From the NCBI GenBank assembly GCA_035384565.1, contig DAOOIT010000002.1, forward strand, positions 8,579-72,578: a DNA stretch of 64,000 nucleotides. Direction: 5' to 3'. This document shows positions 1 to 64,000 of this stretch, piece by piece. The position numbers and the translations under genes are program-made. The notes beneath the pieces were generated by a model that saw nothing but the letters and a program-made list of their open reading frames with translations, had not been told where the DNA came from and did not search any database. Numbering within the stretch: position 1 is the first letter of the stretch; every line of letters begins with the position of its first letter. The DNA is from Planctomycetota bacterium. GTDB lineage: Bacteria > Planctomycetota > PUPC01 > DSUN01.

Positions 1-827
1 ACCGGGCCGCTCCAGGCGAGGCGGCCATCGCGGCTCGGGGTCGCGCCGCAGCCCCGGAGCCAGCGCACGGCCGTGGCGGCATCGAAGCTCATCGCCGCGA
101 TGTCCAGCACACACCGCCCGTAGCGGTCCATCCCCCCGCTCTGAGCCAGATCGGCCGGGCTGGGCTTCTGGAGGAAGCGGCGAGCCTGCCCGCCCGGGCC
201 GAGGCAGAAGACCCCGTGGCGGCTCGCCTGCTCGGGAGTGGCCAAGCAACCCAGGGCCGTCACGCCTGCCGGGGCCAGGCGCACCTCTGTCGGATCGAAC
301 TCCTTGATGTCATCGCCGGCGGCTACCACGACCTGGCCGCACCCCGGCGGGAGCGCCGGCAGGGCAAGATAGGCGGGCAACTGCCGATCGAACAGCGTCT
401 CCGCTACGCCGCTGTTCGACTCGCCGGGGACGGGCATGAACGCCTTGCCGCACGGCCCATAGGCGGGAAGACGCATCGAGTCCCCTCCCGCATGCACGAT
501 CAGGATACGGAGCCTCTCGAGGGCCGCTTGCCAGGCCGCGGGTTCGCCGAGCTCGGCTTGGCGTCCCGCCAGCTCGCGAGTGATCACTTCCATCAGGCAC
601 GCCACCGTGCTCCCACCGCTGCCGACCCGCCTTCCCGCCGGGTCGGGCACCACCAGCGCCCTGCGGATGCCGGCCAGGAGCCCCAACTCCTCGCGCACGC
701 GCAACTGCGCTTCATATGTGCGCGCCTGCCGCTCGTTCGAGGCGGTGACGATCACGTAGTCCCAGTTGTCGGCGGCGGGCCTCGAGTGGCCCCCCGCGCC
801 ATCGGGCAAGTGCGCCATGGCGCTCAT
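1..827 (-). CDS. Partial CDS (runs off the window start; 3' end not seen): fucokinase-domain-like sugar-1-phosphate nucleotidyltransferase/kinase family protein
   Basis: Not in the ORF track because no stop lies inside the window. Manual minus-strand translation from ATG (revcomp of 825-827) is open to position 1: MSAMAHLPDGAGGHSRPAADNWDYVIVTASNERQARTYEAQLRVREELGLL...GSGGSTVACL...ILIVHAGGDSMRLP. The WD(Y/A)(I/V)VLTA.NE.QA..YE.QL N-terminus is reminiscent of the L-fucokinase/GDP-fucose pyrophosphorylase (Fuc_kinase) family. The start overlaps the stop of the upstream Wzy_C gene (ATGA at 824-827). Confidence 0.45.
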   Translation of the reverse strand, partial: MSAMAHLPDGAGGHSRPAADNWDYVIVTASNERQARTYEAQLRVREELGLLAGIRRALVVPDPAGRRVGSGGSTVACLMEVITRELAGRQAELGEPAAWQAALERLRILIVHAGGDSMRLPAYGPCGKAFMPVPGESNSGVAETLFDRQLPAYLALPALPPGCGQVVVAAGDDIKEFDPTEVRLAPAGVTALGCLATPEQASRHGVFCLGPGGQARRFLQKPSPADLAQSGGMDRYGRCVLDIAAMSFDAATAVRWLRGCGATPSRDGRLAWSGP

Positions 828-2209
828 CCCACCCCTCCACGGCTCCAGGCACTGCGCCCAACCAGGGCGGCCGGTTGGCCGGCCACAGGCAGGCGACAGT
901 GCCTCCCGCTCCCCGGCTGAGGCGGACTCTGACGGGCCCGGGCTTGCCTCAGACTGCGGTCGAGGACCTCGAGATAGGCCAGTATGGGAACGATCACGAG
1001 CAGGTCCACCGAGAACGCAGCAGCCGTAGTCTCGGGGATGCTGCGAACGGTGAAGAAGGCCAGGACCGCGCCCGCTTCAATCAGAAGGGTCCGGTGCTGC
1101 GCCGAGAGCGCTGCCAGACTCCGGAGGCTGCGGAAGAACAGCCGCCACCCGACCACCCACGACGCGACGAAGAAGGCCGTGCCGGCCACCCCGGCCTGCA
1201 TCAGCGCGAGGAGCCAGGTGTTGTGCACGTGTTGGAGGCCCATGTGGAACCTGTCTGCCAGGGGCCCAAGACCCAGCACGGGCGATCGCAGGAAGACCTC
1301 CCAGCCCTCCCGCCACACCTCGGTTCGTCCTGTCATCCGCATCAGGTTCTCGCCGGGTCCGCGCCGGTACACGATGCCCTCTATTCTCTCCGCCATGGTG
1401 GCATCTGCAAGCATGGCCAAACCTGCGACGCCCATCGTGAGGAACAATGCACCCTTGCCTCTCTGCACCGACAGCATGAAGAGAGCGGCGACCACGAAGC
1501 CGATGAGCGGCGTTCGGGCGCGTGTGGCGAGCATCAGCACGATGGACGCACCGCACACGGCCCCCCAGAGCACCCGGCCCGGGCCTCTCGCCTGCCACAT
1601 CCGGCTGAAGGCGAACACGGCCGGCACGGCCGCCAGGCGTCCGATGCCCGTGGACCGCGACATGGTCACTCCCCCCACCGCAGGGATCACATTGACAACC
1701 TCGACGTCCGAAGACCACCAATCGCCCGAGCTGAACAGAACATCCCAGGCCACGATCGCCAGCCCCACGGCCAGGGTGGCCACCATCACCCACGTGAGCG
1801 TGAGAAGCTGAGCACTGCCAGACAACGGATCGCTTCGGGCCACCACAGCCTCCAGCACGATGAACACCGACAGGTACAGCGCCCCCCAGTAGAGGGCCTC
1901 GAATGGCGACGCAGAGAGCAGCGAAGTGCCCAGCATGAACAGGCCATACACGGCCATGAGCCGAACGGGACCCGACCTGCCGAAGACGCCGAGCGTGCCC
2001 CGCCGACGAACGAAGAGATAGGCCCCCACGGCAGCGGCGAACGCCAGCAGCGACCGGGCGAAGTGCAGGTATCCAACCAGCCCGGTCGGATTGCGCCAAT
2101 GCCGAGGGTCGGCCTCGATATTGAGCCAGAGCATCACCCAGAGGAGCAAACTCCAGGACAGCGCTCCTCCCAGGGCGGGTCGTCTTACTGCGGGTGCCGC
2201 AGGCCCCAT
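824..2209 (-). CDS. O-antigen ligase / Wzy_C-domain polytopic membrane protein (WaaL/PglL/Wzy-like)
   Basis: 461-aa multi-transmembrane ORF with a Wzy_C-type loop, ...LGLGPLADRFHMGLQHVHNTWLLALMQAGVAGTAFFVASWVV...; it is the last complete gene of the minus-strand cluster. Confidence 0.65.
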   Translation of the reverse strand: MGPAAPAVRRPALGGALSWSLLLWVMLWLNIEADPRHWRNPTGLVGYLHFARSLLAFAAAVGAYLFVRRRGTLGVFGRSGPVRLMAVYGLFMLGTSLLSASPFEALYWGALYLSVFIVLEAVVARSDPLSGSAQLLTLTWVMVATLAVGLAIVAWDVLFSSGDWWSSDVEVVNVIPAVGGVTMSRSTGIGRLAAVPAVFAFSRMWQARGPGRVLWGAVCGASIVLMLATRARTPLIGFVVAALFMLSVQRGKGALFLTMGVAGLAMLADATMAERIEGIVYRRGPGENLMRMTGRTEVWREGWEVFLRSPVLGLGPLADRFHMGLQHVHNTWLLALMQAGVAGTAFFVASWVVGWRLFFRSLRSLAALSAQHRTLLIEAGAVLAFFTVRSIPETTAAAFSVDLLVIVPILAYLEVLDRSLRQARARQSPPQPGSGRHCRLPVAGQPAALVGRSAWSRGGVG

Positions 2210-2219
2210 CGAGTTTCCC

Positions 2220-3419
2220 TCAGGGCGCCTCGGCGCGTCCCAGGGCGAGCGCTTTCTGATAGACCCACATCAGCCGTTCATAGCACCGGTCGCGCGAGTA
2301 CTCGGTCGTGGCCTTCTGGCGGCCCGCCATGCCCATCTCCCGACACAGGCCAGGCTCGGCCCACAAGCGGCGGAGTCTCTCCACCAACTGGGGCACATTG
2401 CCGGGCTCGTAGAGCAGGCCGGTGACCCCTTCTTCCACGATCTCTGGCAGCGCACCGATCCGTGTGGCCACCACGGGCCGCCCCGCGCACATCGCCTCGA
2501 CCAGCACATTGGGGAAGCCCTCGAACCACTTGCTGCAACAGACCAGGATTCGGGTCTCCCGGTAGAACTCCGCGAGCCGTTCCCCTGACAGAAAGCCATG
2601 GAACAACACGTTCGGAGGGGCGCCCGCCACGGCCTCCGGCATCGCGGAGGCGTCGCCCGCCACGGCGAAGCGAAGCTCGGGCAGCGCCCGGGCCGCCGCC
2701 AGAAAGTCCGCGATCCCCTTCTCGGGGCTGAGCCGCCCGACGAAGGAGATCGTGCTGCCTTCCCCAGGCTCCGCCGGTGGGGCTAGCGCCGACCCCGCGA
2801 TCATGTTCGGGACGACCTCGACCCTGTCGGCGGGGATTCCTCGATCAATGAACCGCCTTCGCTGGAACTCTGACAGCACCACAAACACGGCCACGTTCTC
2901 TCGGATCATCCCCGTGATTCTGGCGAAAGCGTTCCGCAGCGCATACCCGAGGCTCTTCGGCAGGCTGCCGGCGCAGTTCTTCAGCACGCACCACAGCTCG
3001 CCCCCTGTGCCCATGCACTTCTCGCACAGGCGGCCGCCCGAGAGCAAGAGGCCGGTCGGGCAGAAGAGGCGGTAGTTCGGGCAGCGCATGACTATGGGGA
3101 TTCCCCGCCTCCGCACCGGCGCCAGAATCGAGGGCGAGAGCAATGGATAGAGATTCTGAACCTGGACGATGTCGAAGTCGCTCCCGCGAAGGAGTTCAGC
3201 CATCTCGCGGCGCGACCTGAAGCTGTGGATGCCGGAGAAGAACGCCCGCGTCTTGCCTGCCAGGGATCCAGGAATACCCGCGGACGACTTCCCGAACCAC
3301 GTCACGCAATGGCCCCGCTCCTCGAGCAGCCGCGCAATGCTCTCGCACGCATGCTCCTCGCCACTCGGCCTAGCGTAGTCATTGTGAACCAAGAGAACTC
3401 TCACCGCATGGCTCCCCAA
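2220..3419 (-). CDS. Glycosyltransferase family 4 (GT-B, group 1)
   Basis: 399 aa; C-terminal GT4 signature EGFPNVLVEAMCAGRPVVATRIGALPEIVEEGVTGLLYEPGN; 11 nt from the next gene. Confidence 0.85.
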   Translation of the reverse strand: MGSHAVRVLLVHNDYARPSGEEHACESIARLLEERGHCVTWFGKSSAGIPGSLAGKTRAFFSGIHSFRSRREMAELLRGSDFDIVQVQNLYPLLSPSILAPVRRRGIPIVMRCPNYRLFCPTGLLLSGGRLCEKCMGTGGELWCVLKNCAGSLPKSLGYALRNAFARITGMIRENVAVFVVLSEFQRRRFIDRGIPADRVEVVPNMIAGSALAPPAEPGEGSTISFVGRLSPEKGIADFLAAARALPELRFAVAGDASAMPEAVAGAPPNVLFHGFLSGERLAEFYRETRILVCCSKWFEGFPNVLVEAMCAGRPVVATRIGALPEIVEEGVTGLLYEPGNVPQLVERLRRLWAEPGLCREMGMAGRQKATTEYSRDRCYERLMWVYQKALALGRAEAP

Positions 3420-3487
3420 CGCATCCTAAGCGGCGTCTGCCACAGGGCGCTGACGACTCCGTGATCGGGGACAGAGCAGAGGACGCG

Positions 3488-5485
3488 CTACTTCCTCAGT
3501 TCGCGCAAGTACCAGTCAGCCCCGAGATGCACATCATCAGCAAGGCCGCGTGGGTACCCTTCGCCGTAGAGAAGGTAATCAGCATCAGTCGGGATGGGCT
3601 GCGTGCCCTTGCCGTAGACGTTCAGCGGGATGATCCTCCTCGTCAGTGTCGCGCCGAAGAGCGGATACTCGTAGCTTCGCGCCGCCAACCACACGGCCAC
3701 TGTCGCGCATTTCGGGACAAGCTCCTCATATCTCCTCATGGCGGGCGCATATCTCCTGTTGTGCGCCATAAGCTGGCTGATCCTATCTCTCCTGAACACC
3801 GACTCCCAGACACTCCCCTGGTAGTGCAGAGCTACCAACGGTCGGTCCGGTCTCACGGTGACAGCAGAGAGGGCCGAGGCACAGCCGATCAGCACGACGA
3901 TGGCAACATAGGCCCGAAGGAACCCCGATCGTGCTCTGAGGCACAAACCCACCACGGGGACCGCGCACACCGCGCAGGGTGGGAAGTACCTGCTGACATC
4001 TGTGCCGTATCTGACACCAAAGGAAACCCCGACAAAGAACAATAGGGAGGCAAAGGAAAACGGCCTGAATCTCCAGTAGCCCATGACCCCGGCTACTGAC
4101 ATAGCCACAGCAATCCATATGAGACCGAAGCCAAGAATCCCCCAATAGGACATGTCCTCATGGATCGTCGGCGGCCTGTTGTAGTTGAACCAGCGGTTTG
4201 GATGGCCGCCGATGGAGAACGGCAGATTCATCCCGATCTTCTCTGCTGCCGTCCTCGGAATCAGCCGCACGAGGACCTGCACTCCGGATACGGGGCTGAC
4301 CGGGGGAAGCCCGTCAAGAGACAGGAACCCAAAACCGATACGCGCGGCGTTCTTCACCCCTTCCCACGCACTGCTACCATAGGAACTGTAGGAACGTTCC
4401 GACACGCCAAGGAGCTGCCGCACCTCTGGGGGACCGATCGGGTTCCCGAACACCCGGTAGTTCTCCAGGTACCCTGAGGGAAGTCCAAAGACAGCGATAC
4501 CAAGAGACACCGAAGCGGCAAAGACAAGCAGGGCCCGCAACCGTCCTCGGGCTGGCTGACAGGTTCCCACAAGGCAGTACAGAAACACTGGCGTCATCGC
4601 TAGGAGGGCAAGCAATGCGGTCACCTTCGTGCCGACGGAGAGGCCCGCCGCCAACCCTGAGAAAGCGAGGTACCTCCATTGGTGGGTTCGCCTGAAGACC
4701 AGGAGGAAGTAGCTAAGTGAGCCAGAGTACGCTGCCACGAGCAAGTCCTGCTGCGTGGTGACCGCCTGGAGCAGGCACTGTGGAAGCAGTGCGAACACAA
4801 GAGAGGCGAATAGGGCTTCCTTCCTGCTGCAACCAAGGCTCGCCGTGATGCCGTAGACGGCGCAGGTAGCAACCCAGTAGGAAAGATACTGAATCAGCTG
4901 GCAAGCGTTCTCGTTCCTTCCAGAAACGAGCAAGGTATACAGCGCAAGCACCGCGTGGTTCTTCGGTGTAGCAATCTGCGCGTAGAAGTTGGCATCATAG
5001 TGCGCGAGGCTACCGTGTTGCAGGTAGTAGGCTACCCTCGCGAGATAGCATGTCATACCGTCCCAGTGAGTGGGCGCTGTGAACAGGGCTACTGCCAAGT
5101 TGGCCAAACCACATGCCGCGGCTGCGGCGAACATTGCGAGAAGGGTGGTTCGCTCATACCATGACCACGACCGCACTTGGGCTGTGAACCAAGAGACGCT
5201 GACCTTGGGCAATAACCTTCTCCGTGGAAGGACCAGTTGCCCGAGCCGACCGTTGACGACAGCAAGCGCGAAGCACAGCGAAGCTGTGATCACGCCATAG
5301 AGTGACCAGTAACCGAGATCACTCAAGCGGTTGATGGCGGACAGAAGGTATCCTCCGAGGACAATCTCTGCGGTCAACAGACAGAAAGAGAGAAGGATGG
5401 TTGCCACATGTCCCCGAGGTCGAAATAGAACGAGCAAGAAGTAGCAGCACAGAAACAGACTCACTGTGGCCAGAATGTTGTGCAA
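3488..5485 (-). CDS. Large polytopic membrane protein, GT-C fold glycosyltransferase-like (ArnT/PMT_2-like)
   Basis: 665 aa with more than 10 predicted TM helices in the N-terminal half and a soluble C-terminal domain; first periplasmic loop HWDGMTCYLARVAYY resembles the D-x-x-x-Y-x-x-A-R loop of ArnT/PMT GT-C enzymes. Lies immediately downstream of a DPM1-like GT2. Confidence 0.5.
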   Translation of the reverse strand: MHNILATVSLFLCCYFLLVLFRPRGHVATILLSFCLLTAEIVLGGYLLSAINRLSDLGYWSLYGVITASLCFALAVVNGRLGQLVLPRRRLLPKVSVSWFTAQVRSWSWYERTTLLAMFAAAAACGLANLAVALFTAPTHWDGMTCYLARVAYYLQHGSLAHYDANFYAQIATPKNHAVLALYTLLVSGRNENACQLIQYLSYWVATCAVYGITASLGCSRKEALFASLVFALLPQCLLQAVTTQQDLLVAAYSGSLSYFLLVFRRTHQWRYLAFSGLAAGLSVGTKVTALLALLAMTPVFLYCLVGTCQPARGRLRALLVFAASVSLGIAVFGLPSGYLENYRVFGNPIGPPEVRQLLGVSERSYSSYGSSAWEGVKNAARIGFGFLSLDGLPPVSPVSGVQVLVRLIPRTAAEKIGMNLPFSIGGHPNRWFNYNRPPTIHEDMSYWGILGFGLIWIAVAMSVAGVMGYWRFRPFSFASLLFFVGVSFGVRYGTDVSRYFPPCAVCAVPVVGLCLRARSGFLRAYVAIVVLIGCASALSAVTVRPDRPLVALHYQGSVWESVFRRDRISQLMAHNRRYAPAMRRYEELVPKCATVAVWLAARSYEYPLFGATLTRRIIPLNVYGKGTQPIPTDADYLLYGEGYPRGLADDVHLGADWYLRELRK

Positions 5486-5570
5486 TCTACTGCCCTAACA
5501 CGCGAAGAGTCTCATACCGGGCCTCGCCCCTGCGCAATCACGTCGGCTCTCGCCGCAACAAACCCGGGGC

Positions 5571-6464
5571 TCACCGGTACTGCGGGCATCGGTCCTCCCC
5601 AGGCTGCGCCCCAGGGTGGTGGCGAACAGGTCCGGGGAGCCTCCAGCGCCGCACGGCAAGGCAGAGGCCCAGGTAACCGCCGATGGTCCGGAGAATGCGC
5701 ATACGGCTCTTGCCGCGGCGGGCGGCGGTGTCGAGGCGAAACGGGACTTCGGAGATGCTGAGGCGCAGGTTCATTGCCTTCTTGAGCATCTCGACGACGC
5801 CCTCGAACCCAGCGCGCTCGATGATTCGAGGGCCGTAAGCAGCCTGGAGGGCAAGGACGGCCCGCCCGCGGAAAACGCGGAAGAAGGAACTCATCGTGTG
5901 GATGCCTGTCATACCCAGGAGACCCCGAAGCACGATGGCGTTCGCCCCGAAGCTCAGGAACCGCCGCCACCAGCTTGTGTGCTCAAACCCGCCACCGTAG
6001 GCGTAGGGTGAGGCGAGGACGACGTCGAGGTCCTCCCGTTCGCACCGTTCGAGCATGCGAAGAAGAGTCTCGACTCGCCCCGTGTTGTCACCCTCCACCG
6101 TGGCGACGAAGTCCGTGGGTTCGAGGTCGCCGGCGAGGTGTTCGAAGGCGGTCCCGAACGCACTCCCTGGTCCCATGTTTCCCTCGTGCTTCAGTACAGC
6201 CAGAGCGAGGCCATGGCCCAGGGCCGCGGCCAGCTCGGGTGTGCCATCGTTGCTCCCATCGTCCACGAGGATGACGCAAGTCCCGTAACGCCCCGCTTGC
6301 GAAGCCGCAAGTTCCCGGAAACTGGCGAAGAGACCCTCGAGATTGGGGGCCTCATTGAGCACCGGTACGATAACGTGCAACGATCGTAACGGGGCGTCCG
6401 CGGCATAGCGCGCACCCTCAAGCATGTTAGCTCTCCGAAGACTCTGTGCTGGGATTCCCATCAA
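5571..6464 (-). CDS. GT2 polyprenyl-phosphate sugar synthase (DPM1/GtrB-like)
   Basis: LHVIVPVLNEAPNLE...CVILVDDGSNDGT...VVLASPYAYGGG: classic GT-A/DXD family 2 similar to dolichyl-/undecaprenyl-phosphate mannose/glucose synthases. True start is probably Met14 (about 6425), giving a 1-nt gap from the upstream gene. Confidence 0.8.
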   Translation of the reverse strand: MMGIPAQSLRRANMLEGARYAADAPLRSLHVIVPVLNEAPNLEGLFASFRELAASQAGRYGTCVILVDDGSNDGTPELAAALGHGLALAVLKHEGNMGPGSAFGTAFEHLAGDLEPTDFVATVEGDNTGRVETLLRMLERCEREDLDVVLASPYAYGGGFEHTSWWRRFLSFGANAIVLRGLLGMTGIHTMSSFFRVFRGRAVLALQAAYGPRIIERAGFEGVVEMLKKAMNLRLSISEVPFRLDTAARRGKSRMRILRTIGGYLGLCLAVRRWRLPGPVRHHPGAQPGEDRCPQYR

Positions 6465-7386
6465 GAACCCCTCGAAGCGCCATGGGGATCATGATTAGGA
6501 ACGCGGGTAGAAACTTCGCTAGTTCGCGCAGCAGCCCATTGAAGAAGAACAGGATCGTATAGGGGAGCAGGCTTAAGAACGCCAGGCGATGGAATGCGTC
6601 GCTCTTCCTGAACGCGACCGTAGACAGAAGGGCAAAGCCCGCCACCTCCACTGTCCATAGTGGGACAATCGATGTCAACAGGTCGTGCACGTTGGAGTTG
6701 GACGCGATGTGGAAGGCAGTGGTGAACTGAGTCGGCTTGGCCCCGTAGTACGCCCGGGTGCCAAGCATAGCGACCGCCCACAGCAGGAGACTCGCTAGAG
6801 CGAGAAGAATCCCGCGTCTGTCCAGCCTCCGTTGGGCGACGAGGTCGATGACATACCACACAATGAGAAAGGCTATCTGCTCGCGATTGAGGGCTCCCAA
6901 AAAGACGATCACGGGCAAGTACTGAACCCTGCCACTTCGGAACAGGGCCAACCCCAGTGTGTAAAACCAGAGCGTGATGAAATCGCCTTCCATGTAGTAC
7001 CCTGTTACCGATAGGGGTATTACAACCTGCAACAGAAGCACGCCCACTATCGCGCCGCTCTGGCCGAAGCCTCTCCACAGGTACCGGTGAAAGCAGATGA
7101 AGATGGCCAGAAACGTAACCATGGAGATCGACGCATAGGAGAAGACATGCTGCATACGCCTGTTCCGCACAACTGTTGAGGCCATGGTTTCGACAACCGT
7201 TCCAAGCAGGGGTTTCAGAATCCTGAACTGATAGGGCGATTGCGCCTGCCCGGTCAGGATCCTGTCAACATGTGCGATACGCTTCTCGACGTTTGGCAAT
7301 ATCACGGTCCTGCAGACATAATATGTCGATATCATCGCCAGCATCACGGGTACTACAAGACCATGTAGCCCTCTCGGTTGCATCGC
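6427..7386 (-). CDS. Polytopic membrane protein of unknown function (candidate flippase/GtrA-like partner)
   Basis: Hydrophobic ORF (MISTYYVC...FLAIFICFHRYLW...LLLQVVIPLSVTGYY...). The listed ORF reaches 7647, but the first ~85 codons are Arg-rich and non-protein-like; start proposed at MQPRGLHG (about 7386). Confidence 0.4.
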   Translation of the reverse strand, partial: AMQPRGLHGLVVPVMLAMISTYYVCRTVILPNVEKRIAHVDRILTGQAQSPYQFRILKPLLGTVVETMASTVVRNRRMQHVFSYASISMVTFLAIFICFHRYLWRGFGQSGAIVGVLLLQVVIPLSVTGYYMEGDFITLWFYTLGLALFRSGRVQYLPVIVFLGALNREQIAFLIVWYVIDLVAQRRLDRRGILLALASLLLWAVAMLGTRAYYGAKPTQFTTAFHIASNSNVHDLLTSIVPLWTVEVAGFALLSTVAFRKSDAFHRLAFLSLLPYTILFFFNGLLRELAKFLPAFLIMIPMALRGVLDGNPSTESSES

Positions 7387-7643
7387 CTCCAACCAGCGCC
7401 GACAGCTGGTAAGCCTGTTGAGACACCACCGTCCTCGCATGGTATTGACTGCTCCATGCCGACTGCTAGCTCTCGTAATCCTGTGGGGCGCTGCAAGCCT
7501 GCACTGCTCCGACAAGGCCGTTCTCCTGCATCCTCGGGTCATCAGGCGGGGCGATTGATTGCGCGCGCTCAGTTGGTGAGGAGTATGCCGACGTTGGCGC
7601 TCTCGTTCAGGACGCGGCGATGGGGATAAGGCGTTCCATCGGC

Positions 7644-8642
7644 TCACACGGCTTCAGTGGGAATCTGGAGGTTCCGCCGGGCTTCGGCGAGGCAGAGGCG
7701 AATGGCGTCCGCCATCGAGTGCTTCGGCTCGTAGCCGAGCAGGGTGTGGGCCTTGGTAAGGTCGGGCCGCCGTCGCATGATGTCTTTGTACCTGCCGAAG
7801 ACTTCCTGGAAGGGGATGAACTTGAGCTTGAGGGGCCTCCCCGTGTCGGCCAGGCGGTGGATGAGGCGCGCGGCGTCGAGGACGCTCATCTCCTCGGGGC
7901 TGCCGAGGTTGATGATCTGGCCGACGGCCCGCTCGTTCTCCATCGCCAGAATGGTGCCCTGGATGAGGTCGTCCACGTAGGCCATCGAGCGGGTCTGGGA
8001 ACCGTCGCCGTGGATGGGCACCTCCTCATGGCGCAGGATCTTGTGAATGAAGATGGGGATGTGGCCGCCGACCCAAGTGAAGCTGGAGCGAGGGCTGAAT
8101 CCGCCGAAGTAGCGGAGGACGACCACGGGCACGGCGTAGTCGTGATGGTAGGCGAACGCAAGCTGCTCGCCGTATAGCTTGGCCACGGCATAGCTCCAGC
8201 GGCGGATGAGGCTGGGGCCGAGCAGCAGGTCGCCGTCCTCGCGGAAGGGCAGGTCGGGCGACATGCCATAGACGTCCGACGTGGAGGCGAAGATGACCTT
8301 CTTCCGCCACATCCGCGCGGCATCGAGGACGTTCTCGGTGCCCTGGGCGTTCACCTTGAGGGTGGCCATGCTCGAATCGGCCTCGGCCACCTTCTTCACG
8401 GCAGCCAGATGCACGAGGGTGTCGGCCTCCCGGGCGAGAATCTTGAGGGTGTCCATGTCCAGAATGTCAACGGGGTAGAACCTGAATGCCTCGTTGGCGA
8501 GCTGATGCCGGATGTTCTCCATCCGGCCGAAGGACATGTTGTCAATACCGATGACGCGGCAGCCGCGCCCGAGCAAGGCATCAAGCAGGTGTGAGCCGAT
8601 CATCCCGGCCACGCCCGTAATCAGTACTACTCCATCTGACAT
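7644..8642 (-). CDS. NAD-dependent epimerase/dehydratase (extended SDR; UDP-sugar 4-epimerase / UDP-glucuronate decarboxylase family)
   Basis: N-terminal Rossmann VLITGVAGMIGSHLLDALL, catalytic YAVAKLYGE (YxxxK), 332 aa. Confidence 0.85.
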   Translation of the reverse strand: MSDGVVLITGVAGMIGSHLLDALLGRGCRVIGIDNMSFGRMENIRHQLANEAFRFYPVDILDMDTLKILAREADTLVHLAAVKKVAEADSSMATLKVNAQGTENVLDAARMWRKKVIFASTSDVYGMSPDLPFREDGDLLLGPSLIRRWSYAVAKLYGEQLAFAYHHDYAVPVVVLRYFGGFSPRSSFTWVGGHIPIFIHKILRHEEVPIHGDGSQTRSMAYVDDLIQGTILAMENERAVGQIINLGSPEEMSVLDAARLIHRLADTGRPLKLKFIPFQEVFGRYKDIMRRRPDLTKAHTLLGYEPKHSMADAIRLCLAEARRNLQIPTEAV

Positions 8643-8817
8643 TCGTTGTCTCCCTGCTGACCGTTGGCCAATACCCTGGTGTTCTCACGAGGCCATCGTG
8701 CCGGCCGACTGGAGGGCAGGTCGAGATGACATTGGCTCTCGTGTTCGTCCACACGCTTGCGAGGAAGCCTGAAGTGCCTCATGTGACAGCCCCCCGATTG
8801 TTGCCTGTCGCCGCAAC

Positions 8818-10056
8818 TTAGCCACCCGCAAGCTGTTGATAGATCTCGCTCACCGCCTCAGCCTTGCGCTCGAAGGTGAACAGGCCCGCGCGCTCCAGCG
8901 CCCCGGCGGCCAGCTTCTGCCGCTCGGCCTCGTGCGCCCAGAGATGCCCGAGGGCGTCCGCGAACCGAGAGCAGATGGAGGCCCGGCCCTCGACGGGAAC
9001 CTTCACGCCACACTCCGAGGTCACGACGTCGGCGAAGCCGCAGTGGTCGAGGCACACGACCGGCACGCCCTGTGAGAGGGCCTCCATCACCACCGTCGTC
9101 GTGAGGTCCTTGATGCTGGTGAGCGCGAAAACGTGGGAGTTCCCGAGGAGGGCGATCGCCTGCGGCCGCGGCAGGCGCCCGTGCCACGTGCAGCGGGCGT
9201 CCACGTCCAGCCTTCGGGCGATGCGCCGCCACTCCGTGGTGCAGGGCCCCTCGCCCAGGATGTGCAGCTCCCATCCCACCGAAGCCGGCAGGCGCGCGAC
9301 CGCGTGCAGCAGGAGCGGGAGCGCCTTGCCGGGGTCGTGCGCGCCGCTCCACGAGATGCGGAGCGGCTCGCCGTCGAGCCGAATGGAATGGGCCGCCGCG
9401 ATCGGCTCCGGAGGGGCCGTCTCGCAGATGACCTGGCTGTCCTCGCCATAGTGCCTCTGAATCTCGCGCCGAATGCCTTCGGTGGCGGCGATGATTCCGC
9501 CGCGAGCCCTGGGGAAGGCTCTCCTGGGGCGAGGCAGCCACCTCTTGTGCAGCGTGTTGAGCACGTTCCGGCTGGCGAAATGGACGAGTCCTCGCAAACC
9601 CAGCATCGGCAGGAGCCGCCAGGGGGTGTTCTCCAAGCCGCCGATCGGCCCCCAGACGAACGGCACGTCCAGCCTCCACAGGTAGCCGGGCTCTCGGAAG
9701 GTCACCCACGTGAGCTGGTGCACCAAGTCGAAGCCCGGGTCCCGTTGAAGCTGGAGGGCGAGCCGGTAGGCGTCCCTCTGCCAGCGCCGGCAGGTCCAGA
9801 GCAGGGCCGGCTTCCACAGGCGCGAGAGCCGGAGATAGCGCGTCCTGGGCACATAGCAGAACTGAAGATGGTCCCGAAGCGCCGGATCGCGATGCAGTTC
9901 CGCCTCGATGTTGGCGCGGAAGAGATCGCTCGTGAGGACCAGGAGGTCGTGGTGCCTGGAGAGCGCCTTGACCCAACCCCAGCCCACGCCCGGCTCCGAC
10001 CCGCGCGTCGGGTCGCAGGAGTAGGCCGAGACGAGGACTCTGAGACGCCGTTTCAT
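8818..10056 (-). CDS. Glycosyltransferase family 4
   Basis: Real start at MKRRLRVLVSAYSCDP (ATG 10054-10056; the 573-aa track ORF has a spurious Arg/Gly-rich N-extension); ...GFADVVTSECGVKVP... GT-B C-terminal domain. ATGA overlap with the upstream YdjC gene. Confidence 0.8.
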   Translation of the reverse strand: MKRRLRVLVSAYSCDPTRGSEPGVGWGWVKALSRHHDLLVLTSDLFRANIEAELHRDPALRDHLQFCYVPRTRYLRLSRLWKPALLWTCRRWQRDAYRLALQLQRDPGFDLVHQLTWVTFREPGYLWRLDVPFVWGPIGGLENTPWRLLPMLGLRGLVHFASRNVLNTLHKRWLPRPRRAFPRARGGIIAATEGIRREIQRHYGEDSQVICETAPPEPIAAAHSIRLDGEPLRISWSGAHDPGKALPLLLHAVARLPASVGWELHILGEGPCTTEWRRIARRLDVDARCTWHGRLPRPQAIALLGNSHVFALTSIKDLTTTVVMEALSQGVPVVCLDHCGFADVVTSECGVKVPVEGRASICSRFADALGHLWAHEAERQKLAAGALERAGLFTFERKAEAVSEIYQQLAGG

Positions 10057-10814
10057 CCACCGCTCCGAGCCGAAGGTCCCGTGGCCGCGAGCCGCAGGAG
10101 GTCCGCACAGTCGGCCAACGGACGCTGGCTCAGCCTGTCCACAAGAACCCCCGAGGCGTCGTACATGGGATGGATCATGACTTCCGCGGACTGCGTCCGC
10201 GGCGTCACGCCTCTCCTGGCGAGAAGGTGCCGGTAGTCCTCGGCCGAGCCGAAGTAGTTCGTCCACGCGAGCCCCGCGCGTCTCAGGCGCAGGTTCGCCA
10301 GCTTGCGATAGGCCCAGGTGCCGAGGGATCGGCGCGGCCCGCAGTTCCGGGCGATCCGCACGTGCGGAATGCCCTCCTCGAGGCAGAGCCGCACCACCAC
10401 GGAGGCGATGGCCCACTCCTCGTGCACATGCTCGTGGGAGTCTGCGTGGGAGATCGGAATGCCACGCCTGCGGCACGCGGCAACCTGCGCCCCGAGTTCC
10501 CCCCGCAGCGCCGTCGTTTCGCTCGCGGACAGCCGCCACACGTGGGGGCGTTTGCGCAGGACGAAGGCGCCGTCTTCGTTGCAGAACCGCCGGCAGCGTC
10601 GGATCTCCTCGGTGAGGGGCAGGCCGTCAGTGAGGACGAGATGAACGCCCACGCGATGGGCAAGCCCGCGCTCGTGAGCCAGCTCGCACGCCTCCTCGAA
10701 CCCGGGCATGTTCGGCATGATCGTGGTGTCGGAGCAGTACCCGCGCTCGAAGCTCTCGAGGACGGCCCGGTTCACGTTCCCATCGAGCCCGAAGTCGTCG
10801 GCATTAACGACCAT
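10053..10814 (-). CDS. YdjC/ChbG/HpnK-family carbohydrate deacetylase
   Basis: MVVNADDFGL...HRVGVHLVLTDG... is the hallmark N-terminus of YdjC-like polysaccharide deacetylases; 253 aa. Confidence 0.8.
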   Translation of the reverse strand: MVVNADDFGLDGNVNRAVLESFERGYCSDTTIMPNMPGFEEACELAHERGLAHRVGVHLVLTDGLPLTEEIRRCRRFCNEDGAFVLRKRPHVWRLSASETTALRGELGAQVAACRRRGIPISHADSHEHVHEEWAIASVVVRLCLEEGIPHVRIARNCGPRRSLGTWAYRKLANLRLRRAGLAWTNYFGSAEDYRHLLARRGVTPRTQSAEVMIHPMYDASGVLVDRLSQRPLADCADLLRLAATGPSARSGG

Positions 10815-11730
10815 CGCGCTGGCCTCGGGGCAGCCCGCGGCAGATGCCCGCCAGATTGCCGCAGACCCGTTTGAAGCTCTCGCCCGGCCTTCGGCAGGTC
10901 ACGACTCGCCCGATGGAGAGCAGCATCCTGGCCAGCAGGCCCAGGTAGCACCGTGGCACGGAGAGCCCGTGTTTCCTCACCAGGTAGAGGCGGTTGCGTA
11001 CCTCGAGCTTCCCGAACCGGTAGGCATCGAGTCTTCCTGAAGGCGAAGGGTAGTGGCAGAAGCCCGCCTGCGCGACCACGGCCAGCCTGTACCGCCTGCT
11101 GACGGAGTAACTGAAGTCCACGTCCTCGAGATAGCTGTAGCCGTCGAACCACTCGTCGAAGCGGAACTCGTCAAGCACGGCCCGACGCCACACCGAGGCG
11201 CCGCTCGGCAGCCACTCGGTGAACATCGTCTCGGACACCCTGCCGACGATGGTCTGCCACCCGCTGGGCATGACCACGCCTTTCTCCTTGCTGTAGAGCC
11301 CCAGCCAGGAAGCCAGGCGGGAGGACTTGAGCCAGGATGCGGCTCTCGGCGGGCAGTTCGCCCAGTTGAAGGCCGCGCCGCCGACGTCTGCCGGGGCTTC
11401 CTCCCAGAAGCGCAGCATAGCCTCCATCGCCCCGGGCTCCAGCACGGCGTCGTCGTCCAGGAAACCGATCAGCCCGATGCCGCGGTCCACGGCGTCCACG
11501 CCCGCGTTCCGTTGCCGGGTCGCCGAAGGAGGCAGGTGGCGGACGTAGGCGACGTTCAGCGCGCCACGCTCCGCCGCGACCCACTCGACCGGCTCCTCGC
11601 TCGCATCCACGATCACCACTTGGGAGGGCGGACAGGACTGGGCGGCCAGGCTCGCCAGCATGCGGCGGAGGTCGTCCGGCCGGTCCTTCGTCGCCACCAC
11701 GAGGGCCACCTTGTTCCGGAAGCTGCTCAT
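10804..11730 (-). CDS. Glycosyltransferase family 2
   Basis: Start at MSSFRNKVALVVATKDRPDDLRRMLASLAAQ (ATG 11728-11730), ...VVIVDASEEP..., DXD-like FLDDDAV. Overlaps neighbours by 4 and 11 nt. Confidence 0.75.
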   Translation of the reverse strand: MSSFRNKVALVVATKDRPDDLRRMLASLAAQSCPPSQVVIVDASEEPVEWVAAERGALNVAYVRHLPPSATRQRNAGVDAVDRGIGLIGFLDDDAVLEPGAMEAMLRFWEEAPADVGGAAFNWANCPPRAASWLKSSRLASWLGLYSKEKGVVMPSGWQTIVGRVSETMFTEWLPSGASVWRRAVLDEFRFDEWFDGYSYLEDVDFSYSVSRRYRLAVVAQAGFCHYPSPSGRLDAYRFGKLEVRNRLYLVRKHGLSVPRCYLGLLARMLLSIGRVVTCRRPGESFKRVCGNLAGICRGLPRGQRDGR

Positions 11731-12911
11731 GCGGCCGAATGCCCGCCCATGCGCCTCCTCTGGAGGAACCTCGCCACGGCGTCCCGCATGCCGGCCGTGA
11801 AGCTCGGGATCGAGAATGCCTTGCCCCGCTCGGCCAGGTGCCGGCACAGCTCCTGCTGAAGCTCCGTCCGGCGCAACACGGTGTCAATCTTGGCCACGGC
11901 ATCGTCCAGGCCGGCAAAGGTGAGCAGGGGATGAGCGACAATCTCCGCCTGTCCACCTTCAGAGGGCACGAACACGATGCTGCCTGCCTTGACCAGTTCC
12001 GCCACGGATATGCCAAAGCCTTCCCGCGGACAGGCGTTGATGCCAAAGCGATGGGTGCTGAGCAGCTCCCTCTTCGTCTCCCCGCTGCACGGCCCTCGGG
12101 CTGTAACCCAGCGCCCCTGCTCGGCGCAGAGGCGGCTGACCTTTCGTCCGTACGGGTCGCGCCCGATCGCCCCTGCGATGTGCAGGTGGATGTCGTGGCC
12201 GCGGCTCCGCACGTGCAAGAGCACAGCGATGATGTCCTCGATGCGCTTCTCGGGCGAGATGCGCCCGATGTAGACGAAGCCATGCTCCTTCGCGGGGAAT
12301 GGGACCTCGGGGAAATCCCCCGCCACGGGCGGGTACAGCACGTCGGCCTCCACGCCGTGACGGCGCTTCATCAGGGCGGCCGTCCACTGTGAATTGGCCA
12401 GGAACAGGTTGTCGCGTGCGAAGGGTTCTCGTCCCGATGGCTTCCGAAGCATGCGGGCGCAGGCGAGGTAGCCTCTGCGGAGGGGGTTGTCGCGGTACGC
12501 CAGGCCCGCCCACCCCGGAGCAGGGGGGGTGCACGCCCGTCGGAGCGCCTCGTCCCAGGAGAAGTCCGCAATCAGGTGGATCCCGGGAACCCCGAAATCC
12601 GCGACGTTGTACCCGCTGATGAGCACGTCGAAGTCGGCCGCCAGCGCGCGGCACAGGCGGGCGTGGATCGCTCCACGCCAGGCGGCGAACCGGGCGGTCC
12701 GCCCCAGGAGGAAAGAGAGGGGATGCCGCCTCACGCGGAAGTCTTCCGGGGCCAGCCGCGTCGCGTAGGCCTCATTCAGCCTGGCGATGTCCACTGGCCC
12801 ACAGGTGGCCAGAGTTACGTCATGCTCGTGCCGGAGCTCTTCGATTGCCCACAGCACGGCCGCCTCGGAACCGCCGAGCCGAAGAGAGGGATGGGCGATG
12901 GCAATCCTCAT
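11727..12911 (-). CDS. Glycosyltransferase family 4
   Basis: Start MRIAIAHPSLRLGGSEAAVLW (ATG 12909-12911); C-terminal REGFGISVAELVKAGSIVFVPSEGGQAEIV. Confidence 0.8.
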   Translation of the reverse strand: MRIAIAHPSLRLGGSEAAVLWAIEELRHEHDVTLATCGPVDIARLNEAYATRLAPEDFRVRRHPLSFLLGRTARFAAWRGAIHARLCRALAADFDVLISGYNVADFGVPGIHLIADFSWDEALRRACTPPAPGWAGLAYRDNPLRRGYLACARMLRKPSGREPFARDNLFLANSQWTAALMKRRHGVEADVLYPPVAGDFPEVPFPAKEHGFVYIGRISPEKRIEDIIAVLLHVRSRGHDIHLHIAGAIGRDPYGRKVSRLCAEQGRWVTARGPCSGETKRELLSTHRFGINACPREGFGISVAELVKAGSIVFVPSEGGQAEIVAHPLLTFAGLDDAVAKIDTVLRRTELQQELCRHLAERGKAFSIPSFTAGMRDAVARFLQRRRMGGHSAA

Positions 12912-12915
12912 TGCC

Positions 12916-13719
12916 TCATGATCCGCCGCCCGGAGGCAGTGCCTGGGCATGAGCGCCCGGATGCCTCCGGCAGACGTAGATCACCTCGTCCTCGTCCAGA
13001 GCATGGCGGGCAGCATCCAGGTGGCGAACGTAATCTTCGACTGCGACGGCGAAGCCCGCGTCCTCCAGCCGGCTCCTGTAGTCGAGGCCATAGAGCCTGA
13101 CCTCGTCGGAGAAGCCGAAGTGCCTGGCCCGTTCCTCAGGGGAGAAACCGGGGTCCTCCAGAGTGTGCTCGCGCCGCCGGTCTACATCCACCTGAAGGAT
13201 GGCATAGCCTCCGGGACGGAGCACGCGGTACACCTCGCGAAGCGCGCGGCGGTCATCCTCCACCTGCTCCAGCACGTGGTTGGCGATGACGACGTCGAAC
13301 GTCTCGTCGCCGAAGCCGATGTGTGTGATGGACATGACGAGATCGGGCGCCTCGCACAGCTCGTGGATGAACGAGACCATCAGGTCGGCCGTCACGTACT
13401 CGATGGCCGGATGCCGGCGAATCTCGCGCGCGAGACACCGCTCGGGCGCGAAGTGGAGCACACGCAATCGGCTCCGGAAGAACGCCATCCGGTCCCTCAG
13501 GAACAGGTAGAGCAGGCGGTGCCGCCCGAGAGACAGGCAGGAGGGGCACCAGTCGTTCTCTCTGCCGCCGAAGGGCAGGAACTTCGAGAAGCGATGGCCG
13601 CAGATCGGGCACTCCACCCGGTTGCCGCAGCGGTACCACAGACCCAGGAGCATCCGCTGGCCGCTGCGGAGCCCTCGGCACACGCGTGGCCCCAGGAGCC
13701 GTTTGAGAAGCCTCTTCAT
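12916..13719 (-). CDS. Class I SAM-dependent methyltransferase
   Basis: Start MKRLLKRLLG; ...VLHFAPE... DVVIANHVLEQVEDDRRALREVYRVLRPGGYAIL (Methyltransf_11/23-like motifs). The upstream part of the 456-aa track ORF is Arg/Pro-rich junk. Confidence 0.75.
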   Translation of the reverse strand: MKRLLKRLLGPRVCRGLRSGQRMLLGLWYRCGNRVECPICGHRFSKFLPFGGRENDWCPSCLSLGRHRLLYLFLRDRMAFFRSRLRVLHFAPERCLAREIRRHPAIEYVTADLMVSFIHELCEAPDLVMSITHIGFGDETFDVVIANHVLEQVEDDRRALREVYRVLRPGGYAILQVDVDRRREHTLEDPGFSPEERARHFGFSDEVRLYGLDYRSRLEDAGFAVAVEDYVRHLDAARHALDEDEVIYVCRRHPGAHAQALPPGGGS

Positions 13720-13726
13720 GCGTCGG

Positions 13727-14608
13727 TCAGCCTTCCCCCGCGCTGGCGGGCGTGGCCCCAGAGGGCGTGAAGAAGACCTCGCTCGGCGCCTCGAAAGGGG
13801 CCGCGAAGCCAGGAGGCAGGACTCCGATGTACGGCTTGCCGCACCGCGGGGCGACGGCCTGGCGGTAACAGCGGATCGCCTGACGCTTGGCAGACAGCAC
13901 CGGCGCGATGTCCAGCTTCCAGGCATTCGCCAGGCCCGGCTCGGCGAGCCGGCGAAGGGGCAGTTTGTACCATCCCCAGACCAGGTACCAGTGCACCGCG
14001 CACGGAAAGCCGCTTCGGCGAACGGCTTGCGCCACAATCTCGCTGGCGGCCGCATGGTCGGCCCAGCAGTCCAGAGGATGGGGCGCGTAGACCTCCTGGG
14101 GGGCCGCCTGGCGCAGGACCTCGGCCACCGCGGACACCGCCGTGGCAAACCCCTCCTGCCCGTTGCGGGGCAAGCGGCCGTCGGGCAGTCCAAGCCAGTG
14201 CATGGCCTGGGGGCCGAGCCCCAGGCGCGCGCCCGCCTCGCAGGCCAGAAGACGGCGCGCCCGGGCGATCTCCTCGACAGGCGCACCGCAGCAGCGCTGG
14301 TGCGATGCCTCGCCGCTGGTCAGGAAGGCCACGCCCACGCGGGCGTCGGCCTGAGCCTTGAGGGCGAGAAGTCCTGCCGTGGCGAATACCTCGTCATCGG
14401 GGTGAGGGGCAATCACCAGGGCAGGACCCCCGGGGAGGGCCTCCGGCCTGGCGCGGCGGGCCAGAACCCATTGCAGAACGCGGCGCCTCGGCGCCCCCTG
14501 CCAGGCGCGAAGCTGCGCCACAACTGTGTCGCCCAGCGCGCGTTTGAGGAGGGACTTCACCCCACCCGCCTGCACAGCCGCCTTCGCGGTGAGAGGCAAC
14601 GGACGCAT
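13727..14608 (-). CDS. PIG-L/LmbE-family N-acetylglucosaminyl deacetylase
   Basis: LVIAPHPDDEVFATAGLL...H (the PIG-L zinc-binding HPDDE motif); start MRPLPLTAKAA (ATG 14606-14608), overlapping the stop of the upstream gene. Confidence 0.75.
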   Translation of the reverse strand: MRPLPLTAKAAVQAGGVKSLLKRALGDTVVAQLRAWQGAPRRRVLQWVLARRARPEALPGGPALVIAPHPDDEVFATAGLLALKAQADARVGVAFLTSGEASHQRCCGAPVEEIARARRLLACEAGARLGLGPQAMHWLGLPDGRLPRNGQEGFATAVSAVAEVLRQAAPQEVYAPHPLDCWADHAAASEIVAQAVRRSGFPCAVHWYLVWGWYKLPLRRLAEPGLANAWKLDIAPVLSAKRQAIRCYRQAVAPRCGKPYIGVLPPGFAAPFEAPSEVFFTPSGATPASAGEG

Positions 14609-15444
14609 CACTCGTACTTCCTGAGTCCGCTCAGTTCCAGAAGCACATGGCCGAGGAATCGCGGGCCGTCCAGAAAGTCCCGACGCCAGACCTTTCTGGG
14701 TTCGTGGACGAGGCGCCATAGCCACTCGAACCCGCAGCGGCCCACCCAGGCCGGCGCCCGCTTGACTCTGCCGCTCAGGAACCCGAAGGCCGCTCCGACC
14801 CCGACCGCGACGGGGACCCTCAAGCGTTTCTGGTGCTCGGCAATCCACCTCTCCTGCTTCGGCAGACCGAGCCCGACCCAGAGAACATCGGGCCGGGCCT
14901 CGTTGATCATCCTGACATGGGCTTCATCTTCCTCGGGCGAAACGGCCCCGAAGGGCGGGGAGAACGTGCCGGCCACCCCGTGGTTCGGGTACTCGCGCTC
15001 CAGACGCTGGCGCAGAAGGGAGAGGGTCTCCGGTCGGTCCCCATAGAAGAAGCTGCTGTAGCCGCGTTCGTTTGCGCGCTCGAGGAACGCCCGCATCAGG
15101 TCGGCCCCGGGAATGCGCTGGATGCCGCGGAATCCCTTCAGGCGAGCGACCCAGACGGGCGCAATCCCATCGGGGACCCAGAGATCCGCCGAGTTCAGCA
15201 CGGCCTTGAGGTCCGGGCTCTTGTGCGCTTCCCAGATGCCGTGGAACCCTGTGACCACGATCCGCCGGCACTGGTGTTCGCGCGCCTCGACCCAGCCGGC
15301 CATCTCCTGGATCACCTGGCGAGGGCTCGTCAGGTGCACCCGGGCCCCCAGGATCCTGACCGCCGGAGCGCGCGTTCCTGCGCCGCCGTCTGCGTTCGAG
15401 GCGCGGGCGTGGGTGTCAGGCGATGGGCAAGAGCCTGCGGGCAT
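14608..15444 (-). CDS. WecB/TagA/CpsF-family glycosyltransferase (GT26)
   Basis: ...VTGFHGIWEAHKSPDLKAVLNSADLWVPDGIAPVWVARL...VLWVGLGLPKQERWIAEH... matches the GT26 family (TagA/WecG); start uncertain between 15444 and 15483. Confidence 0.8.
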   Translation of the reverse strand: MPAGSCPSPDTHARASNADGGAGTRAPAVRILGARVHLTSPRQVIQEMAGWVEAREHQCRRIVVTGFHGIWEAHKSPDLKAVLNSADLWVPDGIAPVWVARLKGFRGIQRIPGADLMRAFLERANERGYSSFFYGDRPETLSLLRQRLEREYPNHGVAGTFSPPFGAVSPEEDEAHVRMINEARPDVLWVGLGLPKQERWIAEHQKRLRVPVAVGVGAAFGFLSGRVKRAPAWVGRCGFEWLWRLVHEPRKVWRRDFLDGPRFLGHVLLELSGLRKYE

Positions 15445-16285
15445 CCTGTCCCTCGGGATTCGAGGAGAGCGCGACGAAGTCATACCCGCTCTCCAACTGA
15501 GCGGAGTCGCGCAGCTCCCGCAGTTGGACGCGGAAGAGGTTCTTCTGCCTGATCTGGAGAAATCGGTATCCCAGGCGAGACATCAACCGCACCTCCCCGC
15601 GCTCGAAGAAGGGCTGGCTCTTGTACGATTCGAAGATGATGGCCGCGGGGCGGTTCGAATCGAGCAGGCCGAGCGCGCCCGCCAGCACCTCCTCCTCGTG
15701 CCCCTCCACATCGAGCTTGAGGAGCCGGAGCGGGGGCAGATGCAGCGCCTCGAGATACGCGCTGGCTTGCCGCACCTGCACCGGAGTCGGGTCCGCCTCG
15801 GGGCCGGGGCGGATGAAGGAGCCGCAGCCTCGGTTGCCACGCGGGATGAAGAGGTCCACCTCACCATCCTTGTCCGACAGCGCGAGCGCGTGCGTCTGGA
15901 CATGGCGGAAGCCATTCAGCTCGGCCGACCGCCGGATGCACTCCGCCAATTGCGGCTGCGGCTCGAAAATGTGCACCTGCCCGGTGGGGCCGACGAATGT
16001 CGCGGCATACATGCCCACTTCGCCATAGCCGCCGCCAACATCCAGGAAGCAGTCGCCAGGCCGCAGGAGGCGCCGGCAAATCCACGTGATCTTCCTGTCG
16101 TAATCGCCCCAGTAGTAGATGGCCCGGCCGCAGTAGTCGTTGGGGTGCACCAGCAGGCGCGGGCCGCCTCGCAGGCGCGTCAGCACCAGGTTCCCATCCT
16201 GGGTGAGCCGGCGAGGCAGGGCCATGTGGGCCAGGCGCACGCCGCCTCTGTAGAGAGGGTAGGCGCGGATGAGCGCCCTGACCAT
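15416..16285 (-). CDS. FkbM-family methyltransferase
   Basis: Start MVRALIRAYPLYRGG...; ...CFLDVGGGYGEVGMYAATFVGPTGQVHIFEPQPQ...LKLDVEGHEEEVLAGALGLL... (Methyltransf_21/FkbM). Confidence 0.7.
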   Translation of the reverse strand: MVRALIRAYPLYRGGVRLAHMALPRRLTQDGNLVLTRLRGGPRLLVHPNDYCGRAIYYWGDYDRKITWICRRLLRPGDCFLDVGGGYGEVGMYAATFVGPTGQVHIFEPQPQLAECIRRSAELNGFRHVQTHALALSDKDGEVDLFIPRGNRGCGSFIRPGPEADPTPVQVRQASAYLEALHLPPLRLLKLDVEGHEEEVLAGALGLLDSNRPAAIIFESYKSQPFFERGEVRLMSRLGYRFLQIRQKNLFRVQLRELRDSAQLESGYDFVALSSNPEGQDARRLLPIA

Positions 16286-16326
16286 CGCCCGAACCAGGGG
16301 ACGCACCAGCGGAACTCCCCCATCGC

Positions 16327-18072
16327 TCAGCGCGCTCTGCGCCCCAGGCGGCGCCGCGCGAACCTGGCGACCTTGACAGCCAGCGCCCCCAGGAAGAGCG
16401 CGGCCAACTCGACCCCCTTGCGCACGGCCCCGATGGGCCGGAACTTCAACCTCACTCGCCCCGCATCTCCGAGCGCCCGGAGCTGAGCAGCAGCCTCGTA
16501 GGCAAAGCAGATGGACCTTGATAGCGTCGGCATCGAGAAGCCGAAGAGGTGCCTGTAGACGGGGTAGGCCTCCGCCAGCCTGCGGTAGCTCCCGAAGCCC
16601 CACCAGGGGTGATAGAAGGGCAGCTTCTCCAGCCGCCAGTTTCCCTCGAAGGCGTCGCGCCCGCGGGCGGTGCGGCGGAGATCGCGGAAGTCGTCCTGGG
16701 ATATGCCCAGCTCGGAGAACAGAACCCTGTTGACGTACGCATTGTACAGCCGCTGGCCCAGCCTGAGGCGGAGGGGCACCCGCGCCCAGAAGTCGCACAT
16801 GGCGCTGTCCCACAGCGGGATGCGCCAGTCATAGCCCCAGAACTCGTAGGCGCGACAGAAATTGACGATGAACTTCGCCTGGCGTTCCTGCCACTCCCAG
16901 CACTCGAGGGCGCTGGCCGCCTCCTCGGGGGTCTCGGTCGGCAGGTCGCCAATGCAGCGAAGGACCCGTTCCGCCATCACCGCGTGGAGAGCGCCGCGGC
17001 GCCGAGGCCAGCGCCACAGGCCGTAGTGGTCGTGAAGCAGTATCCTCAGCAGGTCCTGCGCGCCAACGGTCGTTCTGTCCGCAAAGTCACGTGGGATGTG
17101 GCTGCCGGAGATCACGTCGCCCGTATGGCCAGGGACTATAACCGCGTCGTCCGGGATCTTGCCGGCTGCTTTCAGTGCCCAAATCGCTGGCCAGTCCTGC
17201 ACACTGGCCAGGGAACTGAGTCCGCCGCGGTAGCTGTGGTATGCCTTGGCCTCCTCGCTGAGCAGTTGCTGCCGCCATTGCGAGCAGCACGCTGGCACGA
17301 ACTCCCAGGCGTATCCCAGCTTGAGAGCCACGGCTTGGCTGACCCTCGACTCCCAGTTGTTGGGACGGCCATAGGAGAGGCACAGGACGTCGCTCCTGCC
17401 CAGGCGGCGAAGCATGGCCACGACGAGCCGGGAATCCTGGCCTCCGCTGAGCGGCACAACCAGGGGGCGGCCTGCCGTGGAGGCGAGAAGACGCTCGAAG
17501 ACGCCCACGAGCATCTCATCCATCGTGGCAAGGAGCGCCTCCTCATTTGCCTCCAGGTAGTCGCCATGTACGAACCGGTAGTACCGGTGCGTTCTCACCC
17601 GGGGCACACGCTCGCGCTTGTCGGCGATCAGGCATTCCCCAGCCTGCAACTGCTTCACCCTGGGGCAGAGGGTATCTTGCCCCGTGACATACCCCGTGAG
17701 GAGGAACTCCGCCAGGGCGTCCTGATCCGCCGCATCGTCGGCCACCTGCGATCGCACCCATTCGGCGTCGTCACTAACGAACAGCTTCCCATTGGATTCG
17801 GCGTAGAAGAGCGGCCGGCTGCGCAGCCGATCGACCGCCGCGAAGCACACGCGGTCGGTCTCCACAGCAAGAGCGAACGAGCCGTTCAACCCACGCAGCC
17901 AGCGGCAGACCGCCTGTGCCTCCGGGGCTTCCTCGCCGAGGATTCGCGATAGCGCGCCTGCGAGAGCGGTTCCTTCGAGCAGCGCGTTCGGGCTGAAGGC
18001 GAAGCCAGTAGCCGCCACATGGTTAGCCTGCGACGTACTCGGCGAGCAGGGCTGCGCCAAGTCACAGAGCAT
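16327..18072 (-). CDS. Asparagine synthetase B-like amidotransferase (PP-loop ATP pyrophosphatase)
   Basis: DRLRSRPLFYAESNGKLFVSDDAEW (AsnB glutaminase-domain motif) and PLSGGQDSRLVVAML (the SGGxDS PP-loop). N-terminus is M-L-C-D, so there is no Cys2. Confidence 0.8.
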   Translation of the reverse strand: MLCDLAQPCSPSTSQANHVAATGFAFSPNALLEGTALAGALSRILGEEAPEAQAVCRWLRGLNGSFALAVETDRVCFAAVDRLRSRPLFYAESNGKLFVSDDAEWVRSQVADDAADQDALAEFLLTGYVTGQDTLCPRVKQLQAGECLIADKRERVPRVRTHRYYRFVHGDYLEANEEALLATMDEMLVGVFERLLASTAGRPLVVPLSGGQDSRLVVAMLRRLGRSDVLCLSYGRPNNWESRVSQAVALKLGYAWEFVPACCSQWRQQLLSEEAKAYHSYRGGLSSLASVQDWPAIWALKAAGKIPDDAVIVPGHTGDVISGSHIPRDFADRTTVGAQDLLRILLHDHYGLWRWPRRRGALHAVMAERVLRCIGDLPTETPEEAASALECWEWQERQAKFIVNFCRAYEFWGYDWRIPLWDSAMCDFWARVPLRLRLGQRLYNAYVNRVLFSELGISQDDFRDLRRTARGRDAFEGNWRLEKLPFYHPWWGFGSYRRLAEAYPVYRHLFGFSMPTLSRSICFAYEAAAQLRALGDAGRVRLKFRPIGAVRKGVELAALFLGALAVKVARFARRRLGRRAR

Positions 18073-18166
18073 ATTGATGTCTGCCTGGATATGCGTGCCT
18101 CAGTTGCCAGAGAAGTCCTATCGCGCACTGCAAGCAGCGTGGTCTGGTGTTGGAAGGCCGCATGAG

Positions 18167-18775
18167 CTACCGAACCCCGGCCCTGGCCACCACGACAAGT
18201 GTCTTGCAGAACCACTGGCGCAGGTAGCCAGGCAACCTGCCGAGGCCCCAGTATCTGGTGGAGTCCGTTACGTAGTGCATCGCCACCTCCGTGAATCCCT
18301 CCCTCGAGAGAAGATGTCGCAGAGTCCCAGGGCAATACCAGCAGGTGTGCTCATGGTTGAGCGAGACCCTTCCGTACCTCAACACTTCCCAGACCAGTTT
18401 CGGGTAGAAGGCGTTCGGCGTGGTCAAGATCAGCGCTCCCCCAGGCACGAGATGGCGTTTCATGTTCCTCAGGAACAGACCCGGGTTTGACAGGTGCTCG
18501 ATCACCTCCCCCGCGACAATGCAGTCGAACTCCTCGCCAAGCGTCACCATCTCAGCATCGCCGTGGAGAATGCTGTACCCCTTGCGACACAAAGCCTGCA
18601 CACCACGCTCATCTTTGTCGAGGCCAATGACCCGCCGCGCGTGCTTGCGGACAATGTGATGAAGCCACGCGGGGTTTGCTTCCCTGTCGGCATCTCTGCC
18701 AATGCACCCCACATCAAGCACGTTCTTCCCTCTGATGGTCTCCGCAACGATGCTCTCTCTTGTCTCCCTGCCCAT
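18167..18775 (-). CDS. Class I SAM-dependent methyltransferase
   Basis: VLDVGCIGRDAD...DCIVAGEVIEHLSNPGLFLRNMKRHLVPGGALILTTPN (motif I/post-I/II); 202 aa. Confidence 0.8.
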   Translation of the reverse strand: MGRETRESIVAETIRGKNVLDVGCIGRDADREANPAWLHHIVRKHARRVIGLDKDERGVQALCRKGYSILHGDAEMVTLGEEFDCIVAGEVIEHLSNPGLFLRNMKRHLVPGGALILTTPNAFYPKLVWEVLRYGRVSLNHEHTCWYCPGTLRHLLSREGFTEVAMHYVTDSTRYWGLGRLPGYLRQWFCKTLVVVARAGVR

Positions 18776-18850
18776 GGGCCTTATGCTCCGCTTGTGGCCC
18801 GATGCGCTGAGGATAAGCGCCGCAACGCCAACCCTCAGATAGGAGGCATG

Positions 18851-20431
18851 TTACCTCGAAACTGCATAGACCGTGCCGTCGTCGAGCTCCGCGACCTCGT
18901 GCAACCTCACCCTCTGCCGAAGCTGCTCCACTGTGAAGAGGTGCCTCGCCCGCCCTCGCCTGAACCACACAAGATATGCCTTCTCCTCCTCCGGCCACGG
19001 GCCACTGAACGCGTGGGATTCACCCATCGCTTCGCGCGAGTTGTACATGCCCTTTGCAGGGCTCTCGCTTGCGGGCATCTTTGTCTGAATGTAGAGCGCG
19101 TAAGGCGCGTTGCTGTAGACTCTGCACTCGGGCTCCAGAGGATGGCTCCGTAGCCACTGGATGGTTCGGCTCTGCGTCCACGGCTTGCTGGTGTATCCCT
19201 CTGGCCCCTCTCGCCACAGAGCCAGGAGACGAGACCCACTCGCGACGACCGGGTATAGCAGCCATATTGCGGCGCCTACAGCCAGCAGGCGAGTTCGCAT
19301 CGGGCGAGCGGGGCGGAGATTCCGTATGTGTCGCTCAAACTCCCCTGCGGCACGGAGGAGGAGTACTGTCAAGGGGACATACACAGGCGATACCAACCTG
19401 CTGTTAGGCGGGTCGTAGGCTGTGGTGGCCGAGGTCACAGCTAGGAATAGGACGTAGACCCCGATGAACACGAGAAGGGGAGACATAGACGCCCCGGAAC
19501 CTCCTTGGCCGGTGCCGACGTGTTCGGCTACCAGGGTTGGCACCGCAATGCAACACAGGGCAAGCTGGGGCGACAGATGCACAAGCCTACAGAACTCAAC
19601 GATGGGGACATACCACGACACAATCACAGCGGCAACTAGCATGCAGGTCTGATGCAGCCCGTATACGGAGCTTGCACGTGGCCCCAAGAGTGTGCCCGTC
19701 AGTGCATAGTTCCTGATCGCCCATGCACCCAGCGGAGCTGCCGCTATAGGCAGCAGGAGGCAGACATGCGCGATCCGCGTGCGCCATTCGCGCCCTACAG
19801 CGAAGAGGATGACCGCCACGCCGGTGGCGATGATCGTCACGCCGGCATACCTGGTCGCAGCAGCGAAGCCGGCAGCCATGGCGGCTGCCATCAGGAAGCG
19901 GACCCGCGGCTCTCGCAGATACGACTCCACGGCCAGCAGGAAACACACGGACAAGGCGATGAAGAGGGGCTCGGACCATGCCATCACTGACACAGAGAGC
20001 AGCGGTTTCGAGAACAGCACGAGGGCCTGCACAAGGACCACGAGAACCGGCGAGGCTCTGAGGTGCCGGGCGGCCAACTCCCCTGAGAGGTACACGATCA
20101 GACCGAAGAGCACGGCATTGACCACGTGAGCCGAGCCCAGGGGGTCAGCCCCAGTACTCCACTGGACCGTTGCCAGGAGCATTGGATAGAGTGGGGGCTG
20201 CATGACCAGAGGGGTGCCATCCCAAATGGTGGCGCCCGCTCCCGCGGCCATGTGCCTTGCTGCTGCAATATAGCCCACGGAGTCGGGCGAGATTCCGGCC
20301 CCGTGATGGCCGATGCAGAACAGGACCATGCATGTCCCGATGAGACCCAGCAATCCGCCGGCTATTCTACATCTCACCGGGTGTGTCATTGCAGACCTCG
20401 CTGTCGGGGTCCGAGAGCCATCCACCACCAC
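18851..20431 (-). CDS. GT-C membrane glycosyltransferase, ArnT/PMT-like (lipid-linked-sugar-dependent)
   Basis: 526 aa, about 11 TM helices; first loop SPDSVGYIAAARHMAAGAG resembles ArnT's D-E-x-R-Y-A-E-I-S-R-E-M loop; soluble C-terminal domain. Start possibly at MTHPV (about 20389). Confidence 0.6.
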   Translation of the reverse strand: MVVDGSRTPTARSAMTHPVRCRIAGGLLGLIGTCMVLFCIGHHGAGISPDSVGYIAAARHMAAGAGATIWDGTPLVMQPPLYPMLLATVQWSTGADPLGSAHVVNAVLFGLIVYLSGELAARHLRASPVLVVLVQALVLFSKPLLSVSVMAWSEPLFIALSVCFLLAVESYLREPRVRFLMAAAMAAGFAAATRYAGVTIIATGVAVILFAVGREWRTRIAHVCLLLPIAAAPLGAWAIRNYALTGTLLGPRASSVYGLHQTCMLVAAVIVSWYVPIVEFCRLVHLSPQLALCCIAVPTLVAEHVGTGQGGSGASMSPLLVFIGVYVLFLAVTSATTAYDPPNSRLVSPVYVPLTVLLLRAAGEFERHIRNLRPARPMRTRLLAVGAAIWLLYPVVASGSRLLALWREGPEGYTSKPWTQSRTIQWLRSHPLEPECRVYSNAPYALYIQTKMPASESPAKGMYNSREAMGESHAFSGPWPEEEKAYLVWFRRGRARHLFTVEQLRQRVRLHEVAELDDGTVYAVSR

Positions 20432-20479
20432 GAAGCGCGATCCAGGGCACCATGTCCGCTTGAGTGTTCTGCTGGCCTC

Positions 20480-21742
20480 TCAGCGCCAACCCGCCGCCAG
20501 CGGGCACGGGGTGCCAGGCGGGGACGCCGAATCCAGCACCGCCCCCAGCGCGCCCGCTTGCTCCCGGCGGCTCCACTTCTGGATTTCGGCGGGCCTTCGG
20601 TCCATCCGGATATCCCCCGTGCCCTTCCACTCGCGATGCCACCCCAGGAGCACGGCCTTGGCCTCCGCCACCGAGCCACACGCCCGGCCGATCCCGGTGC
20701 TCGCAAGGAGAGGGTCCACGCCCTCCGGGTCGCTGGGATATGCCAGGACGGGCCGGCCCGCGGCCATGTACTCGAAGAGCTTGCCCGGCAACACGCACGG
20801 CGCGCCCGGAATGCCCAGCGACAGGAGCACCGTGGCCCCGCGCTGCACCCGCAGGGCCTCGGCATTCGGCACCCAGGGCAACTGCCTCACCGGCGCGGCC
20901 GACCGGCGCGCCTCGGGCAGGCACGCCCGCCGCGCCCGACGGCCCAGGCAGCCGTGAAACTCCACGGCGATCTCGCTCGCCGGAATGGCGCCGTCGCGCA
21001 CCAGCTCATCCACGGCCTGGAGGATCGGCCCTGGGTCCTGCCGGCCCTGGATGGTGCCCGTGTAGACGATGCGGAAGACATCTCCCTCGGGCCGCCCGGG
21101 GGCCTCGCACAGTTGCTCAGGGTCGAAGCCGTTCGAGATGAACGTGATGGGCGCGCGGTGCCGGCGGCTCAGAATGTGTGCATTCGGCTCGATGGTGGTG
21201 ATCCGCGCCGCGGTGCGGCAGAAGCGCGCCTCGCGCCACGCCATCACCTTGCGCACCCACCAGGGGTAGACGACGTACTTCTCCGCAATGTCACGAAAGT
21301 CCGCCACCCACGGCACGCCCAGCCGCCGCGAGAGGCCCGAGGCGATGAGGAACACGCTGTAGCCGGGCGCCGTCGCCCAGATCGCATCCACGTCCAGAGA
21401 CAGCCCGCGCGCCTGCCGGAGGCCCTGGCGGGCCGTGCGGCTGTTGTCGGAGCCTGGCAGCACCCAGTATTCGGCGATGCCCCGCATCGCCTTCAGGAGC
21501 GGGTTGGCCGACAGCGGCCGCACGCTCCGCACGATTCGGAGGACGCGCGACTCGTCGAGGCCCGCCTCGCGGCGCAGTTCCTCGGGGCTCACGGGGTCGC
21601 GCAGGTGTGCGGGCTCGCACTGCGTCAGCACCGTCACCTCCCAGCCGAACTCCCTCAGGTACTTCGCCAGGCCGGCGGGGCGGCGGGCCGAGATGTGGTT
21701 CTCGGGCAGGAAGGCGGGCGTGACGAAGAGCACCCTCCTCAC
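20480..21742 (-). CDS. Glycosyltransferase family 4 (tandem paralog A)
   Basis: Conserved N-terminus RRVLFVTPAFLPE begins at a GTG (21740-21742) that overlaps the TGA of the upstream gene (GTGA); C-terminal KLFEYMAAGRPVLAYPSDPEG. About 45% identical at a glance to the next gene. Confidence 0.8.
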   Translation of the reverse strand: MRRVLFVTPAFLPENHISARRPAGLAKYLREFGWEVTVLTQCEPAHLRDPVSPEELRREAGLDESRVLRIVRSVRPLSANPLLKAMRGIAEYWVLPGSDNSRTARQGLRQARGLSLDVDAIWATAPGYSVFLIASGLSRRLGVPWVADFRDIAEKYVVYPWWVRKVMAWREARFCRTAARITTIEPNAHILSRRHRAPITFISNGFDPEQLCEAPGRPEGDVFRIVYTGTIQGRQDPGPILQAVDELVRDGAIPASEIAVEFHGCLGRRARRACLPEARRSAAPVRQLPWVPNAEALRVQRGATVLLSLGIPGAPCVLPGKLFEYMAAGRPVLAYPSDPEGVDPLLASTGIGRACGSVAEAKAVLLGWHREWKGTGDIRMDRRPAEIQKWSRREQAGALGAVLDSASPPGTPCPLAAGWR

Positions 21743-22977
21743 GCGCCGCGTCCCTTGTGCTCGGCCACCACGCGGTCGAGCACTGCCGCCAGCGTCTTGG
21801 CCTGTTCCTTGCGGCTGTACTTCATGATCTCGTCCGGATTGCGGCTCATGCGGATGTCGCCCGTCTGCTTCCACTCCCGATACCACCGCAACAGCACCGT
21901 CTTCAGCTCCTCTACGGAGTCGCACGAGACCCCAATCCCCGTCGCCTCCAGCACACGGTCCAGGCACTCGGGATGTTTGGGGTAGGACAATACAGGACGC
22001 CCGGCAGCCATATACTCGAAGACCTTGCTCGTCAGCACCCCCGGTGTGTCTGGCATGCCGAGCACGAGCAGCACCGTCGCCTCACGCTGTGCGCGGAGAA
22101 TCTCGGTCAGGGACAGCTTCGGCAGGATGCGGGGCGGCTTGCGGAATGAATTGAGTCCGTGCTCCCGCAGGAACTCAGCGGAAAGCGAGTAGAGCAGGAT
22201 CTCCACTTCTTCCGCTGGTACAGCACCCTCGGTGATCAACTCATTCATCGCCCTGGTCACTGGCAGCACGTCCCGAGAACCCCACGCTGAACCCGTGTAG
22301 GCGATTGTGAACGTGCCCACCCTCGGCCGGGGAGGCTCTGCACACAGCCAGTCCGGGTCAAAGCCGTTCGGGATCACCGTGACAGGAACGGCGGCTCTCT
22401 GCCGCAGCAGCGCGGCCCAGGGCTCCGATACCGCGATCTGGTGCGAGGCGGTTCGACAGATGCGCCTCTCGCGCCAGGCCACCAGCCTCCTGAGGGCTTG
22501 GTTCTGGACGATCAGATCCACCGGATCCCTGTGGTCAGCCACCCAGGGCACACCGTGCTCTCTCGCTGCGATCGTGGCCGCGACGAACGGGCCCCAATGC
22601 GGTCCAGTGGCCCAGATCACCTCAGGGGCGCACGGCTGGCGCCCCAGTTCTGCCAGCACCTGCCGCGCCCATCGCGAGCTGCGGGATCCAGGAAGACACA
22701 GAATGTCGATCACCCCGAGCCACCTTCGTGCCAGCCTGCCCATCGAGGCGGCGCGTTCCGCGGGGAGGTGCTTGCGGATGATCTGCGATTCGGGAATGCC
22801 GACGTTGGCTCGGACCTCCTCATCAGACATCGGGCCCAGGCAGTCTGCGGGCAGCGACGTCAGCACGGTGACGTGCCAGCCGCAGGCCGGGAGGTACTTG
22901 GCCATCGCCGCCGCGCGGCGGGACGACTGCCGGTTCATCGGCGGGAAGTCGGGGGCGATGAGGAGGACGCTTCTCAT
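21739..22977 (-). CDS. Glycosyltransferase family 4 (tandem paralog B)
   Basis: Start MRSVLLIAPDFPPMN (ATG 22975-22977, ATGA overlap); KVFEYMAAGRPVLSYPKHPE; C-terminal ...MKYSRKEQAKTLAAVLD paralogous to the previous gene. Confidence 0.8.
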   Translation of the reverse strand: MRSVLLIAPDFPPMNRQSSRRAAAMAKYLPACGWHVTVLTSLPADCLGPMSDEEVRANVGIPESQIIRKHLPAERAASMGRLARRWLGVIDILCLPGSRSSRWARQVLAELGRQPCAPEVIWATGPHWGPFVAATIAAREHGVPWVADHRDPVDLIVQNQALRRLVAWRERRICRTASHQIAVSEPWAALLRQRAAVPVTVIPNGFDPDWLCAEPPRPRVGTFTIAYTGSAWGSRDVLPVTRAMNELITEGAVPAEEVEILLYSLSAEFLREHGLNSFRKPPRILPKLSLTEILRAQREATVLLVLGMPDTPGVLTSKVFEYMAAGRPVLSYPKHPECLDRVLEATGIGVSCDSVEELKTVLLRWYREWKQTGDIRMSRNPDEIMKYSRKEQAKTLAAVLDRVVAEHKGRGA

Positions 22978-24188
22978 GGTCCTGCCCCAGGCCGAGCGCC
23001 GGCTCCCGGGCCGCGGGTACCGGCGCCGCCCGAGGCACCGAATGGGACGGCGGGCCGGTTCAGGCATTCCTCGTACGCGGCGTGCAATTGCCGGCCCACG
23101 CTCGCGAGGCTGAAGCGCTGGGCCGCGTACTCCGAGAGCCGACTCGGCGGGAAGTCGCTCAGATGGTCGAGCATGTAGTCAATTCCTCGGCACAGCGCGG
23201 CCTCGTCGTTCGGAGGCACGAGCATGCCGACCTCGGGGGTGATGAACTCCTCGGGCCCGCCGCAGCGGGTCGCCAGCACGGGCGTGCCGGTGGCCAGGGC
23301 CTCAATGGCGACGATGGAGAAGGTCTCGCACAGGCTGCTGACGACCACGAGGTCGGCTCCCCGCATCCTTTCGGCGACCTCCCCGTGCGGTCGGGCGCCC
23401 AGGAAGCTCACCTTGTCCAGAAGACCGAGATCGGCGGCCGTCTTCACGTATCCCTCCCGAGCCGGGCCGTCGCCCACAATGTCTAGCCGCCAATCCGCGC
23501 GTGTGCCCCGGAGGGCCGCCAACGAGCGGAGCAGAACGGGTATCCCTTTGAGGTGCCGTCCGTCGTAGAAGCCGACCGAAAGGAGGCGCCTCGCCGGCTC
23601 AGCAGGCGGCGCCACCTTGGGACGGAAGGTCGCCGTGTCCACAGGATTCGGCACGACGCGAAAGCGCGCACGGATGCCGTATGCTTCGATAGCGTGCTGC
23701 AAGGCGAGGCTTATCGGCAACACCAGCCGCGCTCTCGCGAAGGCGAACCTGGCCTTGCGAACCTGGCGTCTCGACAGGGTCTTCATCAGGAAGGAGCTGA
23801 AGTGCTCCGAGATGACCACGGGGAGGCCATAGCGCTTGCCAAGGAGCACCGCCGCGAACCCGGCATCGAACACGTGCGCGTGAAGAAGGTCCGGCCTGAA
23901 CCCGCCGGCCCAGAGCTGTCGGAACGCTCGGAACGTGCTGTACGTTTCCCAGAGAAACGACCAGCCTGGAACCGCGGCACAGCGGTGCCGGACGCGATAG
24001 GTCGGGATGCCCGCGGTGAGGGCTTCATCCGGCTCGCGTTCCACGAGGTAGCGCCGGCGCAGGTGCGGGCAGCGGCCGGCCATGTGAAGCACCACGACCT
24101 CGTTGTGCAGGGCAGCGGCCTTGGCGTGCGCCCGAACGAAGCCGCCAGCTCCGGGAGGATACCAGGGGGTGAGCAGCAGAACCCTCAG
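22974..24188 (-). CDS. Glycosyltransferase family 4 (no canonical start codon at the conserved N-terminus)
   Basis: GT4 core LRVLLLTPWYPPGAGGF...ISEHFSSF...SLCETFSIVAIEALATGTPVLATRCGGPEEF. In-frame codons at the N-terminal beta-strand are CTG-AGG-GTT, with the CTG overlapping the TGA of the upstream GT2 (CTGA). The nearest upstream ATG would overlap the GT2 by more than 300 nt. Confidence 0.65.
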   Translation of the reverse strand: MRVLLLTPWYPPGAGGFVRAHAKAAALHNEVVVLHMAGRCPHLRRRYLVEREPDEALTAGIPTYRVRHRCAAVPGWSFLWETYSTFRAFRQLWAGGFRPDLLHAHVFDAGFAAVLLGKRYGLPVVISEHFSSFLMKTLSRRQVRKARFAFARARLVLPISLALQHAIEAYGIRARFRVVPNPVDTATFRPKVAPPAEPARRLLSVGFYDGRHLKGIPVLLRSLAALRGTRADWRLDIVGDGPAREGYVKTAADLGLLDKVSFLGARPHGEVAERMRGADLVVVSSLCETFSIVAIEALATGTPVLATRCGGPEEFITPEVGMLVPPNDEAALCRGIDYMLDHLSDFPPSRLSEYAAQRFSLASVGRQLHAAYEECLNRPAVPFGASGGAGTRGPGAGARPGAGP

Positions 24189-25300
24189 GCGCCATCCTCC
24201 GCGGGGTCTTCTGGGGTCGGGGTGTGGCGCGCTGTCCCGCTTCTTCCCTGATGGGCAGGCAGGAAGTGCGCGCGCTTGATGCCCAGAAGGCGCCCGACCT
24301 GCTTTACGGCGGCCAGGGTTGCCATTCGGGGCGGCCAGAGACGGAGGGCTCGCCAGAACAGCCGGCGGCTTGCCGCGCTGTTGCGTCGAACGAGAGCGAT
24401 GGACTGCTGGAGGAGCGACGCTGATGCTGCTCTCCTGAGCCAGGCGAAAGTGGAGCTGGACTCGCGCGCTCTGGCCTGGAGGAGCAGTTCGGCAAGGAGC
24501 GAGAGGACGAGAGGCAGTAGGTCGGCTTTGATCGGGCCATGACCACACAGAAGCCATCTTAGCCCCGCGGCCTCCGGCCCGCCAAGCTCGCGCCCGAGGT
24601 AGCGAGACATCAGGCGCCGGGAGACGCTGCAACCAAGCTCTCTGCCAGCAAGCCCGCGGGTGGCCGCGCTCGAACGGGGATGGGATCGGTGTCTCATCAG
24701 GGGGGCAGAGAGGTTGCCGAAGATCGTATGGTCACGGAGTCTCGCCCACAGGTCATAGTCCTGCGCAACCCAGAACCTCTCATCGTATCCGCCGAAGGTC
24801 AGAACCAGCTCGCGCCGGAAGATGGCCAGGGGGTGAGAGAGGCAGGCGGTCCAGAGAAGCATCAGCCTGATCTGTTCATCTCTGCACGGAGGCGAGTGAC
24901 GCTCAAGAATCCCTCCCTTCTCGTCAGTAGTCCAGAAAGCGGCGGACGATGCACCGATCTGCTGGCTGCGTTCCATGTAGCTCACCTGCCTGGCCAGGCG
25001 GGTGGGGACGTAGACATCATCCGCGTCCGCACGTGCCACAAGGGGGGCGCGCGCCGCCCGAAGGCCCCGGTTCAGCGACACAGGCAGCGTGAGGCAACGG
25101 TCATTGCGTACGACCACAACCCTGGGATCCGAGTAGCTGCGCAGAATCGCCCCTGTGCCGTCCGTGCTGCCATCGTCCACGATGAGGAACTCGAAATCCC
25201 GGAACGTCTGGGCGAGGATGCTATCCACCGCCTGGCGAAGGAAGGCCTCGCCGTTGTGAACGGACATCAGCACTGTCACCGCTGGCGCCGTCATGAACAC
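24185..25300 (-). CDS. Glycosyltransferase family 2
   Basis: VTVLMSVHNGEAFLRQAVDSILAQTFRDFEFLIVDDGSTDGT... is a canonical GT2 N-terminus; 371 aa. Confidence 0.85.
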   Translation of the reverse strand: MFMTAPAVTVLMSVHNGEAFLRQAVDSILAQTFRDFEFLIVDDGSTDGTGAILRSYSDPRVVVVRNDRCLTLPVSLNRGLRAARAPLVARADADDVYVPTRLARQVSYMERSQQIGASSAAFWTTDEKGGILERHSPPCRDEQIRLMLLWTACLSHPLAIFRRELVLTFGGYDERFWVAQDYDLWARLRDHTIFGNLSAPLMRHRSHPRSSAATRGLAGRELGCSVSRRLMSRYLGRELGGPEAAGLRWLLCGHGPIKADLLPLVLSLLAELLLQARARESSSTFAWLRRAASASLLQQSIALVRRNSAASRRLFWRALRLWPPRMATLAAVKQVGRLLGIKRAHFLPAHQGRSGTARHTPTPEDPAEDGA

Positions 25301-25313
25301 TTCACCATCGGTG

Positions 25314-25952
25314 TCACTTGACCGCTATGATCCAGGTGACAATGGGCCACCGTGGATCGTTTCTTGTGGCCAGTCGGTGGAAAGGGTGCCACCTGGCGTG
25401 CGGGACCCCTTCGTACCTGAGACCATCACCTTCGTCGCCCACTATCGGCCACACTTCTCTGTTCCCCCAGCTACCGACCTCGATAACCCTTGTCCAAGCT
25501 CGGTGGAGCAGAGACAAGCCTTGGGGTGTGAATCGCCAGAAGTCCTCTGGGGCGCCATGGATTGGGTGGAGCAGACAGGTGGTGTGGACAGCTATGCCGC
25601 CCCTTCTCAGAACTCGGTGGCATTCATCTATGGCCTGTTGTGGACTTCCCTCGACATGCTCCAGCACTTGGTCCGATAGCACGTGGTCAAAGCTGGCATC
25701 TGGGTAGTCAAGGTGGAGAATGCTGTGCTCTGGGTAGTTGGCCTCGACAACTGCCGTTGGCTTCAGGCTGAGGAGTCCGCAGAGATTGGCCGAATGACTG
25801 ATAGCGAGCACGCATCCTGTTCGGTGCGGCAAGAGCGTTCCGACAGCACGGAGTCGTTCATACATGAAGTAGCGGGTAATGCGAGGCCCACGACGCAGGC
25901 CCCTCATTGACAGGCGCCACACAAGTTCGCGCACCTTCTGTAAGATACGCAT
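25314..25952 (-). CDS. Class I SAM-dependent methyltransferase (small)
   Basis: Start MRILQKVRELV; ...FDHVLSDQVLEHVEGSPQQAIDECHRVLRRGGIAV (Methyltransf_11-like). Confidence 0.6.
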   Translation of the reverse strand: MRILQKVRELVWRLSMRGLRRGPRITRYFMYERLRAVGTLLPHRTGCVLAISHSANLCGLLSLKPTAVVEANYPEHSILHLDYPDASFDHVLSDQVLEHVEGSPQQAIDECHRVLRRGGIAVHTTCLLHPIHGAPEDFWRFTPQGLSLLHRAWTRVIEVGSWGNREVWPIVGDEGDGLRYEGVPHARWHPFHRLATRNDPRWPIVTWIIAVK

Positions 25953-25954
25953 CG

Positions 25955-26803
25955 CTACCTTGGTGTTTCGGGCAGAAGGGGGCGCGTGGCCACCACGACC
26001 TGGGTGAGCCAATACTTTCCTGTAGGGTTGAACTTGTAGAGGAGGTTCTTTCCAAACCAGATATTGGCAAGACTCATCAGCCAGCGGAAGACGGGTCTTC
26101 GGAGGAACAACCTGGGGTACCAGTAGTACAGATCGAGCGCGAACAACGATGTGCAGAAGGCATGCTGTGTGACGCAGAGGGACTCGCCGACAAGACGGCT
26201 GAACTCGCCGGGAAAGAACTCTCGCACGTGTTCCCTGGCCTGTACGAATTCGGTAAGGCGGACCGGGGTGGATAGGACGAGACGTCCGTTCGGCCGCATG
26301 ACCCGCCGCATGTCGGCCAGCAATCCTCGGGCGTCCGCGACGTGTTCGATCACGTCCGCGCAGACCACAACATCCTGTGTTCCGTCTCCGACGAGGGCCA
26401 GAGCATCCAGAACTTTGACTGATGCGCCCTTCCTACGCAGCATCTCGGCAGCCAGTGCCCTGCCTGTGAGGTCCGGCTCGACGCACGATGTCTGACCATT
26501 CGGGTTGCGGCGATACAGCATGTAAGTGAGCGCGCCATCACCAGAGCCGACGTCCAGAACGGACATGCCGTCCCGGATACGTACAGCATCCAGCACTGCG
26601 CGGTACCGAGCGGCCGTGAGGAGGTCATGGTTCCTGGGGTCGCGGCTGAACGCGAGCCAATGATAGGCTCCCCGCCTGACGTACTTGCTGAACGGAGGCA
26701 CACTTGGCTGTGTCTCACCGCTCACGTGCTCACCATCAGTTGCCTCGCGCATCGCAGTGTCCCTGCCGGATCGGCAGTCGCTAGTGGGATACGTGTGCTG
26801 CAT
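25955..26803 (-). CDS. Class I SAM-dependent methyltransferase
   Basis: VLDVGSGDGALTYML...DVVVCADVIEHVADARGLLADMRRVMRPNGRLVLSTP; 282 aa. Confidence 0.75.
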   Translation of the reverse strand: MQHTYPTSDCRSGRDTAMREATDGEHVSGETQPSVPPFSKYVRRGAYHWLAFSRDPRNHDLLTAARYRAVLDAVRIRDGMSVLDVGSGDGALTYMLYRRNPNGQTSCVEPDLTGRALAAEMLRRKGASVKVLDALALVGDGTQDVVVCADVIEHVADARGLLADMRRVMRPNGRLVLSTPVRLTEFVQAREHVREFFPGEFSRLVGESLCVTQHAFCTSLFALDLYYWYPRLFLRRPVFRWLMSLANIWFGKNLLYKFNPTGKYWLTQVVVATRPLLPETPR

Positions 26804-26892
26804 GCAGGCTGGCCCGCCAACGACCTCCCCATGTATCTGACCCGGAGTCAGCTCGGCGCGCCGGCCGCATCAGGCGAAGACATTCTCTAAGC

Positions 26893-28194
26893 TCACGGCT
26901 GAGCAATGTCGCCTGCCAGATGGGTGTCCACATCCCGGTACGACCAGTCAGCGAGCTGGAAGACGACGCCCTTTGCCTTGAGAAGTGGTCGTCTCACCCG
27001 AGGATTCGATTGGTCAACAGTGAAGCTGAGGCAACCATCTGCAAGGTCGGCTCGATTCCCGATGGTGTCGCCAACCCAGAACGACACCCTGTAGCGGTCG
27101 GGAACAAGCTGAAGCTGGGGAATGCATGCGCGGACCACACGCTGGCGAGCCGGGTGGAGAGCACTCGACCTTGAGTCGACGTCCCAAAGGTGATAGACTG
27201 GAGTTCCGTCGCTGTTGACGATGAGGATGCCGTGGCTATAGTGCTGAGAAGGCGACAAGTAGCGAACAGCAAACTCAAAGACGATGGACTCGCCAAGGCT
27301 GAAGTTGACCTTAGGGTTGCCCTCCCTATCACGGATGGAACCCTCAAGAATCCTGGCAGATCCATCACCGCTCTCCTCCGTCCTGGTCCGCAGACACACA
27401 CTCGCTCCGCTGCTTTCGCCTAGAGTCCGCAGGTAGAGCCTGACAGCCGCGCCTGGATCGAGATCCGCCACAAGGCTGCCCGCGTCCAGCACCAAGGCTC
27501 GACGACATAAGTGTGCAATCGCGGCCATGTTGTGGCTCACGAAGAGCACCGTTCGGCCGCCGTGCGCGACCTCGCTCATCTTCCCCAGGCACTTCTGTTG
27601 GAACCCCGCATCCCCCACGGCGAGCACCTCGTCCACGAGCAGGATCTCGGGCTCGAGGTGGGCGGCGACGGCGAAGGCGAGACGGACGTACATGCCCGAG
27701 GAATACCGCTTGACGGGGGTGTCTATGAACTTGTCCAGCTCGGCGAAGGCGACAATCTCGTCGAACTTGCGGGCGATCTCGGCCCTGCTCATGCCGAGGA
27801 TGGCGCCGTTGAGGTAGATGTTCTCGCGGCCCGTGAGCTCGGGATGGAAGCCGGTGCCGACCTCCAGGAGGCTGGCGACACGGCCCCGTATGCGGGCGCG
27901 GCCCTCGGTCGGCTCGGTGATGCGGGAGAGGATCTTGAGCAGGGTGCTCTTGCCGGCGCCGTTGCGGCCAATGATGCCAAGCACCTCGCCTTGCTGGACC
28001 TCGAAGGAGACGTCTTTGAGGGCCCAGATGGTGTCGTCGCCGCCGCTCGGGGCGCGGCCGAGGTTCCGAAGCCTTCTGAACGGTGCGGCGAGGGCGTCGG
28101 TGATGGCCTCGCGGAAGGTGTGGTAGCTCTCGCGCGCGCCGATGCGGTAGCTCTTGGAGAGGCCCTCGACTCGGATGACGGGCTCAGGCATCCG
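26893..28194 (-). CDS. wzt: Wzt/TagH-type polysaccharide ABC exporter ATPase with C-terminal carbohydrate-binding (Wzt_C-like) domain
   Basis: Start [15 protein letters not shown]; Walker [10 protein letters not shown], signature [14 protein letters not shown], Walker [14 protein letters not shown]-loop SHNM; about 180-aa C-terminal beta-rich extension (...[31 protein letters not shown]...VSFWVGD...). Confidence 0.85.
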
Positions 28195-28373
28195 AGGGCC
28201 TCCGGCATGGGTCTGCGGACCTACAGTGGGCTGTGGTGTCACAGAGGGCAGCCCCTAGGGGCTGGGGGCGCCAGAGGGCCTCCCCTAGGAACCGGGAACT
28301 CTGGGAGAGTCTGGGAGACTTAGACCATGTTGTGGTGATGGTCTGCTGGCCTCCCAATGGGTGGGGGAGTGGG

Positions 28374-29225
28374 CTAGATGATGTCTGCAAAGCGCCGCTC
28401 GGTCTTGCGGAAGTAGAGGGTGCCGATGAGGATGGCGAGCAGGATGACGCCCGTGGAGACGGCGAGCTGGCCCCAGTGGAACGGCTTGCCGAGGATGGCG
28501 GAGCGGTAGGCGTCCACGATGCCGGTGAGGGGGTTGAGCAGGAGCAGCCACTGCCACCTCGGTGGCACGATCTGGACGGGGTAGAGGACGGGGGTGAGGA
28601 ACATCCAGATCTGGATGACGAAGGGGATCATGTAGCGGAAGTCGCGGTAGGTGACGTCGAGGGCGCTGAGCAGACACCCTACGCCGAAGGCGGCGAAGAT
28701 GGTGAGGGCGACCAGGGGCACGACGAGCAGCGTGGCCAGGGTGGGCGGGATGCTGTAGTAGAGCATCAGGCCGATGAGGATGGTGAAGGAGATCGCAAAG
28801 TCCACCAGGCATGCTCCGATGGCGGAGAGGGGGATGATGAGGCGTGGGAAGTAGACTTTGGTGATGAGGTTGGAGGAGCCGACGACGCTGCTGCTGCTGC
28901 GGCTGAGCGATTCGGAGAAGAATTGCCAGGGCAGCAGGCCGGCGTAGAGGAAGATGGGGTAGGGGAAGCCCTCGGAGTCGATCTTGGCCAGGCCGCCGAA
29001 GATGGCGCTGAAGATGACCATCTTGGTGAAGGGCTGGAGGAAGGCCCAGAGGAAGCCGAGCACGGTCTGCTTGTAGCGGACCTTGACGTCGCGCCAGGCG
29101 AGGAAGTAGAGGAGTTCGCGGTAGCGCCAGATTTCGCGGAAGTTGATGGGGAGCCAGCCCTTGCAGGGCTTGATGACCAGCTCGGGCAGCGGGGCCGGAG
29201 GGGCGGATGGCTCAGCGACGGCCAT
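28374..29225 (-). CDS. wzm: ABC-2 type polysaccharide exporter permease (Wzm-like)
   Basis: Start MAVAEPSAP...; 6-TM ABC-2 permease (WRDVKVRYKQTVLGFLWAFLQP...). The upstream part of the 402-aa track ORF is Pro/Ser/Arg-rich non-coding. Confidence 0.8.
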   Translation of the reverse strand: MAVAEPSAPPAPLPELVIKPCKGWLPINFREIWRYRELLYFLAWRDVKVRYKQTVLGFLWAFLQPFTKMVIFSAIFGGLAKIDSEGFPYPIFLYAGLLPWQFFSESLSRSSSSVVGSSNLITKVYFPRLIIPLSAIGACLVDFAISFTILIGLMLYYSIPPTLATLLVVPLVALTIFAAFGVGCLLSALDVTYRDFRYMIPFVIQIWMFLTPVLYPVQIVPPRWQWLLLLNPLTGIVDAYRSAILGKPFHWGQLAVSTGVILLAILIGTLYFRKTERRFADII

Positions 29226-30732
29226 GGGACTGTGCGGCTCCGGGGGCTGGATCGGGCGTGGCGGGGTCCGGGGCGTGAACGGGGCGCGACGGGGCGGGCA
29301 GGGAGGCCGGGTTGTGCTCGTCGAGGAGACGGGTGAAGTAGGCGAGCGTCTGGCCGGCGATTTCGAGCGAGCCGTTGACGGGGGCCTCGACCTGGGCATC
29401 GAGGCTCGCGCCGCTGCGGCGGTGGCGCACGGGGATGGTGGCCTTGAGGGTGGGGTGGCCCTGGGGGTTCGCCTGGCTCCAGGTGAGGGTGCGTTGCGTG
29501 CCGTCGCGGTTGTCGAGGGTGAGGGTGAGAGCGGCGAGCTGCATTTGGGCGGCGGCCGCGCAGAGGGCCTGCCACCATTCATCGAACGTGGTCGCTCGGC
29601 GGAGGCCCAGCTCGGCGCTCTCGAACTCGCGCCGGCCCTGTTGGATGGCGCGGGAGATGGCCAGCTTGCGCTGGATGCCCGCCATCGTGTCGCTCAGGGA
29701 CACGGAGCCCGCGATCCCGAAGACCAGGAGCAGGAGCACGAGGACGCCGGCGAGAACGAGAAGCTGCCCGGCGTCGCGCGTGAGCATCATGAACAGGCCC
29801 ATTCCTGCGGCAAGGATGGTGACGAGGTAGAGGATCAGGACGACGTGGCGGTGCTGGACGCCCATGTCGATCAGGCGGTGATGGATGTGGCCGCGGTCGG
29901 GCGCGAAGATCGAGCGGCGCTCGAGGAAGCGTCGGAGCATGCTGAACAGCGTGTCGAAGATGGGCACGCCCAGGGCGAGGGCGGGGAGCGCGAGACCCAC
30001 TATGGTGGATGCCTTGGTGGCGCAGAAGACGCTCGCGGTGGCCAGGACGAAGCCGAGGAAATAGGTGCCGCAGTCGCCCATGAAGACCTTGGCGGGGTTG
30101 AAGTTGTGGTAGAGGAAGCCCAGAAGGCTGCCCAGGAGAGCCGCCATGAGCACGGCCATGACCGCCTGGTTGGTGTGGATGGCGAAGATGCCGATGACCG
30201 CGCAGGCCGCCGCGCAGATGCCGGCGCACAGGCCGTCCAGGCCGTCAATCAGGTTCACGGCGTTGGTGATCCCGACGATCCAGAGGACTGTGAGGGGCCA
30301 CGAGAGCCAGCCGAGGTCGAGCGAGAGGACCCCCTTGACGACGATGGCCTCGATGCGGATGCCGAAGGCGCACACGCCGCAGGCGGCGGCCACCTGTATC
30401 AGGAGCTTGTAGCGGGCGCGAAGGCCGCGAACATCGTCCACCAGGCCCGCGACGGCGACCAGTCCGGCGAAGGCCAGAATCACAAGGAGGCCCTTCTGGG
30501 CGGCGCGCAGCGCGGTCCCGATGATGTTCGTCAGCGTCATCCCGAGGAGCACGGCAGCCGCCGTGGCCACGATGATGGCGACCCCGCCGACGCGGGGAAT
30601 GGCCCCGGAGTGGACCTTTCGGGGGTCCGGCCTGTCCACCAGGCGGATTCGGCGCGCAATCCATGCCACCAGGGGGGTGATGGCTAGCGAGAGCCCCGCC
30701 GCGGCGGCTACGGTGGCCACATAGGTCTTCAT
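29212..30732 (-). CDS. Polyprenyl-phosphate HexNAc-1-phosphate transferase, WecA/WbpL/TagO (MraY-family GT4 PNPT) with C-terminal extension
   Basis: ...ITNAVNLIDGLDGLCAG...FMGDCGTYFLGF...HIHHRLI... are the PNPT motifs; 11 TM helices plus a roughly 150-aa soluble C-terminal tail. Confidence 0.85.
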   Translation of the reverse strand: MKTYVATVAAAAGLSLAITPLVAWIARRIRLVDRPDPRKVHSGAIPRVGGVAIIVATAAAVLLGMTLTNIIGTALRAAQKGLLVILAFAGLVAVAGLVDDVRGLRARYKLLIQVAAACGVCAFGIRIEAIVVKGVLSLDLGWLSWPLTVLWIVGITNAVNLIDGLDGLCAGICAAACAVIGIFAIHTNQAVMAVLMAALLGSLLGFLYHNFNPAKVFMGDCGTYFLGFVLATASVFCATKASTIVGLALPALALGVPIFDTLFSMLRRFLERRSIFAPDRGHIHHRLIDMGVQHRHVVLILYLVTILAAGMGLFMMLTRDAGQLLVLAGVLVLLLLVFGIAGSVSLSDTMAGIQRKLAISRAIQQGRREFESAELGLRRATTFDEWWQALCAAAAQMQLAALTLTLDNRDGTQRTLTWSQANPQGHPTLKATIPVRHRRSGASLDAQVEAPVNGSLEIAGQTLAYFTRLLDEHNPASLPAPSRPVHAPDPATPDPAPGAAQSHGRR

Positions 30733-30740
30733 CGGAGCGC

Positions 30741-31241
30741 CTAGTCCACAGGCTCCAGGAGGTCAGCGTCCACCAGGAGCGCTGCACCGACACGAAGGAG
30801 GCTCACCTCGAGCACCAGTTGCGCGCGGGCCCGGCGGTCTACGACAACGCCCTCCAGGTCCGCGAAGGGCCCTGCTCTGACGCGGCATCGGCGGCCGACG
30901 GCGGCCTGAGGGTAAGGCTCCAGGTCGGCGCTGGCGGATATCGCGCGCTGGACGGCCGACAGCTCGCGGACCAGGCGTTCCTGGTCGGCCACCTCCAGGG
31001 TTCGGCAGACGCGGTTCGTCGTCAGCGCCGCGCGCCGAGCGGCCTCGTCGCCGCAGAAGAAGACATAAGAAGTGAAGAGGGGGATCAGCGTCCGGCGCTT
31101 GCGGCCGCCGGAGAAGAACACGTGCTGGCACAGCGGAAGGAAGTACCCGATGCCGTGGCGCAGCAGGTCCCAGGCGAGCGCCTTCTCGTTGCGGGCCTTG
31201 GTGTGCGCCACCCACCAGCGGCCCCGCAGGCCCGCCGGCAC
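30741..31241 (-). CDS. NusG/RfaH-family specialised transcription antitermination paralog
   Basis: ...RWWVAHTKARNEKALAWDLLRHGIGYFLP... (NGN domain) plus a C-terminal KOW-like CRVRAGPFADLEGVVVD. Sits 9 nt upstream of wecA at the head of the cluster. Start proposed at a GTG about 31241; the track ORF extends to 31622 through non-coding-like sequence. Confidence 0.65.
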   Translation of the reverse strand: MPAGLRGRWWVAHTKARNEKALAWDLLRHGIGYFLPLCQHVFFSGGRKRRTLIPLFTSYVFFCGDEAARRAALTTNRVCRTLEVADQERLVRELSAVQRAISASADLEPYPQAAVGRRCRVRAGPFADLEGVVVDRRARAQLVLEVSLLRVGAALLVDADLLEPVD

Positions 31242-32265
31242 CTCGACGCCGGGCGGCAGACTCGGCGGGTTCTCGGCAGCTTTCAGCACCAGCCAGTCCC
31301 CTTTGGGCCACACTCCGTCCCTGTCGGTGCACCGGCGGAGCCGGAAACCGAGGATACGTGTCCGCCGGTGCCAGTTCCTTCGGCGCCCCGGGCCCGCGGG
31401 GGGAGCCGGGCCAGAACGCCCGCGTGTTGCGCGCCGTGAGGGGGCACCCTCTCTTTGGACGGCAATGCCGCCCCTGGCCGGCCGCACAACCAAGCCGGCG
31501 GGCGACACGCCATGCCCGCCCCGCCGCCGGCCATGGCAGGCCCTTCTGCGGCGGGAGCCGGGGTGGACTGCAACTGCCGTATAGCCCGCATACACTATAG
31601 TGCATGGCGCCGAGCTTGTCAACGGAGCGCGGCCCGGCGTGGGGGAGAAGGCAGAGGGGGCGCGGAGCGCTGTGCTCAGCCCCTCCCTGCGCGTCGGGCC
31701 ACCTGGAGGTGCTTCTGCGAGGCGCCGGCGCGCCTGGTACTGAGGCGGTCGCGATGTGAGCTTCCGCCTTCGCCAGGGGCGCAGACTGCGCCCGGACCCG
31801 ACCCGCGAGCCGCCCCTCCCGAACGTTCCAATACGTTTCCCTCGTCCCTACGCTTTGCTCCTTCCTCTCGTCCCTACGCTCTGCGTGGGGACGCGCCTCT
31901 TGGCCGCTCCGCGGCCTCTTCGCTTCCGCGCGCGTCGGAGTGGGAACCTCCCGCGGGTTGCGAACCCGCGGGAGGTTGTCGGACGCGGGAGCGTCCGGAC
32001 CTCCGCCCCCACGCGGAGCATAGGGGCGAGAGAGAGGAATAGTTCCGGCCGCTGCAAACTGATTCACGGCCGGAGTAGTGGGGATCGCACCAGAGCGGAT
32101 GCCGCATTCCAGAAAGGCCATGAATTGCCAGACGCCGGCGGCAGGTTGGGGGACAGTTCTCGGAAGCCGCGCGCAAGTGATCCGCGTTCCACACCCTCAG
32201 ACATCGCAGCCGCCTTCCTGCCACTCAGCGATCGGCTTTGACAAACCGCTCCAAAGCTGCTACCG
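31242..32265. promoter_or_regulatory. Roughly 1 kb divergent leader/intergenic region upstream of the NusG paralog and the ABC binding-protein gene, holding direct and inverted repeats
   Basis: No convincing ORF (only Arg-rich shadow ORFs); contains direct repeats tcgtccctacgct (31842-31854 and 31868-31880), a 33-bp palindrome at 31935-31967 and the palindrome ggacgcgggagcgtcc at 31971-31986. Confidence 0.4.
31935..31967. repeat. Palindromic element aacctcccgcgggtt-gcg-aacccgcgggaggtt (copy 1; copy 2 at 57766-57799)
   Basis: 15-bp perfect inverted-repeat arms; a near-identical palindrome recurs inside a CDS at 57766-57799. Confidence 0.6.
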
Positions 32266-33636
32266 GTGGGGGCGCTCTGGGTCCCTTGCGCCTTGCAGGA
32301 GGCCGCATTGGCTCGCCACGGTGAACGCCTGCTGGCCGCCCTGTTGCTGGCCGCGGCCGGCTGCGAGAAGGCACAGACTGGCTCGGACGGCCCGGCGACG
32401 CTCGAGTTCGCCATCTTCGAGGGCGGCTACGGCCTCGGCTGGCACGAGCGGACCAGCCGCGCCTACGAGGCGCTCGCGCCCGGCGTGCGCGTGAGCCTGT
32501 GGGGCTCGCCACGCGTGAGCGAGAAGCTGCGGCCGCGCATTCTCCGGGGCAATCCGCCCGAGCTCGCGCTGTGCGACCTGCCGATCTGGCTGCTGATGCA
32601 GGGCGGCAAGCTCCGCCCGCTCGACCTCTCGCGCCCCGCGTACGGCCAGCCCGGCAAGACGTGGGGCGACACCTTCCTGCCCGGCGTGCTCGACCTCACC
32701 ACCTATCAGGGCCACTGCCTCGCCATTCCCACGGAGTTCGGCGGGTGGGTGATCTGGTACGACCGGAAGCTCTGGCGCGACCGCGGCTGGCAGGTGCCGC
32801 GCACGTGGGCCGACTTCGAGCGCGTGTGCCAGGAGATCAAGAAGGCGGGCCTCGCGCCCTTCGCCTTCCAGGGCAAATACCCCAGCTACGCCATCGGCAC
32901 CTTCTTCGGCCTGGTGCAGCGCGCGGGCGGCCTCGAGGCCTTCGCCGCCACGCAGAACCTCGAGCCCGGGGCCTGGCTGGCGCCCCCCGTAGCCGAGGCC
33001 GCCCGGCTTATGCAGCATATCGCCCTCGACTACTTCGACCCCAATTGCATGGCCCTCAGCCACATCGAGAGCCAGATGGAGTTTGTGAACCGCCGCTGCG
33101 CCATGGTCGCCTGCGGCCTGTGGCTCAAGCACGAGATGGAGCAGAACACGCCGCCCGACTTCGAGTTGAGCTGCTTCGACCTGCCCCCGCTGCGCCCCGA
33201 CGTGCCCTACATGTGGCAGGGCGGCGGCAGCCACATCTGCATGGTGTTCCGCGACGCGCCCCACGCGGAGCAGGCCGAGGATTTCCTCCGCTTCCTCACC
33301 TCGCGCCAGAACATGGCCCGGTGGATCGAGCACTCGGGCAGCCTGGCGCCCGTGCGGGGCGCGGCCGACGACGTGGCGCTGCCGCCCGACCTCAAGGCCG
33401 CCAAGGAGCTGATGGACAAGGCGGCCTACTCGTTCCAGTCGCGGCTGAGCTTCTTCTACCCGGGGCTGGGCCAGACGATGGTGGACCAGATCCGCTTCCT
33501 CATCACCGGCCAGTGCCGCCCCGAGGCATTCTGCCAGGCGATGGAGGCGGCCTGCCAGACGGTGCGCGGGAACCCGCGAATCCCCAAGGCGCCGCCGATG
33601 GAGGTGCCCGCGAAGTTCCGGAGGGCGTCGCCATGA
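32266..33636 (+). CDS. Sugar ABC transporter substrate-binding lipoprotein (family 1 solute-binding protein)
   Basis: Lipoprotein signal ...RLLAALLLAAAGC (possible TTG start about 32308); the size (about 450 aa) and its position directly upstream of MalF/MalG-like permeases support a sugar-binding protein. Confidence 0.8.
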   Translation: MGALWVPCALQEAALARHGERLLAALLLAAAGCEKAQTGSDGPATLEFAIFEGGYGLGWHERTSRAYEALAPGVRVSLWGSPRVSEKLRPRILRGNPPELALCDLPIWLLMQGGKLRPLDLSRPAYGQPGKTWGDTFLPGVLDLTTYQGHCLAIPTEFGGWVIWYDRKLWRDRGWQVPRTWADFERVCQEIKKAGLAPFAFQGKYPSYAIGTFFGLVQRAGGLEAFAATQNLEPGAWLAPPVAEAARLMQHIALDYFDPNCMALSHIESQMEFVNRRCAMVACGLWLKHEMEQNTPPDFELSCFDLPPLRPDVPYMWQGGGSHICMVFRDAPHAEQAEDFLRFLTSRQNMARWIEHSGSLAPVRGAADDVALPPDLKAAKELMDKAAYSFQSRLSFFYPGLGQTMVDQIRFLITGQCRPEAFCQAMEAACQTVRGNPRIPKAPPMEVPAKFRRASP

Positions 33637-34502
33637 GGCCCTCGCGCTGGATGATCGCCCTCTTCCTGCTCCCCGCGGTGGCCCTCTACACGGTGTTCGT
33701 CCTCATCCCCGCCCTCAGCGCCTTCGGCTACAGCTTCACCGACTTCACCGGCGTCACCAGGCCGCGGTGGGTCGGCCTCGAGAACTTCGCCGAGCTGGCG
33801 GGCACGGGCAGCGATTTCACGGCGGCGCTCCTCAACAACCTCTTCATCATCCTCGTGCCGGGCACGGCCACGCTGCTCGTGGCCCTGGCCTTCGCCTTCT
33901 TCATTGACCAGCAACTGCACGGCAGCCGCCTCTTCCGGGTGGTGTTCTTCTTCCCGAACATCCTGCCGCTGGCGGCCACCGCGGCGTTGTGGATCCTCGT
34001 GTTCTCCGCCACCGACATCGGGGCGGTCAACCGCGTGCTGCGGGCGATGGGCTTCGCGCCCGTGCAGTTCATGAGCTCGGCCAACCTGCTCCGCTCCCTC
34101 GTGCCAATCCTGGTGTGGGGCGGCGCCGGCTTCTACATGATCCTCTTCCTCGCCGCGATGAGCAGCATCCCCTCGACCCTCTACGAGGCGGCGCGGATGG
34201 ACGGCGCGGGCCTCTGGCACCAGTTCCGCCACGTCACCCTCCCGCTCCTGCGCGACACCATCGCCATGTGCCTGATCTTCGCCATCATCGGCGGGCTGAA
34301 GTTCTTCGACCTCATCTGGATCTTCGAGAAGCAGTACCCGACCCAGGACTCGCACGTCGTGGCCACGCTCATCTACTCGATGGCCTTCAACCAGTACCGC
34401 AGCGGCTACGGCGCCGCGATGTCCATCGTGCAGTTCGTCCTGATCCTGGCGGTGACGCTGGTGAGCCTGAAGCTCTTCCGCAAGGAACGGCTGGAATACT
34501 GA
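33633..34502 (+). CDS. Sugar ABC transporter permease (MalF/UgpA-like)
   Basis: Start MRPSRWMIALFLLP (ATGA overlap with the binding-protein gene); conserved EAA loop ...LYEAARMDGAGLWHQFRHVTLPLL... Confidence 0.85.
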   Translation: MRPSRWMIALFLLPAVALYTVFVLIPALSAFGYSFTDFTGVTRPRWVGLENFAELAGTGSDFTAALLNNLFIILVPGTATLLVALAFAFFIDQQLHGSRLFRVVFFFPNILPLAATAALWILVFSATDIGAVNRVLRAMGFAPVQFMSSANLLRSLVPILVWGGAGFYMILFLAAMSSIPSTLYEAARMDGAGLWHQFRHVTLPLLRDTIAMCLIFAIIGGLKFFDLIWIFEKQYPTQDSHVVATLIYSMAFNQYRSGYGAAMSIVQFVLILAVTLVSLKLFRKERLEY

Positions 34503-34514
34503 GGCGGCAAGCGG

Positions 34515-35537
34515 ATGACGCGCTGGACGCTCGTGGGAACTCTCGTGCTCGGCCTGCTCGCGCTGGTCGCGGGCCTGGCCTGGCTCCTGCACCGGCGGCG
34601 GGGCCACACGCGGGGCGAGGCGCTGGTGCGGTCGGCGGGCTACGTGCTGCTCTGGACGCAGTTCCTCCTCGTCGTGACGCCGTTCCTGTGGGTGATCCTC
34701 ACGTCGCTCAAGCCGAGCCGCGAGATTCTCGAATCGCCGTTCGCCCTGCCCCGCGTGCTCCGCGAGCCCACGGCCGCGCACTGGCGGCAGACGGCCGACA
34801 ACTACGCCACGGCCTGGACGAAGTCCCACTTCCGCGACTACTTTGCCAACAGCGTGAAGATCGCGGCCTGCGCGGTGGTGCTCACGGTGGGCCTCGCGGC
34901 GATGGCGGCCTATGTGCTCGCGCGATTCGAGTTCCCCGGCCGCAAGGTCCTCTATCTGCTCTTTCTAGCCGGGATGATGTTTCCGGCTCAGCTCATCCTC
35001 GTGCCGCTCTTCTTCCAGTTCTCGTGGATGTCCGACCAGCTCTCCGCCGTCACGCTCGCCGTCAGCAGGGCGTTGGGCGTCGGGCCGTACCGGGTCCAGA
35101 TGCACAACAGCCACGTGACTCTGGTCCTGCTCTACACGGCGGTGAGCTTGCCCTTCAGCGTGTTCGTGCTCACGAACTTCATGCGCACGATCCCGTCGGA
35201 GCTCCGCGAGGCGGCGCTGATAGACGGCGCCACCGAGTGGCAGGCCTTCTGGCGGGTGATGCTGCCGATGGCGAGGCCCGGCCTCACGAGCGTGGCGATC
35301 TTCAACTTCCTCGGCGTCTGGAACGAGTACCTCTACGCCCTGGTGTTCCTCGACGACGAGGCGATGCGCACCCTGCCGCTGGGCCTCGCCAGCGTCTCGA
35401 TTCTCGCCGACTACAAGAGCGACTACGGCCTGATGTTCGCCGGCCTCGTCATCACCGTGCTGCCGATCCTCGCGGCCTACCTGCTCTTGCAGCGCCACCT
35501 GACTCGCGGCGTGACCCTCGGCGCGCTGAAGGGGTAG
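34515..35537 (+). CDS. Sugar ABC transporter permease (MalG/UgpE-like)
   Basis: EAA loop ELREAALIDGATEWQAFWRVMLPMARPGL; 340 aa. No ATPase gene follows. Confidence 0.85.
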   Translation: MTRWTLVGTLVLGLLALVAGLAWLLHRRRGHTRGEALVRSAGYVLLWTQFLLVVTPFLWVILTSLKPSREILESPFALPRVLREPTAAHWRQTADNYATAWTKSHFRDYFANSVKIAACAVVLTVGLAAMAAYVLARFEFPGRKVLYLLFLAGMMFPAQLILVPLFFQFSWMSDQLSAVTLAVSRALGVGPYRVQMHNSHVTLVLLYTAVSLPFSVFVLTNFMRTIPSELREAALIDGATEWQAFWRVMLPMARPGLTSVAIFNFLGVWNEYLYALVFLDDEAMRTLPLGLASVSILADYKSDYGLMFAGLVITVLPILAAYLLLQRHLTRGVTLGALKG

Positions 35538-35688
35538 CTCGCGGGGGGGGCGTTTGAGCCGTCGCTCAGGGCAGGCTCTTGGCCGCGGGCGGGGCGTCCG
35601 CGTTCCGGGCTGCGGGGGCTCGAGATCCAGGCGAAGAACAGCACAACGCCCCGGGCCGTCCTGATGCGGCCCGCAGGAGGCATTCACA

Positions 35689-36399
35689 ATGGGTGTGGCA
35701 GGAACCAGAACGATATGGGGAGGATGGGCAGCCGCGGGCCTCGCGGCCGGGGCCTGCCTGTTCTGCTGCGCCAGCGCGGCGGGCGAGCCCGCGCCGGGCA
35801 AAGTGGCGCTGGTCCTCGAGCTGCCCCGGCCGCGATTCATCGGCACGCCGATCAACCTCAAGACCCCCAACCTCGAGAAGCCCCGCCAGGGGAAGCGTCC
35901 GGACCTCCTGGTCCCTGCGGGCCTCACCAATGTGGCGCTCAACAAGCCGGTCACGGCCAGCGACACCTCGCCCATCATGGGCGAACTGAGCCAGGTTACG
36001 GACGGCGATAAGGATGGCATCGAGGGGAGCTATGTGGAGATCGGCCCGGGCAAGCAGTGGTTCCAGGTGGACCTCAAGGAGCGTTACCAGGTCTTCGCCG
36101 TTGTCGTATGGCATTACCACGCCCAGGCGCGGGTCTACCACGACGTGGTCGTCCAGGTCTCCGACGATCCGAAGTTCGCACGTGACGTCCGCACCCTCTA
36201 CAACAACGACCACGATAACTCACTCGGCCTCGGCGTCGGCAGGGACAAGGAGTACATAGACACCCACGAGGGGCTCCTCCTTGACGCGGGCGGCGTCGAG
36301 GCCCGCTACGTCCGCCTCTGGGGCAACGGGAACACGGAGAACGGCCTGAATCACTGCACCGAGATCGAGGTGTACGGCAGGAGGCCTGCCGCGCCGTAG
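35689..36399 (+). CDS. Secreted F5/8 type C (discoidin) domain protein
   Basis: Signal peptide; LNKPVTASDTS...GSYVEIGPGKQWFQVDL...YVRLWGNGNTENGLNHCTEIEVYG is a typical discoidin/F5-8C carbohydrate-binding fold. Confidence 0.7.
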   Translation: MGVAGTRTIWGGWAAAGLAAGACLFCCASAAGEPAPGKVALVLELPRPRFIGTPINLKTPNLEKPRQGKRPDLLVPAGLTNVALNKPVTASDTSPIMGELSQVTDGDKDGIEGSYVEIGPGKQWFQVDLKERYQVFAVVVWHYHAQARVYHDVVVQVSDDPKFARDVRTLYNNDHDNSLGLGVGRDKEYIDTHEGLLLDAGGVEARYVRLWGNGNTENGLNHCTEIEVYGRRPAAP

Positions 36400-36485
36400 T
36401 CGAGCGAGGAGCACACGGGCCATGCCGCGTCGGGCTCGACGTGCGTCTGTGCGTGACGCGGCTCTGAGCGGCGCGGGGCTGGGGG

Positions 36486-37541
36486 TTGCAGGCCCTTGGG
36501 CGAAAGGAGAAGGCCGTGAGAGCGCTCGGGAATCTCTGGGGTCTCGTGGTCGCGGCAGTGGCGCTCGGCGGCGAAGCCGTGAAGGAGCCCCCGCCCACCT
36601 GGCCCTGGCCGGGGCCTACCCCGCCAGAGCAGCGGGAGGCCATGATGAAGAGGACCTTCCTCATCCAGCCCGCGCCGCAGGACATGAAGACCATCGAGGA
36701 GCTTGCGCCGGACAAGCCTCCCGCGGCGCCACAGAAGCCCCGCAAGCTCCTCCTCTGGGGCCGGGTCTGGACCCACATGGCCAACCCCATGACCGAGGAA
36801 ACGGTGAAGACCCTGGGCCGGAAGACAGGCGCCTTCGAGGTCGTGGTCACCGACGACCCGCAGATGCTCCTGCCGGAGAAGCTCAAGGGCTTCGATGCCA
36901 TCTTCCTCAACGGCCTGCACGACCCCACCCCCTTCCTGCCGCACTGGCTGAAGAGCATGCCCAAGGAGGAGCAGGAGGCCGCGATTGCCTTGGACCAGAA
37001 GGTCAAGGCCAGCATCCTCAAGTTCGTCGGCGAGGACGGCAAGGGCATCGCCGGCATCGAGGGCTCCATCTGCGCCCTGCGGGACTGGAAGGAGTTCGGC
37101 GAGCTGATGGGCGCCTTCTACGCCGGCCACTACGTAGGCAACTTTGTTCTCAAGGTGGACGACCCGGCCCACCCGCTGACGGCCTGCCTTGCGGGGCAGG
37201 CGTTCAAGGTGTTTGATCAGGGCTATGTCCCCGGCCCACCTTACTCGCCGAAGAAGGTGCGCGTCCTCTTGAGCCTCGACCTCACTCAGACGCCTGACCC
37301 TGTCGCCGATCCAAAGGCGGCCTGGCTGAAGCCAAGCGTGGAGAAGCTGGAGCAATCCACCGGACGCAGGGAGTACCCCATCAGTTGGGTCAAGTCGTAC
37401 GGCAAGGGGCGGGTCTTCTACCTTTCGCTGGGCGTACAGAAGGCCCCCTACTCCAACCCGCTCTTCATGCGCTACCTGCTGGGCGGCATCCAGTTCGCCC
37501 TGGGTGACCTGCCAGGCGACACCACACCGAGCGAGAAGTGA
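36486..37541 (+). CDS. ThuA-like (trehalose-utilisation protein A family; class I glutamine amidotransferase-like fold) secreted protein
   Basis: ...RKLLLWGRVWTHMANPMTEETVKTL...FDAIFLNGLHDPTPF...YPISWVKSYGKGRVFYLSLG...PLFMRYLLGGIQFALGDL; signal-peptide-like N-terminus (GTG start about 36516 possible). Confidence 0.65.
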   Translation: MQALGRKEKAVRALGNLWGLVVAAVALGGEAVKEPPPTWPWPGPTPPEQREAMMKRTFLIQPAPQDMKTIEELAPDKPPAAPQKPRKLLLWGRVWTHMANPMTEETVKTLGRKTGAFEVVVTDDPQMLLPEKLKGFDAIFLNGLHDPTPFLPHWLKSMPKEEQEAAIALDQKVKASILKFVGEDGKGIAGIEGSICALRDWKEFGELMGAFYAGHYVGNFVLKVDDPAHPLTACLAGQAFKVFDQGYVPGPPYSPKKVRVLLSLDLTQTPDPVADPKAAWLKPSVEKLEQSTGRREYPISWVKSYGKGRVFYLSLGVQKAPYSNPLFMRYLLGGIQFALGDLPGDTTPSEK

Positions 37542-37555
37542 AGGAGGACACGAGG

Positions 37556-38920
37556 ATGGGAGGCCAAGTCTCGCGTCGCGAGTTCGTGCGCCGGGCCGCT
37601 CTCGGCGCCGGCGCGCTGCTGCTGGCCAACAGCCGCTCCGCGCGGACCTATGCGGCCAATGGCAAGCTGAACATCGCCCTCATCGGCGTGGGCGGGCGCG
37701 GCAAGTGGTACGTGGACGTGGTTCCCAAGATGGAGAACGTGGTGGCGCTGTGCGACGTGAACGAGAGCAAGGCCGAGGCGGCCTGCAAGCTCTTTCCCGA
37801 TCTGCCGAAGTTCCACGACTTCCGCGTCATGCTGGACAAGATGGGCAAGGAGATGGATGCCGTCTTCGTCGCCACGCCTGACTTCACGCACGCCGCCGCC
37901 GCCGTGGCCGCGATGCAAGCCGGCAAACACGTCCTGTGCGAGAAGCCGCTGACGCGGACAGTGTATGAAGCTCGCGTGATGCGCGACATAGCCCAGAAGC
38001 ATAAGGTCGCCAGCCAGATGGGGAACCAGGGCTCCGCCAGCAACTCCTTCCGCCGCGGCGTCGAGCTGGTGGAGGAGGGCGCCCTTGGCGAGGTGACGGA
38101 GTGGTACGGCTTCAATGCCGATGGCGGCCCCAACATCAAGGAGCCGCCCAAGGAGGCCGCGCCATGCCCCGAGTACCTGAAGTGGGACCTTTGGCTCGGG
38201 CCGGCCCAGTACCGCGAGTTCCATCCGCGGTGGCTCGGCTGGACCGTCTGGCGCGACTTCAGCAACTACCAGCTCGGCAACTGGGGCTCCCACGTCTGCT
38301 TCCTCGGCTGGAACGCCCTCAAGCTCGGCTCGGTGTGGGCGATGCCGCCGGAGAGCAGACCACGCATTCGCGTCCAGGCCGAAGTCTCCGAGATCAACAA
38401 GCTCTCCTTCCCGCGCTGGCAGGTTATCCGCTGGAAGGTGCCCGCCCGCGAGGGCTTCCCGCCCCTCACCTTCACCTGGGTCAATGGCCAGGGCGGCGCT
38501 GCACAACAGGCCTGGGACAAGATCGTGGACTACCGCGGGAAGAAGTTCAAAGCCTGGGCCTGTGGCGGGCTCATCGTCGGCACCAAGGGCAGAATGGAGA
38601 ACAACGCCGGCGAATGCTGGTTCGTGCCGGTCCCGGGAGAGCAGGAGAAGGGCGAGGTCATCTCCGGCCCCAAGAAGTTGCCCCCTTCGCGCGGCCACGA
38701 GGGCGACTTCTTCCAGGCCTGCCGCGGCGGCATCCCGGCCTGGGGCAACTTCGGCAACACCGGCCCCTACTGGGAGTTCATGGCCCTCGGCAGCATCGCT
38801 ACCCAGTTCCCCGATGAGCTGGAGTACGACCCGCTGGAGTGCAAGATTGTGAACAACGCCGAGGCGGACGCGCTCTTGAACCCGCCCCGCCGGGAAGGCT
38901 GGGAGTTGCCCACCCGTTGA
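37556..38920 (+). CDS. Gfo/Idh/MocA-family oxidoreductase with twin-arginine signal (ThuB/glycoside 3-dehydrogenase-like), paralog 1
   Basis: SRREFVRRAALGAGALLLA (twin-arginine motif), LNIALIGVGGRGKWYV (Rossmann), ...EKPLTRTVYEARVM...; 455 aa. Confidence 0.8.
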   Translation: MGGQVSRREFVRRAALGAGALLLANSRSARTYAANGKLNIALIGVGGRGKWYVDVVPKMENVVALCDVNESKAEAACKLFPDLPKFHDFRVMLDKMGKEMDAVFVATPDFTHAAAAVAAMQAGKHVLCEKPLTRTVYEARVMRDIAQKHKVASQMGNQGSASNSFRRGVELVEEGALGEVTEWYGFNADGGPNIKEPPKEAAPCPEYLKWDLWLGPAQYREFHPRWLGWTVWRDFSNYQLGNWGSHVCFLGWNALKLGSVWAMPPESRPRIRVQAEVSEINKLSFPRWQVIRWKVPAREGFPPLTFTWVNGQGGAAQQAWDKIVDYRGKKFKAWACGGLIVGTKGRMENNAGECWFVPVPGEQEKGEVISGPKKLPPSRGHEGDFFQACRGGIPAWGNFGNTGPYWEFMALGSIATQFPDELEYDPLECKIVNNAEADALLNPPRREGWELPTR

Positions 38921-38970
38921 ACTGCCACGGGGGAGTTGGCGACCGCAACACCGAGAAGAGGAGATGAACT

Positions 38971-40353
38971 ATGGTGGCGCAGACTCGACGCGGTTTCCTC
39001 CGCCGCGCGGCCCTGGGTGGAGCGGGACTGGTCGACCTTGCCGGCAGCCGCTCTGCACGCACCTATGCGGCCAATGGCAAGCTGAACATCGCCCTCATCG
39101 GCTGCGGCGGGCGTGGGAAGTGGTTTGTGGACGTGATGCCGAAGATGGAGAACGTGGTGGCGCTGTGCGACGTGAACGAGAGCAAGGCCGAGGCCGCCTA
39201 CAAGCTCTTCCCCGATCTGCCGAAGTTCCACGACTTCCGCAAGATGCTCGACGAGATGAGCAAGCAGATTGACGCGGTGATCGTGTCCACGCCCGACCAC
39301 ACCCACGCCGTCGCCTGCGTGGCCGCGATGAAAGCGGGCAAGCACGCCTTCGTTGAGAAGCCGATGGCCGCCTGCCCCTACGAGGCCCGCACGATGCGCC
39401 TGACGGCCGAGAAGATGAAGGTCTCCTCCCAGATGGGCAACCAGGGCTCCGCCAGCGGGGCCTTTCGCCGCGGGGTCGAACTCGTCCAGGAAGGCGCGCT
39501 CGGCGAGGTCAAGGAGGCATTCGTCTGGAACTCCGGCGGCGGCCCCGACACCAAGGAAGCGCCCAAGGAAGAACTGCCGGTGCCGCCCTACCTGAAGTGG
39601 GACATCTGGCTCGGTCCGGCTCAAGACCGTCCCTTCCACCCCAAGTGGCTTGCCTGGAGCGGGTGGCGGGACTTCGGCACCGGGCAGCTCGGCATGTGGG
39701 GCTCGCACAGCGGCTACCTCGCCTTCTTCGCCCTCCAGGTGGTGGACCTCTGGCATGCCGACCCCGCCACCAAGCCCCGCATCAAAGTGCAGGCCGAGTT
39801 CTCGGGCATCAACAGGCTCTCCTATCCCAAGTGGGAGCTGGTGCATTTCGCCATTCCCGCGCGCGGCGGCATGCCACCGGCAACGATCCACTGGGTCAAC
39901 GGCGGCGGACTGGACTCGCCCTCCCGCAAGAAGATCGAGGGGCTTGTGGGCAGGCAGTTGGACTGGGGCGACGCGGGCGAGAAGAAATGGAAGGAGTTCG
40001 CCGGCTCTCTCCTTGTCGGCTCCAAGGGAATGATCCTCGGCGGCGGCCACAGCGCCACGACCGAGCTTCTGCCCGCCGACCAGTTCAAGGATGCGCAGAA
40101 GGACGCCCCGAAGAAGCTCCTCGGCTCGCAGGGGCCGGAGCGCGACTGGGTGCGGGCCGCCAAGGGCGAGAGCGTAACGCCCATGTCCAGCTTCAGCCTT
40201 GCCGGCCCCTACATGGAGATGATGCTCCTCGCCAACGTCGCCACCCTATGCGAAGGGGAGCTTGAGTACGACCCCTTGGAGGGCAAGATCACCAACAACG
40301 CGGAGGCCGATGCCCTCTTGCGCCGCCCCTACCGCGACGGCTGGTCGCTGTGA
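38971..40353 (+). CDS. Gfo/Idh/MocA-family oxidoreductase with twin-arginine signal, paralog 2
   Basis: TRRGFLRRAALGGAGL (twin-arginine motif); about 70% identical to paralog 1 over the N-terminal 150 aa (LNIALIGCGGRGKWFVDVMPKMENVVALCDVNESKAEAA.KLFPDLPKFHDFR). Confidence 0.8.
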   Translation: MVAQTRRGFLRRAALGGAGLVDLAGSRSARTYAANGKLNIALIGCGGRGKWFVDVMPKMENVVALCDVNESKAEAAYKLFPDLPKFHDFRKMLDEMSKQIDAVIVSTPDHTHAVACVAAMKAGKHAFVEKPMAACPYEARTMRLTAEKMKVSSQMGNQGSASGAFRRGVELVQEGALGEVKEAFVWNSGGGPDTKEAPKEELPVPPYLKWDIWLGPAQDRPFHPKWLAWSGWRDFGTGQLGMWGSHSGYLAFFALQVVDLWHADPATKPRIKVQAEFSGINRLSYPKWELVHFAIPARGGMPPATIHWVNGGGLDSPSRKKIEGLVGRQLDWGDAGEKKWKEFAGSLLVGSKGMILGGGHSATTELLPADQFKDAQKDAPKKLLGSQGPERDWVRAAKGESVTPMSSFSLAGPYMEMMLLANVATLCEGELEYDPLEGKITNNAEADALLRRPYRDGWSL

Positions 40354-40378
40354 GCGCGGGGCAGCGCCTGCCCCGCGC
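40354..40378 (+). terminator. GC-rich hairpin immediately after the stop codon (candidate intrinsic terminator, no U-tract)
   Basis: gcgcggggcag-cgc-ctgccccgcgc is a perfect 11-bp stem starting 1 nt after the TGA at 40351-40353. Confidence 0.4.
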
Positions 40379-40591
40379 GGTCCTGAACCTGCGGAGTTCA
40401 TTCCCCCAGCGGCAGCCAGGGCACGTCGAGGTATCTCTCCAGCGATTGCGCGGGTTCGTCGAGCACCCATGCCCAGGCCTGCGTGGCGCCCACGGCCACC
40501 TGGGGGATGACTGACAGCCCCACACACGAGAGAAGGACGCGGGAGCGTCCCGGACCGCGCGTCCCCACACGGGAGCGCGGGGACGATTGCG

Positions 40592-40834
40592 CTACTTGGA
40601 ATGGATGAGAAGTCTTGAGAAGGCGTTCATTTCGGAGCCGAGGCCGAAGAAGCAGGCGCTCTGGTCGGTATTGCGGTTGGCGTCTACGAACTTGATCTTT
40701 CGGGCGATGGCGCGAATGAACTTGGCGAGCGCGACGCGCGAACGGGCGTATTGCGCGAAGGTTTCGTCGCGGAGCGAGATCGTGAAGTTGCGCGTCCAGC
40801 CCTTCCCGTCCAGGCGCTTCTCCAGCGCGGGCAT
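40592..40834 (-). pseudogene. Small ORF or gene fragment in a locally lower-GC stretch; the protein-like frame extends upstream without a start codon
   Basis: 80-aa ORF MPALEKRLDGKGWTRNFTISLRDETFAQYARSRVALAKFIRAIARKIKFVDANRNTDQSACFFGLGSEMNAFSRLLIHSK. The same frame stays open upstream (...QGNLALRSPAIQHWDPTGREKAGRLDSTDVDAPGYGRFLKAL-M...) to about 40995 with no ATG/GTG, and it is the +1 frame relative to the upstream 733-aa gene. Confidence 0.25.
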
Positions 40835-41081
40835 GAGGGCTTTCAGGAAGCGGCCGTAGCCTGGGGCGTCAACATCCGTGGAGTCGAGCCTGCCCGCTTT
40901 CTCGCGGCCAGTGGGGTCCCAGTGCTGGATGGCGGGCGAGCGGAGCGCGAGGTTGCCCTGGGCATCCAGGGCGTGCTCAGACGCGCAATCCCGCTGCCTG
41001 TGATGCTCCCGCCAGCCAGCACAGGACTCCCGCCCACAGAATGCGAGAAGTTCGGCCTGCCATCTGAGGTCACTCCTCCCT

Positions 41082-43283
41082 TCAGTGCCGCTGGGAAAGG
41101 GGCGCCCATCGGCTCTGGCCGGCAGCGACGAGGATGGCTCGAAGGTTCTGAAGGTAGAAGGGGTCCTGCGTCACCTCCGGCCACGGCAGGTTCTCGAGGA
41201 GCCACTCGGGCGTGCCGTCGAGGACGAATGCCTTGACCTGATAGTAGGGCGTGATCCCACCCCAGTTGTTCATCTGGTCCTGCGAGAACTGGTTGAAGGT
41301 CTCAGGCCAGAGCCAGGTGAAGAAGTCCCAAACGACGGCGACCTCGCCCTTCATGTGATCGCGCCAGAAGCGGTGCATCTCGTCGCGGGCGAGGGGGAAG
41401 ATGCCTGTCCAGGGGGCCAGGAAGAGCGTCGGGTCGCCCTCGGGGCCGGGCCCGTGGGTCGTTATCCACCAGTTCACCTTCGTGTCATAGATGATGTCGG
41501 TCTTGCGGGCGAGGTGGTCGGGCAGGACGCCGGTGAGGTGTCGGAAGCGGTTGGCGCCCGACGTGTGGTCGCGGCCCATGTAGCTGGCGATGTAGTCGGT
41601 GCCGAAGAAGTGGGCATACCAACCGACGAGGTGCTTGGCGACGAGGTAGGCGGCCTTGCCATACGCGGCTTCGTCGCCCAGGGCCTTCATCAGGCGGGCG
41701 TAGGCGATGAGGGCGTTCACCTGCGCAGTGTGGCAGAAGCCGGTCGTCGCCCAGCCTTCCACGGCAAAGCCGAGGAGCCAGTTGTGGCGGGTGAGCACGT
41801 GGTTAGCCATTGCATCCAGGAACGCCCGATTGGGCTTTACGGCGTCAAGGTCGCCCGTGTAGTGGGCGTAGGCCCAGACAGCGGAGAGCGCGATGCCGTT
41901 GTAGAGGTCCTCGGATTCCCAGACGCCGCTGATGCTGCGCTCGGACTTCGGGCGGAGGACGGCCACCTGTCCCGACGGTGTGCGGACGGTTTCCTTGAGG
42001 AAGTTGGCTTCGGCGAGGACCTCGCCCAGCATCGCCTTGGCACGTGCCTTGGCCTCTTGCCGGAGCTCGGGCTTGAGCAACGGCAGCGATTGGCAAAGGG
42101 AGAAGAGCTGCTCGTTCCTGGCCCCGAAGCGGAAGAACTGGTAGTTGGAGGAGCTTGAGAGCCAGCGGAAGGGCTTGTCGCTCTTGAGGATCTTCTCCAC
42201 CTGGGCGTTCAGCTTCGCAAGGGCCTCTTTGCTTATCGGGTCGTCGCCTGGCGTGATCTCAAGCACTTCGTCAACGTATCTGCGGCCGCCGGGGAAGCGG
42301 AGGGTGTGGCTGTCGCCTTCGCAGGCCAGGAGCGGGCCGTTGACCGTCGGATACGACAGGTCGGTTGGAGCGGGCGCGACTTCTATGGGCAGCGGCCCTT
42401 TGCCTGCGAAGGCCAGGGCAATGCCGAGCGCGGGGGGCAGAGGGGCGAGCTTCTCCCCCTTCGTGCCCCAGTCGTCTTTGATCTCTTCGCAGTCAAAGCC
42501 CTGGCGGACGCTCACCGAGCCATCGGCTCCCAGGCGGTATTCCTCCTTGCACGCAACGGGGAAGAAGCGGCTCATTCGGACGAGGCGTCGGCATCGCTCC
42601 CTCACCTCGGCCGGCAGTTCCTCCTTCCATGCGCCTGTCTCGGAGCCCCTGAGCTTCCTGGCCCCGAAGAGCGGCATCACCTGCATGACGCCGGCCGGCT
42701 TCTCGCCGAAGTCCAGCACCACCGCGCCATGGTGCCCGACGCCCTTGAGCCTCGTTTGCAGGGTGATGAGCATCGGGGCGTCCACCCCGACGACCGCCGG
42801 CGTGCCGTGGACGGCGGGAATCTGGCCGTCGCTGAACCCCTTCGCTTTGTGGAAGGAGACCAGTGCGAACGGCTCGGAGAGGGGTGCCCTGGTCTGCGTA
42901 GGGGCAGCGCCGGCGAAAAGGGCTATCTTGCGTGCATCGGTCCGAATGAGTACCGCTGGCGAAAGGTTGCTCACCCATAGCTCGAGCGCGCCGGCCGCGC
43001 TCTCGAAGCGGCACCTGGCCGCGCACCAGTCGGCGGAGACCAGTGTGGCCTTCACTGGGCCGTCGCCGGGCAGTCGGACCTCGCCAAAGCCGAGCTCGGT
43101 TCCCCGCAGGGCGAGCTCGGGCCAGGCGTTGGGCTTCAGCTTCACCGTGAGGGCCATGCCAAGCACCTCGCGGCCGGGCTGCCAGAAGGTGCCCATCGCC
43201 GCCTGGTCAACGCCGCGCGACCACTCGGCGCCGGCCGCGAGCGCGGTCAAGACTGAACAGATGGAGAAGACGATTGGCCTCAT
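41082..43283 (-). CDS. Large secreted hypothetical protein (733 aa) of unknown function
   Basis: Signal peptide MRPIVFSICSVLTALAAGAEW; start assigned by the ATGA overlap with the upstream PQQ gene (43280-43283); the 1018-aa track ORF N-extension is Arg-rich junk. No recognisable catalytic motif. Confidence 0.6.
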   Translation of the reverse strand: MRPIVFSICSVLTALAAGAEWSRGVDQAAMGTFWQPGREVLGMALTVKLKPNAWPELALRGTELGFGEVRLPGDGPVKATLVSADWCAARCRFESAAGALELWVSNLSPAVLIRTDARKIALFAGAAPTQTRAPLSEPFALVSFHKAKGFSDGQIPAVHGTPAVVGVDAPMLITLQTRLKGVGHHGAVVLDFGEKPAGVMQVMPLFGARKLRGSETGAWKEELPAEVRERCRRLVRMSRFFPVACKEEYRLGADGSVSVRQGFDCEEIKDDWGTKGEKLAPLPPALGIALAFAGKGPLPIEVAPAPTDLSYPTVNGPLLACEGDSHTLRFPGGRRYVDEVLEITPGDDPISKEALAKLNAQVEKILKSDKPFRWLSSSSNYQFFRFGARNEQLFSLCQSLPLLKPELRQEAKARAKAMLGEVLAEANFLKETVRTPSGQVAVLRPKSERSISGVWESEDLYNGIALSAVWAYAHYTGDLDAVKPNRAFLDAMANHVLTRHNWLLGFAVEGWATTGFCHTAQVNALIAYARLMKALGDEAAYGKAAYLVAKHLVGWYAHFFGTDYIASYMGRDHTSGANRFRHLTGVLPDHLARKTDIIYDTKVNWWITTHGPGPEGDPTLFLAPWTGIFPLARDEMHRFWRDHMKGEVAVVWDFFTWLWPETFNQFSQDQMNNWGGITPYYQVKAFVLDGTPEWLLENLPWPEVTQDPFYLQNLRAILVAAGQSRWAPLSQRH

Positions 43284-44635
43284 CGCTTGGCCTCCCTTGG
43301 CTTGAAGGCTCGCAGGTTGTCGCCGCCGTGGGACATTGCCGGGATGGCCCTGATGATGCCGTTGGCGAAGACCTTCCCCTCGGCGACGACGGGCGAGTAG
43401 ACGTGGAAGCCCTTGGCGCCGCCCGTGAGCTTGCCGGCGTCGGGGCATTCGCCCCAGGGCCAGGGATGGCGCCTGCTGAGCTCCAGAATCGTGCCGTCGC
43501 GGCGGCCGATGAACGACGTGCCGAAGATGAAGTCCTGCGTCAAGGCCACGTTGTTCTTGATCAGGTGCCCGCCCGTCCAGGCGCGGGTGAACTCCTCGTC
43601 CCAGAGGAGCTTCCCGGTCTTGAGGTCGAAGGCGAGGACGGGGGCGTTGTGTTCGTGATTGTAGATCGTGCAATGGGCGTAGACCACGCCATCGGCGATG
43701 GAGGGGGCGAGGCCCTGGAACTGGGCGATGGAGTAGAGCTTGCGGAACCAACTGCGGTTCCCGCCCCACTCCATCTCCTGCGGCGGCTTGGCCTCGCGGG
43801 GCCAGCTCCACAGTTCCTCGCCCGTCTTCGCATCCAGGGCGTAGAAAGTGATGCCCTTGCCCTGCTCGACGAGGGCCTTGGCGAGGTTCTCGTGGATGAA
43901 CCACTCGTAGCCGGTGCCGTCGTCCCAGACCCGCCCGAGTAGCGTGCCGATGCAGACCACGCCGTCGGCGACCGAGGGCGACGAATAGGCGATCTTCCCT
44001 TGAGTCTTGTGGCTCCATAGCTGCTTGCCGGTGGCCTTGTCGAAGGCGAAGAGCATGCCTTCGCGTGCCGCGGCGTAGACGATGCCGCCGGCGACGGCGG
44101 GGCTGGACCACACCTGGCTGCCGCAGTCGGCCTTCCACTTCTCCTCGCCAGTCTTAAGGTCCAAAGCATAGAGGTTGAAGTCGTTTGAGCCGATGAAGAC
44201 CACGCCGTCCACGATGGCGGGCGCCGACCATATCTTGTCGCCCGTCTCCTTGCGCCAGACGAGCTTGCCCGATTGCGCGTCAAGGGCGTAGACCGTCTTG
44301 TCGTCGCTGCCGAAAACGACGATGTTGGAGTTCACGGCGGCGGCGAAGCCGATCTTGCCTTTCGCATCAAAGTGCCAGAGCTCATCGCCTGTGTCGGCAT
44401 TCAGGCAGAAGAGGCGGCCGCCCCACGTGCCGATGTAGACCCTGCCGCCGGCCACGACGGGCTGCGCGGTTGAGCGGCCGATCTCCTTGTCCCACGCGAT
44501 CACCAGATCGGGGCTGATCGGCTCGTTGGAGAAGCTCGTGTGCGCGGGGTCGTGGGCGTAGCACGGCCATTCGTCCGCCAACGCGGCCCCGAGGCCGAAG
44601 GCGCCGGCGATCACGGCCAGAAGAGCGGTTCTCAC
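43280..44635 (-). CDS. Secreted PQQ-like beta-propeller repeat protein
   Basis: Signal peptide MRTALLAVIAGAFGLGAALA; repeated ...G.VY.G..DG.LYALDA.TG..LW... blades (VYIGTWGGRLFCLNADTGDELW, VFGSDDKTVYALDAQSGKLVW, VFIGSNDFNLYALDLKTGEEKW). Confidence 0.75.
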   Translation of the reverse strand: MRTALLAVIAGAFGLGAALADEWPCYAHDPAHTSFSNEPISPDLVIAWDKEIGRSTAQPVVAGGRVYIGTWGGRLFCLNADTGDELWHFDAKGKIGFAAAVNSNIVVFGSDDKTVYALDAQSGKLVWRKETGDKIWSAPAIVDGVVFIGSNDFNLYALDLKTGEEKWKADCGSQVWSSPAVAGGIVYAAAREGMLFAFDKATGKQLWSHKTQGKIAYSSPSVADGVVCIGTLLGRVWDDGTGYEWFIHENLAKALVEQGKGITFYALDAKTGEELWSWPREAKPPQEMEWGGNRSWFRKLYSIAQFQGLAPSIADGVVYAHCTIYNHEHNAPVLAFDLKTGKLLWDEEFTRAWTGGHLIKNNVALTQDFIFGTSFIGRRDGTILELSRRHPWPWGECPDAGKLTGGAKGFHVYSPVVAEGKVFANGIIRAIPAMSHGGDNLRAFKPREAKR

Positions 44636-44637
44636 GG

Positions 44638-46395
44638 TTACTCCCCCAGTCTGGCGGCTGCCTCAAGGAGCTTGCGGCGGGCCTGGTTGAACTCGGCGGG
44701 GTCGAGGGTGTAGTCGGTGAGGCTGCGGACGACGCTGCGGCAGATGGCATCGGCCTCCTGCGGCCTCTTCGCGGCCAGGAGGCGGAGGAGCTCGTAGTCC
44801 TCAATCCCGTCGCGCATCGCCTCGTAGCGGAGGCTATCGAGCGAGTGGAGCTTGTCCTCGGAGGACGGTGCGCCGCGGAGCTTGGCCACGCCGGGATAGA
44901 CGAGCGTCGCGTCGCCCGGCGGGTCGCCGGGGTTCTGAAACGGGTTTCCCCACGAGGGGTTGAAGCCCCAGTGGAGGTAGCCGGTGGTGCCCGTGGCGAA
45001 GTTGGCCCAGTGGAGGAGCCGCGTCTTGATGAGCGGGTAGTCAATCAGGCGGTTCATGTACTTGCCGCGCGGGCGCTCGCAGGTATAGAACCACACCTCG
45101 TCGCCGGCGGCCTGGCGCTCCTGGAAGAACTTCATCTGGCGGTCGAGCTGGTCAAGGAGCGGCGCCCAGATGTCAAGCGCCCCGACGATGTTGGTCGCGC
45201 GGATGGCTTCGGCGCGGCGGAGCTTCGGGGCGTACTTCTTGACGAGCTGCCCCAGCCGCACATAGGCCGCCGCGTTGCTCCCCACCGGCTCGTCGGCCTG
45301 GAGCTGGATGTAGCTCTCCACCCAGCCCTTCTCCTCAAGATGCTTCTGGAAGGCGGGGAGGAACGCAGCAAGATACTTCTCAAAGGCATCCGTCATCACG
45401 AACACCCGCTTCCTCGCCTCTTCCTTCGAGGCTGGGTCCTCGGGCGCGGGGAATTGGCCTTTGGTGCCATCGGGCTTTGTGAGCGGGAGAGGGATGGCAT
45501 AGAAGTCCTTGGACATCCATTCGTGGCGGCCTGCGAGCGCGGAGCCCATGACCCACGGCAGGCCCGCCTGGCGGAAGGTCTCGACCATACGGTCGAAGTT
45601 AGCGAAGTCAAACGCCACGGCGCCCTTCTCGTCCTGAACCGCGCGGACGGTCTCGTGAAGCGTCACGTGGCCGACGCTCTGGCGGTGGGCAGCCATGCTC
45701 GCGGCGTCGGCCTCGATCAGCTTCCAGTGCTTCTCCGACCACCACGGGGCCTGGTACATGTGGGTGAGGACGACGGGGTAGTACCAGTTGACCACCTTCA
45801 GGCTCATCTGGCGGGGGACGCGCGCGGCATAGACCCTGACACTGAGCGGCACCTTCTGTTCCACTCCGTCCGCCGCAATGGCCACGTGGCCCTCGTAGGT
45901 GCCCGGCGCCGCGTCGTCGGGGACCGCCACGGTGAGCCACACCGCGCCGGTTTGCCCGGCCTTGGCGGAAATGGAGCTGTCCTCGAGCAGCGGGTCGGGC
46001 AGGTCTACCGGCGCCTTCGCCACGAGGACCTGTTCGCCTGTTTCGGCGAGGTGTGGCTCCGTGTTCTTCTTGATGGGCACATAGCCGACGAAGCGGACCC
46101 GCGGCATTGCAAGCTCGGCGCCTGCCGCCGATTTCAGCACTGTCGCCGACGCGGCGAGCCTGGCCACATCGGCCGTTGTGCGGAAGGCGATCTGGCCATT
46201 CTCGACCTCGCTGCGGGCGGCCTCTATGATGACGCTTCTTGGTGGTGCTGCCGGCGGCTCATCCGTGCGAAGCACCTTCACCAGAGGGTCCACGGCCCAC
46301 ACCCGCAGCCCGATCTCGGCAGCGCGCGCGCCGCCCAAGCCGATCGCAAGGACGCACAGCTCTCCCACGGCGGCAGGCAGCCAAGACCCCTTCAT
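44638..46395 (-). CDS. Secreted hypothetical protein, possibly glycoside-hydrolase-like (DUF4091-type, tentative)
   Basis: Signal peptide MKGSWLPAAVGELCVLAIGLGGARA (start about 46395; the track ORF starts at 46488); C-terminal region ...DYPLIKTRLLHWANFATGTTGYLHWGFNPSW...DGIEDYELLRLL. The family call is from memory, not verified. Confidence 0.5.
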   Translation of the reverse strand: MKGSWLPAAVGELCVLAIGLGGARAAEIGLRVWAVDPLVKVLRTDEPPAAPPRSVIIEAARSEVENGQIAFRTTADVARLAASATVLKSAAGAELAMPRVRFVGYVPIKKNTEPHLAETGEQVLVAKAPVDLPDPLLEDSSISAKAGQTGAVWLTVAVPDDAAPGTYEGHVAIAADGVEQKVPLSVRVYAARVPRQMSLKVVNWYYPVVLTHMYQAPWWSEKHWKLIEADAASMAAHRQSVGHVTLHETVRAVQDEKGAVAFDFANFDRMVETFRQAGLPWVMGSALAGRHEWMSKDFYAIPLPLTKPDGTKGQFPAPEDPASKEEARKRVFVMTDAFEKYLAAFLPAFQKHLEEKGWVESYIQLQADEPVGSNAAAYVRLGQLVKKYAPKLRRAEAIRATNIVGALDIWAPLLDQLDRQMKFFQERQAAGDEVWFYTCERPRGKYMNRLIDYPLIKTRLLHWANFATGTTGYLHWGFNPSWGNPFQNPGDPPGDATLVYPGVAKLRGAPSSEDKLHSLDSLRYEAMRDGIEDYELLRLLAAKRPQEADAICRSVVRSLTDYTLDPAEFNQARRKLLEAAARLGE

Positions 46396-46504
46396 CCAGG
46401 CGCTCCTTTCAACACGAGAGCTCTCCCACAGCCGCAGTCTAGGCTGCCTGGCATCCGGAATCAAGCAGCCATAGCCACCTTCCGCCACCGCTCAGGGTGC
46501 AAGC

Positions 46505-46765
46505 CGGGTGTGGGCCGGAATTGTAGGCGGCTGCGGGAGTTCCGAAGGAGCGAAATAGGATAGCCCAGGGCAACGCCCTGGGAACAAGACCGCCCCGCGG
46601 CAGCCCTGACAGGGCGGAATCGAGAGCTTCTATCTCGCCCCTTCAGGGCTGGACTCGTGGATCCCGCTGAACCCAGGGCGTTGCCCTGGGCTATCCCATG
46701 CGAGCCCTTCAGGCTCCAGAGACAATCACCCTGCCTGCAATTCCGGCCCGCACCCGTGCAAGCCG
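46505..46765. repeat. Nested inverted-repeat element in the divergent intergenic region
   Basis: Inner arms ggatagcccagggcaacgccctggg (about 46557-46581) and cccagggcgttgccctgggctatcc (about 46669-46693) are perfect reverse complements about 90 bp apart, and each arm is itself a hairpin (cccagggc-aac-gccctggg). Outer arms ggtgcaagccgggtgtgggccggaattg (about 46505-46532) and caattccggcccgcacccgtgcaagcc (about 46737-46763) give 18 of 19 matches in the core. Confidence 0.5.
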
Positions 46766-46906
46766 CTTGACTCGCCTCGAGGCGGGGCATATCTTCTCCC
46801 TGGGGAGCATGCTGGGTGGACCGCTGCGTGACATGCTGGGGGCCCGTGATCCCGGAGATACGAGATGAAAGAGGCTGCGTGTACGCCCCGCGAAGCGGCG
46901 GCCAGC

Positions 46907-48259
46907 ATGGCCGCCTTCGCCGCAGGGATTGTGGCCGTTGTGGCGGCAGCTTGCCAGGGAGCGGATTGGCCGCAGCTCCAACACGACGCCGCGCGCAGCG
47001 GCTACACCAGCGACGGCCCAAAGCCGCCCTTCCAGCACGCCTGGAACTACGACTTCGCGGCCAAAGAGCACGACAAGATTCACCCGGTCGTGCAGGCCAT
47101 CATCTACAACGGACGCGTGTTCGTCCCGTCCAAGACTGGGCGCGTCTACGCTATTGACGCCACGACTGGCGAAAGGGCGTGGAAATGGGAGAAGGCCGGG
47201 CCGATCCTCAACTCGGTCGGATGCGCCGATGGCCTGGTCATCTTCGGCAGCCTGGACGGCAAGGTCTACGGGCTCAAGGCGGCGGATGGCTCCAAGGCCT
47301 GGGACTTCTATGGCGGCATCCGCGGCTTCTGCACCGCTCCCTGCATCGCCGAGGACAAGGTCTTCATCGGCGCGCGCGACGGCACGTTCTGCTGCCTGGA
47401 CGTGAAGACGGGCAGGCGGCTTTGGGCGACCGACACGGGCGGCTACGTGTGGCACACGGCCGCCTGTGCCGACGGCCGCGTGTTCGTCGCCAACGAGGAG
47501 ATCAGAGTTCTGTGCCTTGACGCCCGCGACGGCAAGATCCTCTGGAAGTCGAAGCGCCTCTGGGGCTTCACCTTCCGCGACGGCAACGCCTTTGTGGATC
47601 AGGGCAAGGTCGTCGTCCGCACCTGGAGCGCGATTGACGACACGGACCTCCGGATCGCGAAGGCGAGCATCCAGGAGGCCACCGACGCGGGGCATTATCT
47701 CAGGATACCCGACGAGCTTCAGGACAAGGCGCTGGAGGCCCTCCGCCGCGAGCCCGAGCTGAGGCAGGAGCTCTTCGTCCTGGACGCAAAGACGGGCGAG
47801 GAACTCTACATGCCCGTCCACAGCGGGCGGGTTTCCACCGTGGACGGGCCGGCATTCTCCGTCTGCCGCGACGGGGCGGGCAACTGGTATCTGCCGATTT
47901 TCGCCGGCCCGATTGCCGCCCCCTGGGGCAGCACGATGGCCTTCGCACGCATGGACCCGAAGACTGGGCGCCTCTCCGAGTTGCTCTGGACGCCGAAGTG
48001 CAAGCCCGCGAGCAACGACGAGGCCCACGCGCTCTCCGTCGGCGGCGATATCCTCTACGTCTCCGAGCAGGAGGAGGGCGAGGCGGGCATCTTCTGCGCC
48101 TTCGACCTCACCAGGCCTTTGAAGCTTGACATCCCGACCCCACAGATGGGCTCGGACATGGAGTACAACGCCCAGCCTCTTGCCAATCCCATCGCCATCG
48201 CGGGGAAGCGCTTCTATCGCATCACCAACCATACCCTTCGCTGCTGGGTGGGGGATTGA
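46907..48259 (+). CDS. Secreted PQQ-like beta-propeller repeat protein (paralog of 43280-44635)
   Basis: Signal peptide MAAFAAGIVAVVAAACQG; blades VFVPSKTGRVYAIDATTGERAW, VIFGSLDGKVYGLKAADGSKAW, VFIGARDGTFCCLDVKTGRRLW, VFVANEEIRVLCLDARDGKILW. Confidence 0.75.
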   Translation: MAAFAAGIVAVVAAACQGADWPQLQHDAARSGYTSDGPKPPFQHAWNYDFAAKEHDKIHPVVQAIIYNGRVFVPSKTGRVYAIDATTGERAWKWEKAGPILNSVGCADGLVIFGSLDGKVYGLKAADGSKAWDFYGGIRGFCTAPCIAEDKVFIGARDGTFCCLDVKTGRRLWATDTGGYVWHTAACADGRVFVANEEIRVLCLDARDGKILWKSKRLWGFTFRDGNAFVDQGKVVVRTWSAIDDTDLRIAKASIQEATDAGHYLRIPDELQDKALEALRREPELRQELFVLDAKTGEELYMPVHSGRVSTVDGPAFSVCRDGAGNWYLPIFAGPIAAPWGSTMAFARMDPKTGRLSELLWTPKCKPASNDEAHALSVGGDILYVSEQEEGEAGIFCAFDLTRPLKLDIPTPQMGSDMEYNAQPLANPIAIAGKRFYRITNHTLRCWVGD

Positions 48260-48262
48260 GAA

Positions 48263-50800
48263 ATGGCCGCGAGACGCACGCTCCCGCTCCTCCTGGCCTC
48301 GCTTCTCTCGAGTCCTGCCGCGCTCCCCGCGGGAGAGGATGAGTATGTGGGGCTGCACTTCACGAAGCAGCCCGACGGCAGCGTGATCGCCGGCGGTCTC
48401 GGCTGGCGAGCGGCGACCGAGAAGGACGGCATCCGCCTCGGCCGCCGCGCACACATCTGCTTTGAGGAGGGCGGCTACGGGCTGGAGGGCTGGTGCACCT
48501 ACGCCGGTTCGGATTGGGCCGACATCGGCCTCGTGCGGCCCGGCCCTGCGGCGCTCACGCCCGAGGACTCCGAGTCCTCCTGGGCCACCGTGCAGAGCTC
48601 GTTTGCCTACCAGGAGGGTGGCAAGGCTCAGACTTTCAGAGTATACGTCACGCGTCTCTCGCCTGCCGTGGTCTTCGAGCTGACGGGGAAAGAGCTGCGG
48701 CTCTTCGAGGGCGCGAAGGTCTCCAAGTTCGCCCGTGGCGATGCGAGCTGGGTGCCGCCTGAGCAGCGCCTGTCCGTCCCGCCGCCGGTGCCGAAGCACT
48801 TCGCCACCGAGGGCGCGGCGACATCCCGCGAGGAGATCGGCAACCTGGCGGTCAAGAGCTGGCTCCTGGCGTGGTACGGGGTTGACTCGCGGATTCGCGC
48901 GGAGGCCGACATCGGCCATCGCACCATCGCCGTGGACTGCCCCGTGCTTCTCGTCTTCAGCGCGCCGCCGGCCACGCTCGCCGCCGGGCCGGACGGCCTG
49001 GCCGTCGCGTTCGCAAGCGAGGGGGTTAAACGTGTCGCAGTCCTGCCGCTTCTCGGCGAGCGCTTGCCGAAGGCCGTCCCTGGCGAGAAGCCGAAACCCT
49101 ATCCGGCTCATGTCGGTGCCTTCCGGGCGAATCACGAGTTCCAATTCGCCGATCTCCCGCCAACCGAGACATGGAAAGATGGGCTACCCAAGGAGGTCGC
49201 CGCGCAGTGCGCCTGGTGGGCCGAGCACCTGAGGGAAGTGCCGGTTAGTGTGACTGAGACACACGCCTACCACGCCGCCGCCGACACGCTCACCGTAACG
49301 GGCAAGGTGGAGTTCCTGCGGCTCGCCGATGGCGGCAAGCGCTTCGCCCCGCTCCCGCCAATGCTTGCGGTGGCAGCAAGGAAGAAGTTCTCGCCGCTAA
49401 GCCTCCGGGGAGAACCCAGCAGCTCCGGCTTCATGACCAAGTGGGGGCCGTACGTGGGAATGGAAGGTGGCGACGGCTACGCCTACTCTGTGAAGGGACT
49501 AGGCCGTTACGCCTTTGAGGTTCGCTCGACCGGAGAAGGCAAGGAGCCCGAAGAAGTGCGCCGGGCCTTCGACCGCGAGGTCGCCAAGGTCATCGAGGCC
49601 GGCATCATGGCCCCCTGGTTCCCCATCCTGGCGGTCGGCGGCTTCGGCGGACGCGCCAGCCGCGCCCACAACGAGGGCCATCGCCTCCTCTGGGGCATCC
49701 CTGGCGAGAACCTGTACTTCATCGGCCAATGCCTCGACCTCGCCACCCCCGAGCACCGCGCCAAGCTCACAGAGCTGGCCCGAGCCTGGGAAGCCAAGTA
49801 CCCCTCCGAGAAGGTCGCCCACATGCCCGCCACTGCCGACGCCCAGCGCGAGCACTACCTGCCCACCATCCACAAGGTCCGCCCGTGGCCGCAGCGGGAG
49901 TTGAACTTCCACTTGCTCAACAACGTCCTCCCCTGCGAAGCCGAGTACTATCTGGCCGACTACTGCCGCTACGCGGGCGAGAAGCCCGCCGCCCTTCCGC
50001 GCATCCTGGAGCCCTACCTCGCCCGCTCGGACTGGGCGTCCCTCGGCCTCCTGCGTGGGGCCAAGACCCTGTTCAAGAACGACAAGGGCCGCGACACCTT
50101 CGACCGCGACTACGGCAAGGGCGGCGTGGACGACGCCAACCGCCTCTTCGCCGGCCTGGTCGGACGGGTTCGCCTGGCGCGTATGCTCGGCAACCAGGCC
50201 GAAGTGGAACGCGCAATGTACCATCTCGCCCGCACAGCCATCCTGCGCTTCGCCATCGAGCAGTGGAAATACATCCTCCACGAGGACAAGTTCCTCGCCC
50301 TGCGCCCCGCCGACGCGCCGCCCCGCAGCTTCTTCGGCACCGGCCTCCACACTTTCGGGCGCAAGACCCCCGACGACGACCCGCTCGTCGTCGCCGAGAT
50401 GGACGAGTTCCTCCTCACCATGCGCGAGTGCTACGTCCACGTCCACTGGCACCCCCACCGGCTCATCGCCTACCTCCACATGGTCCCGGAACTTGGCCGC
50501 TTCCTTCAAGACCACCTCAAGGCCGAAGTCGGCCACTACGTCCGCATCCTCGAGGAGAGCAACCCCGAGTGGTACACGCCCTACGCCGACTGCACGCTGT
50601 CGTTCGAAACCTACAGCCTTCATCCGGCCGACTCCTACCAGGCCTTCCTCGCGCGGGCCTGGGTGACAGGCGACCCGCCTGAGCGGCTCTGGCGCTACGC
50701 CGACCTCCCCTGGATTGGCCGCGGCGACTGGTTCTACATCCACAAGCTCGCGGAGACGATCAGGGCATACAGAGGCGAGCGATGGGAGGCGTTGAAATGA
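48263..50800 (+). CDS. Large secreted hypothetical protein (845 aa)
   Basis: Signal-like N-terminus MAARRTLPLLLASLLSSPAALPAG; long, well-behaved ORF 4 nt after the preceding gene; no family recognised. Confidence 0.6.
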   Translation: MAARRTLPLLLASLLSSPAALPAGEDEYVGLHFTKQPDGSVIAGGLGWRAATEKDGIRLGRRAHICFEEGGYGLEGWCTYAGSDWADIGLVRPGPAALTPEDSESSWATVQSSFAYQEGGKAQTFRVYVTRLSPAVVFELTGKELRLFEGAKVSKFARGDASWVPPEQRLSVPPPVPKHFATEGAATSREEIGNLAVKSWLLAWYGVDSRIRAEADIGHRTIAVDCPVLLVFSAPPATLAAGPDGLAVAFASEGVKRVAVLPLLGERLPKAVPGEKPKPYPAHVGAFRANHEFQFADLPPTETWKDGLPKEVAAQCAWWAEHLREVPVSVTETHAYHAAADTLTVTGKVEFLRLADGGKRFAPLPPMLAVAARKKFSPLSLRGEPSSSGFMTKWGPYVGMEGGDGYAYSVKGLGRYAFEVRSTGEGKEPEEVRRAFDREVAKVIEAGIMAPWFPILAVGGFGGRASRAHNEGHRLLWGIPGENLYFIGQCLDLATPEHRAKLTELARAWEAKYPSEKVAHMPATADAQREHYLPTIHKVRPWPQRELNFHLLNNVLPCEAEYYLADYCRYAGEKPAALPRILEPYLARSDWASLGLLRGAKTLFKNDKGRDTFDRDYGKGGVDDANRLFAGLVGRVRLARMLGNQAEVERAMYHLARTAILRFAIEQWKYILHEDKFLALRPADAPPRSFFGTGLHTFGRKTPDDDPLVVAEMDEFLLTMRECYVHVHWHPHRLIAYLHMVPELGRFLQDHLKAEVGHYVRILEESNPEWYTPYADCTLSFETYSLHPADSYQAFLARAWVTGDPPERLWRYADLPWIGRGDWFYIHKLAETIRAYRGERWEALK

Positions 50801-51282
50801 GGCTCCTCAGGGTCTGGCGATCCTGACGCGGCCGCTGCCGGGGAGGGTCGGAAGGGGGCTCCGGCACCCGCGAGGGCCATCGCATAACCCTCTATGTCCC
50901 ATCGCCTTACGCTCCTCATGCAGCCCCCATGGCATGCCGGCTCATCCCGCAGATGAGCGAGCATGGCCGGAGCCGCGAGAATCGCCCATTCTCGCCCATC
51001 TGCCCATGCTGTATCACTTTCCTCCTCACAGGGTTGATACAGCATGGACACGCTGCTCCCGCCCAGGCACTCGGGTGCGCCCTCCCAAGGAACTGCCAGG
51101 GCCGCGGCCCCCTCAACGGTTCAGGCGCCCGATGGCCAAGGTGCAGCGGGCCGCACAGCGGCAGACCGAGCGCGTGCAACGGGGCGTTTGACAACGGCGG
51201 CGCGGAACTGGTATCCTGCAAGGCACCTGGGGCGGCTTGCCCCGACGCAGCAGGAACCGGCCACGAAGGAACCGCAAGCCAG

Positions 51283-51368
51283 GCCGGAGTGGCGGAATGG
51301 CAGACGCGCTGGATTCAAAATCCAGTGGCCGCAAGGTCGTGAGGGTTCGACTCCCTCCTCCGGCACCA
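51283..51368 (+). tRNA. tRNA-Leu (anticodon CAA)
   Basis: GCCGGAG-TG-GCGG-AATGGCAGA-CGC-G-CTGGA-TTCAAAA-TCCAG-[long variable arm TGGCCGCAAGGTCGT]-GAGGG-TTCGACT-CCCTC-CTCCGGC-A-CCA gives a cloverleaf with a 7/7 acceptor stem, anticodon loop tt-CAA-aa, a long extra arm typical of Leu, and an encoded CCA. Confidence 0.85.
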
Positions 51369-51522
51369 ACGACGCAGCACGCGGCAGGGCAAGGAGCCAT
51401 GTCATCCTGCCCTGGCCCTCTCCCATCTCACCTCTGGTGTCTCGCTCCACAGCCCGCTTTGCCATGATCCGTCTCCAGGCAATGCCGTGCGACCCGGAAC
51501 GACCCCAGCAGGAGGAGCGCCG

Positions 51523-54500
51523 ATGAGACCGGCCGTGCGGCTATCGCTGGTTCCGCGGGTTTTGGGCGCGACGGCCATCCTGGTTCTCGCGCTGGCGGCC
51601 TCTGCGATGCGGGCACAGGCTGACCTCGTGCTTGCAGACAAGGGGGGCACCGAGGCCGTCATCGTCCACAACGGCTTCGAGAGGCAGGCGAAGGACCTCC
51701 AGGCGTACCTCCTGAAGATCACGGGGGTGGAGCTCCCCTTCGGCGCGGAGGCCCCAGGGCGGCCCGCCATTGTGCTCCAAGTGGTCGAGAGGGTGCCCGG
51801 GGCGAGCGACCGCGCCACGGCGAAACAGGCATACCGAATTCACACGGAGGGCCACCGGTTGCTCCTCACCGCCGCGACCGAGCTGGGCCTCACCTATGCC
51901 GTCTGGGGCTTCCTCGAGGACCATCTCGGCTGCCGCTTCTACAGCTACTCGGCCATGCCGTTCAACAGATACCTCGGGCCGAAGTTCGAGCTCGTCCCCC
52001 AGCGGCCCCGCCTGCGGCTGGGCCAGATAGACGAGGTGCAGGAGCCGGCCTTCCAGCTCCGCGGCTTCGTCTACTACCTGAGCCTCGGCGACTGGCTCTT
52101 CAAGAACCGCGGCGGCGGCCTGCCCATCGCACCCCACGGCGGAGCCGTGTGCGGCACCCACAACTTCTACCACTTCGCCGACCCGAAGACCTACTTCGAG
52201 AAGCACCCCGAGTGGTATCCGCTCCGCGGCGGCAAGCGCCAGCACGACTGGGCCATGGGCCTCTGCGGCACCAATGAGGAACTGGCCAGAGAGCTGGCGA
52301 AGAACCTGATGGAGAAGCAGATGGCGAAGTGGAAGGACCCCGCGTTGCCCATCCCCCTCGCCCAGGGCGACGGCTACACGGGCTGCCAGTGCCCCGCCTG
52401 CCGCGAACTGGTGGAGAGGGAGGGCACCGAGGCCGCACCGCTGCTCCTGCTCCTCAACCGCATCCTGGATATCACGACCAGGACCTATCCCGACCTCCAG
52501 ATCGTCACCTTCTCGTACTTCGAAACCCTCATCCCGCCGAAGACGATGAAGCCGCATCCGAACCTGTGGTTCAACGTCGTCTCCAGCTCCCTCTCGCAGA
52601 ACCACGCCGGCGACCAGGTCGGGCCGATTCGCGGCAACCCCGCCAACCGCGATTACCTGCGGGCCATCGAGGGCTGGCCCAGGCTCGCCCCAGGCCGCGT
52701 GACCCTCTGGGACTGGGCGCTCACCAGCAACCCCCTCGTCGAGTGGCCCAACCTCTTCTTCCTGCCCGACAACGTCCGCCTCTGGCACGAGAGCGGCGTC
52801 ACGGGCGCCGCCCTCCAGGTCTGCTGGGGCACAAGCAACTGGAACTGGCTGCGTAACTGGCTCTTCCTCAAGCTCGCCTGGAACCCCAGGGCCGATGCTG
52901 AGAAGCTCATCCGCCAGTTCCTCGACGACTACTATGGCCGCCGCGCGGCAGGGCACCTTTGGGAGTACCTGCGGCTCACCAGGCAGGCGTACGAGGACGC
53001 CTGCCACAGCTACGTCCCCAGCGGCGTCCGCTGGACCTATTGGCCCCAGAACCTGCGGGCGAAGATGTACCCGCCAGACGTGTTGGAGAAGATGGATGCC
53101 CTGATGGCCCGGGCCATGCGCGCCGCGGCGCGCGAGCGCGACCCCCTCTATGCCCAGCACGTGGCCGAAGCGCGGGCGACGAGTGTGGACCTGCTCGTGC
53201 TCGACGAGGCGCGCTGCGCCGCGCCGTTCCAGCCCGTGAGCTGCCGCGAGGACGGCCAGCGCTGGCTCGTGCCCGGCGGCCGGGCCGACCTGCCGGCCCG
53301 CATCCGCCGCATCGCCGACATCTACGCCCTGGGCGACAACAGCGAGCACGGCCCCGAGCGCGAGACCTCCTGGTTCGTCGCCTCCCAGGGCGGCCTCATC
53401 GCCTCGTTGCGAAACGCCCACTACGCCGTGGACGTCGTGCCGAACCTCCGCGGCCAGATCACCAGCATCGTCCACCTGCCCACGGGCAAGGAGATCCTGG
53501 CCGCCGACGGCGCCGAGTTCGGCTACCGGGACCTGTTCGACCGCATCAGCTCGCAGCTCTGGAGCCTGGCGGGGGAGGGGAGGCGGCCTGAAGGCCGTAC
53601 TGCGAGCGTGGAGACGGACCTCCTCCTCTCGCCGCCCTACTGGGGATTCACCAAGGCGAATCGCATGCCCCGCTCCGTCGCCTTCACGCCCGACGGCGCG
53701 GGCGTCGTTGTGTCCCGCCGTTATGAGCAGGACAAGGGCGGCGGCCTGCCGGACAAGACGCGCTTCACCACCCGCTGGATGCTCCAGTTGCCCGAGCCCG
53801 CGAGGGCGCGGGTGGCCGTCCGCGGCGGCGGCATCGAGCGAATGCTCGACCTGCGCCACGTCCGGCCCGGCGGCGTCCGCGGCGAGAGAGTCGGCGAGCG
53901 CCTGCCGGGCGCCGACTTCATGGACCAGCGCTTCGATGACGTGACGGCCGTCTCCGACGCGCAGGTCGTCTCGCTGCCCATCGCTGATCCCGAGGGCGAG
54001 GTCGCCGTGCGCCTCGACCGCGGCGACGGCCTCCTCGTCACCCTCACCCTTCCCGCGGCGGGCTGGGAGCGGATGGACCTCCAGCCCGTGGCCGAGAAGC
54101 GCCGCCTCACCGTCACCCTCGTCGGCACGCCGGCCGCGACGGACAAGGAGGCCAGAGCCATTGAGCTGCCGACGCAGACGCTACGGGTCAGCAATGCCCC
54201 CGTTCGCAGTGCGGGCTTCAGCCCCTCTCCGAGCGAAGAGAAGATACGGCCTGAAGGCCGCACTACAAGCGCCATCCGGGTTGTCGGCGACGGGCGGGCG
54301 GTGAACGAGCGCGATGGCGCCGAACTGGTCTGGGTGCCTGCGGGCGAGTTCCTGCGCGGCAGCCCGAAGGGCGAGGGCAGCGCCGACGAGCGGCCGCAGC
54401 GGAAGGTCTGCCTCGACGGCTTCTGGGTCTACAGGTTCCCCGTCACGCTCAAGCAGTACCGGGCATTCTGCGAGAAGGCCGGCCGCGAGATGCCGCCCCT

Positions 54501-55038
54501 GGCCTGGGGCCAGAGCCTGCGCGTGGATGAGAAGGCCGACGAGGGGAGCTACCCGATGCTCGTGAACTGGCACGACGCCGATGCCTACGCGAGGTGGGCG
54601 GGGGGCGCCCTGCCCACCGAGGCCCAGTGGGAGAAGGCCGCCCGGGGCACCGACGGCCGCCTCTACCCCTGGGGCAACGCCTGGGACCCCGAGCGCGCCG
54701 TGGGCATGGAACGTACCCACTACCGCCACAAGGCCGGCATGTTCCCCGTCGGCAGCTCGCCTGCGGGCGCCAGCCCCTACGGGGCCGAGGACATGGCCGG
54801 CAACGTATGGGAGTGGGTGGCCGACTGGTATGGGTATCGCTACTACGAGCGCGCTCCGCGCAACAACCCGCTCGGCCCCGAGGCCGGCTCGCACAAGGTG
54901 CTTCGCGGCGGCGACAGCATGTGGGACGAGCGCCTGGCCCGCTGCGCCGCCCGCATGGCCATGCCCCCCCACGTCCGCGACTGGGTGAAGACGGGCTTCC
55001 GCGTCGCGCTGCCCGGCGGCGCGGCTCGCGGGCGCTGA
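51523..55038 (+). CDS. Secreted multidomain protein: N-terminal DUF4838-like (glycoside-hydrolase-associated) region fused to a C-terminal formylglycine-generating-enzyme (FGE)/sulfatase-modifying-factor domain
   Basis: Signal MRPAVRLSLVPRVLGATAILVLALAASAMRAQA, then LVLADKGGTEAVIVHNGFERQAKDLQAYLLKITGVELPF (DUF4838-style N-terminus). C-terminal 250 aa: VWVPAGEFLRGSP...RPQRKVCLDGFWVYRFPVTLKQYRAFC...GNVWEWVADWYG...KVLRGGDSMWDE (FGE/SUMF1 fold motifs). An alternative start at 51487 is possible. Confidence 0.65.
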   Translation: MRPAVRLSLVPRVLGATAILVLALAASAMRAQADLVLADKGGTEAVIVHNGFERQAKDLQAYLLKITGVELPFGAEAPGRPAIVLQVVERVPGASDRATAKQAYRIHTEGHRLLLTAATELGLTYAVWGFLEDHLGCRFYSYSAMPFNRYLGPKFELVPQRPRLRLGQIDEVQEPAFQLRGFVYYLSLGDWLFKNRGGGLPIAPHGGAVCGTHNFYHFADPKTYFEKHPEWYPLRGGKRQHDWAMGLCGTNEELARELAKNLMEKQMAKWKDPALPIPLAQGDGYTGCQCPACRELVEREGTEAAPLLLLLNRILDITTRTYPDLQIVTFSYFETLIPPKTMKPHPNLWFNVVSSSLSQNHAGDQVGPIRGNPANRDYLRAIEGWPRLAPGRVTLWDWALTSNPLVEWPNLFFLPDNVRLWHESGVTGAALQVCWGTSNWNWLRNWLFLKLAWNPRADAEKLIRQFLDDYYGRRAAGHLWEYLRLTRQAYEDACHSYVPSGVRWTYWPQNLRAKMYPPDVLEKMDALMARAMRAAARERDPLYAQHVAEARATSVDLLVLDEARCAAPFQPVSCREDGQRWLVPGGRADLPARIRRIADIYALGDNSEHGPERETSWFVASQGGLIASLRNAHYAVDVVPNLRGQITSIVHLPTGKEILAADGAEFGYRDLFDRISSQLWSLAGEGRRPEGRTASVETDLLLSPPYWGFTKANRMPRSVAFTPDGAGVVVSRRYEQDKGGGLPDKTRFTTRWMLQLPEPARARVAVRGGGIERMLDLRHVRPGGVRGERVGERLPGADFMDQRFDDVTAVSDAQVVSLPIADPEGEVAVRLDRGDGLLVTLTLPAAGWERMDLQPVAEKRRLTVTLVGTPAATDKEARAIELPTQTLRVSNAPVRSAGFSPSPSEEKIRPEGRTTSAIRVVGDGRAVNERDGAELVWVPAGEFLRGSPKGEGSADERPQRKVCLDGFWVYRFPVTLKQYRAFCEKAGREMPPLAWGQSLRVDEKADEGSYPMLVNWHDADAYARWAGGALPTEAQWEKAARGTDGRLYPWGNAWDPERAVGMERTHYRHKAGMFPVGSSPAGASPYGAEDMAGNVWEWVADWYGYRYYERAPRNNPLGPEAGSHKVLRGGDSMWDERLARCAARMAMPPHVRDWVKTGFRVALPGGAARGR

Positions 55039-55087
55039 ACCACGCCCGGGGCGCTCTGCCTGCGAACCGGCCGCGCGGGGCCCGCGT

Positions 55088-56521
55088 CTACCGCTTGGGT
55101 CCCCGCTCCGCAAGGAACGCCCGAAGATAGGCTTGGCGGAACTTCTCCATCGCCTCGCCGCTCGCGACGCAATCGTCCCACGGCAGGTCGGGCCTCACGG
55201 GCGGCTCATAGGCGGGGGGCTGGGCGCGGTGCCGCGCCGCCAGCTCGCGGAAGACGCGGCCCCAGGCCTTCTCCCTGCCGTCCACCGTGAACAACCCCGT
55301 CAGCCGGCTCACGTCCCTCGCTTCGGGGTGGTCGTACAGGCCCCAGTTGAGCCAGCCGCAGGCGATGGGCGCGGTGACCTCGACCACGCGCCGGCACCAC
55401 TGCGCTTGCTGCTCCTCGGTGGCAGGCTTGCCTCCGGCGTCGAGCGGCCCGCCGCCGTACCAGCCGAACTCCGCGATGACGAGCGGCAGCCCGGGCCTTG
55501 CCGCCTCGCGCGCCATGGCCTCCAGCACCGCCAGGTTGGCGGCTTCGGCCTCCGGGCTCTCGTACCTGTAGGCCCCGCTCGCCAGCGGGTAGAAGTGCAG
55601 GGACATGAAGTCCAGGTGCTTCGCGATGGCGGCCGGCCGGAAACCCGCATATTGGTCCAGGCCGATCTTCTGCGCCGGAACCGACCATTGGATCAGGCCC
55701 ACTGTCACCAGCGCATCGGGGTCGGCGGCACGAATCGCCTGGGCCTGGCGCGCGACCCACTTTTCGGCCGCGCTCTCGCGGAACCGCTGGTAGTCGCCCG
55801 CGTGAGCCGCGGGCGGCTGCGCCTTCGGGTCGGGCACGGGGACTGGCTCCTGGCCGTGCTGCTTCCGCCAGGCGTCCCACTGGGTGCGCAGGTGAGGCGT
55901 GTCCCAGGCCACGGACGGCTCGTTGCGGAGGTCATAGGCCCAGAGGGTGGTCCGCCCCCGATAGCGCGTGGCGAACAACCGCCAGTAGTCGTCGAGGGCC
56001 TGGAGGCAGGCCTCGTGGGCATCGAGGCTGAAGAAGTTCATCCCCTTGGCCCACGGCGGCATGCCCTCCCAATGGTCGGGCCCCGTGGGATGGACGTACA
56101 GCCCCGCCTCGTCGGCCAGGTCGAGCAGCTTGTCGAACTTCGCCAGCCCCTCGGGGTCGAGCCTGTCGGGCTCCTTGAAGAACGAGCCGAAGGATGCGAA
56201 GACCCGCACCACGTTGGCGCCGAGCTTCCGCAGCAGGGCGAAGTCTCTGCGGGTGGCCTCCGCATCGAACTGCTTCCACAACTGCGGCGCCCAGCCTGTC
56301 CCCGGCCGGTAGTAGCTCACCCCGAAGGGCACGAAGGGCCGGCCGGCGGCGTCCACGAAGCCGCGGCGGGCAGTGTCCACTCGCACCTTCGGCAGACGCG
56401 TCCCCGGCGGAACGGCGGCGTCTGGCTCCCCTGGTGCGGCCAGGAGGACAAGGGGTACCATTGCGGTGAGCAACACGGTTCGCGCCTCGCTGTGTTCGAG
56501 ATGGGTTGTCCGCCCGCGCAC
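55088..56521 (-). CDS. Secreted glycoside hydrolase family 5
   Basis: Signal peptide; GANVVRVF..., acid/base LRNEPS, nucleophile region LVIAEFGW (the GH5 NEP/E(F)G motifs); 477 aa. Confidence 0.75.
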   Translation of the reverse strand: MRGRTTHLEHSEARTVLLTAMVPLVLLAAPGEPDAAVPPGTRLPKVRVDTARRGFVDAAGRPFVPFGVSYYRPGTGWAPQLWKQFDAEATRRDFALLRKLGANVVRVFASFGSFFKEPDRLDPEGLAKFDKLLDLADEAGLYVHPTGPDHWEGMPPWAKGMNFFSLDAHEACLQALDDYWRLFATRYRGRTTLWAYDLRNEPSVAWDTPHLRTQWDAWRKQHGQEPVPVPDPKAQPPAAHAGDYQRFRESAAEKWVARQAQAIRAADPDALVTVGLIQWSVPAQKIGLDQYAGFRPAAIAKHLDFMSLHFYPLASGAYRYESPEAEAANLAVLEAMAREAARPGLPLVIAEFGWYGGGPLDAGGKPATEEQQAQWCRRVVEVTAPIACGWLNWGLYDHPEARDVSRLTGLFTVDGREKAWGRVFRELAARHRAQPPAYEPPVRPDLPWDDCVASGEAMEKFRQAYLRAFLAERGPKR

Positions 56522-56676
56522 ACGCGGCCCCTTCAGACATGCCTTGGCGCCACCCGCGAGTCAAGTGCCCCGTGCTGGCGCTCTCGGGGGCCGAGGGCGG
56601 GGTTCTTGACACGGCATTGGGGGTGTGCATGATGGCAGCCGGCGGCTGAACGAGAGAGCGGTCCCTTGCGCAAGGA

Positions 56677-59600
56677 GTGAACCCGATGGGGCGAACCCTG
56701 GTGTGTGGCCTGGCTTTCCTGCTGTGCGCGGCGGCCCAGGCCGGCAGCCTGGCGGATACGCCGACGCAGTACCTGATCCGCAAGCCGCCGAAGCCCGTGG
56801 TGATTGACGGCAGGCTGGACGAGTGGGACCTGGCGGCCTCGCCCTACGTCATCAGCCCGACGAGCAAGGACCCGCTCTCCAGCATCCACGCCAACGAGCC
56901 GACGAATCCGCCGAAGGGCGATGCCGACATCAGCGGCCGGGCCGCTCTCGCCTGGGACGAGCAGTGTCTCTACGTGGCCGGCCAGATGGTGGACGACCAT
57001 CTCGTGGGCATCAAGCCCGACAGCGCCGGCAACCAGGGGCCGCCCGGCTGGGGCTGCGACAGCCTGATGCTGCTCGTCCACTCCTTCCGCCAGCCGATGA
57101 AGACCAACTCGCCCTACAGCAAGACCCCCTTCCTCGGTCTCCGCTACGCGCCCACCGGCCCGAATCCGCGCGGGAGGCTGCTGCCCGACGCCGCGGCCCT
57201 CGACAAGCGCGACGCCTATTGGGTGCTCACCGAGAACTCGAAGTGGGCCTGCACCGAGACGCCCCAGGGCTACAACGTCGAGGCGGCCATCCCGTGGAAG
57301 GACCTCGCCTTCGCGCCGCGGCCCGGCGAGAGGCTCTTCATGGCATTCCTCGCCGCCGACATTGATCCCGATGAGGCCCTCAACCAGGTCGGCTGGGGCT
57401 TCCACGGCGAGCCGAAGGACTGCCCGATCTTCCGCCTCGTGGAGCAGGACGACGCCCTCGGCCTCCTCACCCTCTCGATGGACGATGTGCCCTCCAACAA
57501 GGGGCTGGCCGTTCGCGCCGAGCTGGACGCCCTGAAGGACGGTGTTCGCATCGAGGCCATCGTCGTGCGGAACGCCCAGGACAAGGTGGTGCAGGAGGCG
57601 AAGGCACCCCTGGATGTGCCGAAGGGCAAGACCGGCCAGGCACTCGTCGAGCTTTCGCCCATCGCCGAACCGGGCGGCTATCTTGCAGAGCTGGTGGCGC
57701 GGACGCCGCGGGGCGGGGTCGTCGCCGCGAGGGAGCCGTTCTGTGTCGTCGCGCCCGAGAGCGTTAACCTCCCGCAGGTTTCGAAACCTGCGGGAGGTTT
57801 CCCGGGCGAAATTCATCACATGCCGCCCGACCGCATCGCGCACAACGCCTGGAGCGCCCACCGCACCGGCTTCTACAAGCACGGCTACGTCAAGGGCAAG
57901 GAGGACTACGTGCCCTGGCTCCGCAAGTACGTCGAGCCCGGCCTCAAAGGGCGGGCGCAGCAGTACGCCAAAGGCGGCAACCCCTGGGCCTACCGCGAAG
58001 CCTTCCAGTGCCTGGCCATGCACCGTCTCACTGCCGACCCCGAATATGCCGCCCTCGCCCGCGACGTGATGGACGCCATGCTCAAGATCGAGGAAGAGAA
58101 GGGGATGGGCTGGTTCCAGTTCACCAGCACCGCCATGTACCGCTACCTCACGTGGCTGAAGGACCCGAAGAGCCCCTTCGCCCCGCCCGACGCCGAGAAG
58201 CGCTATCGGGCGATTCTGCTCAAGGTCGCCGCACAGCCCGAACCGCACCTTTTCAACGAATCGGGCACCCACAATCGCGTGTGGCACCGCTATTCGATTC
58301 AGAAGGCCGCCCGCCAGGTGGCCGAGGCCGACGGCAAGCCGATTGACCCGCGCATCATCGAATACACCAACTACCACGACAAGCTGATCGGCGCGGTGGG
58401 CGACGACGACGACAACTCGGCGGGCTATCACTGGGTCTTCTTCGATGCCGCCGCCGCGCTCTACTTCCACACGGGCGACTGGGGGGCGTTTGCCCAGCAC
58501 AAGGGCTTCCGCCGCACCCTCGCCCGCTACGTTGAAATGGTCGCCCCCAGCGGCGCCTGCGTCCCCTTCGGCTCCGGCTCCGGCTGGCCCGAGGTCGGCC
58601 ACTCGATGTGGGCCTACGAGTGGATGTCCAACATCACCCGCGACGGCCGCTTCCGCTGGACCAGCCACCGCATCGCCGAGTACTTCTATAATCACATGGA
58701 TTACCGCGCGAACCAGTACCACCTGCCGTTTGACAACGCCCGCGACAACTTCGTCCTCGCCTACCTCTTCGCCGACGATGCGGTGCAGCCGGCCCCGCCC
58801 TCGGGCCAGAGCCGCATCACCTGGCGCCACCCGATGGCCAGGGTGCCGCTCGAGGAGTTGAAGGCCCGGCCCGGCCTGTGGCACCTGCGGATGGACGGCT
58901 CGCAGTGGGTGCCCGACAAGCTGGTGCTCGCCAGCGGCGCCCAGGCGCAGGACCTCTGGGGCCTCGTGGAGCTGTTGCCCCACGGCGGCCACTGCGGCGA
59001 GCTGCCAGGCAACCTCACCAACCTGATGATCCACGACGGCGCGCTCCTCGCCGGCAACGGCTACTACGAGCTGACGCCCGACTTCAATAACATTCTGTGG
59101 GTGGAAGACCTGGACGGCCTGGCCGCCGACCCGCGGCCCATGACCACCGAGGTGCCGGTCTTCGTGGAAGACCCCGCCTTCACCTTCGCCCGCATCAGGA
59201 CCACCGCCTACCAGCACCTGCCGCTCACCTACACCCGCGACATCCTGTTCGTCAAGAACGGCTTCATCGTGGTGAAGGACCGCGTGGAGTTCGGGGCGAC
59301 GATGAAGGTGCGGCTCGGCCCCTGCTACCAGACCCGCAGCCTCGGCCCCGAGTGCGGCGAGAACTGGTTCAACGCCTGGTTCGACCAGCTCTACTACACC
59401 GGCCTCGGCCTCGGACGCGGCGTCCAGGCCATCCGCAATCCCTCTTGGGACCTCCTGGTCTACTTCACGCCGCGTGCCGACCGCACGCACACGGTGCAGG
59501 ACAAGACGATGGAGAACGTGTGGCGGAACGCCCCCGTGCAGTTGCGGCAGGTGTGGTCGGGCATGGCCAGGGCGGGGCAGACGCTCACGTTCACCAGCAT

Positions 59601-59961
59601 CCTCCTGCCGCACGTCCCCTCCATGACCCCGAGCGAGTTCCTCAAGGACCAGAAGCGCATCGAAGTAGCGCACGATGATGACGACCTGACCGTGCTCAAG
59701 GCCACAAGCGAGATGGACCCGATGAACAAGCTCCGCAGTGACACGTGGGTGATGCTCAACACCACGGGCAAGCCCGCCTCCGCCGGCCCGCTGGCGAGCG
59801 ATGGCATGCTCGCCGTCATCGGCCACGACCACATTGGGCAGATTCAGTCCCGCGTCGTCGTTGGCGGCAAGTCGCTCACCTATCGCGGCGCCGACGAATC
59901 GCCCAAGGCCCGCACGCACGAGGCCAAGCCCGCCCAACTTCCCCAGGAACTCCTCGAGTGA
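56677..59961 (+). CDS. Large secreted protein with N-terminal CBM9-like domain and C-terminal lyase/hydrolase-like region (heparinase II/III-like, tentative)
   Basis: Signal MGRTLVCGLAFLLCAAAQA; VIDGRLDEWDLAASPYVISP...GYNVEAAIPWKDLAF is CBM9-like; the rest (about 900 aa) has no firm family call. Contains the in-CDS palindrome at 57766-57799. Confidence 0.6.
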   Translation: MNPMGRTLVCGLAFLLCAAAQAGSLADTPTQYLIRKPPKPVVIDGRLDEWDLAASPYVISPTSKDPLSSIHANEPTNPPKGDADISGRAALAWDEQCLYVAGQMVDDHLVGIKPDSAGNQGPPGWGCDSLMLLVHSFRQPMKTNSPYSKTPFLGLRYAPTGPNPRGRLLPDAAALDKRDAYWVLTENSKWACTETPQGYNVEAAIPWKDLAFAPRPGERLFMAFLAADIDPDEALNQVGWGFHGEPKDCPIFRLVEQDDALGLLTLSMDDVPSNKGLAVRAELDALKDGVRIEAIVVRNAQDKVVQEAKAPLDVPKGKTGQALVELSPIAEPGGYLAELVARTPRGGVVAAREPFCVVAPESVNLPQVSKPAGGFPGEIHHMPPDRIAHNAWSAHRTGFYKHGYVKGKEDYVPWLRKYVEPGLKGRAQQYAKGGNPWAYREAFQCLAMHRLTADPEYAALARDVMDAMLKIEEEKGMGWFQFTSTAMYRYLTWLKDPKSPFAPPDAEKRYRAILLKVAAQPEPHLFNESGTHNRVWHRYSIQKAARQVAEADGKPIDPRIIEYTNYHDKLIGAVGDDDDNSAGYHWVFFDAAAALYFHTGDWGAFAQHKGFRRTLARYVEMVAPSGACVPFGSGSGWPEVGHSMWAYEWMSNITRDGRFRWTSHRIAEYFYNHMDYRANQYHLPFDNARDNFVLAYLFADDAVQPAPPSGQSRITWRHPMARVPLEELKARPGLWHLRMDGSQWVPDKLVLASGAQAQDLWGLVELLPHGGHCGELPGNLTNLMIHDGALLAGNGYYELTPDFNNILWVEDLDGLAADPRPMTTEVPVFVEDPAFTFARIRTTAYQHLPLTYTRDILFVKNGFIVVKDRVEFGATMKVRLGPCYQTRSLGPECGENWFNAWFDQLYYTGLGLGRGVQAIRNPSWDLLVYFTPRADRTHTVQDKTMENVWRNAPVQLRQVWSGMARAGQTLTFTSILLPHVPSMTPSEFLKDQKRIEVAHDDDDLTVLKATSEMDPMNKLRSDTWVMLNTTGKPASAGPLASDGMLAVIGHDHIGQIQSRVVVGGKSLTYRGADESPKARTHEAKPAQLPQELLE
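57766..57799. repeat. Perfect 34-bp palindrome aacctcccgcaggtt-tcga-aacctgcgggaggtt inside the CDS (copy 2 of the element at 31935-31967)
   Basis: The exact reverse complement of itself; arms differ from copy 1 by one compensated position (G/A); encodes ...NLPQVSKPAGGF... in frame. Confidence 0.6.
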
Positions 59962-62393
59962 GCGCATTTGTAGTGCGGGCTTCAGCCCGTATCTTGCTTC
60001 TCGCTTCCACGGCGCTGGCTTACGAGGCTCCGCTGGCCGGCGACGCTGCGACGCTGTTGGATTGGCGCTGGCTTGCGAGGCCGCTGGTGGGGCAAAGGGT
60101 GGTGAGCAACGACCCCTGGGGCAAGCGGAAGCTGGAGCCGACCGAAGGCGGCTTCGTCGCCCTCGACGTCCCCGGGCCTGGAGTGCTCGATCATCTGTGG
60201 ACGCCATCGTCGGCCGGCGCCCTTCCCATCGTCGAGGCAGACGGCAAACGGCAGGAGCACCCGCCCGAGCCGTTGGCCTTCGAGGGCGGCGGGATGCGGC
60301 ATCTCGTCGCGCCCATCGGCTTCCAGAATCGGTTGCGGGTCATTGCGGGCAAGCCGCAATACGCGCACTTCGCCAGCTACCGCGTGTTCCCCAAGGGCAC
60401 GCCGGTGGCCGTGCCTGATGCCGAGAAGCTGAGGGCGGCAGCCGAAGCCTGGAAGATGGGCGGCTTCGGCCTGCACGAGGGCAAGCCATTCACAGAGCGC
60501 CCATTCGTGCTGCCTGCCCATGGCCGCGTCGTAGCGTTTGAGCAAGAGGGGAGCGGGGAGGTCGTTGCCCTTGAGTTCCACATGAACCCCGCTCTGACCG
60601 GCACGCTGCGGGAGGTCGTGGCCGAGTTCACCTGTGATGGGGCGATGGCTCCGTCGCTGCGCATGCCGTTGACCGACCTCGCCGGCGTGCCGCACCCGTG
60701 GCCGACCGGGCGCTGGGACCGCTATAACGGCGACCTGGCGGCCGGCCTGCGGTACCCGTGGTATCTGAACGCGCCGCGCGTCCATTTCCCCCAGGCCACG
60801 GTGCACTTCAACCTTCCCATTCCCTTCGCGCGCGGCTTGCGGATCGAACTGGTCAACCGCTCCAGCCTCACGCAGTTCGTGGGGCACACGCGGGCGGCCG
60901 TGCTGCCTCTGAGCGAGGACGAAGCGGCCCGCTGCGGGCGGCTGTGTGGCACGCGGCTCATCGCGCCCATTCGCCCCGCTGCCGAGCCCCAGCCCCTCGT
61001 CGCGTTGCCAGGGCCGGGCCAGGTCGTGGGCCTTGGGCTGTTCCTCACCGGCAACGCCTTCTGGCCGCCGGCCGTGCACGAGAGCTTTGTGTCGCTCGCG
61101 GCGGATGGCCGCGAGCCGGTCGTCGGCCATGGGTTGCTGCCCCTGTGGTTCCAGGGCATCTACGGCGGGCCGATCACCGGGCTGCCGCTCTGGAACCATC
61201 CGCGGCTGGAAGAAGGCTATGCAGGCGTGATGCGCCACTTCCTCACCGACCCCATTCTGTTCGAGCGCGAGGCCGTGTTCGGCTTCACGCCTGGGCCGAA
61301 GGCCGAGGGCGCGCCCACAAGCGGCACCGTGCTCGCCCTCTGGTATCGCTTCGGCCCGAAGCCCTACGAGGCGCCCGCGCTGCCCGACAGGGCGGAGCCG
61401 CTTCCACACTCCGTCTACCCCGACGAGGCTCCGCCGCCGACCTGGGCGGCGGAGGCCGAGGACCTCGCCCCAATGGCCACGGCCCACGAGACCGAGCTGC
61501 GCGTGGTGGAGGACACGGACCACAACTACCACCCGAACGGCGGGAAGTATCTGCACATCGTGGCCGACAGGCCGGGCGGTTACGTGGACTTTGCGGTGCG
61601 GTTGCCCGCCAGCCGCTACGTCGCCATCGGCGTCTACCCGCTCTGGGGGCCGGGGCGCGGGACGTTCGAGCTGGACCTCCTCTCGCGCGCGGAGGCGCGG
61701 GAGGGGCCGAGCTTTCCCCAGACCGATGCCTTCATTCAGGGGCGCATCCTCGGATCGGTGCCCGTGAAGGCGCCGGTGTTCACTGGCAACGCGCTCGACC
61801 TCCGCCGCGACCCCGGCTGCCACCGCACCCCGCCCATCCTCAATCCCGCTCCTGACCAGCAGGGTGTCCTCCGCCTGGTCTGCCAGGGAAAGCCGCTCGA
61901 CAGCAACAGCCATCTGCTCAAGCTCGACCGCCTCCGCTGCGACACCCCGCCGCCGACGGCCCCTGGGTGGCACGAGTTCGAGGAGCTGCCGATGCCCGCC
62001 ACCTCGGGCGGCCTCGTGGCCGCCGTGCCGAAGTACGGGCGGTTCGAGTGGTCGGGCTGGGGCGCCCTGCTCCTCGAGTCGCCCCCCGGCGGCAAGGCGG
62101 CGATGGTGGCGCTCGCGCCCACGGGCCCCGCTCGCCCGAGGGCGATCACGCTCAAGGGCTGCCTGGGGCCCGAGCAGGGGCGCTGGGCCGCGCGGGCCTG
62201 GGGGGAGGCGGCGGCCGCCGTCGAGCTCTCCCCGGGCAAGGATGCGGCCACCGTGGTCTCCTGGACCCTGCCCGCGGGCGCCCTGAGGCTGCCTGCCCCT
62301 GTCATCCTGGAGCTGACTTGCCTGGCGGCGGGGAAGGGGCAGGAGCGGGAGGCGAAGGCGCAGTTGGTTCTCGACGCCTGGGAGATGCCATAG
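59958..62393 (+). CDS. Large secreted hypothetical protein (about 810 aa)
   Basis: GTG start at 59958 overlapping the TGA of the upstream gene (GTGA); hydrophobic N-terminus VSAFVVRASARILLLASTALA; long clean ORF; no family recognised. Confidence 0.55.
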   Translation: MSAFVVRASARILLLASTALAYEAPLAGDAATLLDWRWLARPLVGQRVVSNDPWGKRKLEPTEGGFVALDVPGPGVLDHLWTPSSAGALPIVEADGKRQEHPPEPLAFEGGGMRHLVAPIGFQNRLRVIAGKPQYAHFASYRVFPKGTPVAVPDAEKLRAAAEAWKMGGFGLHEGKPFTERPFVLPAHGRVVAFEQEGSGEVVALEFHMNPALTGTLREVVAEFTCDGAMAPSLRMPLTDLAGVPHPWPTGRWDRYNGDLAAGLRYPWYLNAPRVHFPQATVHFNLPIPFARGLRIELVNRSSLTQFVGHTRAAVLPLSEDEAARCGRLCGTRLIAPIRPAAEPQPLVALPGPGQVVGLGLFLTGNAFWPPAVHESFVSLAADGREPVVGHGLLPLWFQGIYGGPITGLPLWNHPRLEEGYAGVMRHFLTDPILFEREAVFGFTPGPKAEGAPTSGTVLALWYRFGPKPYEAPALPDRAEPLPHSVYPDEAPPPTWAAEAEDLAPMATAHETELRVVEDTDHNYHPNGGKYLHIVADRPGGYVDFAVRLPASRYVAIGVYPLWGPGRGTFELDLLSRAEAREGPSFPQTDAFIQGRILGSVPVKAPVFTGNALDLRRDPGCHRTPPILNPAPDQQGVLRLVCQGKPLDSNSHLLKLDRLRCDTPPPTAPGWHEFEELPMPATSGGLVAAVPKYGRFEWSGWGALLLESPPGGKAAMVALAPTGPARPRAITLKGCLGPEQGRWAARAWGEAAAAVELSPGKDAATVVSWTLPAGALRLPAPVILELTCLAAGKGQEREAKAQLVLDAWEMP

Positions 62394-62505
62394 AGGCTGC
62401 CTGTGCGGACCGGGCCGAACCCCCTCGGGCGGCGTGCAGGGCCGCGCCCCCTGCGCGGCGCGGTGGCGCGGCGCCGGGTCGGCGCGGCTGCTCTTCTTTC
62501 TGCGC

Positions 62506-63759
62506 CTATTGGCGCACCGTAATGACTCGCCCCGTCTTGCGCGCCTTCTCCGCTGCGAAGACGATGAGGTGGCTCTCGAGCGTCTCCTGCGGGCCGGACA
62601 GGACGAGGCCCGGGTCGCCCTTCGCCACGGCGGCCAGGAAGCTGTGCATCAGGCCGAAGTCGCCGCCGCCGTGGCCGCCCAGAATGCTGGGGTCGGGCGC
62701 GGTCGTGTCAATCTCCTGCGTGCGGTCGGTGAGGAAGTCGTAGTGGGTGAGCCTCGAGCCGTCGCCGTGGATTTCGCCGCGGGTGCCGAACAGGCGCGTG
62801 CGGCGGTTGCCGCCGCGGTTGAAGGCGGTCATGGTGAACGTGGCCGTGCGGCCGCCCGCGAACTCCATCGAGACGACCTGGTGGTCCACCACGTCGTTGT
62901 CGCAGGCGTAGACGCAGCGGCCGTAGGGGCCGGTGCGGAGGGCGTCGAGCACGCTCTCGCGCGTGGGCTGGGGCGTCAGCACGTCGAGCGGCCAGCCGAG
63001 GTGGCCGCGTTCGAGGCGGTCGCGGACGTAGATCTTCAGTGCGGAATAGGGGCAGGCGGCCTCCACGGGGCAGTCGAGGCAGCGGGCCGTGGCGCCCCGG
63101 GGCGCCTCCTCCTTGCGGAAGTGCTTGAGCGTGCCGAACGAGGCCACGCGGCAGCAGGGCACGCCCATCATGTAGCGAATCCAATCGAGGTCGTGGCACG
63201 ACTTGGCCAGTAGCATGGGCGAGGACAGGGCGGAGTTGCGCCAGTTGCCGCGCACGAACGAGTGGGCCTGGTGCCAGTAGCCGACCGGCTCGAGGTGCTG
63301 AAGGCTCACGAGGTCGCCCACCGCGCCCGCGTCGAGCAGGGCCTTGAGCTTCTGCGTGTAACGCGTGTAGCGCATCACGTGGCCCACGGCGAACACGACC
63401 CCCGCCTTCGTCACCGCCGCCACGATGCGGCGGCAGTCGCGCTCGCTCGGCGCCATCGGCTTCTCGAGCAGGATGTGGTAGCCCTTGCGGGCCAGCGCGA
63501 TGGCGGGGCCGGCGTGCATGTCGTCCTGCGTGGCCACCACGGCCGCGTCGGCGAAGCGCTTGCGGCGGGCCAGCGCCCGCCAGTCGGTGAACACGTGCTG
63601 CTTCGGAATGTCGTGAACGCGCGCGAGGTTCTCGCGGTAGTAGTCGCGCGGCTCGGCCACGCCGACCACCTTCGCCTCGTCCGGGTACTTCGCGGCGTAC
63701 GACGCATAGCCGGTGCCTCGGCCGCCGGCTCCCACGATCACCAGGGTCACGGGGGGCAT
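62506..63759 (-). CDS. Gfo/Idh/MocA-family oxidoreductase (cytoplasmic type, no signal peptide)
   Basis: Start MPPVTLVIVGAGGRGTGYA (Rossmann), ...LLEKPMAPSERDCRRIV...; about 418 aa. Confidence 0.8.
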   Translation of the reverse strand: MPPVTLVIVGAGGRGTGYASYAAKYPDEAKVVGVAEPRDYYRENLARVHDIPKQHVFTDWRALARRKRFADAAVVATQDDMHAGPAIALARKGYHILLEKPMAPSERDCRRIVAAVTKAGVVFAVGHVMRYTRYTQKLKALLDAGAVGDLVSLQHLEPVGYWHQAHSFVRGNWRNSALSSPMLLAKSCHDLDWIRYMMGVPCCRVASFGTLKHFRKEEAPRGATARCLDCPVEAACPYSALKIYVRDRLERGHLGWPLDVLTPQPTRESVLDALRTGPYGRCVYACDNDVVDHQVVSMEFAGGRTATFTMTAFNRGGNRRTRLFGTRGEIHGDGSRLTHYDFLTDRTQEIDTTAPDPSILGGHGGGDFGLMHSFLAAVAKGDPGLVLSGPQETLESHLIVFAAEKARKTGRVITVRQ

Positions 63760-63889
63760 AGGCTCTCCTTTCCGCGGGGTCCGCTGCGCACGCAGCCTAT
63801 CATACGTCTCGGTTCCCTGCAATACGGAGACGCTGGGCCACTTGCTTGTCTGGGCTTGCCTGGCTAGGATGGGGGCGAAAGGAGCGTGC

Positions 63890-64000
63890 CATGCAGATGA
63901 GAGTGTGTGCGCTGCTCAGCCTGATCGCCCCATGCGTGTTCGCTGCCGAGGAGGCCCCGATGAAGCCCAGGCTCGACCCGCCCGATGCCTTGCCCCCCGC
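63890..64000 (+). CDS. 5' end of a secreted-protein gene (partial, runs off the window end)
   Basis: ATG 63890: MQMRVCALLSLIAPCVFAAEEAPMKPRLDPPDALPP is a signal-peptide-like start; it is open at the window end. Confidence 0.35.

Follow-up and report, generated by a model that had tools for sequence, protein, structure and literature searches.

A tightly packed surface-polysaccharide operon of the Wzm/Wzt type, on the minus strand in a Planctomycete, encodes two unrelated sugar deacetylases, of the PIG-L and YdjC families, together with an AsnB-like PP-loop enzyme that belongs to a Cys-less family. The most likely task of the AsnB-like enzyme is to amidate the carboxyl of a uronic acid on a lipid-linked glycan, at the expense of ATP and independently of any glutaminase, and with moderate confidence we take the whole account, joining the operon, the deacetylases and this amidation mechanism, as the best explanation.

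The operon and its genes

From its head, the operon in the window (the whole 64-kb stretch of DNA analysed) includes the following genes.

30741..31622, minus strand: UpxY-family NusG-like antiterminator (PF02357; NF033644 65 bits, under the cut-off of 100)
29212..30732, minus strand: WecA/MraY-family polyprenyl-phosphate HexNAc-1-phosphate transferase, the initiator (PF00953 141.5 bits; TIGR02380 133 bits, under the cut-off of 326)
28374-29582 (ORF, true start further downstream), minus strand: Wzm, ABC-2 permease (PF01061 82.4 bits)
26893-28242, minus strand: Wzt with a Wzt_C glycan-binding domain (PF00005 and PF14524)
18167..18775, minus strand: Methyltransf_23 methyltransferase, upstream of the AsnB-like gene
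16327..18072, minus strand: AsnB-like PP-loop enzyme, 581 aa (PF00733 29.5 bits)
15416..16306, minus strand: FkbM-family methyltransferase (PF05050 51.7 bits; TIGR01444 94.5 bits, cut-off 37.7; start set by synteny, from alignment with L006)
14608..15483, minus strand: GT26 WecG/TagA/CpsF-family glycosyltransferase (PF03808 203.4 bits; TIGR00696 159.7 bits, cut-off 69)
13727..14608, minus strand: PIG-L/LmbE-family de-N-acetylase (PF02585 76.2 bits, cut-off 28.2, E 4e-21)
12916..13719, minus strand: class I SAM methyltransferase, Methyltransf_11/23 (PF08241 54.5 bits; start uncertain, set by synteny)
11727..12911, minus strand: GT4 glycosyltransferase (PF00534 43.4 bits; start by synteny)
10804..11730, minus strand: soluble GT2 glycosyltransferase (PF00535 40.2 bits; start by synteny)
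10053..10814, minus strand: YdjC/ChbG-family de-N-acetylase (PF04794 146.3 bits, cut-off 29.7, E 2e-42)
8818..10056, minus strand: GT4 glycosyltransferase, final gene of a 9-gene block shared with L006 (PF00534 61 bits)

The antiterminator and the WecA-type initiator stand at the operon head, and Wzm and Wzt (26893..29582), as assigned by profile, are the mark of an ABC-transporter-dependent pathway. Start and stop codons overlap along the operon, by 1 nt between the GT26 stop and the PIG-L ATG (ORF coordinates) and by 11 nt between the GT2 stop and the YdjC start; the starts are consistent with synteny, and a search along the operon found no excess of terminators. We infer that region 10053-18072 is the middle part of one long minus-strand operon running from ~31.6 kb to ~0.8 kb, whose product would be an O-antigen-like glycan built on a polyprenyl carrier and exported through the Wzm/Wzt ABC transporter. 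The WecA-type gene lies ~11 kb upstream of this region, on the same strand and beyond its coordinates. Nine genes, in the order AsnB-like, FkbM methyltransferase, GT26, PIG-L, methyltransferase, GT4, GT2, YdjC and GT4, are also present in a relative (L006), with proteins ~80-93% identical; at the position of the 18167..18775 methyltransferase, however, L006 has an unrelated TylF methyltransferase. Four methyltransferase genes are close by (18167-18775, 15416-16306, 12916-13719 and 25955-26803). The GT26 gene starts at either 15483 or 15444, and NCBIfam scores do not discriminate between ManNAc and ManNAcA as the substrate of its product. The first-pass annotation had placed both deacetylases in one operon with a GT26 and a WecA-type enzyme, which was borne out by the profile HMMs: the three families it had proposed (PF02585, PF04794 and PF00733) all matched, and the YdjC, PIG-L, GT26, WecA-type and AsnB-like genes are all on the minus strand.

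The two deacetylases

The PIG-L protein has intact AHPDDE and D..DH motifs, conserved in alignment to TT1542 (1uan) and BshB (6p2t), and the YdjC protein has intact NADDFG, H58 and DSHEHVH motifs, as aligned to the chitooligosaccharide deacetylase 7vi8 and EF_3048 (2i5i). Judged from these alignments, both deacetylases retain their metal and catalytic motifs. For PIG-L, synteny with a relative suggested an alternative start, a GTG at 14560. Homologs of YdjC are found in polysaccharide clusters immediately after a glycosyltransferase, twice with WecG, and those of PIG-L in a parallel NusG-WecA-Wzm-Wzt cluster with a FemAB-like acyltransferase next (L093 and L094). To find both families in a single glycan operon is unusual, though L092 provides another case. 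The slot after PIG-L is occupied here by the methyltransferase (12916..13719), whereas PIG-L relatives have the FemAB-like acyltransferase, and this swap gives a hint that the amine may be N-methylated or re-acylated. Free-amine sugars are predicted, and N-methylation or re-acylation may follow.

Four further genes bear on an alternative role for YdjC.

7644-8642, minus strand: SDR epimerase/dehydratase (best matches LegB, UDP-xylose synthase, TviC and ArnA-C, all under cut-offs)
6427-7647, minus strand: polytopic membrane protein
5571-6464, minus strand: polyprenyl-phosphate-sugar-synthase-like GT2 (best match PpgS, 44.6 bits, cut-off 370)
3488-5485, minus strand: PMT_2 GT-C glycosyltransferase

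These genes (3488..8642) possibly form a periplasmic decoration module. YdjC might then act like NaxD or LgmC, deacetylating a polyprenyl-phosphate-HexNAc from a GT2, after which the PMT_2 GT-C would transfer HexN in the periplasm to lipid A or the finished glycan, and the growing Und-PP-linked chain would not be the YdjC substrate. NaxD is a YdjC-superfamily deacetylase that acts on undecaprenyl-phosphate-GalNAc ahead of lipid A transfer (review PMC11279074); within the operon, the PpgS/ArnC-like GT2 adjoins the PMT_2 gene, and L006 has a PMT_2 gene shortly downstream of YdjC-GT4. However, translational coupling ties YdjC to the other GT2 (10804-11730), which has no predicted membrane helix and no ArnC/PpgS similarity, the match of the 5571-6464 GT2 to PpgS is weak, and the L006 stretch examined has no gene called as a PpgS/ArnC-like GT2. 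We consider the NaxD-like role unlikely, and prefer a YdjC that works on a lipid-linked HexNAc of the growing chain.

The AsnB-like enzyme

The AsnB homolog had been described as keeping the PP-loop and lacking the Ntn-Cys, and both statements stand: SGGQDS is present (residues 209-214) and the N-terminus reads M-L-C-D. The reading frame is closed by a TGA (18100-18102) only 9 codons before the ATG, and the gap contains no alternative start codon, which makes an N-terminal Cys impossible; in the public annotation the protein begins 18 codons downstream of this ATG (P0001, 563 aa). Describing Cys2 as missing nevertheless understated the loss, which takes in ~60-70 N-terminal residues with all glutamine-site motifs. 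Residues 58-257 align to positions 116-311 of the AsnB profile (NCBIfam), ~58 N-terminal profile positions being absent, and a separate alignment with a canonical AsnB revealed no counterpart of its MCGF, RHRGPD, RLSIxD, NGEVYN and SDTEV; residues 78-90 of the window protein read AAVDRLRSRPLFY. PF00733 clears its cut-off of 21 with only 29.5 bits, and GATase_7, at 18.8 bits, stays under its own of 25. Having no glutaminase active site, the enzyme is unable to produce ammonia from glutamine itself. According to a structure model (pLDDT 83, pTM 0.87), which matches TsnB9, beta-lactam synthetase, ASNS, AsnB and CarA, the protein keeps the two-domain AsnB fold, and its C-terminus carries a lineage-specific hydrophobic helix (residues ~548-580).

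None of 120 homologs has Cys2, so the lack of Cys in the window protein is no one-off loss, and 113 of the 120 retain S[SG]GxDS. The family numbers 2,482 cluster representatives (50% identity) at E<=1e-30 in Bacteria and Archaea, and 50 positions are invariant across 25 sequences that are 36-80% identical to the window protein. At 59 non-redundant loci, bacterial and archaeal outside Methanosarcina, neighbouring genes encode Wzx (24 loci), UDP-sugar 6-dehydrogenase (21) and WbpE-like aminotransferase (20), with at least two Wbp-like genes at 16. The median distance from Wzx to the AsnB-like gene is 6 bp (first clustering), two natural Wzx::AsnB-like fusion proteins occur, and WbpA/B/D/E-like genes lie immediately upstream of the family member in L004 and L007. 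In Methanosarcina the gene is solitary amid housekeeping genes (23 loci). The window operon has Wzm/Wzt and no Wzx, contrary to most contexts of the family. The suggestion of a repurposed or ammonia-dependent AsnB amidating a uronic acid thus gained from the Cys-less family, its Wzx/Wbp linkage and the homology to PGN_1234 of P. gingivalis, and lost from the distance to canonical WbpS and the lack of uronic-acid genes. No UDP-sugar 6-dehydrogenase or Wbp gene was found within the 64-kb window, nor within 10 kb in the syntenic L006, and the carboxylate substrate of the AsnB-like enzyme is therefore without a genetic pointer here.

With substrates, step order and nitrogen donor presumed, the mechanism may run as follows. 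WecA would generate Und-PP-HexNAc, to which the GT26 enzyme would add a residue of the ManNAc type, which may be the uronic acid ManNAcA. PIG-L and YdjC, both metal-dependent, would each strip the N-acetyl from a different lipid-linked HexNAc, PIG-L coupled with the GT26 step and YdjC with the GT2 step, and the amines might remain free or be altered by the methyltransferase behind PIG-L. The AsnB-like PP-loop would take ATP and adenylate the carboxylate of a sugar, most probably that at C6 of a hexuronic acid in a lipid-linked intermediate at the membrane, and free ammonia or another amine would resolve the acyl-adenylate into an amide.

Instead of an ammonia-dependent amidotransferase, the AsnB-like protein could be an amide ligase that adenylates a carboxylate and joins an organic amine, either an amino acid or a sugar amine freed by PIG-L or YdjC, to yield a uronic acid amino-acid amide or an N-acylated or amide-bridged sugar. 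In its nearest folds, those of the repurposed family members TsnB9, beta-lactam synthetase and carbapenam synthetase, the nucleophile is not ammonia from glutamine. Its truncated N-domain is still present and could bind substrate, its gene is two genes away from PIG-L in the conserved block, and FemAB-like re-acylation is coupled to PIG-L relatives while no such acyltransferase is encoded here. However, the only family locus with YdjC or WecG near the gene is that of the close relative L006, and weak PIG-L-like matches occur at two family loci only, so that a deacetylase is no family-level partner of the AsnB-like enzyme. Moreover, loci with a family member and FemAB/DUF7033 genes have dedicated acylation enzymes already, and PGN_1234, the sole genetic precedent, yields a primary amide (PMC7468200); we regard such a ligase as rather improbable. 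It is very improbable that the protein is unrelated to the glycan, as a peptide or small-molecule PP-loop enzyme of the lasso-cyclase or beta-lactam-synthetase type or as a decayed non-catalytic remnant. The weak Pfam score (29.5 bits), the fold matches to beta-lactam synthetase and CarA and the solitary Methanosarcina copies would fit this idea, but the 50 invariant positions, the PP-loop in 113 of 120 homologs, the consistent polysaccharide neighbours and the Wzx fusions argue against it, and precursor-peptide or beta-lactam genes are absent nearby.

Comparison with known systems

Named deacetylases of the two families (PIG-L/MshB/BshB and NaxD/ChbG/HpnK) share with the window enzymes the matching Pfam families, the metal and catalytic motifs and a gene position after a glycosyltransferase gene. 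However, the window enzymes are under every equivalog cut-off (BshB1 57 bits against 182, ChbG 97 against 227, HpnK 85 against 233).

PGN_1234, the 'WbpS' of the Wbp/Vim pathway with gene order wbpE-wzx-asnB, is required genetically for the conversion of uronic acid to uronamide in P. gingivalis (Veith et al. 2020, PMC7468200). The primer published for it encodes MKIVSDFT, i.e. no N-terminal Cys. Like the window protein, it combines a short N-domain that lacks Cys with a PP-loop (LSGGFDS in PGN_1234) and a C-terminal part made of helices, and its gene is in a polysaccharide cluster. The allele recovered in L087 is collinear with the window protein (residues 23-458 against 21-461; 26% identity across 466 residues, E 7e-34, BLASTP) and scores 196.5 bits with the family profile, whereas for canonical Asn synthases the score is 16-60 bits and covers just the first half. 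PGN_1234 nevertheless belongs to a distant sister clade, with QWENIPKY and TVCMLLD for the family-invariant WQERQAKF and WRIPLWD, and the window protein has an additional C-terminal hydrophobic helix. PGN_1234 serves a Wzx-type pathway, whereas the window gene has FkbM, GT26 and PIG-L genes beside it in a Wzm/Wzt operon and no Wbp genes near. Given the 26% identity and the differing motifs, functional transfer to the window protein is uncertain.

Canonical WbpS/WbqG proteins, AsnB-superfamily members from glycan clusters, are genetically tied to the conversion of HexNAcA to HexNAcAN (PMC6025236; PMC7468200). Examples are those of P. aeruginosa O6, E. coli O121 and H. pullorum, which are eps_aminotran_1-type AsnB homologs. 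Their PP-loop chemistry is presumably like that of the window protein, but they are full-length and glutamine-hydrolysing, while the window protein lacks MCGF, RHRGPD, NGEVYN and SDTEV and is distant from them (56 bits on TIGR03108, whose cut-off is 817). A canonical polysaccharide-cluster AsnB homolog in L090 begins with MCGF and carries RHRGPD, NGEVYN and SDTEV.

The top structural matches of the window protein, TsnB9, beta-lactam synthetase and carbapenam synthetase (E 5e-16 to 1e-12), use acyl-adenylate chemistry, and beta-lactam synthetase and CarA likewise are not known to have a working glutaminase. Sequence identity to the three is only 12-20%, and they act in secondary-metabolite pathways, a context that the window does not have. 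E. coli AsnB and human ASNS share with the window protein the two-domain fold (Foldseek E 1e-12 to 1e-14) and the SGGxDS PP-loop, and its RxPxxD segment aligns with human ASNS residues 412-439. In contrast to these enzymes, it has no Cys1 nucleophile or glutamine-site motifs and reaches 53.5 bits where the model for glutamine-dependent asparagine synthetase (TIGR01536) has its cut-off at 267, and its context is polysaccharide synthesis, whereas theirs is amino-acid metabolism.

Layout of the glycan operon

Within the window, whose G+C content is about 67%, G+C by codon position, combined with scans of Pfam and NCBIfam, delineated a minus-strand gene run that starts near 31.6 kb and continues down to 0.8 kb.

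Features of the minus-strand gene run
30741-31622, minus strand: UpxY/NusG-like antiterminator, first gene of the run
29212-30732, minus strand: WecA/MraY-family initiator (PF00953, 141.5 bits)
26893-29582, minus strand: Wzm permease and Wzt ATPase with a Wzt_C glycan-binding domain
between Wzm/Wzt and the membrane protein at 18851-20431, minus strand: methyltransferase, GT2 enzyme and three GT4 enzymes
18851-20431, minus strand: polytopic membrane protein, 526 aa, about 12 predicted membrane helices
18167-18775, minus strand: methyltransferase (Methyltransf_23), upstream of the AsnB-like gene
16327-18072, minus strand: AsnB-like protein, 581 aa
13727-14608, minus strand: PIG-L deacetylase
10053-10814, minus strand: YdjC deacetylase
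3488-8642, minus strand: SDR, membrane protein, PpgS/ArnC-like GT2 and PMT_2 GT-C enzyme
end of the run, down to 0.8 kb, minus strand: GT4 enzyme, Wzy_C/O-antigen-ligase-like protein and fucose pyrophosphorylase fragment

The operon is an ABC-transporter-dependent, O-antigen-like pathway. Profile searches recovered all five families named in the first-pass annotation in the same genes (YdjC 146, PIG-L 76, GT26 203, WecA-type 141 and Asn_synthase 29.5 bits). The WecA-type enzyme belongs to PF00953 and scored 133 bits on TIGR02380, whose cut-off is 326. The polytopic protein at 18851-20431 had no Pfam match; the LA_3751/LA_3752 putative glycosyltransferase family was its sole hit, and a weak one (33.8 bits, cut-off 200). 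The genes at 3488-8642, in which the SDR best matches LegB, UDP-xylose synthase, TviC and ArnA-C and the membrane protein has nine helices, look like a module for periplasmic decoration with polyprenyl-phosphate-linked sugars. The region from 32 to 64 kb carries sugar-uptake, GFO/IDH oxidoreductase and glycoside-hydrolase genes.

Nine genes running from the AsnB-like gene to the second GT4 gene occur in identical order in L006, a locus of a related organism whose proteins are about 80-93% identical to those of the window: AsnB-like, FkbM methyltransferase, GT26, PIG-L, methyltransferase, GT4, GT2, YdjC and GT4. Genes of the block abut or overlap, with 1 nt shared by the GT26 stop and the PIG-L start, 11 nt by the GT2 stop and the YdjC start, and 4 nt by YdjC and the next GT4 gene, and no terminators or promoters splitting the block were found above chance. 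The gene upstream of the block is Methyltransf_23 in the window and TylF in L006, and the SDR, membrane protein and GT2 of 3488-8642 are all absent from L006 between GT4 and PMT_2. The GT26 enzyme scored 203.4 bits on PF03808 and 159.7 bits on TIGR00696 (cut-off 69), while ManNAc and ManNAcA were not told apart as its donor sugar, the TarA (105.8 bits) and WecG (92.4 bits) models both scoring below cut-off.

Third-codon-position G+C is about 0.68-0.85 in the glycan genes (3400-28300) as against 0.86-0.95 at 32000-64000, and the glycan cluster may have been horizontally acquired or be under a different codon pressure. A strong positive GC skew (0.2-0.37) at 28100-30200 coincides with the minus-strand Wzm and WecA membrane-protein genes. 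Elsewhere in the window, a plus-strand tRNA at 51283-51365 (Rfam, 60.4 bits) overlaps the start of a long ORF at 51343-55038, a minus-strand match to the Acido-Lenti-1 sRNA at 46538-46582 was borderline (Rfam, 38.7 bits; gathering score 37), and no tandem repeats were detected.

Two deacetylases and the possible fate of the exposed amine

Both deacetylases look catalytically competent, judged from motif alignments. PIG-L scored 76.2 bits on PF02585 (gathering cut-off 28.2, E 4.3e-21), and its APHPDDE and DCWADH motifs align to APHPDDG and DRHPDH of TT1542 (1uan) and also to BshB (6p2t). It is not a bacillithiol enzyme, since it fell below the cut-offs of both the BshB1 and BshB2 equivalogs (BshB1 57 bits, cut-off 182; BshB2 40 bits, cut-off 195). 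YdjC scored 146.3 bits on PF04794 (gathering cut-off 29.7, E 2e-42), and its MVVNADDFG, GVHLVLT (with the conserved His) and HADSHEHVH motifs align to the chitooligosaccharide deacetylase 7vi8 and to 2i5i; it scored 97 bits on ChbG (NF002559, cut-off 227) and 85.5 bits on HpnK (TIGR03473, cut-off 232.6).

Relatives of YdjC with 45-55% identity sit in polysaccharide clusters at the four loci read, directly behind a glycosyltransferase in two of them, with WecG in the cluster twice and PIG-L once. The pairing of YdjC and PIG-L is thus unusual but not unique, as L092, a locus from another lineage, has both in one polysaccharide cluster (7001-13332) with Bac_transf, an ATP-grasp enzyme and HAD hydrolases. 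YdjC might alternatively resemble NaxD, which has been cited for deacetylation of polyprenyl-phosphate-HexNAc (PMC11279074), and feed the PMT_2 GT-C enzyme; we consider this role less likely, given that the GT2 to which YdjC is coupled is soluble and lacks ArnC/PpgS similarity.

PIG-L relatives (44-48% identity) are found in similar clusters, one of which is a parallel NusG-WecA-Wzm-Wzt cluster. In both loci (L093, 8001-9983; L094, 8001-9892) a FemAB-like Acetyltransf_6 gene directly follows the PIG-L relative, and in the window and L006 a SAM methyltransferase occupies that position instead. Judging from gene position only, the exposed amine is perhaps acylated in the PIG-L relatives and methylated in the window, which fits the earlier suggestion that it is further modified.

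A widespread AsnB-like family without the glutaminase cysteine

The AsnB-like ORF begins MLCDLAQPCSPS and reads MLCD, with no Met-Cys start. The absence of the N-terminal Cys, proposed from this start in the first pass, was upheld on examining upstream starts: an in-frame TGA (18100-18102) lies nine codons upstream of the ATG with no start codon between, ruling out an alternative Met-Cys start, and the public annotation, which begins 18 codons further in, also lacks the Cys. The loss extends well beyond Cys2. PF00733 matched weakly but above threshold (29.5 against 21 bits), GATase_7 remained below its cut-off (18.8 against 25 bits), and the AsnB model TIGR01536 gave 53.5 bits against a cut-off of 267.1, with residues 58-257 corresponding to NCBIfam AsnB model positions 116-311. 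When the glutamine site was compared with that of a canonical AsnB homolog from a polysaccharide cluster (L090, starting MCGFAG), the RHRGPD, RLSILD, NGEVYN and SDTEV motifs of the latter had no counterpart in the window protein or its relatives in the alignment. What is kept includes the PP-loop, PGHTGD aligned to AsnB DGQGADE, and WRIPLWD aligned to SRVPFL; SGGQDS stands at residues 209-214 and AAVDRLRSRPLFY at 78-90.

A single-sequence PDB search with the AsnB-like protein gave no hit, while the family profile and a fold search did match. An AlphaFold model built from 25 homologs (pLDDT 83, pTM 0.87) matches the two-domain AsnB superfamily, including 1ct9, 6gq3 and 9b6c. TsnB9 and beta-lactam synthetase, both repurposed members, ranked first, ahead of human ASNS, E. 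coli AsnB and carbapenam synthetase, and the N-domain alone gave weaker fold matches to Ntn amidotransferases. An extra C-terminal hydrophobic helix is present in the window protein and its three closest relatives.

A word-indexed search returned 770 relatives, the best 120 of which, at 38-80% identity, span many bacterial phyla as well as methanogens. None of these 120 has Cys at position 2, while 113 keep S[SG]GxDS; on the grounds of the strong conservation and the absence of Cys2 in all 120, a pseudogene or truncated remnant was rejected. The 25-member alignment holds 50 invariant positions. An exhaustive profile search at E<=1e-30 gave 2,482 cluster representatives at 50% identity, spread over Bacteria and Archaea, and canonical Asn synthases scored 16-60 bits on the family profile, over its first half only. 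The Cys-less AsnB branch is predicted to function with no glutaminase, and it occurs very widely under a misleading annotation. Most members carry an 'NSGIKW'-type motif 10-20 residues from the start (alignment columns 26-45), which reads 'CGI/CGF' in 5/120 (P0011, P0013, P0026, P0052 and P0053) and could be a now-internal relic of the AsnB MCGI start; the segment is deleted in the window protein and the database protein P0002.

Gene neighbourhoods were taken from 78 loci of species-representative genomes and from additional loci; neighbouring ORFs were clustered unlabelled and recurrent clusters were named with Pfam. Twenty-three Methanosarcina-type loci (within L013-L061), each a solitary conserved copy with housekeeping neighbours on the opposite strand and no polysaccharide genes nearby, were set aside, leaving 59 non-redundant loci, for which the counts are descriptive frequencies with no matched background. 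A Wzx flippase occurred at 24/59 loci (median distance to the AsnB-like gene 6 bp in the first clustering), a UDP-sugar 6-dehydrogenase at 21, a WbpE-like aminotransferase at 20, a WbpD-like acetyltransferase at 14, a WbpB-like oxidoreductase at 10 and a 2-epimerase at 8, with at least two of the Wbp-like genes at 16/59; FemAB-like and DUF7033 genes occurred at 8-9/59. WbpA/B/D/E-like genes lie directly upstream of the AsnB-like gene in L004, and L007 has the order WbpB/D/E, Wzx, AsnB-like. In two database proteins, P0305 (1044 aa) and P0427 (1006 aa), a Wzx-type flippase (Polysacc_synt_3) is fused to a Cys-less AsnB-like domain, suggesting that the enzyme may work together with the flippase on lipid-linked units, although these fusions possibly arose from gene-calling read-through. 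Neither Wzx nor a Wbp-like uronic-acid pathway is present in the window or L006, L006 having one lone WbpD-like hexapeptide acetyltransferase match.

YdjC, PIG-L, WecG and FkbM were rejected as family-wide partners, the nine-gene block being found only in the close relative L006. At seven Beta- and Gammaproteobacterial loci (L027, L041, L050, L056, L058, L060 and L079), which we take to resemble PEP-CTERM/exosortase EPS loci, a Cys-less member lies near full-length Asn_synthase paralogs (281 bits), with CE4 deacetylase and TPR genes in overlapping subsets, and two different AsnB-type enzymes may act in one pathway there.

Proposed uronamide formation and comparison with known systems

A uronamide phenotype is known for a single Cys-less AsnB homolog, which is found in P. 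gingivalis. Veith et al. described PGN_1234, annotated asnB, in the order wbpE(porR)-wzx(porS)-asnB (PMC7468200), and its deletion abolished the uronamide form of the linking sugar (PMC7468200). The complementation primer starts ATGAAAATAGTCTCAGACTTCACT, which translates to MKIVSDFT with no Cys, and the protein shares no more than 17% identity with P. aeruginosa WbpS and with E. coli WbqG (Table S3 in PMC7468200). Searching the primer sequence against metagenome contigs identified L087, a locus whose gene order is the one described; its 542-aa ORF opens with MKIVSDFT and closes with IDRPLPL, in agreement with the reverse primer. BLASTP aligned this ORF and the window protein collinearly (26% identity, E 7e-34; residues 23-458 against 21-461), and the ORF reached 196.5 bits across positions 26-469 of the family profile; PGN_1234 and the window protein are therefore distantly related. 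PGN_1234 departs from several motifs that are invariant in the family, which places the two in different clades.

In the most likely mechanism, the AsnB-like enzyme would adenylate the carboxylate of a sugar in a lipid-linked or nucleotide-linked intermediate, probably at C6 of a hexuronic acid, and the adenylate would then be resolved by free ammonia. The enzyme would probably act at the membrane, as hinted by Wzx fusion or adjacency in other lineages and, here, where there is no Wzx, by the C-terminal hydrophobic helix. Two genes downstream lies the GT26 gene, whose product could be the source of ManNAcA, the role of WecG in E. coli.

The case for amidation of a uronic acid is weakened in that no uronic-acid synthesis gene was found in the window or near the syntenic block of L006, and the homology to PGN_1234 is remote. 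The main rival, that the enzyme is an amide ligase using an amino acid or a sugar amine made by the deacetylases, is possible and would be the more novel outcome compared with ammonia-based amidation. Its boldest form, in which a distinct Cys-less class, including the solitary Methanosarcina copies, makes glutaminase-free amides on lipid-linked glycans at the membrane alongside glycan export, a link hinted at by the two Wzx fusions, and here joins an amine freed by PIG-L or YdjC rather than ammonia, we consider improbable; if true, it would yield an amide-bridged or N-acylated glycan of a so far undescribed type. The literature searched yielded nothing specific on asparagine-synthase-like genes for amide-linked amino acids on galacturonic acid, and nothing on a possible archaeal threonine-attaching AsnB homolog (aglU, MMP1084), a lead that was dropped. 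For a WbpS-like amidotransferase, as first suggested, the PGN_1234 homology and the Wzx/Wbp context of the family speak in favour, with two corrections, the distance from TIGR03108 and the losses beyond Cys2. Read from sequence, the initial interpretation of the AsnB-like protein and the operon appears largely on target.

Planctomycete surface glycans have, to our knowledge, been little studied, and from the operon an O-antigen-like polymer is predicted that is methylated, de-N-acetylated in part and possibly amidated. The charge of bacterial surfaces is altered by amidation of uronic acids and by amino sugars that are free or N-modified, with consequences for recognition by the immune system, for phage receptors and for cationic-peptide resistance. 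The P. gingivalis "WbpS" and thousands of "asparagine synthase-related" proteins have an architecture unable to hydrolyse glutamine, which raises the question of the source of the amide nitrogen and may help to annotate a large family whose current label is "asparagine synthase (glutamine-hydrolysing)".

Compared with characterized systems, canonical WbpS, as in H. pullorum, has the same genetic role (PMC6025236) but is of the full-length class, whereas the window protein is of the Cys-less class and scored 56.2 bits on the WbpS/WbqG model TIGR03108 (cut-off 816.9), over residues 61-252 only. The truncated N-domain is common to PGN_1234 and the window protein, while the wzx and Wbp neighbours of the PGN_1234 type are seen in the family at large but not in the window or L006. 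VimE/VimA is analogous to the pair of deacetylase and re-acylation genes at L093 and L094. The system as a whole belongs to known kinds, glycan de-N-acetylases and putative WbpS-like carboxyl amidation.

Follow-up and report, generated by a model that had tools for sequence, protein, structure and literature searches.

A glycan gene cluster of a Planctomycetota bacterium with an ABC exporter carrying a Wzt carbohydrate-binding domain and adjoining methyltransferase genes

The window, the whole stretch of DNA analysed, comprised 64 kb (64,000 nucleotides). The cluster was found to exceed the interval 12916-28194 to which a sequence-only reading had been confined: it starts with a NusG paralog preceded by a promoter-like site (31622-31594) and extends to an O-antigen-ligase-family gene at 824-2209. 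The genes listed in that reading were all judged real, and every gene described below lies on the minus strand. The region is best explained as a single long minus-strand operon-like array of ∼30 kb. By Pfam, a WecA-like initiator, about eleven glycosyltransferases and the O-antigen-ligase-family gene share the strand of wzm and wzt. A putative Sigma-70-like promoter (TTGACA-17-TATAGT, 31594..31622, minus strand), called from an 11/12 consensus match only, lies ∼280 nt upstream of the array's first gene.

A UpxY/RfaH-like NusG/KOW paralog (30741..31313) was matched by Pfam NusG (30.2 bits) and KOW and by the NCBIfam UpxY subfamily model (66.7 bits, below the cut-off of 100) and is a candidate operon-specific antiterminator. 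The initiating enzyme is a 506-residue WecA/MraY-family polyprenyl-phosphate HexNAc-1-phosphate transferase (29212..30732; PF00953, E 3e-41; TIGR02380 wecA, 133 bits, below cut-off) with a C-terminal extension of ∼170 residues belonging to no assigned family. The ABC-2 permease gene wzm (28374..29225; PF01061, ABC2_membrane, E 1.6e-23) precedes wzt, followed by two methyltransferase genes, MT1 (25955..26803) and MT2 (25314..25952), a GT2 glycosyltransferase (24185..25300; PF00535, E 2.7e-29) and a GT4 glycosyltransferase (22974..24188; PF00534, E 3.2e-30). The start codon of the GT4 gene is uncertain, the sole candidate near the conserved N terminus being CTG.

Two GT4-like glycosyltransferases (21739..22977 and 20480..21742), each matched by PF13579 and PF13439, are followed by a 512-residue polytopic membrane protein (18851..20389), possibly a GT-C type glycosyltransferase, which had no Pfam match and a weak match to the NCBIfam LA_3751/LA_3752 putative glycosyltransferase model (33.9 bits). 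The class I methyltransferase MT3 (18167..18775; Methyltransf_23, E 8.2e-16) precedes an asparagine-synthase-like amidotransferase (16327..18072; PF00733, 29.6 bits; TIGR03108 and TIGR01536 below cut-off), a candidate for amidation of a sugar acid. Next are the FkbM-family methyltransferase MT4 (15416..16285; PF05050, Methyltransf_21, E 4.6e-14; TIGR01444, 94.6 bits), a WecG/TagA/CpsF (GT26) glycosyltransferase (14608..15483; PF03808, E 2e-60) that likely performs the second step on the lipid-linked primer, a PIG-L family de-N-acetylase (13727..14608; PF02585, E 2.8e-21) and, 8 nt downstream of the latter, MT5 (12916..13719; Methyltransf_11, E 6.2e-15, with a weak N-terminal zinc-ribbon match).

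The remainder of the array encodes a GT4 (11727..12911; PF00534) and a GT2 glycosyltransferase (10804..11730; PF00535), a YdjC-family carbohydrate deacetylase (10053..10814; PF04794, E 1.9e-42), a further GT4 glycosyltransferase (8818..10056; PF00534 and PF13692), an NAD-dependent sugar-nucleotide epimerase/dehydratase (7644..8642; PF16363 and PF01370, E about 1e-50) and a membrane protein with no Pfam or NCBIfam match (6427..7383). A GT2 polyprenyl-phosphate sugar synthase of Dol-P-Man synthase or ArnC-like type (5571..6425; PF00535; PDB 5mlz, E 6.9e-11; ArnC 8vxh, E 8.4e-6) is followed by a GT-C type (PMT_2) membrane glycosyltransferase (3488..5485; PF13231, 34.3 bits), a candidate for periplasmic decoration, a GT4 glycosyltransferase (2220..3419; PF00534, E 3e-31) and a Wzy_C-family protein (824..2209; PF04932, 54.4 bits), an O-antigen ligase of WaaL type or a PglL-type O-oligosaccharyltransferase, for which no solved relative was found by sequence. 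In Pfam scans no gene matched a Wzx-type flippase family, and no kinase or Kdo-transferase family (GT99/GT137) was detected in the cluster. An obvious coiled-coil ruler protein of WbdD/WbbB type is absent from the cluster.

The wzt gene had been placed at 26893-28194; the gene was upheld and its start was moved to the ATG at 28191, giving 26893-28191 on the minus strand. The 432-residue product matches a Planctomycetota MAG protein in NCBI at 100% identity. The nucleotide-binding domain (residues 1-245, 27457..28191) contains ABC_tran (PF00005) at residues 58-189 (Pfam, E 1.7e-23), with Walker A GRNGAGKS at 75-82, signature YSSGM at 163-167, Walker B LLVDE at 184-188 and an SH H-loop, and was matched to A. 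aeolicus Wzt (8dku/7k2t). The extra C-terminal domain, predicted at ∼180 residues, was found to span 187 (about 246-432; 26893..27456 including the stop codon), and residues 271-396 matched Wzt_C (PF14524) with 47.4 bits (cut-off 30.4). Structure prediction, the check proposed at the outset, gave a confident all-beta AF2 model (pLDDT 89.8), a beta-sandwich whose nearest folds are solved Wzt binding domains. The top 17 Foldseek matches in the PDB were to Wzt carbohydrate-binding domains only (6o14, 8dky, 2r5o, 5hno, 5hnp), the 3-O-methyl-mannose complex 8dky among them, and profile searches against the PDB returned 8dky (E 5.7e-18) and 5hno (E 8e-4). Pfam, profile-to-PDB and fold searches thus agree in supporting a genuine Wzt carbohydrate-binding domain, of the cap-reading type that had been proposed. 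In every studied system such a domain reads a cap at the non-reducing end, and it is both essential and cap-specific (PMC9445017, PMC11231755). Ligand specificity cannot be read from the sequence of this domain because the methyl-pocket residues of A. aeolicus are not kept (N313, A348, H350 and W362 correspond to W336, W372, G374 and L383).

An iterative HMM scan of all open reading frames in the window returned exactly five methyltransferases, all above threshold in Pfam, in place of the six first claimed; the text of the sequence-only reading gives six while listing five. All are co-directional with the glycosyltransferases around them, with short gaps. Only generic class I or FkbM models were matched, a specific NCBIfam equivalog being reached by none of the five. 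Methyltransferase calls at related Wzt loci were validated by Pfam. At least one methyltransferase was located within 10 kb downstream of wzt in 21 of 24 related loci and three to five in 6 of 24, and the gene immediately downstream of wzt was a methyltransferase in 20/52. A related glycan cluster contains seven in 16.7 kb. The density of methyltransferases, which had been called unusual, is not so, because related Wzt loci commonly carry them and denser clusters exist; methyltransferases are the rule beside such a Wzt.

MT1 and MT2 directly follow wzt, as first read. MT1 has a full class I SAM methyltransferase domain in Pfam and belongs to a small distinct family; the NCBI start at 26752 gives 265 residues. 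MT2 (212 residues) is Methyltransf_11-like and was matched by the second half of the Pfam profile only. Its SAM loop reads L-A/S-I-S-x-S, and MT2 and its family have L-S-I-S-x-S instead of the canonical glycine-rich loop, so activity of MT2 is less certain. The order wzm-wzt-MT1-MT2-GT2-GT4 is intact in the nearest relative, L001 (86, 74, 70, 75, 63 and 51% identity, respectively), in which the flanking genes differ on both sides; the GT2 enzyme is also 49% identical to that of L003. Homologues of MT1 (70% identical, at the same position) and MT2 (75% identical) were located in L001 and L002. In the closest relative, wzt travels with MT1 and MT2 and not with the deacetylase, MT5 or MT4. In L003 and L004, whose binding domains are 44-50% identical to that analysed here, the methyltransferase genes after wzt belong to unrelated families (FkbM or another Methyltransf_11).

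Relatives of MT1 were always found within glycan clusters and those of MT2 are fused to GT61 and GT92/GT2 domains, which argues that both are glycan enzymes. The MT1 family is not tied to Wzt, since members with 40-49% identity were also located in glycan clusters that use another exporter or lack a Wzt within 8 kb. Neither MT1 nor MT2 matched WbdD by sequence, nor MT1 by fold; the structural neighbours of MT1 form a flat list of unrelated N- and O-methyltransferases, mostly small-molecule N-methyltransferases.

Gene content, domain assignments and the binding-domain fold are demonstrated, and the following pathway is proposed from them. A glycan would be built lipid-linked in the cytoplasm and leave by an ABC-transporter-dependent route. 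The WecA-like enzyme would prime polyprenyl phosphate, the TagA/WecG-type enzyme extend the primer and the GT2 and GT4 enzymes polymerise the chain, which would be finished by modification of its non-reducing end. The finished end would be recognised by the C-terminal domain of Wzt, and only then would the polymer be passed through the inner membrane by Wzm and Wzt, after which the Wzy_C-family enzyme would ligate it to an acceptor. Cap-dependent export is predicted by homology, and it is gene order only that points to a methyl cap made by MT1 or MT2. The cap would most likely be one or more methyl groups on the terminal sugar, added by MT1 and/or MT2, because their genes directly follow wzt and travel with it as a 'transport-termination-elongation' block. 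MT1 is the candidate chain-terminating methyltransferase and MT2 a candidate second terminator or partner of MT1. Methylation is the only recognisable capping chemistry, since no kinase or Kdo-transferase family occurs in the cluster. For MT3, MT4 and MT5, both deacetylases and the amidotransferase, the most likely role is to modify sugar precursors or residues inside the chain. This reading as a whole, a lipid-linked surface glycan with cap-gated export and a cap that is most likely methyl, was assigned a probability of about 0.6. A heavily methylated glycan whose terminal methylation would gate export had been proposed from the first; the genuine binding domain and the co-inheritance of MT1 and MT2 after wzt support the gating in part, and the argument from density falls away.

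It is possible, though doubtful, that export is cap-gated but by something other than a simple methyl group from MT1 or MT2, which would then methylate internal residues. Such a cap could be a distinct terminal sugar from one of the many glycosyltransferases, or an amino sugar de-N-acetylated and then N-methylated or amidated (PIG-L or YdjC with MT5, MT4 or the amidotransferase). The pocket residues unlike those of the methyl-binding A. aeolicus domain and the MT1 relatives in clusters lacking Wzt are consistent with it, as is the PIG-L gene, which overlaps the wecG stop and lies close to MT5. Pairs of FkbM and polysaccharide-deacetylase genes recur in L003, directly after wzt, and in L004. 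Deacetylation followed by N-methylation would parallel the NodB/NodS logic of Nod-factor synthesis, in which the non-reducing terminal GlcNAc is deacetylated and then N-methylated. Kdo caps are a precedent for a cap other than methyl (PMC11231755), but no Kdo-transferase or kinase family was detected here by Pfam, and in L001 it is MT1 and MT2 that accompany wzt.

A product other than LPS O antigen, synthesised in the same way and still exported by a Wzt of this type, was considered unlikely. A PglL-type Wzy_C enzyme would transfer the product to protein, or a WecA/TagA-type linkage unit would anchor it to the wall. The Wzy_C family covers WaaL ligases and PglL O-oligosaccharyltransferases alike, and the gene at 824-2209 matched nothing more specific than PF04932. 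WecA and a GT26 TagA/WecG enzyme, both present in the cluster by Pfam, form the linkage-unit pair of teichoic acids and ECA. Wzm/Wzt and methyl caps are described for S-layer glycans too in PMC2943079. Related proteins are annotated 'lipopolysaccharide transport system ATP-binding protein', but this naming is automatic. The two kinds of product are not discriminated, because the 64-kb window contains no lipid A-core, S-layer or acceptor genes. That the five methyltransferases, or some of them, act on small molecules, lipids or proteins, the binding domain recruiting substrate generally without gating, agrees with the generic models and with the fold neighbours of MT1 but is highly improbable given the position of all five among glycosyltransferases, the glycan context of MT1 and MT2 relatives, the frequency of methyltransferases at related Wzt loci and the essential, cap-specific role of studied binding domains (PMC9445017, PMC11231755).

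The cluster plan, an ABC exporter with a sugar-cap-reading domain and adjoining methyltransferase genes, is already well known, and the locus is a fresh example. Because the block is conserved and mirrors the arrangements in E. coli O8/O9a, in P. aeruginosa CPA and in the P. syringae 'TET' operon, export gated by a methyl cap is the best guess. Aquifex aeolicus WzmWzt (7k2t, 8dku, 6o14, 8dky) is the best solved relative, whether by sequence (E 7e-69, the alignment reaching the binding domain), by binding-domain profile or by fold (rank 1-4), and has the same architecture of nucleotide-binding domain, hinge and binding domain. Its cap is 3-O-methyl mannose or rhamnose (PMC9445017). Identity between the binding domains is only about 18-19%, the four pocket residues being W, W, G and L here, and a rhamnan or mannan is clearly simpler than the glycan here, since the cluster encodes an amidotransferase and two deacetylases besides about eleven glycosyltransferases.

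E. coli O8/O9a and K. pneumoniae O5/O3 (wzm-wzt-wbdD-wbdA) share the order wzm, wzt, methyltransferase, glycosyltransferase and a Wzt with a binding domain, 2r5o being among the top fold matches here; their cap is required for export (PMC3482155, PMC11231755). Unlike WbdD, MT1 (265-282 residues) and MT2 lack a kinase domain and are too short for its coiled-coil ruler and polymerase-recruitment region. In P. aeruginosa CPA, two small, partly redundant, coiled-coil-free methyltransferases (PA5457, PA5459) are present, and the double mutant lacks CPA (PMC3560663); in P. syringae the wzm-wzt-methyltransferase-GT 'TET' operon moves as a variable module (PMC7820976), resembling the conserved block here. 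Both combine a Wzt of this type with small stand-alone methyltransferases that have no coiled coil, the likeness drawn here being one of arrangement. The Pseudomonas polymers are simple rhamnans, whereas three further methyltransferases and a lipid-phosphate-sugar/GT-C branch are present here.

Mycobacterial MGLP and MMP, offered at first as the reference, are cytoplasmic polymers that are not known to be exported, and the sole likeness is that several SAM methyltransferases adjoin glycosyltransferases; the cluster here has a polyprenyl-phosphate initiator, a cap-reading ABC exporter and a ligase-family gene. The fitting reference is instead P. aeruginosa CPA, for which a methyl modification is suspected only (PMC3560663), together with the methyl-capped O antigens of E. 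coli O8, K. pneumoniae O5 and Aquifex aeolicus (PMC9445017, PMC11231755).

The window has a GC content of ∼67%. Because DNA of such high GC is rich in spurious ORFs, genes were picked first on codon-position GC and next on family matches. From ∼31.3 kb down to 0.8 kb all genes judged real lie on the minus strand, separated by short gaps or overlapping. To the right of 32.2 kb both strand and function change, to sugar uptake, ThuA, GFO/IDH oxidoreductases and glycoside hydrolases. The interval delimited by the sequence-only reading is therefore the core part of a longer cluster, ∼30 kb in size. Third-position GC was 0.68-0.85 in most cluster genes (3488-28242) and 0.86-0.95 in the majority of right-flank genes (32266-63822), and local GC dropped to 0.60-0.63 at 4-8, 18-20 and 24-28 kb. 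This pattern fits the atypical composition frequent in surface-polysaccharide clusters. A scan of the window against Rfam gave no match inside the cluster; outside it, an Acido-Lenti-1 small RNA was matched at 46538-46582 on the minus strand (38.7 bits, gathering threshold 37) and a tRNA at 51283-51365 on the plus strand, also at gathering level.

A near-consensus sigma-70-like promoter (TTGACA-17-TATAGT, 31594-31622, minus strand) is located ∼280 nt upstream of the first gene of the array, which encodes a NusG/KOW paralog (30741-31313). The best score of the paralog was to the UpxY subfamily (66.7 bits; cut-off 100), and its score to RfaH was weak. Paralog and promoter together suggest putative operon-specific antitermination of a ∼30 kb transcript in a planctomycete. 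The second gene encodes a WecA/MraY-family initiating transferase of 506 residues (29212-30732, PF00953), of which the last ∼170 lie C-terminal to the catalytic domain and match no family. The gene overlaps the start of wzm by 14 nt. At 28-30 kb GC skew spikes where the end of the wecA-like gene and the start of wzm code for proline-rich stretches.

The ABC-2 permease gene wzm (28374-29225, PF01061) and the ATPase gene wzt (26893-28191, PF00005 and PF14524) lie on the same strand with 183 nt between them. The ATPase motifs of Wzt are intact (GRNGAGKS 75-82, YSSGM 163-167, LLVDE 184-188 and the SH H-loop 219-220), and their positions were invariant or ≥ 90% conserved across 50 homologues, with the exception of V186 and the second leucine of LLVDE. 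The same protein (100% identity) is found at NCBI under the name [quoted passage not shown]. Its best solved relative is the full-length Wzt of Aquifex aeolicus (E 7e-69), and the alignment runs past the ATPase into the C-terminal carbohydrate-binding domain (CBD). An extra C-terminal domain of ∼180 residues had been proposed from the sequence; the extension past the ATPase is 187 residues long and matches Wzt_C (PF14524) with 47.4 bits, above the Pfam threshold of 30.4.

The CBD was aligned utilizing the C-terminal 187 residues of Wzt and those of 34 homologues, and was modelled with AlphaFold (AF2). The sequence-only reading had named the fold of this domain as a point on which it could fail. 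The model, with a mean pLDDT of 89.8, is all-beta after a short hinge helix, and a Foldseek search of the PDB returned exclusively Wzt carbohydrate-binding domains at ranks 1-17, followed by generic beta-sandwiches; on this point the sequence-only reading stands. The top 17 comprise the A. aeolicus domain in apo and 3-O-methyl-mannose-bound form, E. coli O9a (2r5o) and Raoultella terrigena (5hno/5hnp). The alignment profile likewise matched 8dky (E 5.7e-18) and 5hno (E 8e-4). Solved CBDs dimerise by exchange of the C-terminal strand, and the monomer model contains a C-terminal strand (model residues 170-175) with the near-invariant W416.

In the A. aeolicus CBD the methyl cap is held by I299/L300, N313, A348, H350 and W362 (PMC9445017). 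By profile alignment I299/L300 are retained as I322/L323, and the remaining positions are changed (N313 to W336, A348 to W372, H350 to G374 and W362 to L383). The Aquifex methyl pocket is replaced by H-L-W-D-x-D (334-339) and F-W-V-G-D (371-375), and the motifs H-L-W-D-x-D and L-W-x-G-D are common to the close Wzt relatives. Since CBD specificities differ, this non-conservation is uninformative; the attempt to read cap specificity from the pocket residues was dropped, with no inference drawn either way. The domain is thus of the right kind, but its sequence does not reveal the ligand.

Directly 3′ of wzt lie two methyltransferase genes, the class I MT1 (25955-26803) and MT2 (25314-25952), followed by a GT2 glycosyltransferase (24185-25300) and a GT4-type gene (22974-24188). 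The closest Wzt relative, 74% identical, occurs on two metagenome contigs, both of which retain wzm, wzt, MT1, MT2, GT2 and GT4 in unchanged order, with identities of 86, 74, 70, 75, 63 and 51%, respectively. The two contigs do not share the same upstream gene, and their genes after GT4 differ from those of the window. Accordingly, wzm-wzt-MT1-MT2-GT2-GT4 is a co-inherited block, and the placement of MT1 and MT2 beside wzt, noted in the sequence-only reading, is conserved together with wzt itself. In two further Wzt relatives (61% and 59%) the gene next to wzt on its downstream side is again a methyltransferase, though from a different family (FkbM or a further Methyltransf_11). For the GT4 gene that closes the block, no canonical start was found near the conserved N-terminus (24150-24260), where only CTG is available, and the nearest in-frame upstream ATG/GTG/TTG gives an overlap of hundreds of nucleotides with the preceding GT2. 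An unusual start, an assembly indel and translational coupling are all possible.

The MT1 family is small and sharply bounded, with ∼35 full-length relatives among 5.8 billion proteins. It is characterized by an invariant N-terminal F-x-K-Y-x3-G-x-Y-H-W motif, a C-terminal extension of ∼70 residues and a canonical SAM loop with invariant D-x-G-x-G-D. The MT1 model is a single compact alpha/beta domain of class I fold (pLDDT 93). Its fold neighbours form a flat list of unrelated N- and O-methyltransferases and so carry no information on substrate. Three relatives (40-49% identity) were all located among glycosyltransferases; one adjoins a fused type-I ABC exporter, and around the other two no Wzt lies within 8 kb. 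MT1 is thus an enzyme of glycan clusters without a fixed tie to Wzt. A scan of GTDB contigs with the MT1-family alignment was unproductive, as the back-translated motifs were generic to SAM binding and nearly all of the 80 loci held unrelated methyltransferases.

The MT2 family is larger (76 cluster representatives at E ≤ 1e-30), and the Methyltransf_11 profile of Pfam matches MT2 over its second half only. Where a glycine-rich SAM loop is expected, the family has L-S-I-S-x-S, with both serines near-invariant in 25 sequences; the canonical E/DxGxGxG loop is present in MT1 and was not found in the MT2 family. Relatives are fused to GT61, GT92/GT2, FkbM and TPR domains. These fusions tie the family to glycan synthesis, SAM binding and catalysis being putative.

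Downstream of the block are two further GT4-type genes (21739-22977 and 20480-21742), a polytopic membrane protein of 512 residues with no family match (18851-20389), the methyltransferase MT3 (18167-18775), an asparagine-synthase-like amidotransferase (16327-18072), the FkbM-family methyltransferase MT4 (15416-16285), a WecG/TagA GT26 enzyme (14608-15483), a PIG-L deacetylase (13727-14608) and the methyltransferase MT5 (12916-13719). The amidotransferase-like protein starts MLCD…, the usual start being MCG…, and its glutaminase domain match is weak (GATase_7, 18.8 bits); the protein may lack the catalytic cysteine at its N-terminus. The PIG-L gene shares 1 nt with the stop of wecG, and 8 nt separate it from MT5. 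The array continues with GT4 (11727-12911), GT2 (10804-11730), a YdjC deacetylase (10053-10814), GT4 (8818-10056), an epimerase/dehydratase (7644-8642), a second polytopic membrane protein without family match (6427-7383), a Dol-P-Man-synthase/ArnC-like GT2 (5571-6425; PDB 5mlz, E 6.9e-11), a PMT_2 GT-C enzyme (3488-5485), GT4 (2220-3419) and a Wzy_C (O-antigen-ligase family) protein (824-2209), for which no solved relative was found. The ArnC-like GT2, the GT-C enzyme and the two polytopic membrane proteins suggest an added periplasmic decoration branch utilizing lipid-phosphate-sugar donors.

The sequence-only reading had counted six methyltransferases at unusual density. The five that it listed all match Pfam methyltransferase families, and iterative HMM scanning of all ORFs in the window gave exactly five, so the sixth was discarded. 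NCBIfam naming of the five returned generic or far-below-threshold matches only, apart from the FkbM domain. Density was assessed in 80 metagenomic loci with Wzt relatives; wzt was located in each, and methyltransferases were called with HMMs grown from Pfam-labelled seeds. In a Pfam check of 72 calls the leading families were Methyltransf_11 (39), FkbM (20) and Methyltransf_24 (11), and 24 of the 25 families among the matches listed were methyltransferase families. The gene immediately 3′ of wzt was a methyltransferase in 20 of 52 loci. Where at least 7 kb of downstream sequence was available (24 loci), at least one methyltransferase was found within 10 kb of wzt in 21 and at least three in 6, with a maximum of five. 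The window has three within 10 kb and five within 15.3 kb, which places it in the upper quarter of related loci and not as an outlier. Methyltransferases beside a CBD-type Wzt are the norm. Locus L085 (1613-16424), a metagenomic glycan cluster holding a 49%-identical MT1 relative, is denser in methyltransferases than the window cluster, with seven such genes, drawn from four Pfam types, within 16.7 kb, adjoining a fused type-I ABC exporter. In two related loci, L003 (10804-12365) and L004 (18050-19572), a Polysacc_deac_1 gene comes after an FkbM gene. The recurring deacetylase-methyltransferase pairs resemble the deacetylate-then-N-methylate logic of NodB/NodS.

The best-supported reading of the cluster is a standard cap-checked ABC pathway. 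The WecA-like enzyme would initiate on polyprenyl phosphate and the GT26 enzyme would extend the primer. Polymerisation would proceed in the cytoplasm until the chain terminus is modified, the modified end would be recognised by the Wzt CBD, and export would follow. The glycan would then be ligated by the Wzy_C-family protein, which is read as a ligase, with lipid A-core and protein both candidate acceptors. No Wzx flippase of a Polysacc_synt/MurJ-type family was found in the scanned cluster genes, which include the two membrane proteins without family match. From gene order, the foremost candidate for the modification is a methyl cap added by MT1 and/or MT2, because methylation is the sole capping chemistry visible in the cluster, because the MT1 and MT2 genes travel with wzt, and because the P. 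aeruginosa CPA system provides a close precedent, with a pair of small methyltransferases that lack a coiled coil and are needed jointly (PMC3560663). The scanned cluster genes gave no match to a kinase or Kdo-transferase family.

The main rival holds that the cap is something other than a methyl group from MT1/MT2, for example a de-N-acetylated, N-methylated amino sugar, and that MT1 and MT2 act on internal residues. The tight coupling of the PIG-L and MT5 genes and the FkbM-deacetylase pairs in related loci speak for it; the co-travel of MT1 and MT2 with wzt favours the methyl cap. A bolder proposal, to which we give low odds, is that the Trp-surfaced CBD sub-clade reads an undescribed cap made by a new type of terminator, the MT1/MT2 pair without a coiled-coil ruler. 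Such a cap may be a terminal amino sugar that is N-methylated or carries several methyl groups, and the terminator may combine a canonical methyltransferase (MT1) with a partner bearing a serine-rich SAM loop (MT2). If true, this would be a new solution to chain termination and length control in Planctomycetota. A WbdD-type terminator, as in E. coli O8/O9a and K. pneumoniae O3/O5, was rejected for want of homology: no PDB sequence match to MT1 or MT2 at E ≤ 1 was a WbdD chain, nor was any of the top 50 fold matches of the MT1 model, and neither MT1 (265-282 residues) nor MT2 (212 residues) has the coiled-coil ruler and C-terminal membrane/polymerase-recruitment region of WbdD. The suggested likeness to mycobacterial MGLP/MMP was ruled out by pathway architecture, as these are cytoplasmic polymers without lipid-linked export machinery, whereas the cluster encodes a polyprenyl-phosphate initiator, Wzm/Wzt and a ligase-family protein.

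To our knowledge, the surface glycans of Planctomycetota are almost unstudied. At least in its own lineage, the cluster predicts a complex, methyl-decorated, lipid-linked polymer that leaves by the cap-checked ABC route also used for the O antigens of enterobacteria. The conserved block is a candidate for a compact, portable transport-termination-elongation module, and its terminator candidates without a coiled-coil ruler bear on how chain length is set outside model systems. Of some interest are the phylum, the lack of a ruler in these candidates, the unusual SAM loop in the MT2 sequence and a predicted tryptophan-rich CBD surface that appears distinctive of the sub-clade. CBD-type Wzt proteins are highly abundant, with at least 8000 candidates at E ≤ 1e-10 and PF14524 in nearly all of the best 120, and their association with neighbouring methyltransferases is very common in metagenomes; beyond the points above, the cluster adds an example and no new principle. 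With its Wzm-Wzt pair, intact ATPase motifs, Wzt_C fold and initiator, it fits a CBD-type ABC-transporter-dependent pathway, and the layout of its block matches wzm-wzt-wbdD-wbdA of E. coli O8/O9a and the "TET" operon of P. syringae (PMC3482155, PMC7820976).

What the first reader, a model, noticed from the sequence alone, without database searches (positions are those of the whole stretch)
31935..31967. The same 15-bp-arm palindrome occurs in the operon leader and, in frame, inside a secreted-enzyme gene 26 kb away
aacctcccgcGggtt-gcg-aacccGcgggaggtt (31935-31967) and aacctcccgcAggtt-tcga-aacctGcgggaggtt (57766-57799) have the same length and spacing, and each is internally self-complementary with the single difference compensated on the other arm. 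Two 33-34-bp palindromes sharing 13 of 15 arm positions cannot be chance in 64 kb. The pattern looks like a maintained protein-binding site or RNA hairpin: a dimeric transcription-factor operator, or a REP/MITE-like small palindromic element. The second copy sits inside the CBM9-lyase-like gene (encoding NLPQVSKPAGGF). So it is either a tolerated in-frame insertion or an intragenic regulatory or attenuation site linking the glycan-synthesis leader to the glycan-degradation locus.
Basis: seen in the sequence. Interest (0 to 1): 0.6.

Follow-up and report, generated by a model that had tools for sequence, protein, structure and literature searches.

The report
REP hairpin repeats, one inside a gene
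The two palindromes are copies of a small selfish hairpin repeat (a REP element, the kind spread by a RAYT transposase) found in many environmental bacteria; one copy lies among other repeats between genes, the other sits harmlessly in a floppy linker of a polysaccharide lyase, and nothing indicates a regulatory link between the two loci.

Summary
Both palindromes are real, but the first is at 31945-31977, not 31935-31967. They are the only perfect stems of 12 bp or more in the window.

The same hairpin, A-N-CCTCCCGC-R-GGTT / loop / AACC-Y-GCGGGAGG-N'-T, occurs in at least 120 loci from about 60 MAGs. These are mostly Chloroflexota, with Planctomycetota, Latescibacterota and Zixibacteria. A relaxed pattern hit at least 120 further metagenome contigs. 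Loop length varies, flanks are unrelated, and the unconstrained stem pairs covary. About 75-80% of copies are intergenic. Others are read in frame, in different frames, inside unrelated proteins.

The key result is that a 192-aa REP-associated tyrosine transposase (RAYT) family is flanked by these hairpins in all 6 loci examined, including the exact window sequence. This is the REPtron arrangement.

Copy 2 is absent from 32 of 33 aligned homologs and lies in the only disordered internal segment of a CBM9-polysaccharide-lyase-like protein. Copy 1 is nested in a cluster of other palindromic repeats. Orthologous leaders lack that cluster, and it probably lies upstream of the promoter.

Verdict: the REP option and the tolerated in-frame option are supported. 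The operator and regulatory-link options are not. This is a new member of a known kind, of modest interest.

The parts
31945..31977 (.). REP hairpin copy 1 (family A, G:C central pair): 15-bp perfect stem, 3-nt loop, intergenic
   Evidence: An identical core occurs in many MAG and metagenome loci.
57766..57799 (.). REP hairpin copy 2 (family A, A:T central pair): 15-bp stem with 4-nt loop (a perfect 34-bp palindrome), read in frame as NLPQVSKPAGG(F)
   Evidence: Absent from 32 of 33 aligned homologs. Residues 362-373 are the only internal segments with pLDDT below 50.
31859..32038 (.). Composite palindromic element ('family C') in which copy 1 is nested. Outer arms are 31859-31893 and 32004-32038 (35 nt, 83% complementary), and each arm is itself a hairpin of type CGTCCCYACGC-TCY-GCGTGGGGACG.
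   Evidence: (z -5.6). 28 of 28 nt are identical to Planctomycetota MAG locus L041 4464-4491, which has the same architecture without the family-A hairpin.
31902..31916 (.). Inner hairpin 1 of the composite element (GGCCGCTCCGCGGCC)
   Evidence: Conserved in L041.
31981..31996 (.). Inner hairpin 2 of the composite element (GGACGCGGGAGCGTCC)
   Evidence: Conserved in L041.
31836..31858 (.). Partial direct repeat of the left family-C arm
   Evidence: D1: 87% to 31862-31884.
31814..31837 (.). Decayed half-copy of the sister hairpin family B (CCCTCCCGAACGTTCCAATACGTT); the 3' arm is missing
   Evidence: 24 of 24 nt identical to the intact hairpin at L121 10625-10648..
56677..59961 (+). Host gene of copy 2: secreted CBM9 + (alpha/alpha)-toroid polysaccharide-lyase-like protein, 1094 aa
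   Evidence: GC3 0.91; Foldseek matches to alginate, heparinase III and GAG lyases, and to CBM9.
30741..31313 (-). Context: NusG paralog (190 aa), first gene of the polysaccharide-synthesis operon, followed by GT4 at 29212-30732
31594..31622 (-). Context: sigma-70-like promoter TTGACA-17-TATAGT (11 of 12). It lies between copy 1 and the NusG-paralog gene.
   Evidence: 0.1 expected in shuffles. This is a consensus match only.

Best explanation
The two palindromes are copies of a REP (repetitive extragenic palindrome) family. This is a roughly 33-nt hairpin repeat whose cognate enzyme is a 192-aa REP-associated tyrosine transposase (RAYT, an HUH/Y1 enzyme).

Shown here:
- The hairpin is a dispersed, multi-copy, mostly extragenic repeat with an invariant stem, a variable loop and covarying free pairs.
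- RAYT genes in related metagenomic loci are bracketed by exactly this hairpin (REPtron arrangement).
- Copy 2 is a lineage-restricted acquisition in a disordered interdomain linker.
- Copy 1 is nested in a cluster of other palindromic repeats that orthologous leaders lack.

Inferred from what is established for E. coli TnpA_REP and Pseudomonas REPINs (own knowledge; PMC6006769):
- The hairpin forms in single-stranded DNA, for example during replication.
- It is bound, cleaved and rejoined by a RAYT acting in trans, which spreads and homogenises copies.
- Copies persist where they do little harm. Any effect on transcript 3' ends or local expression is secondary.

The two window copies are related by family membership, not by a shared regulatory function.
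For: Distribution:
- At least 120 loci in about 60 MAGs carry the exact core.
- At least 120 metagenome contigs match the relaxed pattern.
- Multiple copies occur per genome: 5 on one 5.97-Mb Planctomycetota scaffold and 7 contigs of one Latescibacterota MAG.

Sequence and structure:
- Flanks are unrelated, and flank GC ranges from 0.41 to 0.72.
- At two stem pairs left free by the pattern, 123 of 134 hits are Watson-Crick at both, with four main variants.
- Formal test: 107 cells changed on both sides vs 24 +/- 3.8 in shuffles (0 of 500 reach it); 97% paired vs 36-55% with the partner slid.

Location:
- About 80% and about 72% of copies are intergenic, at a median of about 52 nt from a stop codon.
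- 17 of 40 neighbour gaps are 16-61 nt, i.e. close doublets. Those inspected are in inverted orientation.

RAYT association:
- The L155 ORF scores 27.6 bits on Pfam Y1_Tnp (cut-off 23) and E 2e-21 on NCBIfam REP_Tyr_transpos.
- The HUH and Tyr motifs are invariant in 10 homologs. PDB 4ER8 TnpA_REP is the only meaningful hit.
- All 6 RAYT loci are flanked by the hairpins, 13-29 nt before the start. Where a downstream hairpin is present it lies 0-8 nt after the stop, except L253 (113 nt); L177 ends before the stop.
- L254 has the exact family-A sequence on both sides. L250 has a 4-nt-loop copy like window copy 2.

Copy 2: absent from 32 of 33 aligned homologs; pLDDT below 50 only at 362-367 and 369-373.

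Copy 1: orthologous leaders share no similarity with the cluster.

Precedent: in-frame REPs in unrelated ORFs and REP arrays flanking EPS clusters are described in PMC3733652.
Against: - No RAYT gene is present in the 64-kb window, and the rest of the source genome could not be searched.
- All named RAYT homologs are from Chloroflexota, whereas the window looks Planctomycetota-like.
- The hairpin has no GTAG or CGTC tag. In E. coli that tag guides RAYT recognition.
- Copy 2 is not a clean insertion: 33 nt were replaced by 48 nt.
- Both window copies are singletons rather than inverted doublets.
Confidence: 0.8

Rival explanations
1. The hairpin is primarily a functional RNA element, such as a U-tract-less or bidirectional terminator, a 3'-end stabiliser or an attenuator. 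On this reading it is selected for that role, and the RAYT association is incidental.
For: Copies lie at a median of about 52 nt downstream of stop codons and are enriched between convergent genes (23 convergent vs 7 divergent). The hairpin is very stable. Covariation preserves pairing. REPs are known to act this way secondarily (PMC3733652).
Against: Only 14 of 125 copies have a T-rich tail, and the scan does not call either window copy terminator-like. Convincing copies sit inside long ORFs, where termination would be harmful. An RNA role does not explain an invariant 26-nt stem sequence across phyla or the stereotyped flanking of RAYT genes. There is no Rfam match.
Confidence: 0.1
2. The palindrome is the operator of a dimeric transcription factor, or another double-stranded-DNA-binding protein, that co-regulates the polysaccharide-synthesis operon and the lyase locus.
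For: It has perfect dyad symmetry, and two copies lie near glycan-related genes in one 64-kb window.
Against: Half-site spacing varies from 2 to 8 nt and from 3 to 10 nt under the relaxed pattern, which does not fit a dimer binding double-stranded DNA. No gene family or regulator recurs within 2.5 kb of 122 copies. Most copies lie after gene 3' ends. Orthologous leaders and 32 of 33 aligned lyase homologs lack it.
Confidence: 0.03
3. It is a minimal MITE: two abutted terminal inverted repeats of a DDE-type insertion sequence, moved by cut-and-paste with target-site duplications.
For: It has inverted arms with a short variable spacer and presence/absence polymorphism among close relatives.
Against: There is no excess of flanking direct repeats at any offset. 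No DDE transposase recurs nearby. Flanking bases extend the stem by complementarity rather than as direct repeats. The associated gene is a Y1/HUH enzyme.
Confidence: 0.03
4. The match is coincidental and arises from codon usage and GC-rich sequence.
For: None beyond the high GC content (67%).
Against: No shuffle of 100 reproduces the matches. Hundreds of identical copies occur elsewhere. The hairpin is read in three different frames in unrelated proteins.
Confidence: 0

Closest known systems
REP / REPIN elements with their RAYT (TnpA_REP) transposases (E. coli REP/BIME, Pseudomonas REPINs; REPtron arrangement)
   Same: A 20-40-nt GC-rich hairpin. It is multi-copy, mostly extragenic and close to gene 3' ends, and often occurs as inverted doublets. 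A single-domain HUH/Y1 RAYT gene is bracketed by the same hairpins. Copies occasionally sit in frame inside ORFs. Stem pairing is kept through compensated changes.
   Different: There is no unpaired GTAG (or CGTC) tag and no conserved flank at all. The stem is long and essentially perfect (15 bp), so the unit is a near-perfect palindrome. The same stem sequence is shared across several phyla. Observed copy numbers are modest. The two window copies are singletons.
GTAG- and CGTC-tagged REP superfamilies (Di Nocera et al. 2013, PMC3733652)
   Same: Same general kind and the same genomic behaviour: head-to-head dimers, in-frame copies in unrelated proteins, and arrays next to EPS gene clusters. 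That paper notes that untagged stem-loop families also exist.
   Different: The defining tetranucleotide tag was tested and is absent (GTAG in 1 and CGTC in 4 of 122 copies). The element therefore belongs to neither superfamily.
Rickettsia palindromic elements (RPE)
   Same: Palindromic repeats that are tolerated in frame inside protein-coding genes and add short peptide segments to unrelated proteins.
   Different: RPEs are about 100-150 nt and restricted to Rickettsia. Here the unit is 33-34 nt, is mostly intergenic, and is tied to a RAYT.
IS200/IS605 subterminal hairpins and PATEs
   Same: Single-stranded-DNA hairpins recognised by a Y1/HUH transposase of the same protein superfamily (Pfam PF01797).
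   Different: Those hairpins are the ends of a mobile unit that carries tnpA or tnpB, and they differ between the left and right ends. Here the hairpin itself is the dispersed unit and the RAYT gene appears to be single and stationary (inferred).
Rho-independent terminators
   Same: A stable GC-rich hairpin shortly after stop codons.
   Different: Most copies have no U-tract, the stem sequence is conserved between genomes, and some copies lie inside ORFs.

Membership tests
REP/RAYT system | Short (about 20-40 nt) palindromic stem-loop unit | tested here: met
   33-34 nt, 15-bp perfect stems. DNA-fold dG -18.7 to -20.2 kcal/mol.
REP/RAYT system | Many dispersed copies with unrelated flanks, several per genome | tested here: met
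Flanks are unrelated. 5 copies lie on one Planctomycetota scaffold and 7 contigs of one Latescibacterota MAG carry it. The window has 2 copies in 64 kb. The whole source genome could not be counted.
REP/RAYT system | Predominantly extragenic, typically near gene 3' ends | tested here: met
   About 80% and about 72% are intergenic by crude ORF calls, where roughly 85-90% coding would be expected if placement were random. Median distance from a stop codon is about 52 nt.
REP/RAYT system | REPtron: a RAYT gene flanked by copies of the same hairpin | tested here: met
   6 of 6 RAYT loci (L155, L177, L250/251, L252, L253, L254). L254 and L250 carry the exact family-A sequence. This was shown in other metagenomic loci, not in the source genome.
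REP/RAYT system | A RAYT is present in the same genome as the REPs | not testable with these tools
   No RAYT in the window by tblastn. The rest of contig Ga0116238_10000025 and the rest of the genome could not be read.
REP/RAYT system | The associated protein is a Y1/HUH transposase with HUH and catalytic Tyr motifs | tested here: met
   Pfam Y1_Tnp 27.6 bits (cut-off 23). NCBIfam REP_Tyr_transpos E 2e-21 at 76.4 bits, just under its 80-bit equivalog cut-off. YCLMPNHYH and CRYxHxNP are invariant. Weak PDB hit to 4ER8.
REP/RAYT system | Inverted doublets (REPIN/BIME organisation) | tested here: inconclusive
   Common in the superfamily: 17 of 40 neighbour gaps are 16-61 nt, and inverted pairs occur in L121, L130, L179, L191 and L229. 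Both window copies are single; copy 1 is nested in a cluster of other hairpins.
REP/RAYT system | RAYT binds, cleaves and rejoins the REP hairpin in single-stranded DNA | not testable with these tools
   Requires biochemistry.
GTAG- or CGTC-tagged REP superfamilies | Conserved unpaired GTAG or CGTC tetranucleotide at one end of the hairpin | tested here: not met
   Flank positions are near-uniform. GTAG occurs in 1 and CGTC in 4 of 122 copies.
Transcription-factor operator (dimeric) | Fixed spacing between half-sites | tested here: not met
   Loop of 2-8 nt; gap of 3-10 nt in the relaxed pattern.
Transcription-factor operator (dimeric) | Recurrent association with a regulator gene or a functional regulon, upstream of genes | tested here: not met
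   No recurrent family among 1638 neighbouring ORFs. Copies favour gene 3' ends.
Intrinsic terminator | GC-rich hairpin followed by a U/T tract | tested here: not met
   14 of 125 copies have at least 6 T in the 9 nt after the stem. Neither window copy is called by the scan.
MITE | Target-site duplication flanking terminal inverted repeats | tested here: not met
   No excess of flanking direct repeats at offsets 0-3.
Any Rfam family | Covariance-model match at or near the gathering score | tested here: not met
   No hit at the gathering threshold. The best permissive hits are 13-25 bits against thresholds of 39-90.

The most novel reading that the evidence does not exclude
This may be a previously undescribed, untagged REP superfamily (CCTCCCG-NN-GGT...ACC-N'N'-CGGGAGG) with its own clade of 192-aa RAYTs. 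It is shared by Chloroflexota, Planctomycetota, Latescibacterota, Zixibacteria and others.

The enzyme would recognise the stem sequence itself rather than a GTAG guide. New copies may arise by templated replacement of partly similar sequence rather than by simple insertion. The non-clean +15-nt replacement at copy 2, whose ancestral site already contains AACC...AACCTGC, hints at this.
Probability: 0.3. Interest if true: 0.5.

Novelty: new member of a known kind. Interest (0 to 1): 0.3.

Why it matters
For annotating this window, the result removes a tempting but unsupported regulatory story. The two loci are not linked by a shared operator. The intragenic copy is a passenger in a disordered linker of a polysaccharide lyase.

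More generally, it documents a REP/RAYT pair in poorly studied environmental phyla. The pair has an unusually long, perfect and cross-phylum-conserved stem and no GTAG guide. That makes it a clean substrate for asking how RAYTs recognise their hairpins and how single REPs get copied. It also gives another example of REPs adding peptide segments to proteins and accumulating next to polysaccharide gene clusters.

Tried and rejected
- Rfam at gathering and permissive thresholds: nothing relevant.
- Full-text search for the arm sequences: only unrelated primer or shRNA hits.
- Viral contigs and PLSDB plasmids: no copies, so there is no evidence for a phage or plasmid vector.
- Target-site duplications: none.
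- GTAG or CGTC tag, or any conserved flank: none.
- T-tract or terminator signature: absent in most copies.
- Enrichment of a neighbouring gene family in the first 120 loci: none. ORFs bracketed by hairpin pairs in L018, L072 and L081 were peptidyl-tRNA hydrolase, an AraC/GyrI-like regulator and an MscS-like channel by my reading of their translations (no family scan was run on them), and not transposases. The RAYT only emerged from the metagenome loci.
- Mimicry of the 16S rRNA helix-45 3' strand (AACCUGCGG) or of a tRNA T-arm or minihelix: considered from memory. I dropped it because the loop is variable in sequence and length and the RAYT link explains the conservation. It was not formally tested.
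- Independent insertion at the same site in the window and P0003: unnecessary, because the alleles are recombinant mosaics.
- Exact look-up of the 1094-aa protein failed because of a different start codon. The source contig was instead identified through the NusG paralog.
- One hairpin-inventory script had an indexing bug and was redone.
Full report
OBSERVATION

Both palindromes are present. Copy 1 is AACCTCCCGCGGGTT-GCG-AACCCGCGGGAGGTT at 31945-31977, ten bases right of the coordinates given. Copy 2 is AACCTCCCGCAGGTT-TCGA-AACCTGCGGGAGGTT at 57766-57799, a perfect 34-bp palindrome. The arms differ at one position (14 of 15 shared, not 13), and the difference is compensated on the other arm. 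The loops are 3 and 4 nt, so length and spacing are similar but not identical.

Chance does not explain the match. The arm pattern with up to 2 mismatches matches 5 times against 0.28 +/- 0.47 in shuffles, and none of 100 shuffles reached 5. These are the only perfect stems of 12 bp or more with short loops in the window. As single-stranded DNA they fold at about -19 to -20 kcal/mol, z about -7 to -8.

CONTEXT IN THE WINDOW

The window is identical to part of JGI metagenome 3300010347, contig Ga0116238_10000025 (258.5 kb). The closest named relative of its NusG paralog is from a Planctomycetes MAG (82% identity), and others are Phycisphaerae. The closest named relatives of the lyase are Armatimonadota at 61% identity or less. 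The lineage is probably Planctomycetota, but this is not settled.

Copy 1 lies in a divergent intergenic region of about 950 nt. On one side is a 190-aa NusG paralog (30741-31313, minus strand) that heads a polysaccharide-synthesis operon starting with a GT4 transferase. On the other side is a sugar ABC-transporter operon. A near-consensus sigma-70-type promoter (TTGACA-17-TATAGT, 11 of 12) lies at 31622-31594 on the minus strand. If that promoter is used, copy 1 is about 330 nt upstream of it and is not part of the leader transcript. This is a consensus match only.

Copy 2 is in frame in ORF 56677-59961 (GC3 0.91). The AlphaFold model of that protein (pLDDT 86.9, pTM 0.84) matches alginate, heparinase-III and glycosaminoglycan lyases, plus a CBM9 module.

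THE HAIRPIN IS A WIDESPREAD REPEAT

Most are Chloroflexota (Anaerolineae, Thermoflexia, Ardenticatenia). Three are Planctomycetota, with five copies on one 5.97-Mb scaffold. Three are Latescibacterota, with seven contigs from one MAG. Zixibacteria, LCP-89 and a few singletons make up the rest.

Across 124 copies the consensus is A-N-[CCTCCCGC-R-GGTT]-loop-[AACC-Y-GCGGGAGG]-N'-T.
- The loop is 2-8 nt, and 3 nt in 86 copies.
- The pair just outside the core covaries (A:T 67, C:G 20, T:A 12, G:C 9), and the next position out is random.
- Flanks are unrelated, with flank GC from 0.41 to 0.72.

The core itself is fixed by the search pattern and so says nothing about conservation. I therefore ran the single metagenome scan with two stem pairs left free (CCTCCCGNNGGT-N(3-10)-ACCNNCGGGAGG). 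This again returned at least 120 contigs. Of 134 hits, 123 are Watson-Crick at both free pairs (about 6% expected). There are four main variants: CA/TG 59, AA/TT 36, GA/TC 14 and CG/CG 13.

On a pooled alignment of 149 distinct copies, 107 cells show changes on both sides, against 24 +/- 3.8 in shuffles (0 of 500 reach the observed value). Pairing is 97%, against 36-55% when the partner is slid. Ten of the 15 pairs are invariant by construction, so the signal comes from the other five.

Diverged copies with compensated changes also occur, for example CCTTCC...GGAAGG and GATT...AATC.

The hairpin is absent from 2.9 million viral contigs and 72,556 plasmids. It matches no Rfam family, and its sequence is not in the searchable literature.

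WHERE COPIES SIT

By crude ORF calling, about 80% of the MAG copies and about 72% of the metagenome copies are intergenic. They lie at a median of about 52 nt from a stop codon. In the MAG set, convergent gene pairs are enriched (23 convergent vs 7 divergent).

Close doublets are common: 17 of 40 neighbour gaps are 16-61 nt. Those inspected are in inverted orientation, and some pair two different stem variants.

A minority of copies lie convincingly inside long ORFs of unrelated proteins. They are read in different frames, as NLPQVxNLREV, NLPQVSKPAGG or PPAGxQPAGG. The conserved unit is therefore the nucleotide sequence and not a peptide. The core contains no stop codon in any frame (direct reading of the sequence).

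There is no GTAG or CGTC tag and no other conserved flank. There is no target-site duplication. Only 14 of 125 copies have a T-rich tail.

THE ASSOCIATED ENZYME

No gene family recurred near the first 120 loci, and genes bracketed by hairpin pairs there were housekeeping genes.

In the metagenome loci, however, L155 carries a 192-aa ORF with identical hairpins 14 nt before its start and 8 nt after its stop.
- It passes Pfam Y1_Tnp (27.6 bits, cut-off 23).
- It matches NCBIfam 'REP-associated tyrosine transposase' (E 2e-21; 76.4 bits, just under the 80-bit equivalog cut-off).
- Its only meaningful PDB hit is E. coli TnpA_REP, 4ER8 (weak, E 0.003).
- The HUH motif (YCLMPNHYH) and the tyrosine motif (CRYxHxNP) are invariant in ten homologs.

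About 2000 homologs exist. Many are exactly 192 aa. Several are labelled 'REP element-mobilizing transposase RayT' by JGI, and the named ones are from Chloroflexota.

I examined every RAYT locus I could fetch, and all six are flanked by hairpins of this superfamily:
- L254 has the exact family-A sequence 13 nt upstream and 4 nt downstream.
- L250/L251 have a 4-nt-loop family-A copy 3 nt after the stop, plus a split copy upstream.
- L252 has four copies of CCTCCCGCAGGT-ctgga-ACCTGCGGGAGG, three upstream and one at the stop.
- L253 has the GA/TC variant 14 nt upstream.
- L177 has a family-A copy 22 nt upstream of a RAYT N-terminus at the contig end.
- L155 is described above.

This REP-RAYT-REP arrangement (REPtron) is the feature that defines REP/RAYT systems (PMC6006769). 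It also explains the cross-phylum identity of the stem: RAYT genes are described as patchily distributed through horizontal transfer and loss (same paper).

COPY 2 IN DETAIL

Among 33 aligned homologs, only the window protein and P0003 (85% identity) carry NLPQVSKPAGG. P0002 (89% identity) and all 31 others have a shorter PPxxR---NLPG at that position.

At the DNA level, 33 nt of the ancestral linker (GAACCGCCCATCGTGCGGAACCTGCCG in P0002) are replaced by 48 nt that include the 34-nt palindrome. The net change is +15 nt. This is not a clean insertion, and the ancestral sequence already contains AACC...AACCTGC.

The three closest alleles are recombinant mosaics. The window is nearer P0003 around the hairpin and nearer P0002 just upstream of it. 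One acquisition followed by homologous exchange is therefore enough to explain the pattern.

In the structure model, the only internal segments with pLDDT below 50 are residues 362-367 and 369-373. They lie between the last strand of the N-terminal beta-sandwich region (346-358) and the helical catalytic domain (from 391). The hairpin-encoded peptide is thus a passenger in a disordered interdomain linker.

COPY 1 IN DETAIL

Copy 1 is embedded in a 180-nt composite palindrome, 31859-32038 (fold z -5.6). The outer arms are inverted copies of another hairpin, CGTCCCYACGC-TCY-GCGTGGGGACG. Two small inner hairpins lie at 31902-31916 and 31981-31996.

A Planctomycetota MAG (L041) has the same composite element. 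It is 28 of 28 nt identical in one arm, has the same inner hairpins, and folds with z -8.1, but it lacks the family-A hairpin. In the window, the family-A hairpin plus about 29 further nt lie between the two inner hairpins.

Just upstream, at 31814-31837, is a decayed half of a sister hairpin, CCCTCCCGAACGTTCCAATACGTT. This sister hairpin is intact and paired as inverted doublets in the close relative L121.

The leaders of the orthologous NusG-paralog operons in L127 (82% identity) and L128 (71%) share nothing with this cluster. Only about 24 nt next to the start codon align. The cluster is therefore a lineage-specific accumulation of repeats, not a conserved leader element.

The close relatives differ in repeat content. 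L121 has one family-A and four family-B copies in 14 kb, while L123 and L124 have none. This is the turnover expected of mobile repeats.

MECHANISM AND RIVALS

The best explanation (confidence 0.8) is that both palindromes are REPs of a RAYT family.

Shown: repeat-family membership, maintenance of the structure, extragenic bias, the RAYT flanking, lineage-restricted presence, and the linker location.

Inferred from E. coli and Pseudomonas work: the hairpin forms in single-stranded DNA and is cut and rejoined by a RAYT acting in trans.

The main caveats are these:
- No RAYT was seen in this window or shown in this genome.
- Named RAYT relatives are from Chloroflexota.
- There is no GTAG guide.
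- The copy-2 junction is not clean.

A primary RNA role (terminator or stabiliser) is possible as a secondary effect, but it does not explain the conserved stem sequence, the RAYT flanking or the intragenic copies (0.1). A transcription-factor operator is contradicted by the variable spacing, the lack of any recurrent neighbouring gene, and the absence from orthologs (0.03). A DDE-type MITE is contradicted by the lack of target-site duplications and by the Y1 enzyme (0.03). Chance is excluded.

COMPARISON AND NOVELTY

The element works like, and meets the main defining tests of, a REP/RAYT system. It fails the test for the GTAG- and CGTC-tagged superfamilies of Di Nocera et al. (PMC3733652). 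That paper also documents in-frame REPs in unrelated proteins and REP arrays flanking an EPS cluster.

It resembles Rickettsia palindromic elements in being tolerated in frame, but it is far smaller and is linked to a RAYT.

I found no description of this particular hairpin. It is best called a new member of a known kind. It has some unusual traits: a long perfect stem, no tag, and the same stem in several phyla. Interest is modest (0.3).

Noticed in passing
window 46489-46864: A second palindromic cluster lies in another divergent intergenic region. The Rfam Acido-Lenti-1 hit at 46538-46582 (minus strand; 38.7 bits, gathering score 37) is the hairpin AGCCCAGGGCAACGCCCTGGG. An inverted partner, CCCAGGGCGTTGCCCTGGGCT, lies about 110 nt away (~46672-46692), and a 23-nt-arm inverted repeat sits between them (46601-46651). 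This looks like a REPIN-type doublet, which suggests that the Acido-Lenti-1 'sRNA' motif may itself be a REP-like repeat.
   Followed up: partly
window 31859-32038; L041 4460-4575; L046 2409-2460: A composite palindromic element of about 115-180 nt is shared with a Planctomycetota MAG (28 of 28 nt identical in one arm). It consists of inverted copies of the hairpin CGTCCCYACGC-TCY-GCGTGGGGACG plus two inner hairpins. It is a separate repeat family, and its mobilising enzyme, if any, is unknown.
   Followed up: partly
L121 4392-4421 / 4460-4489 and 10626-10655 / 10697-10726; window 31814-31837: Sister hairpin family CCCTCCCGAAGGT-(TCCGAT/ATTGGA)-ACCTTCGGGAGGG occurs as inverted doublets about 40 nt apart in the closest relative. 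The window keeps only a decayed half-copy. Heterodimers of different stem variants also occur (L130 3075/3149).
   Followed up: partly
window 31594-31622 (minus strand): A near-consensus sigma-70-type promoter, TTGACA-17-TATAGT (11 of 12; 0.1 expected), lies about 280 nt upstream of the NusG-paralog start. This implies a long 5' UTR for the polysaccharide operon and places the repeat cluster upstream of the promoter.
   Followed up: no
window 30741-31313 (minus strand): The first gene of the polysaccharide-synthesis operon is a 190-aa NusG paralog (RfaH/LoaP-like; some homologs are labelled RfaH by JGI). The longest ORF (293 aa) overcalls its start. No RfaH-type ops sequence (GGCGGTAG) was found in the leader.
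   Followed up: partly
window 56677-59961 compared with L121 and L123: The lyase gene is a recombinant mosaic among the three closest alleles. P0003 has a highly divergent block (55-70% identity) at about 57500-57720, within the beta-sandwich region just upstream of the linker.
   Followed up: partly
window 40354-40378: A perfect 11-bp GC-rich hairpin (GCGCGGGGCAG-cgc-CTGCCCCGCGC) starts immediately after the stop codon of the oxidoreductase gene 38971-40353. It is probably that operon's terminator hairpin.
   Followed up: no
window 51283-51368 and 51487-55038: tRNA-Leu(CAA) lies just upstream of a 1183-aa protein that combines DUF4838 with a C-terminal FGE-sulfatase (formylglycine-generating enzyme-like) domain. 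It sits in a locus rich in glycan-degrading genes (GH5, GH172/DUF2961, lyase).
   Followed up: no
L253 1-1308: One RAYT locus (GCA_034411995.1 contig DAOUME010000009.1) lies next to small ORFs and a faint phage-portal hit, so that RAYT may sit beside a prophage remnant.
   Followed up: no
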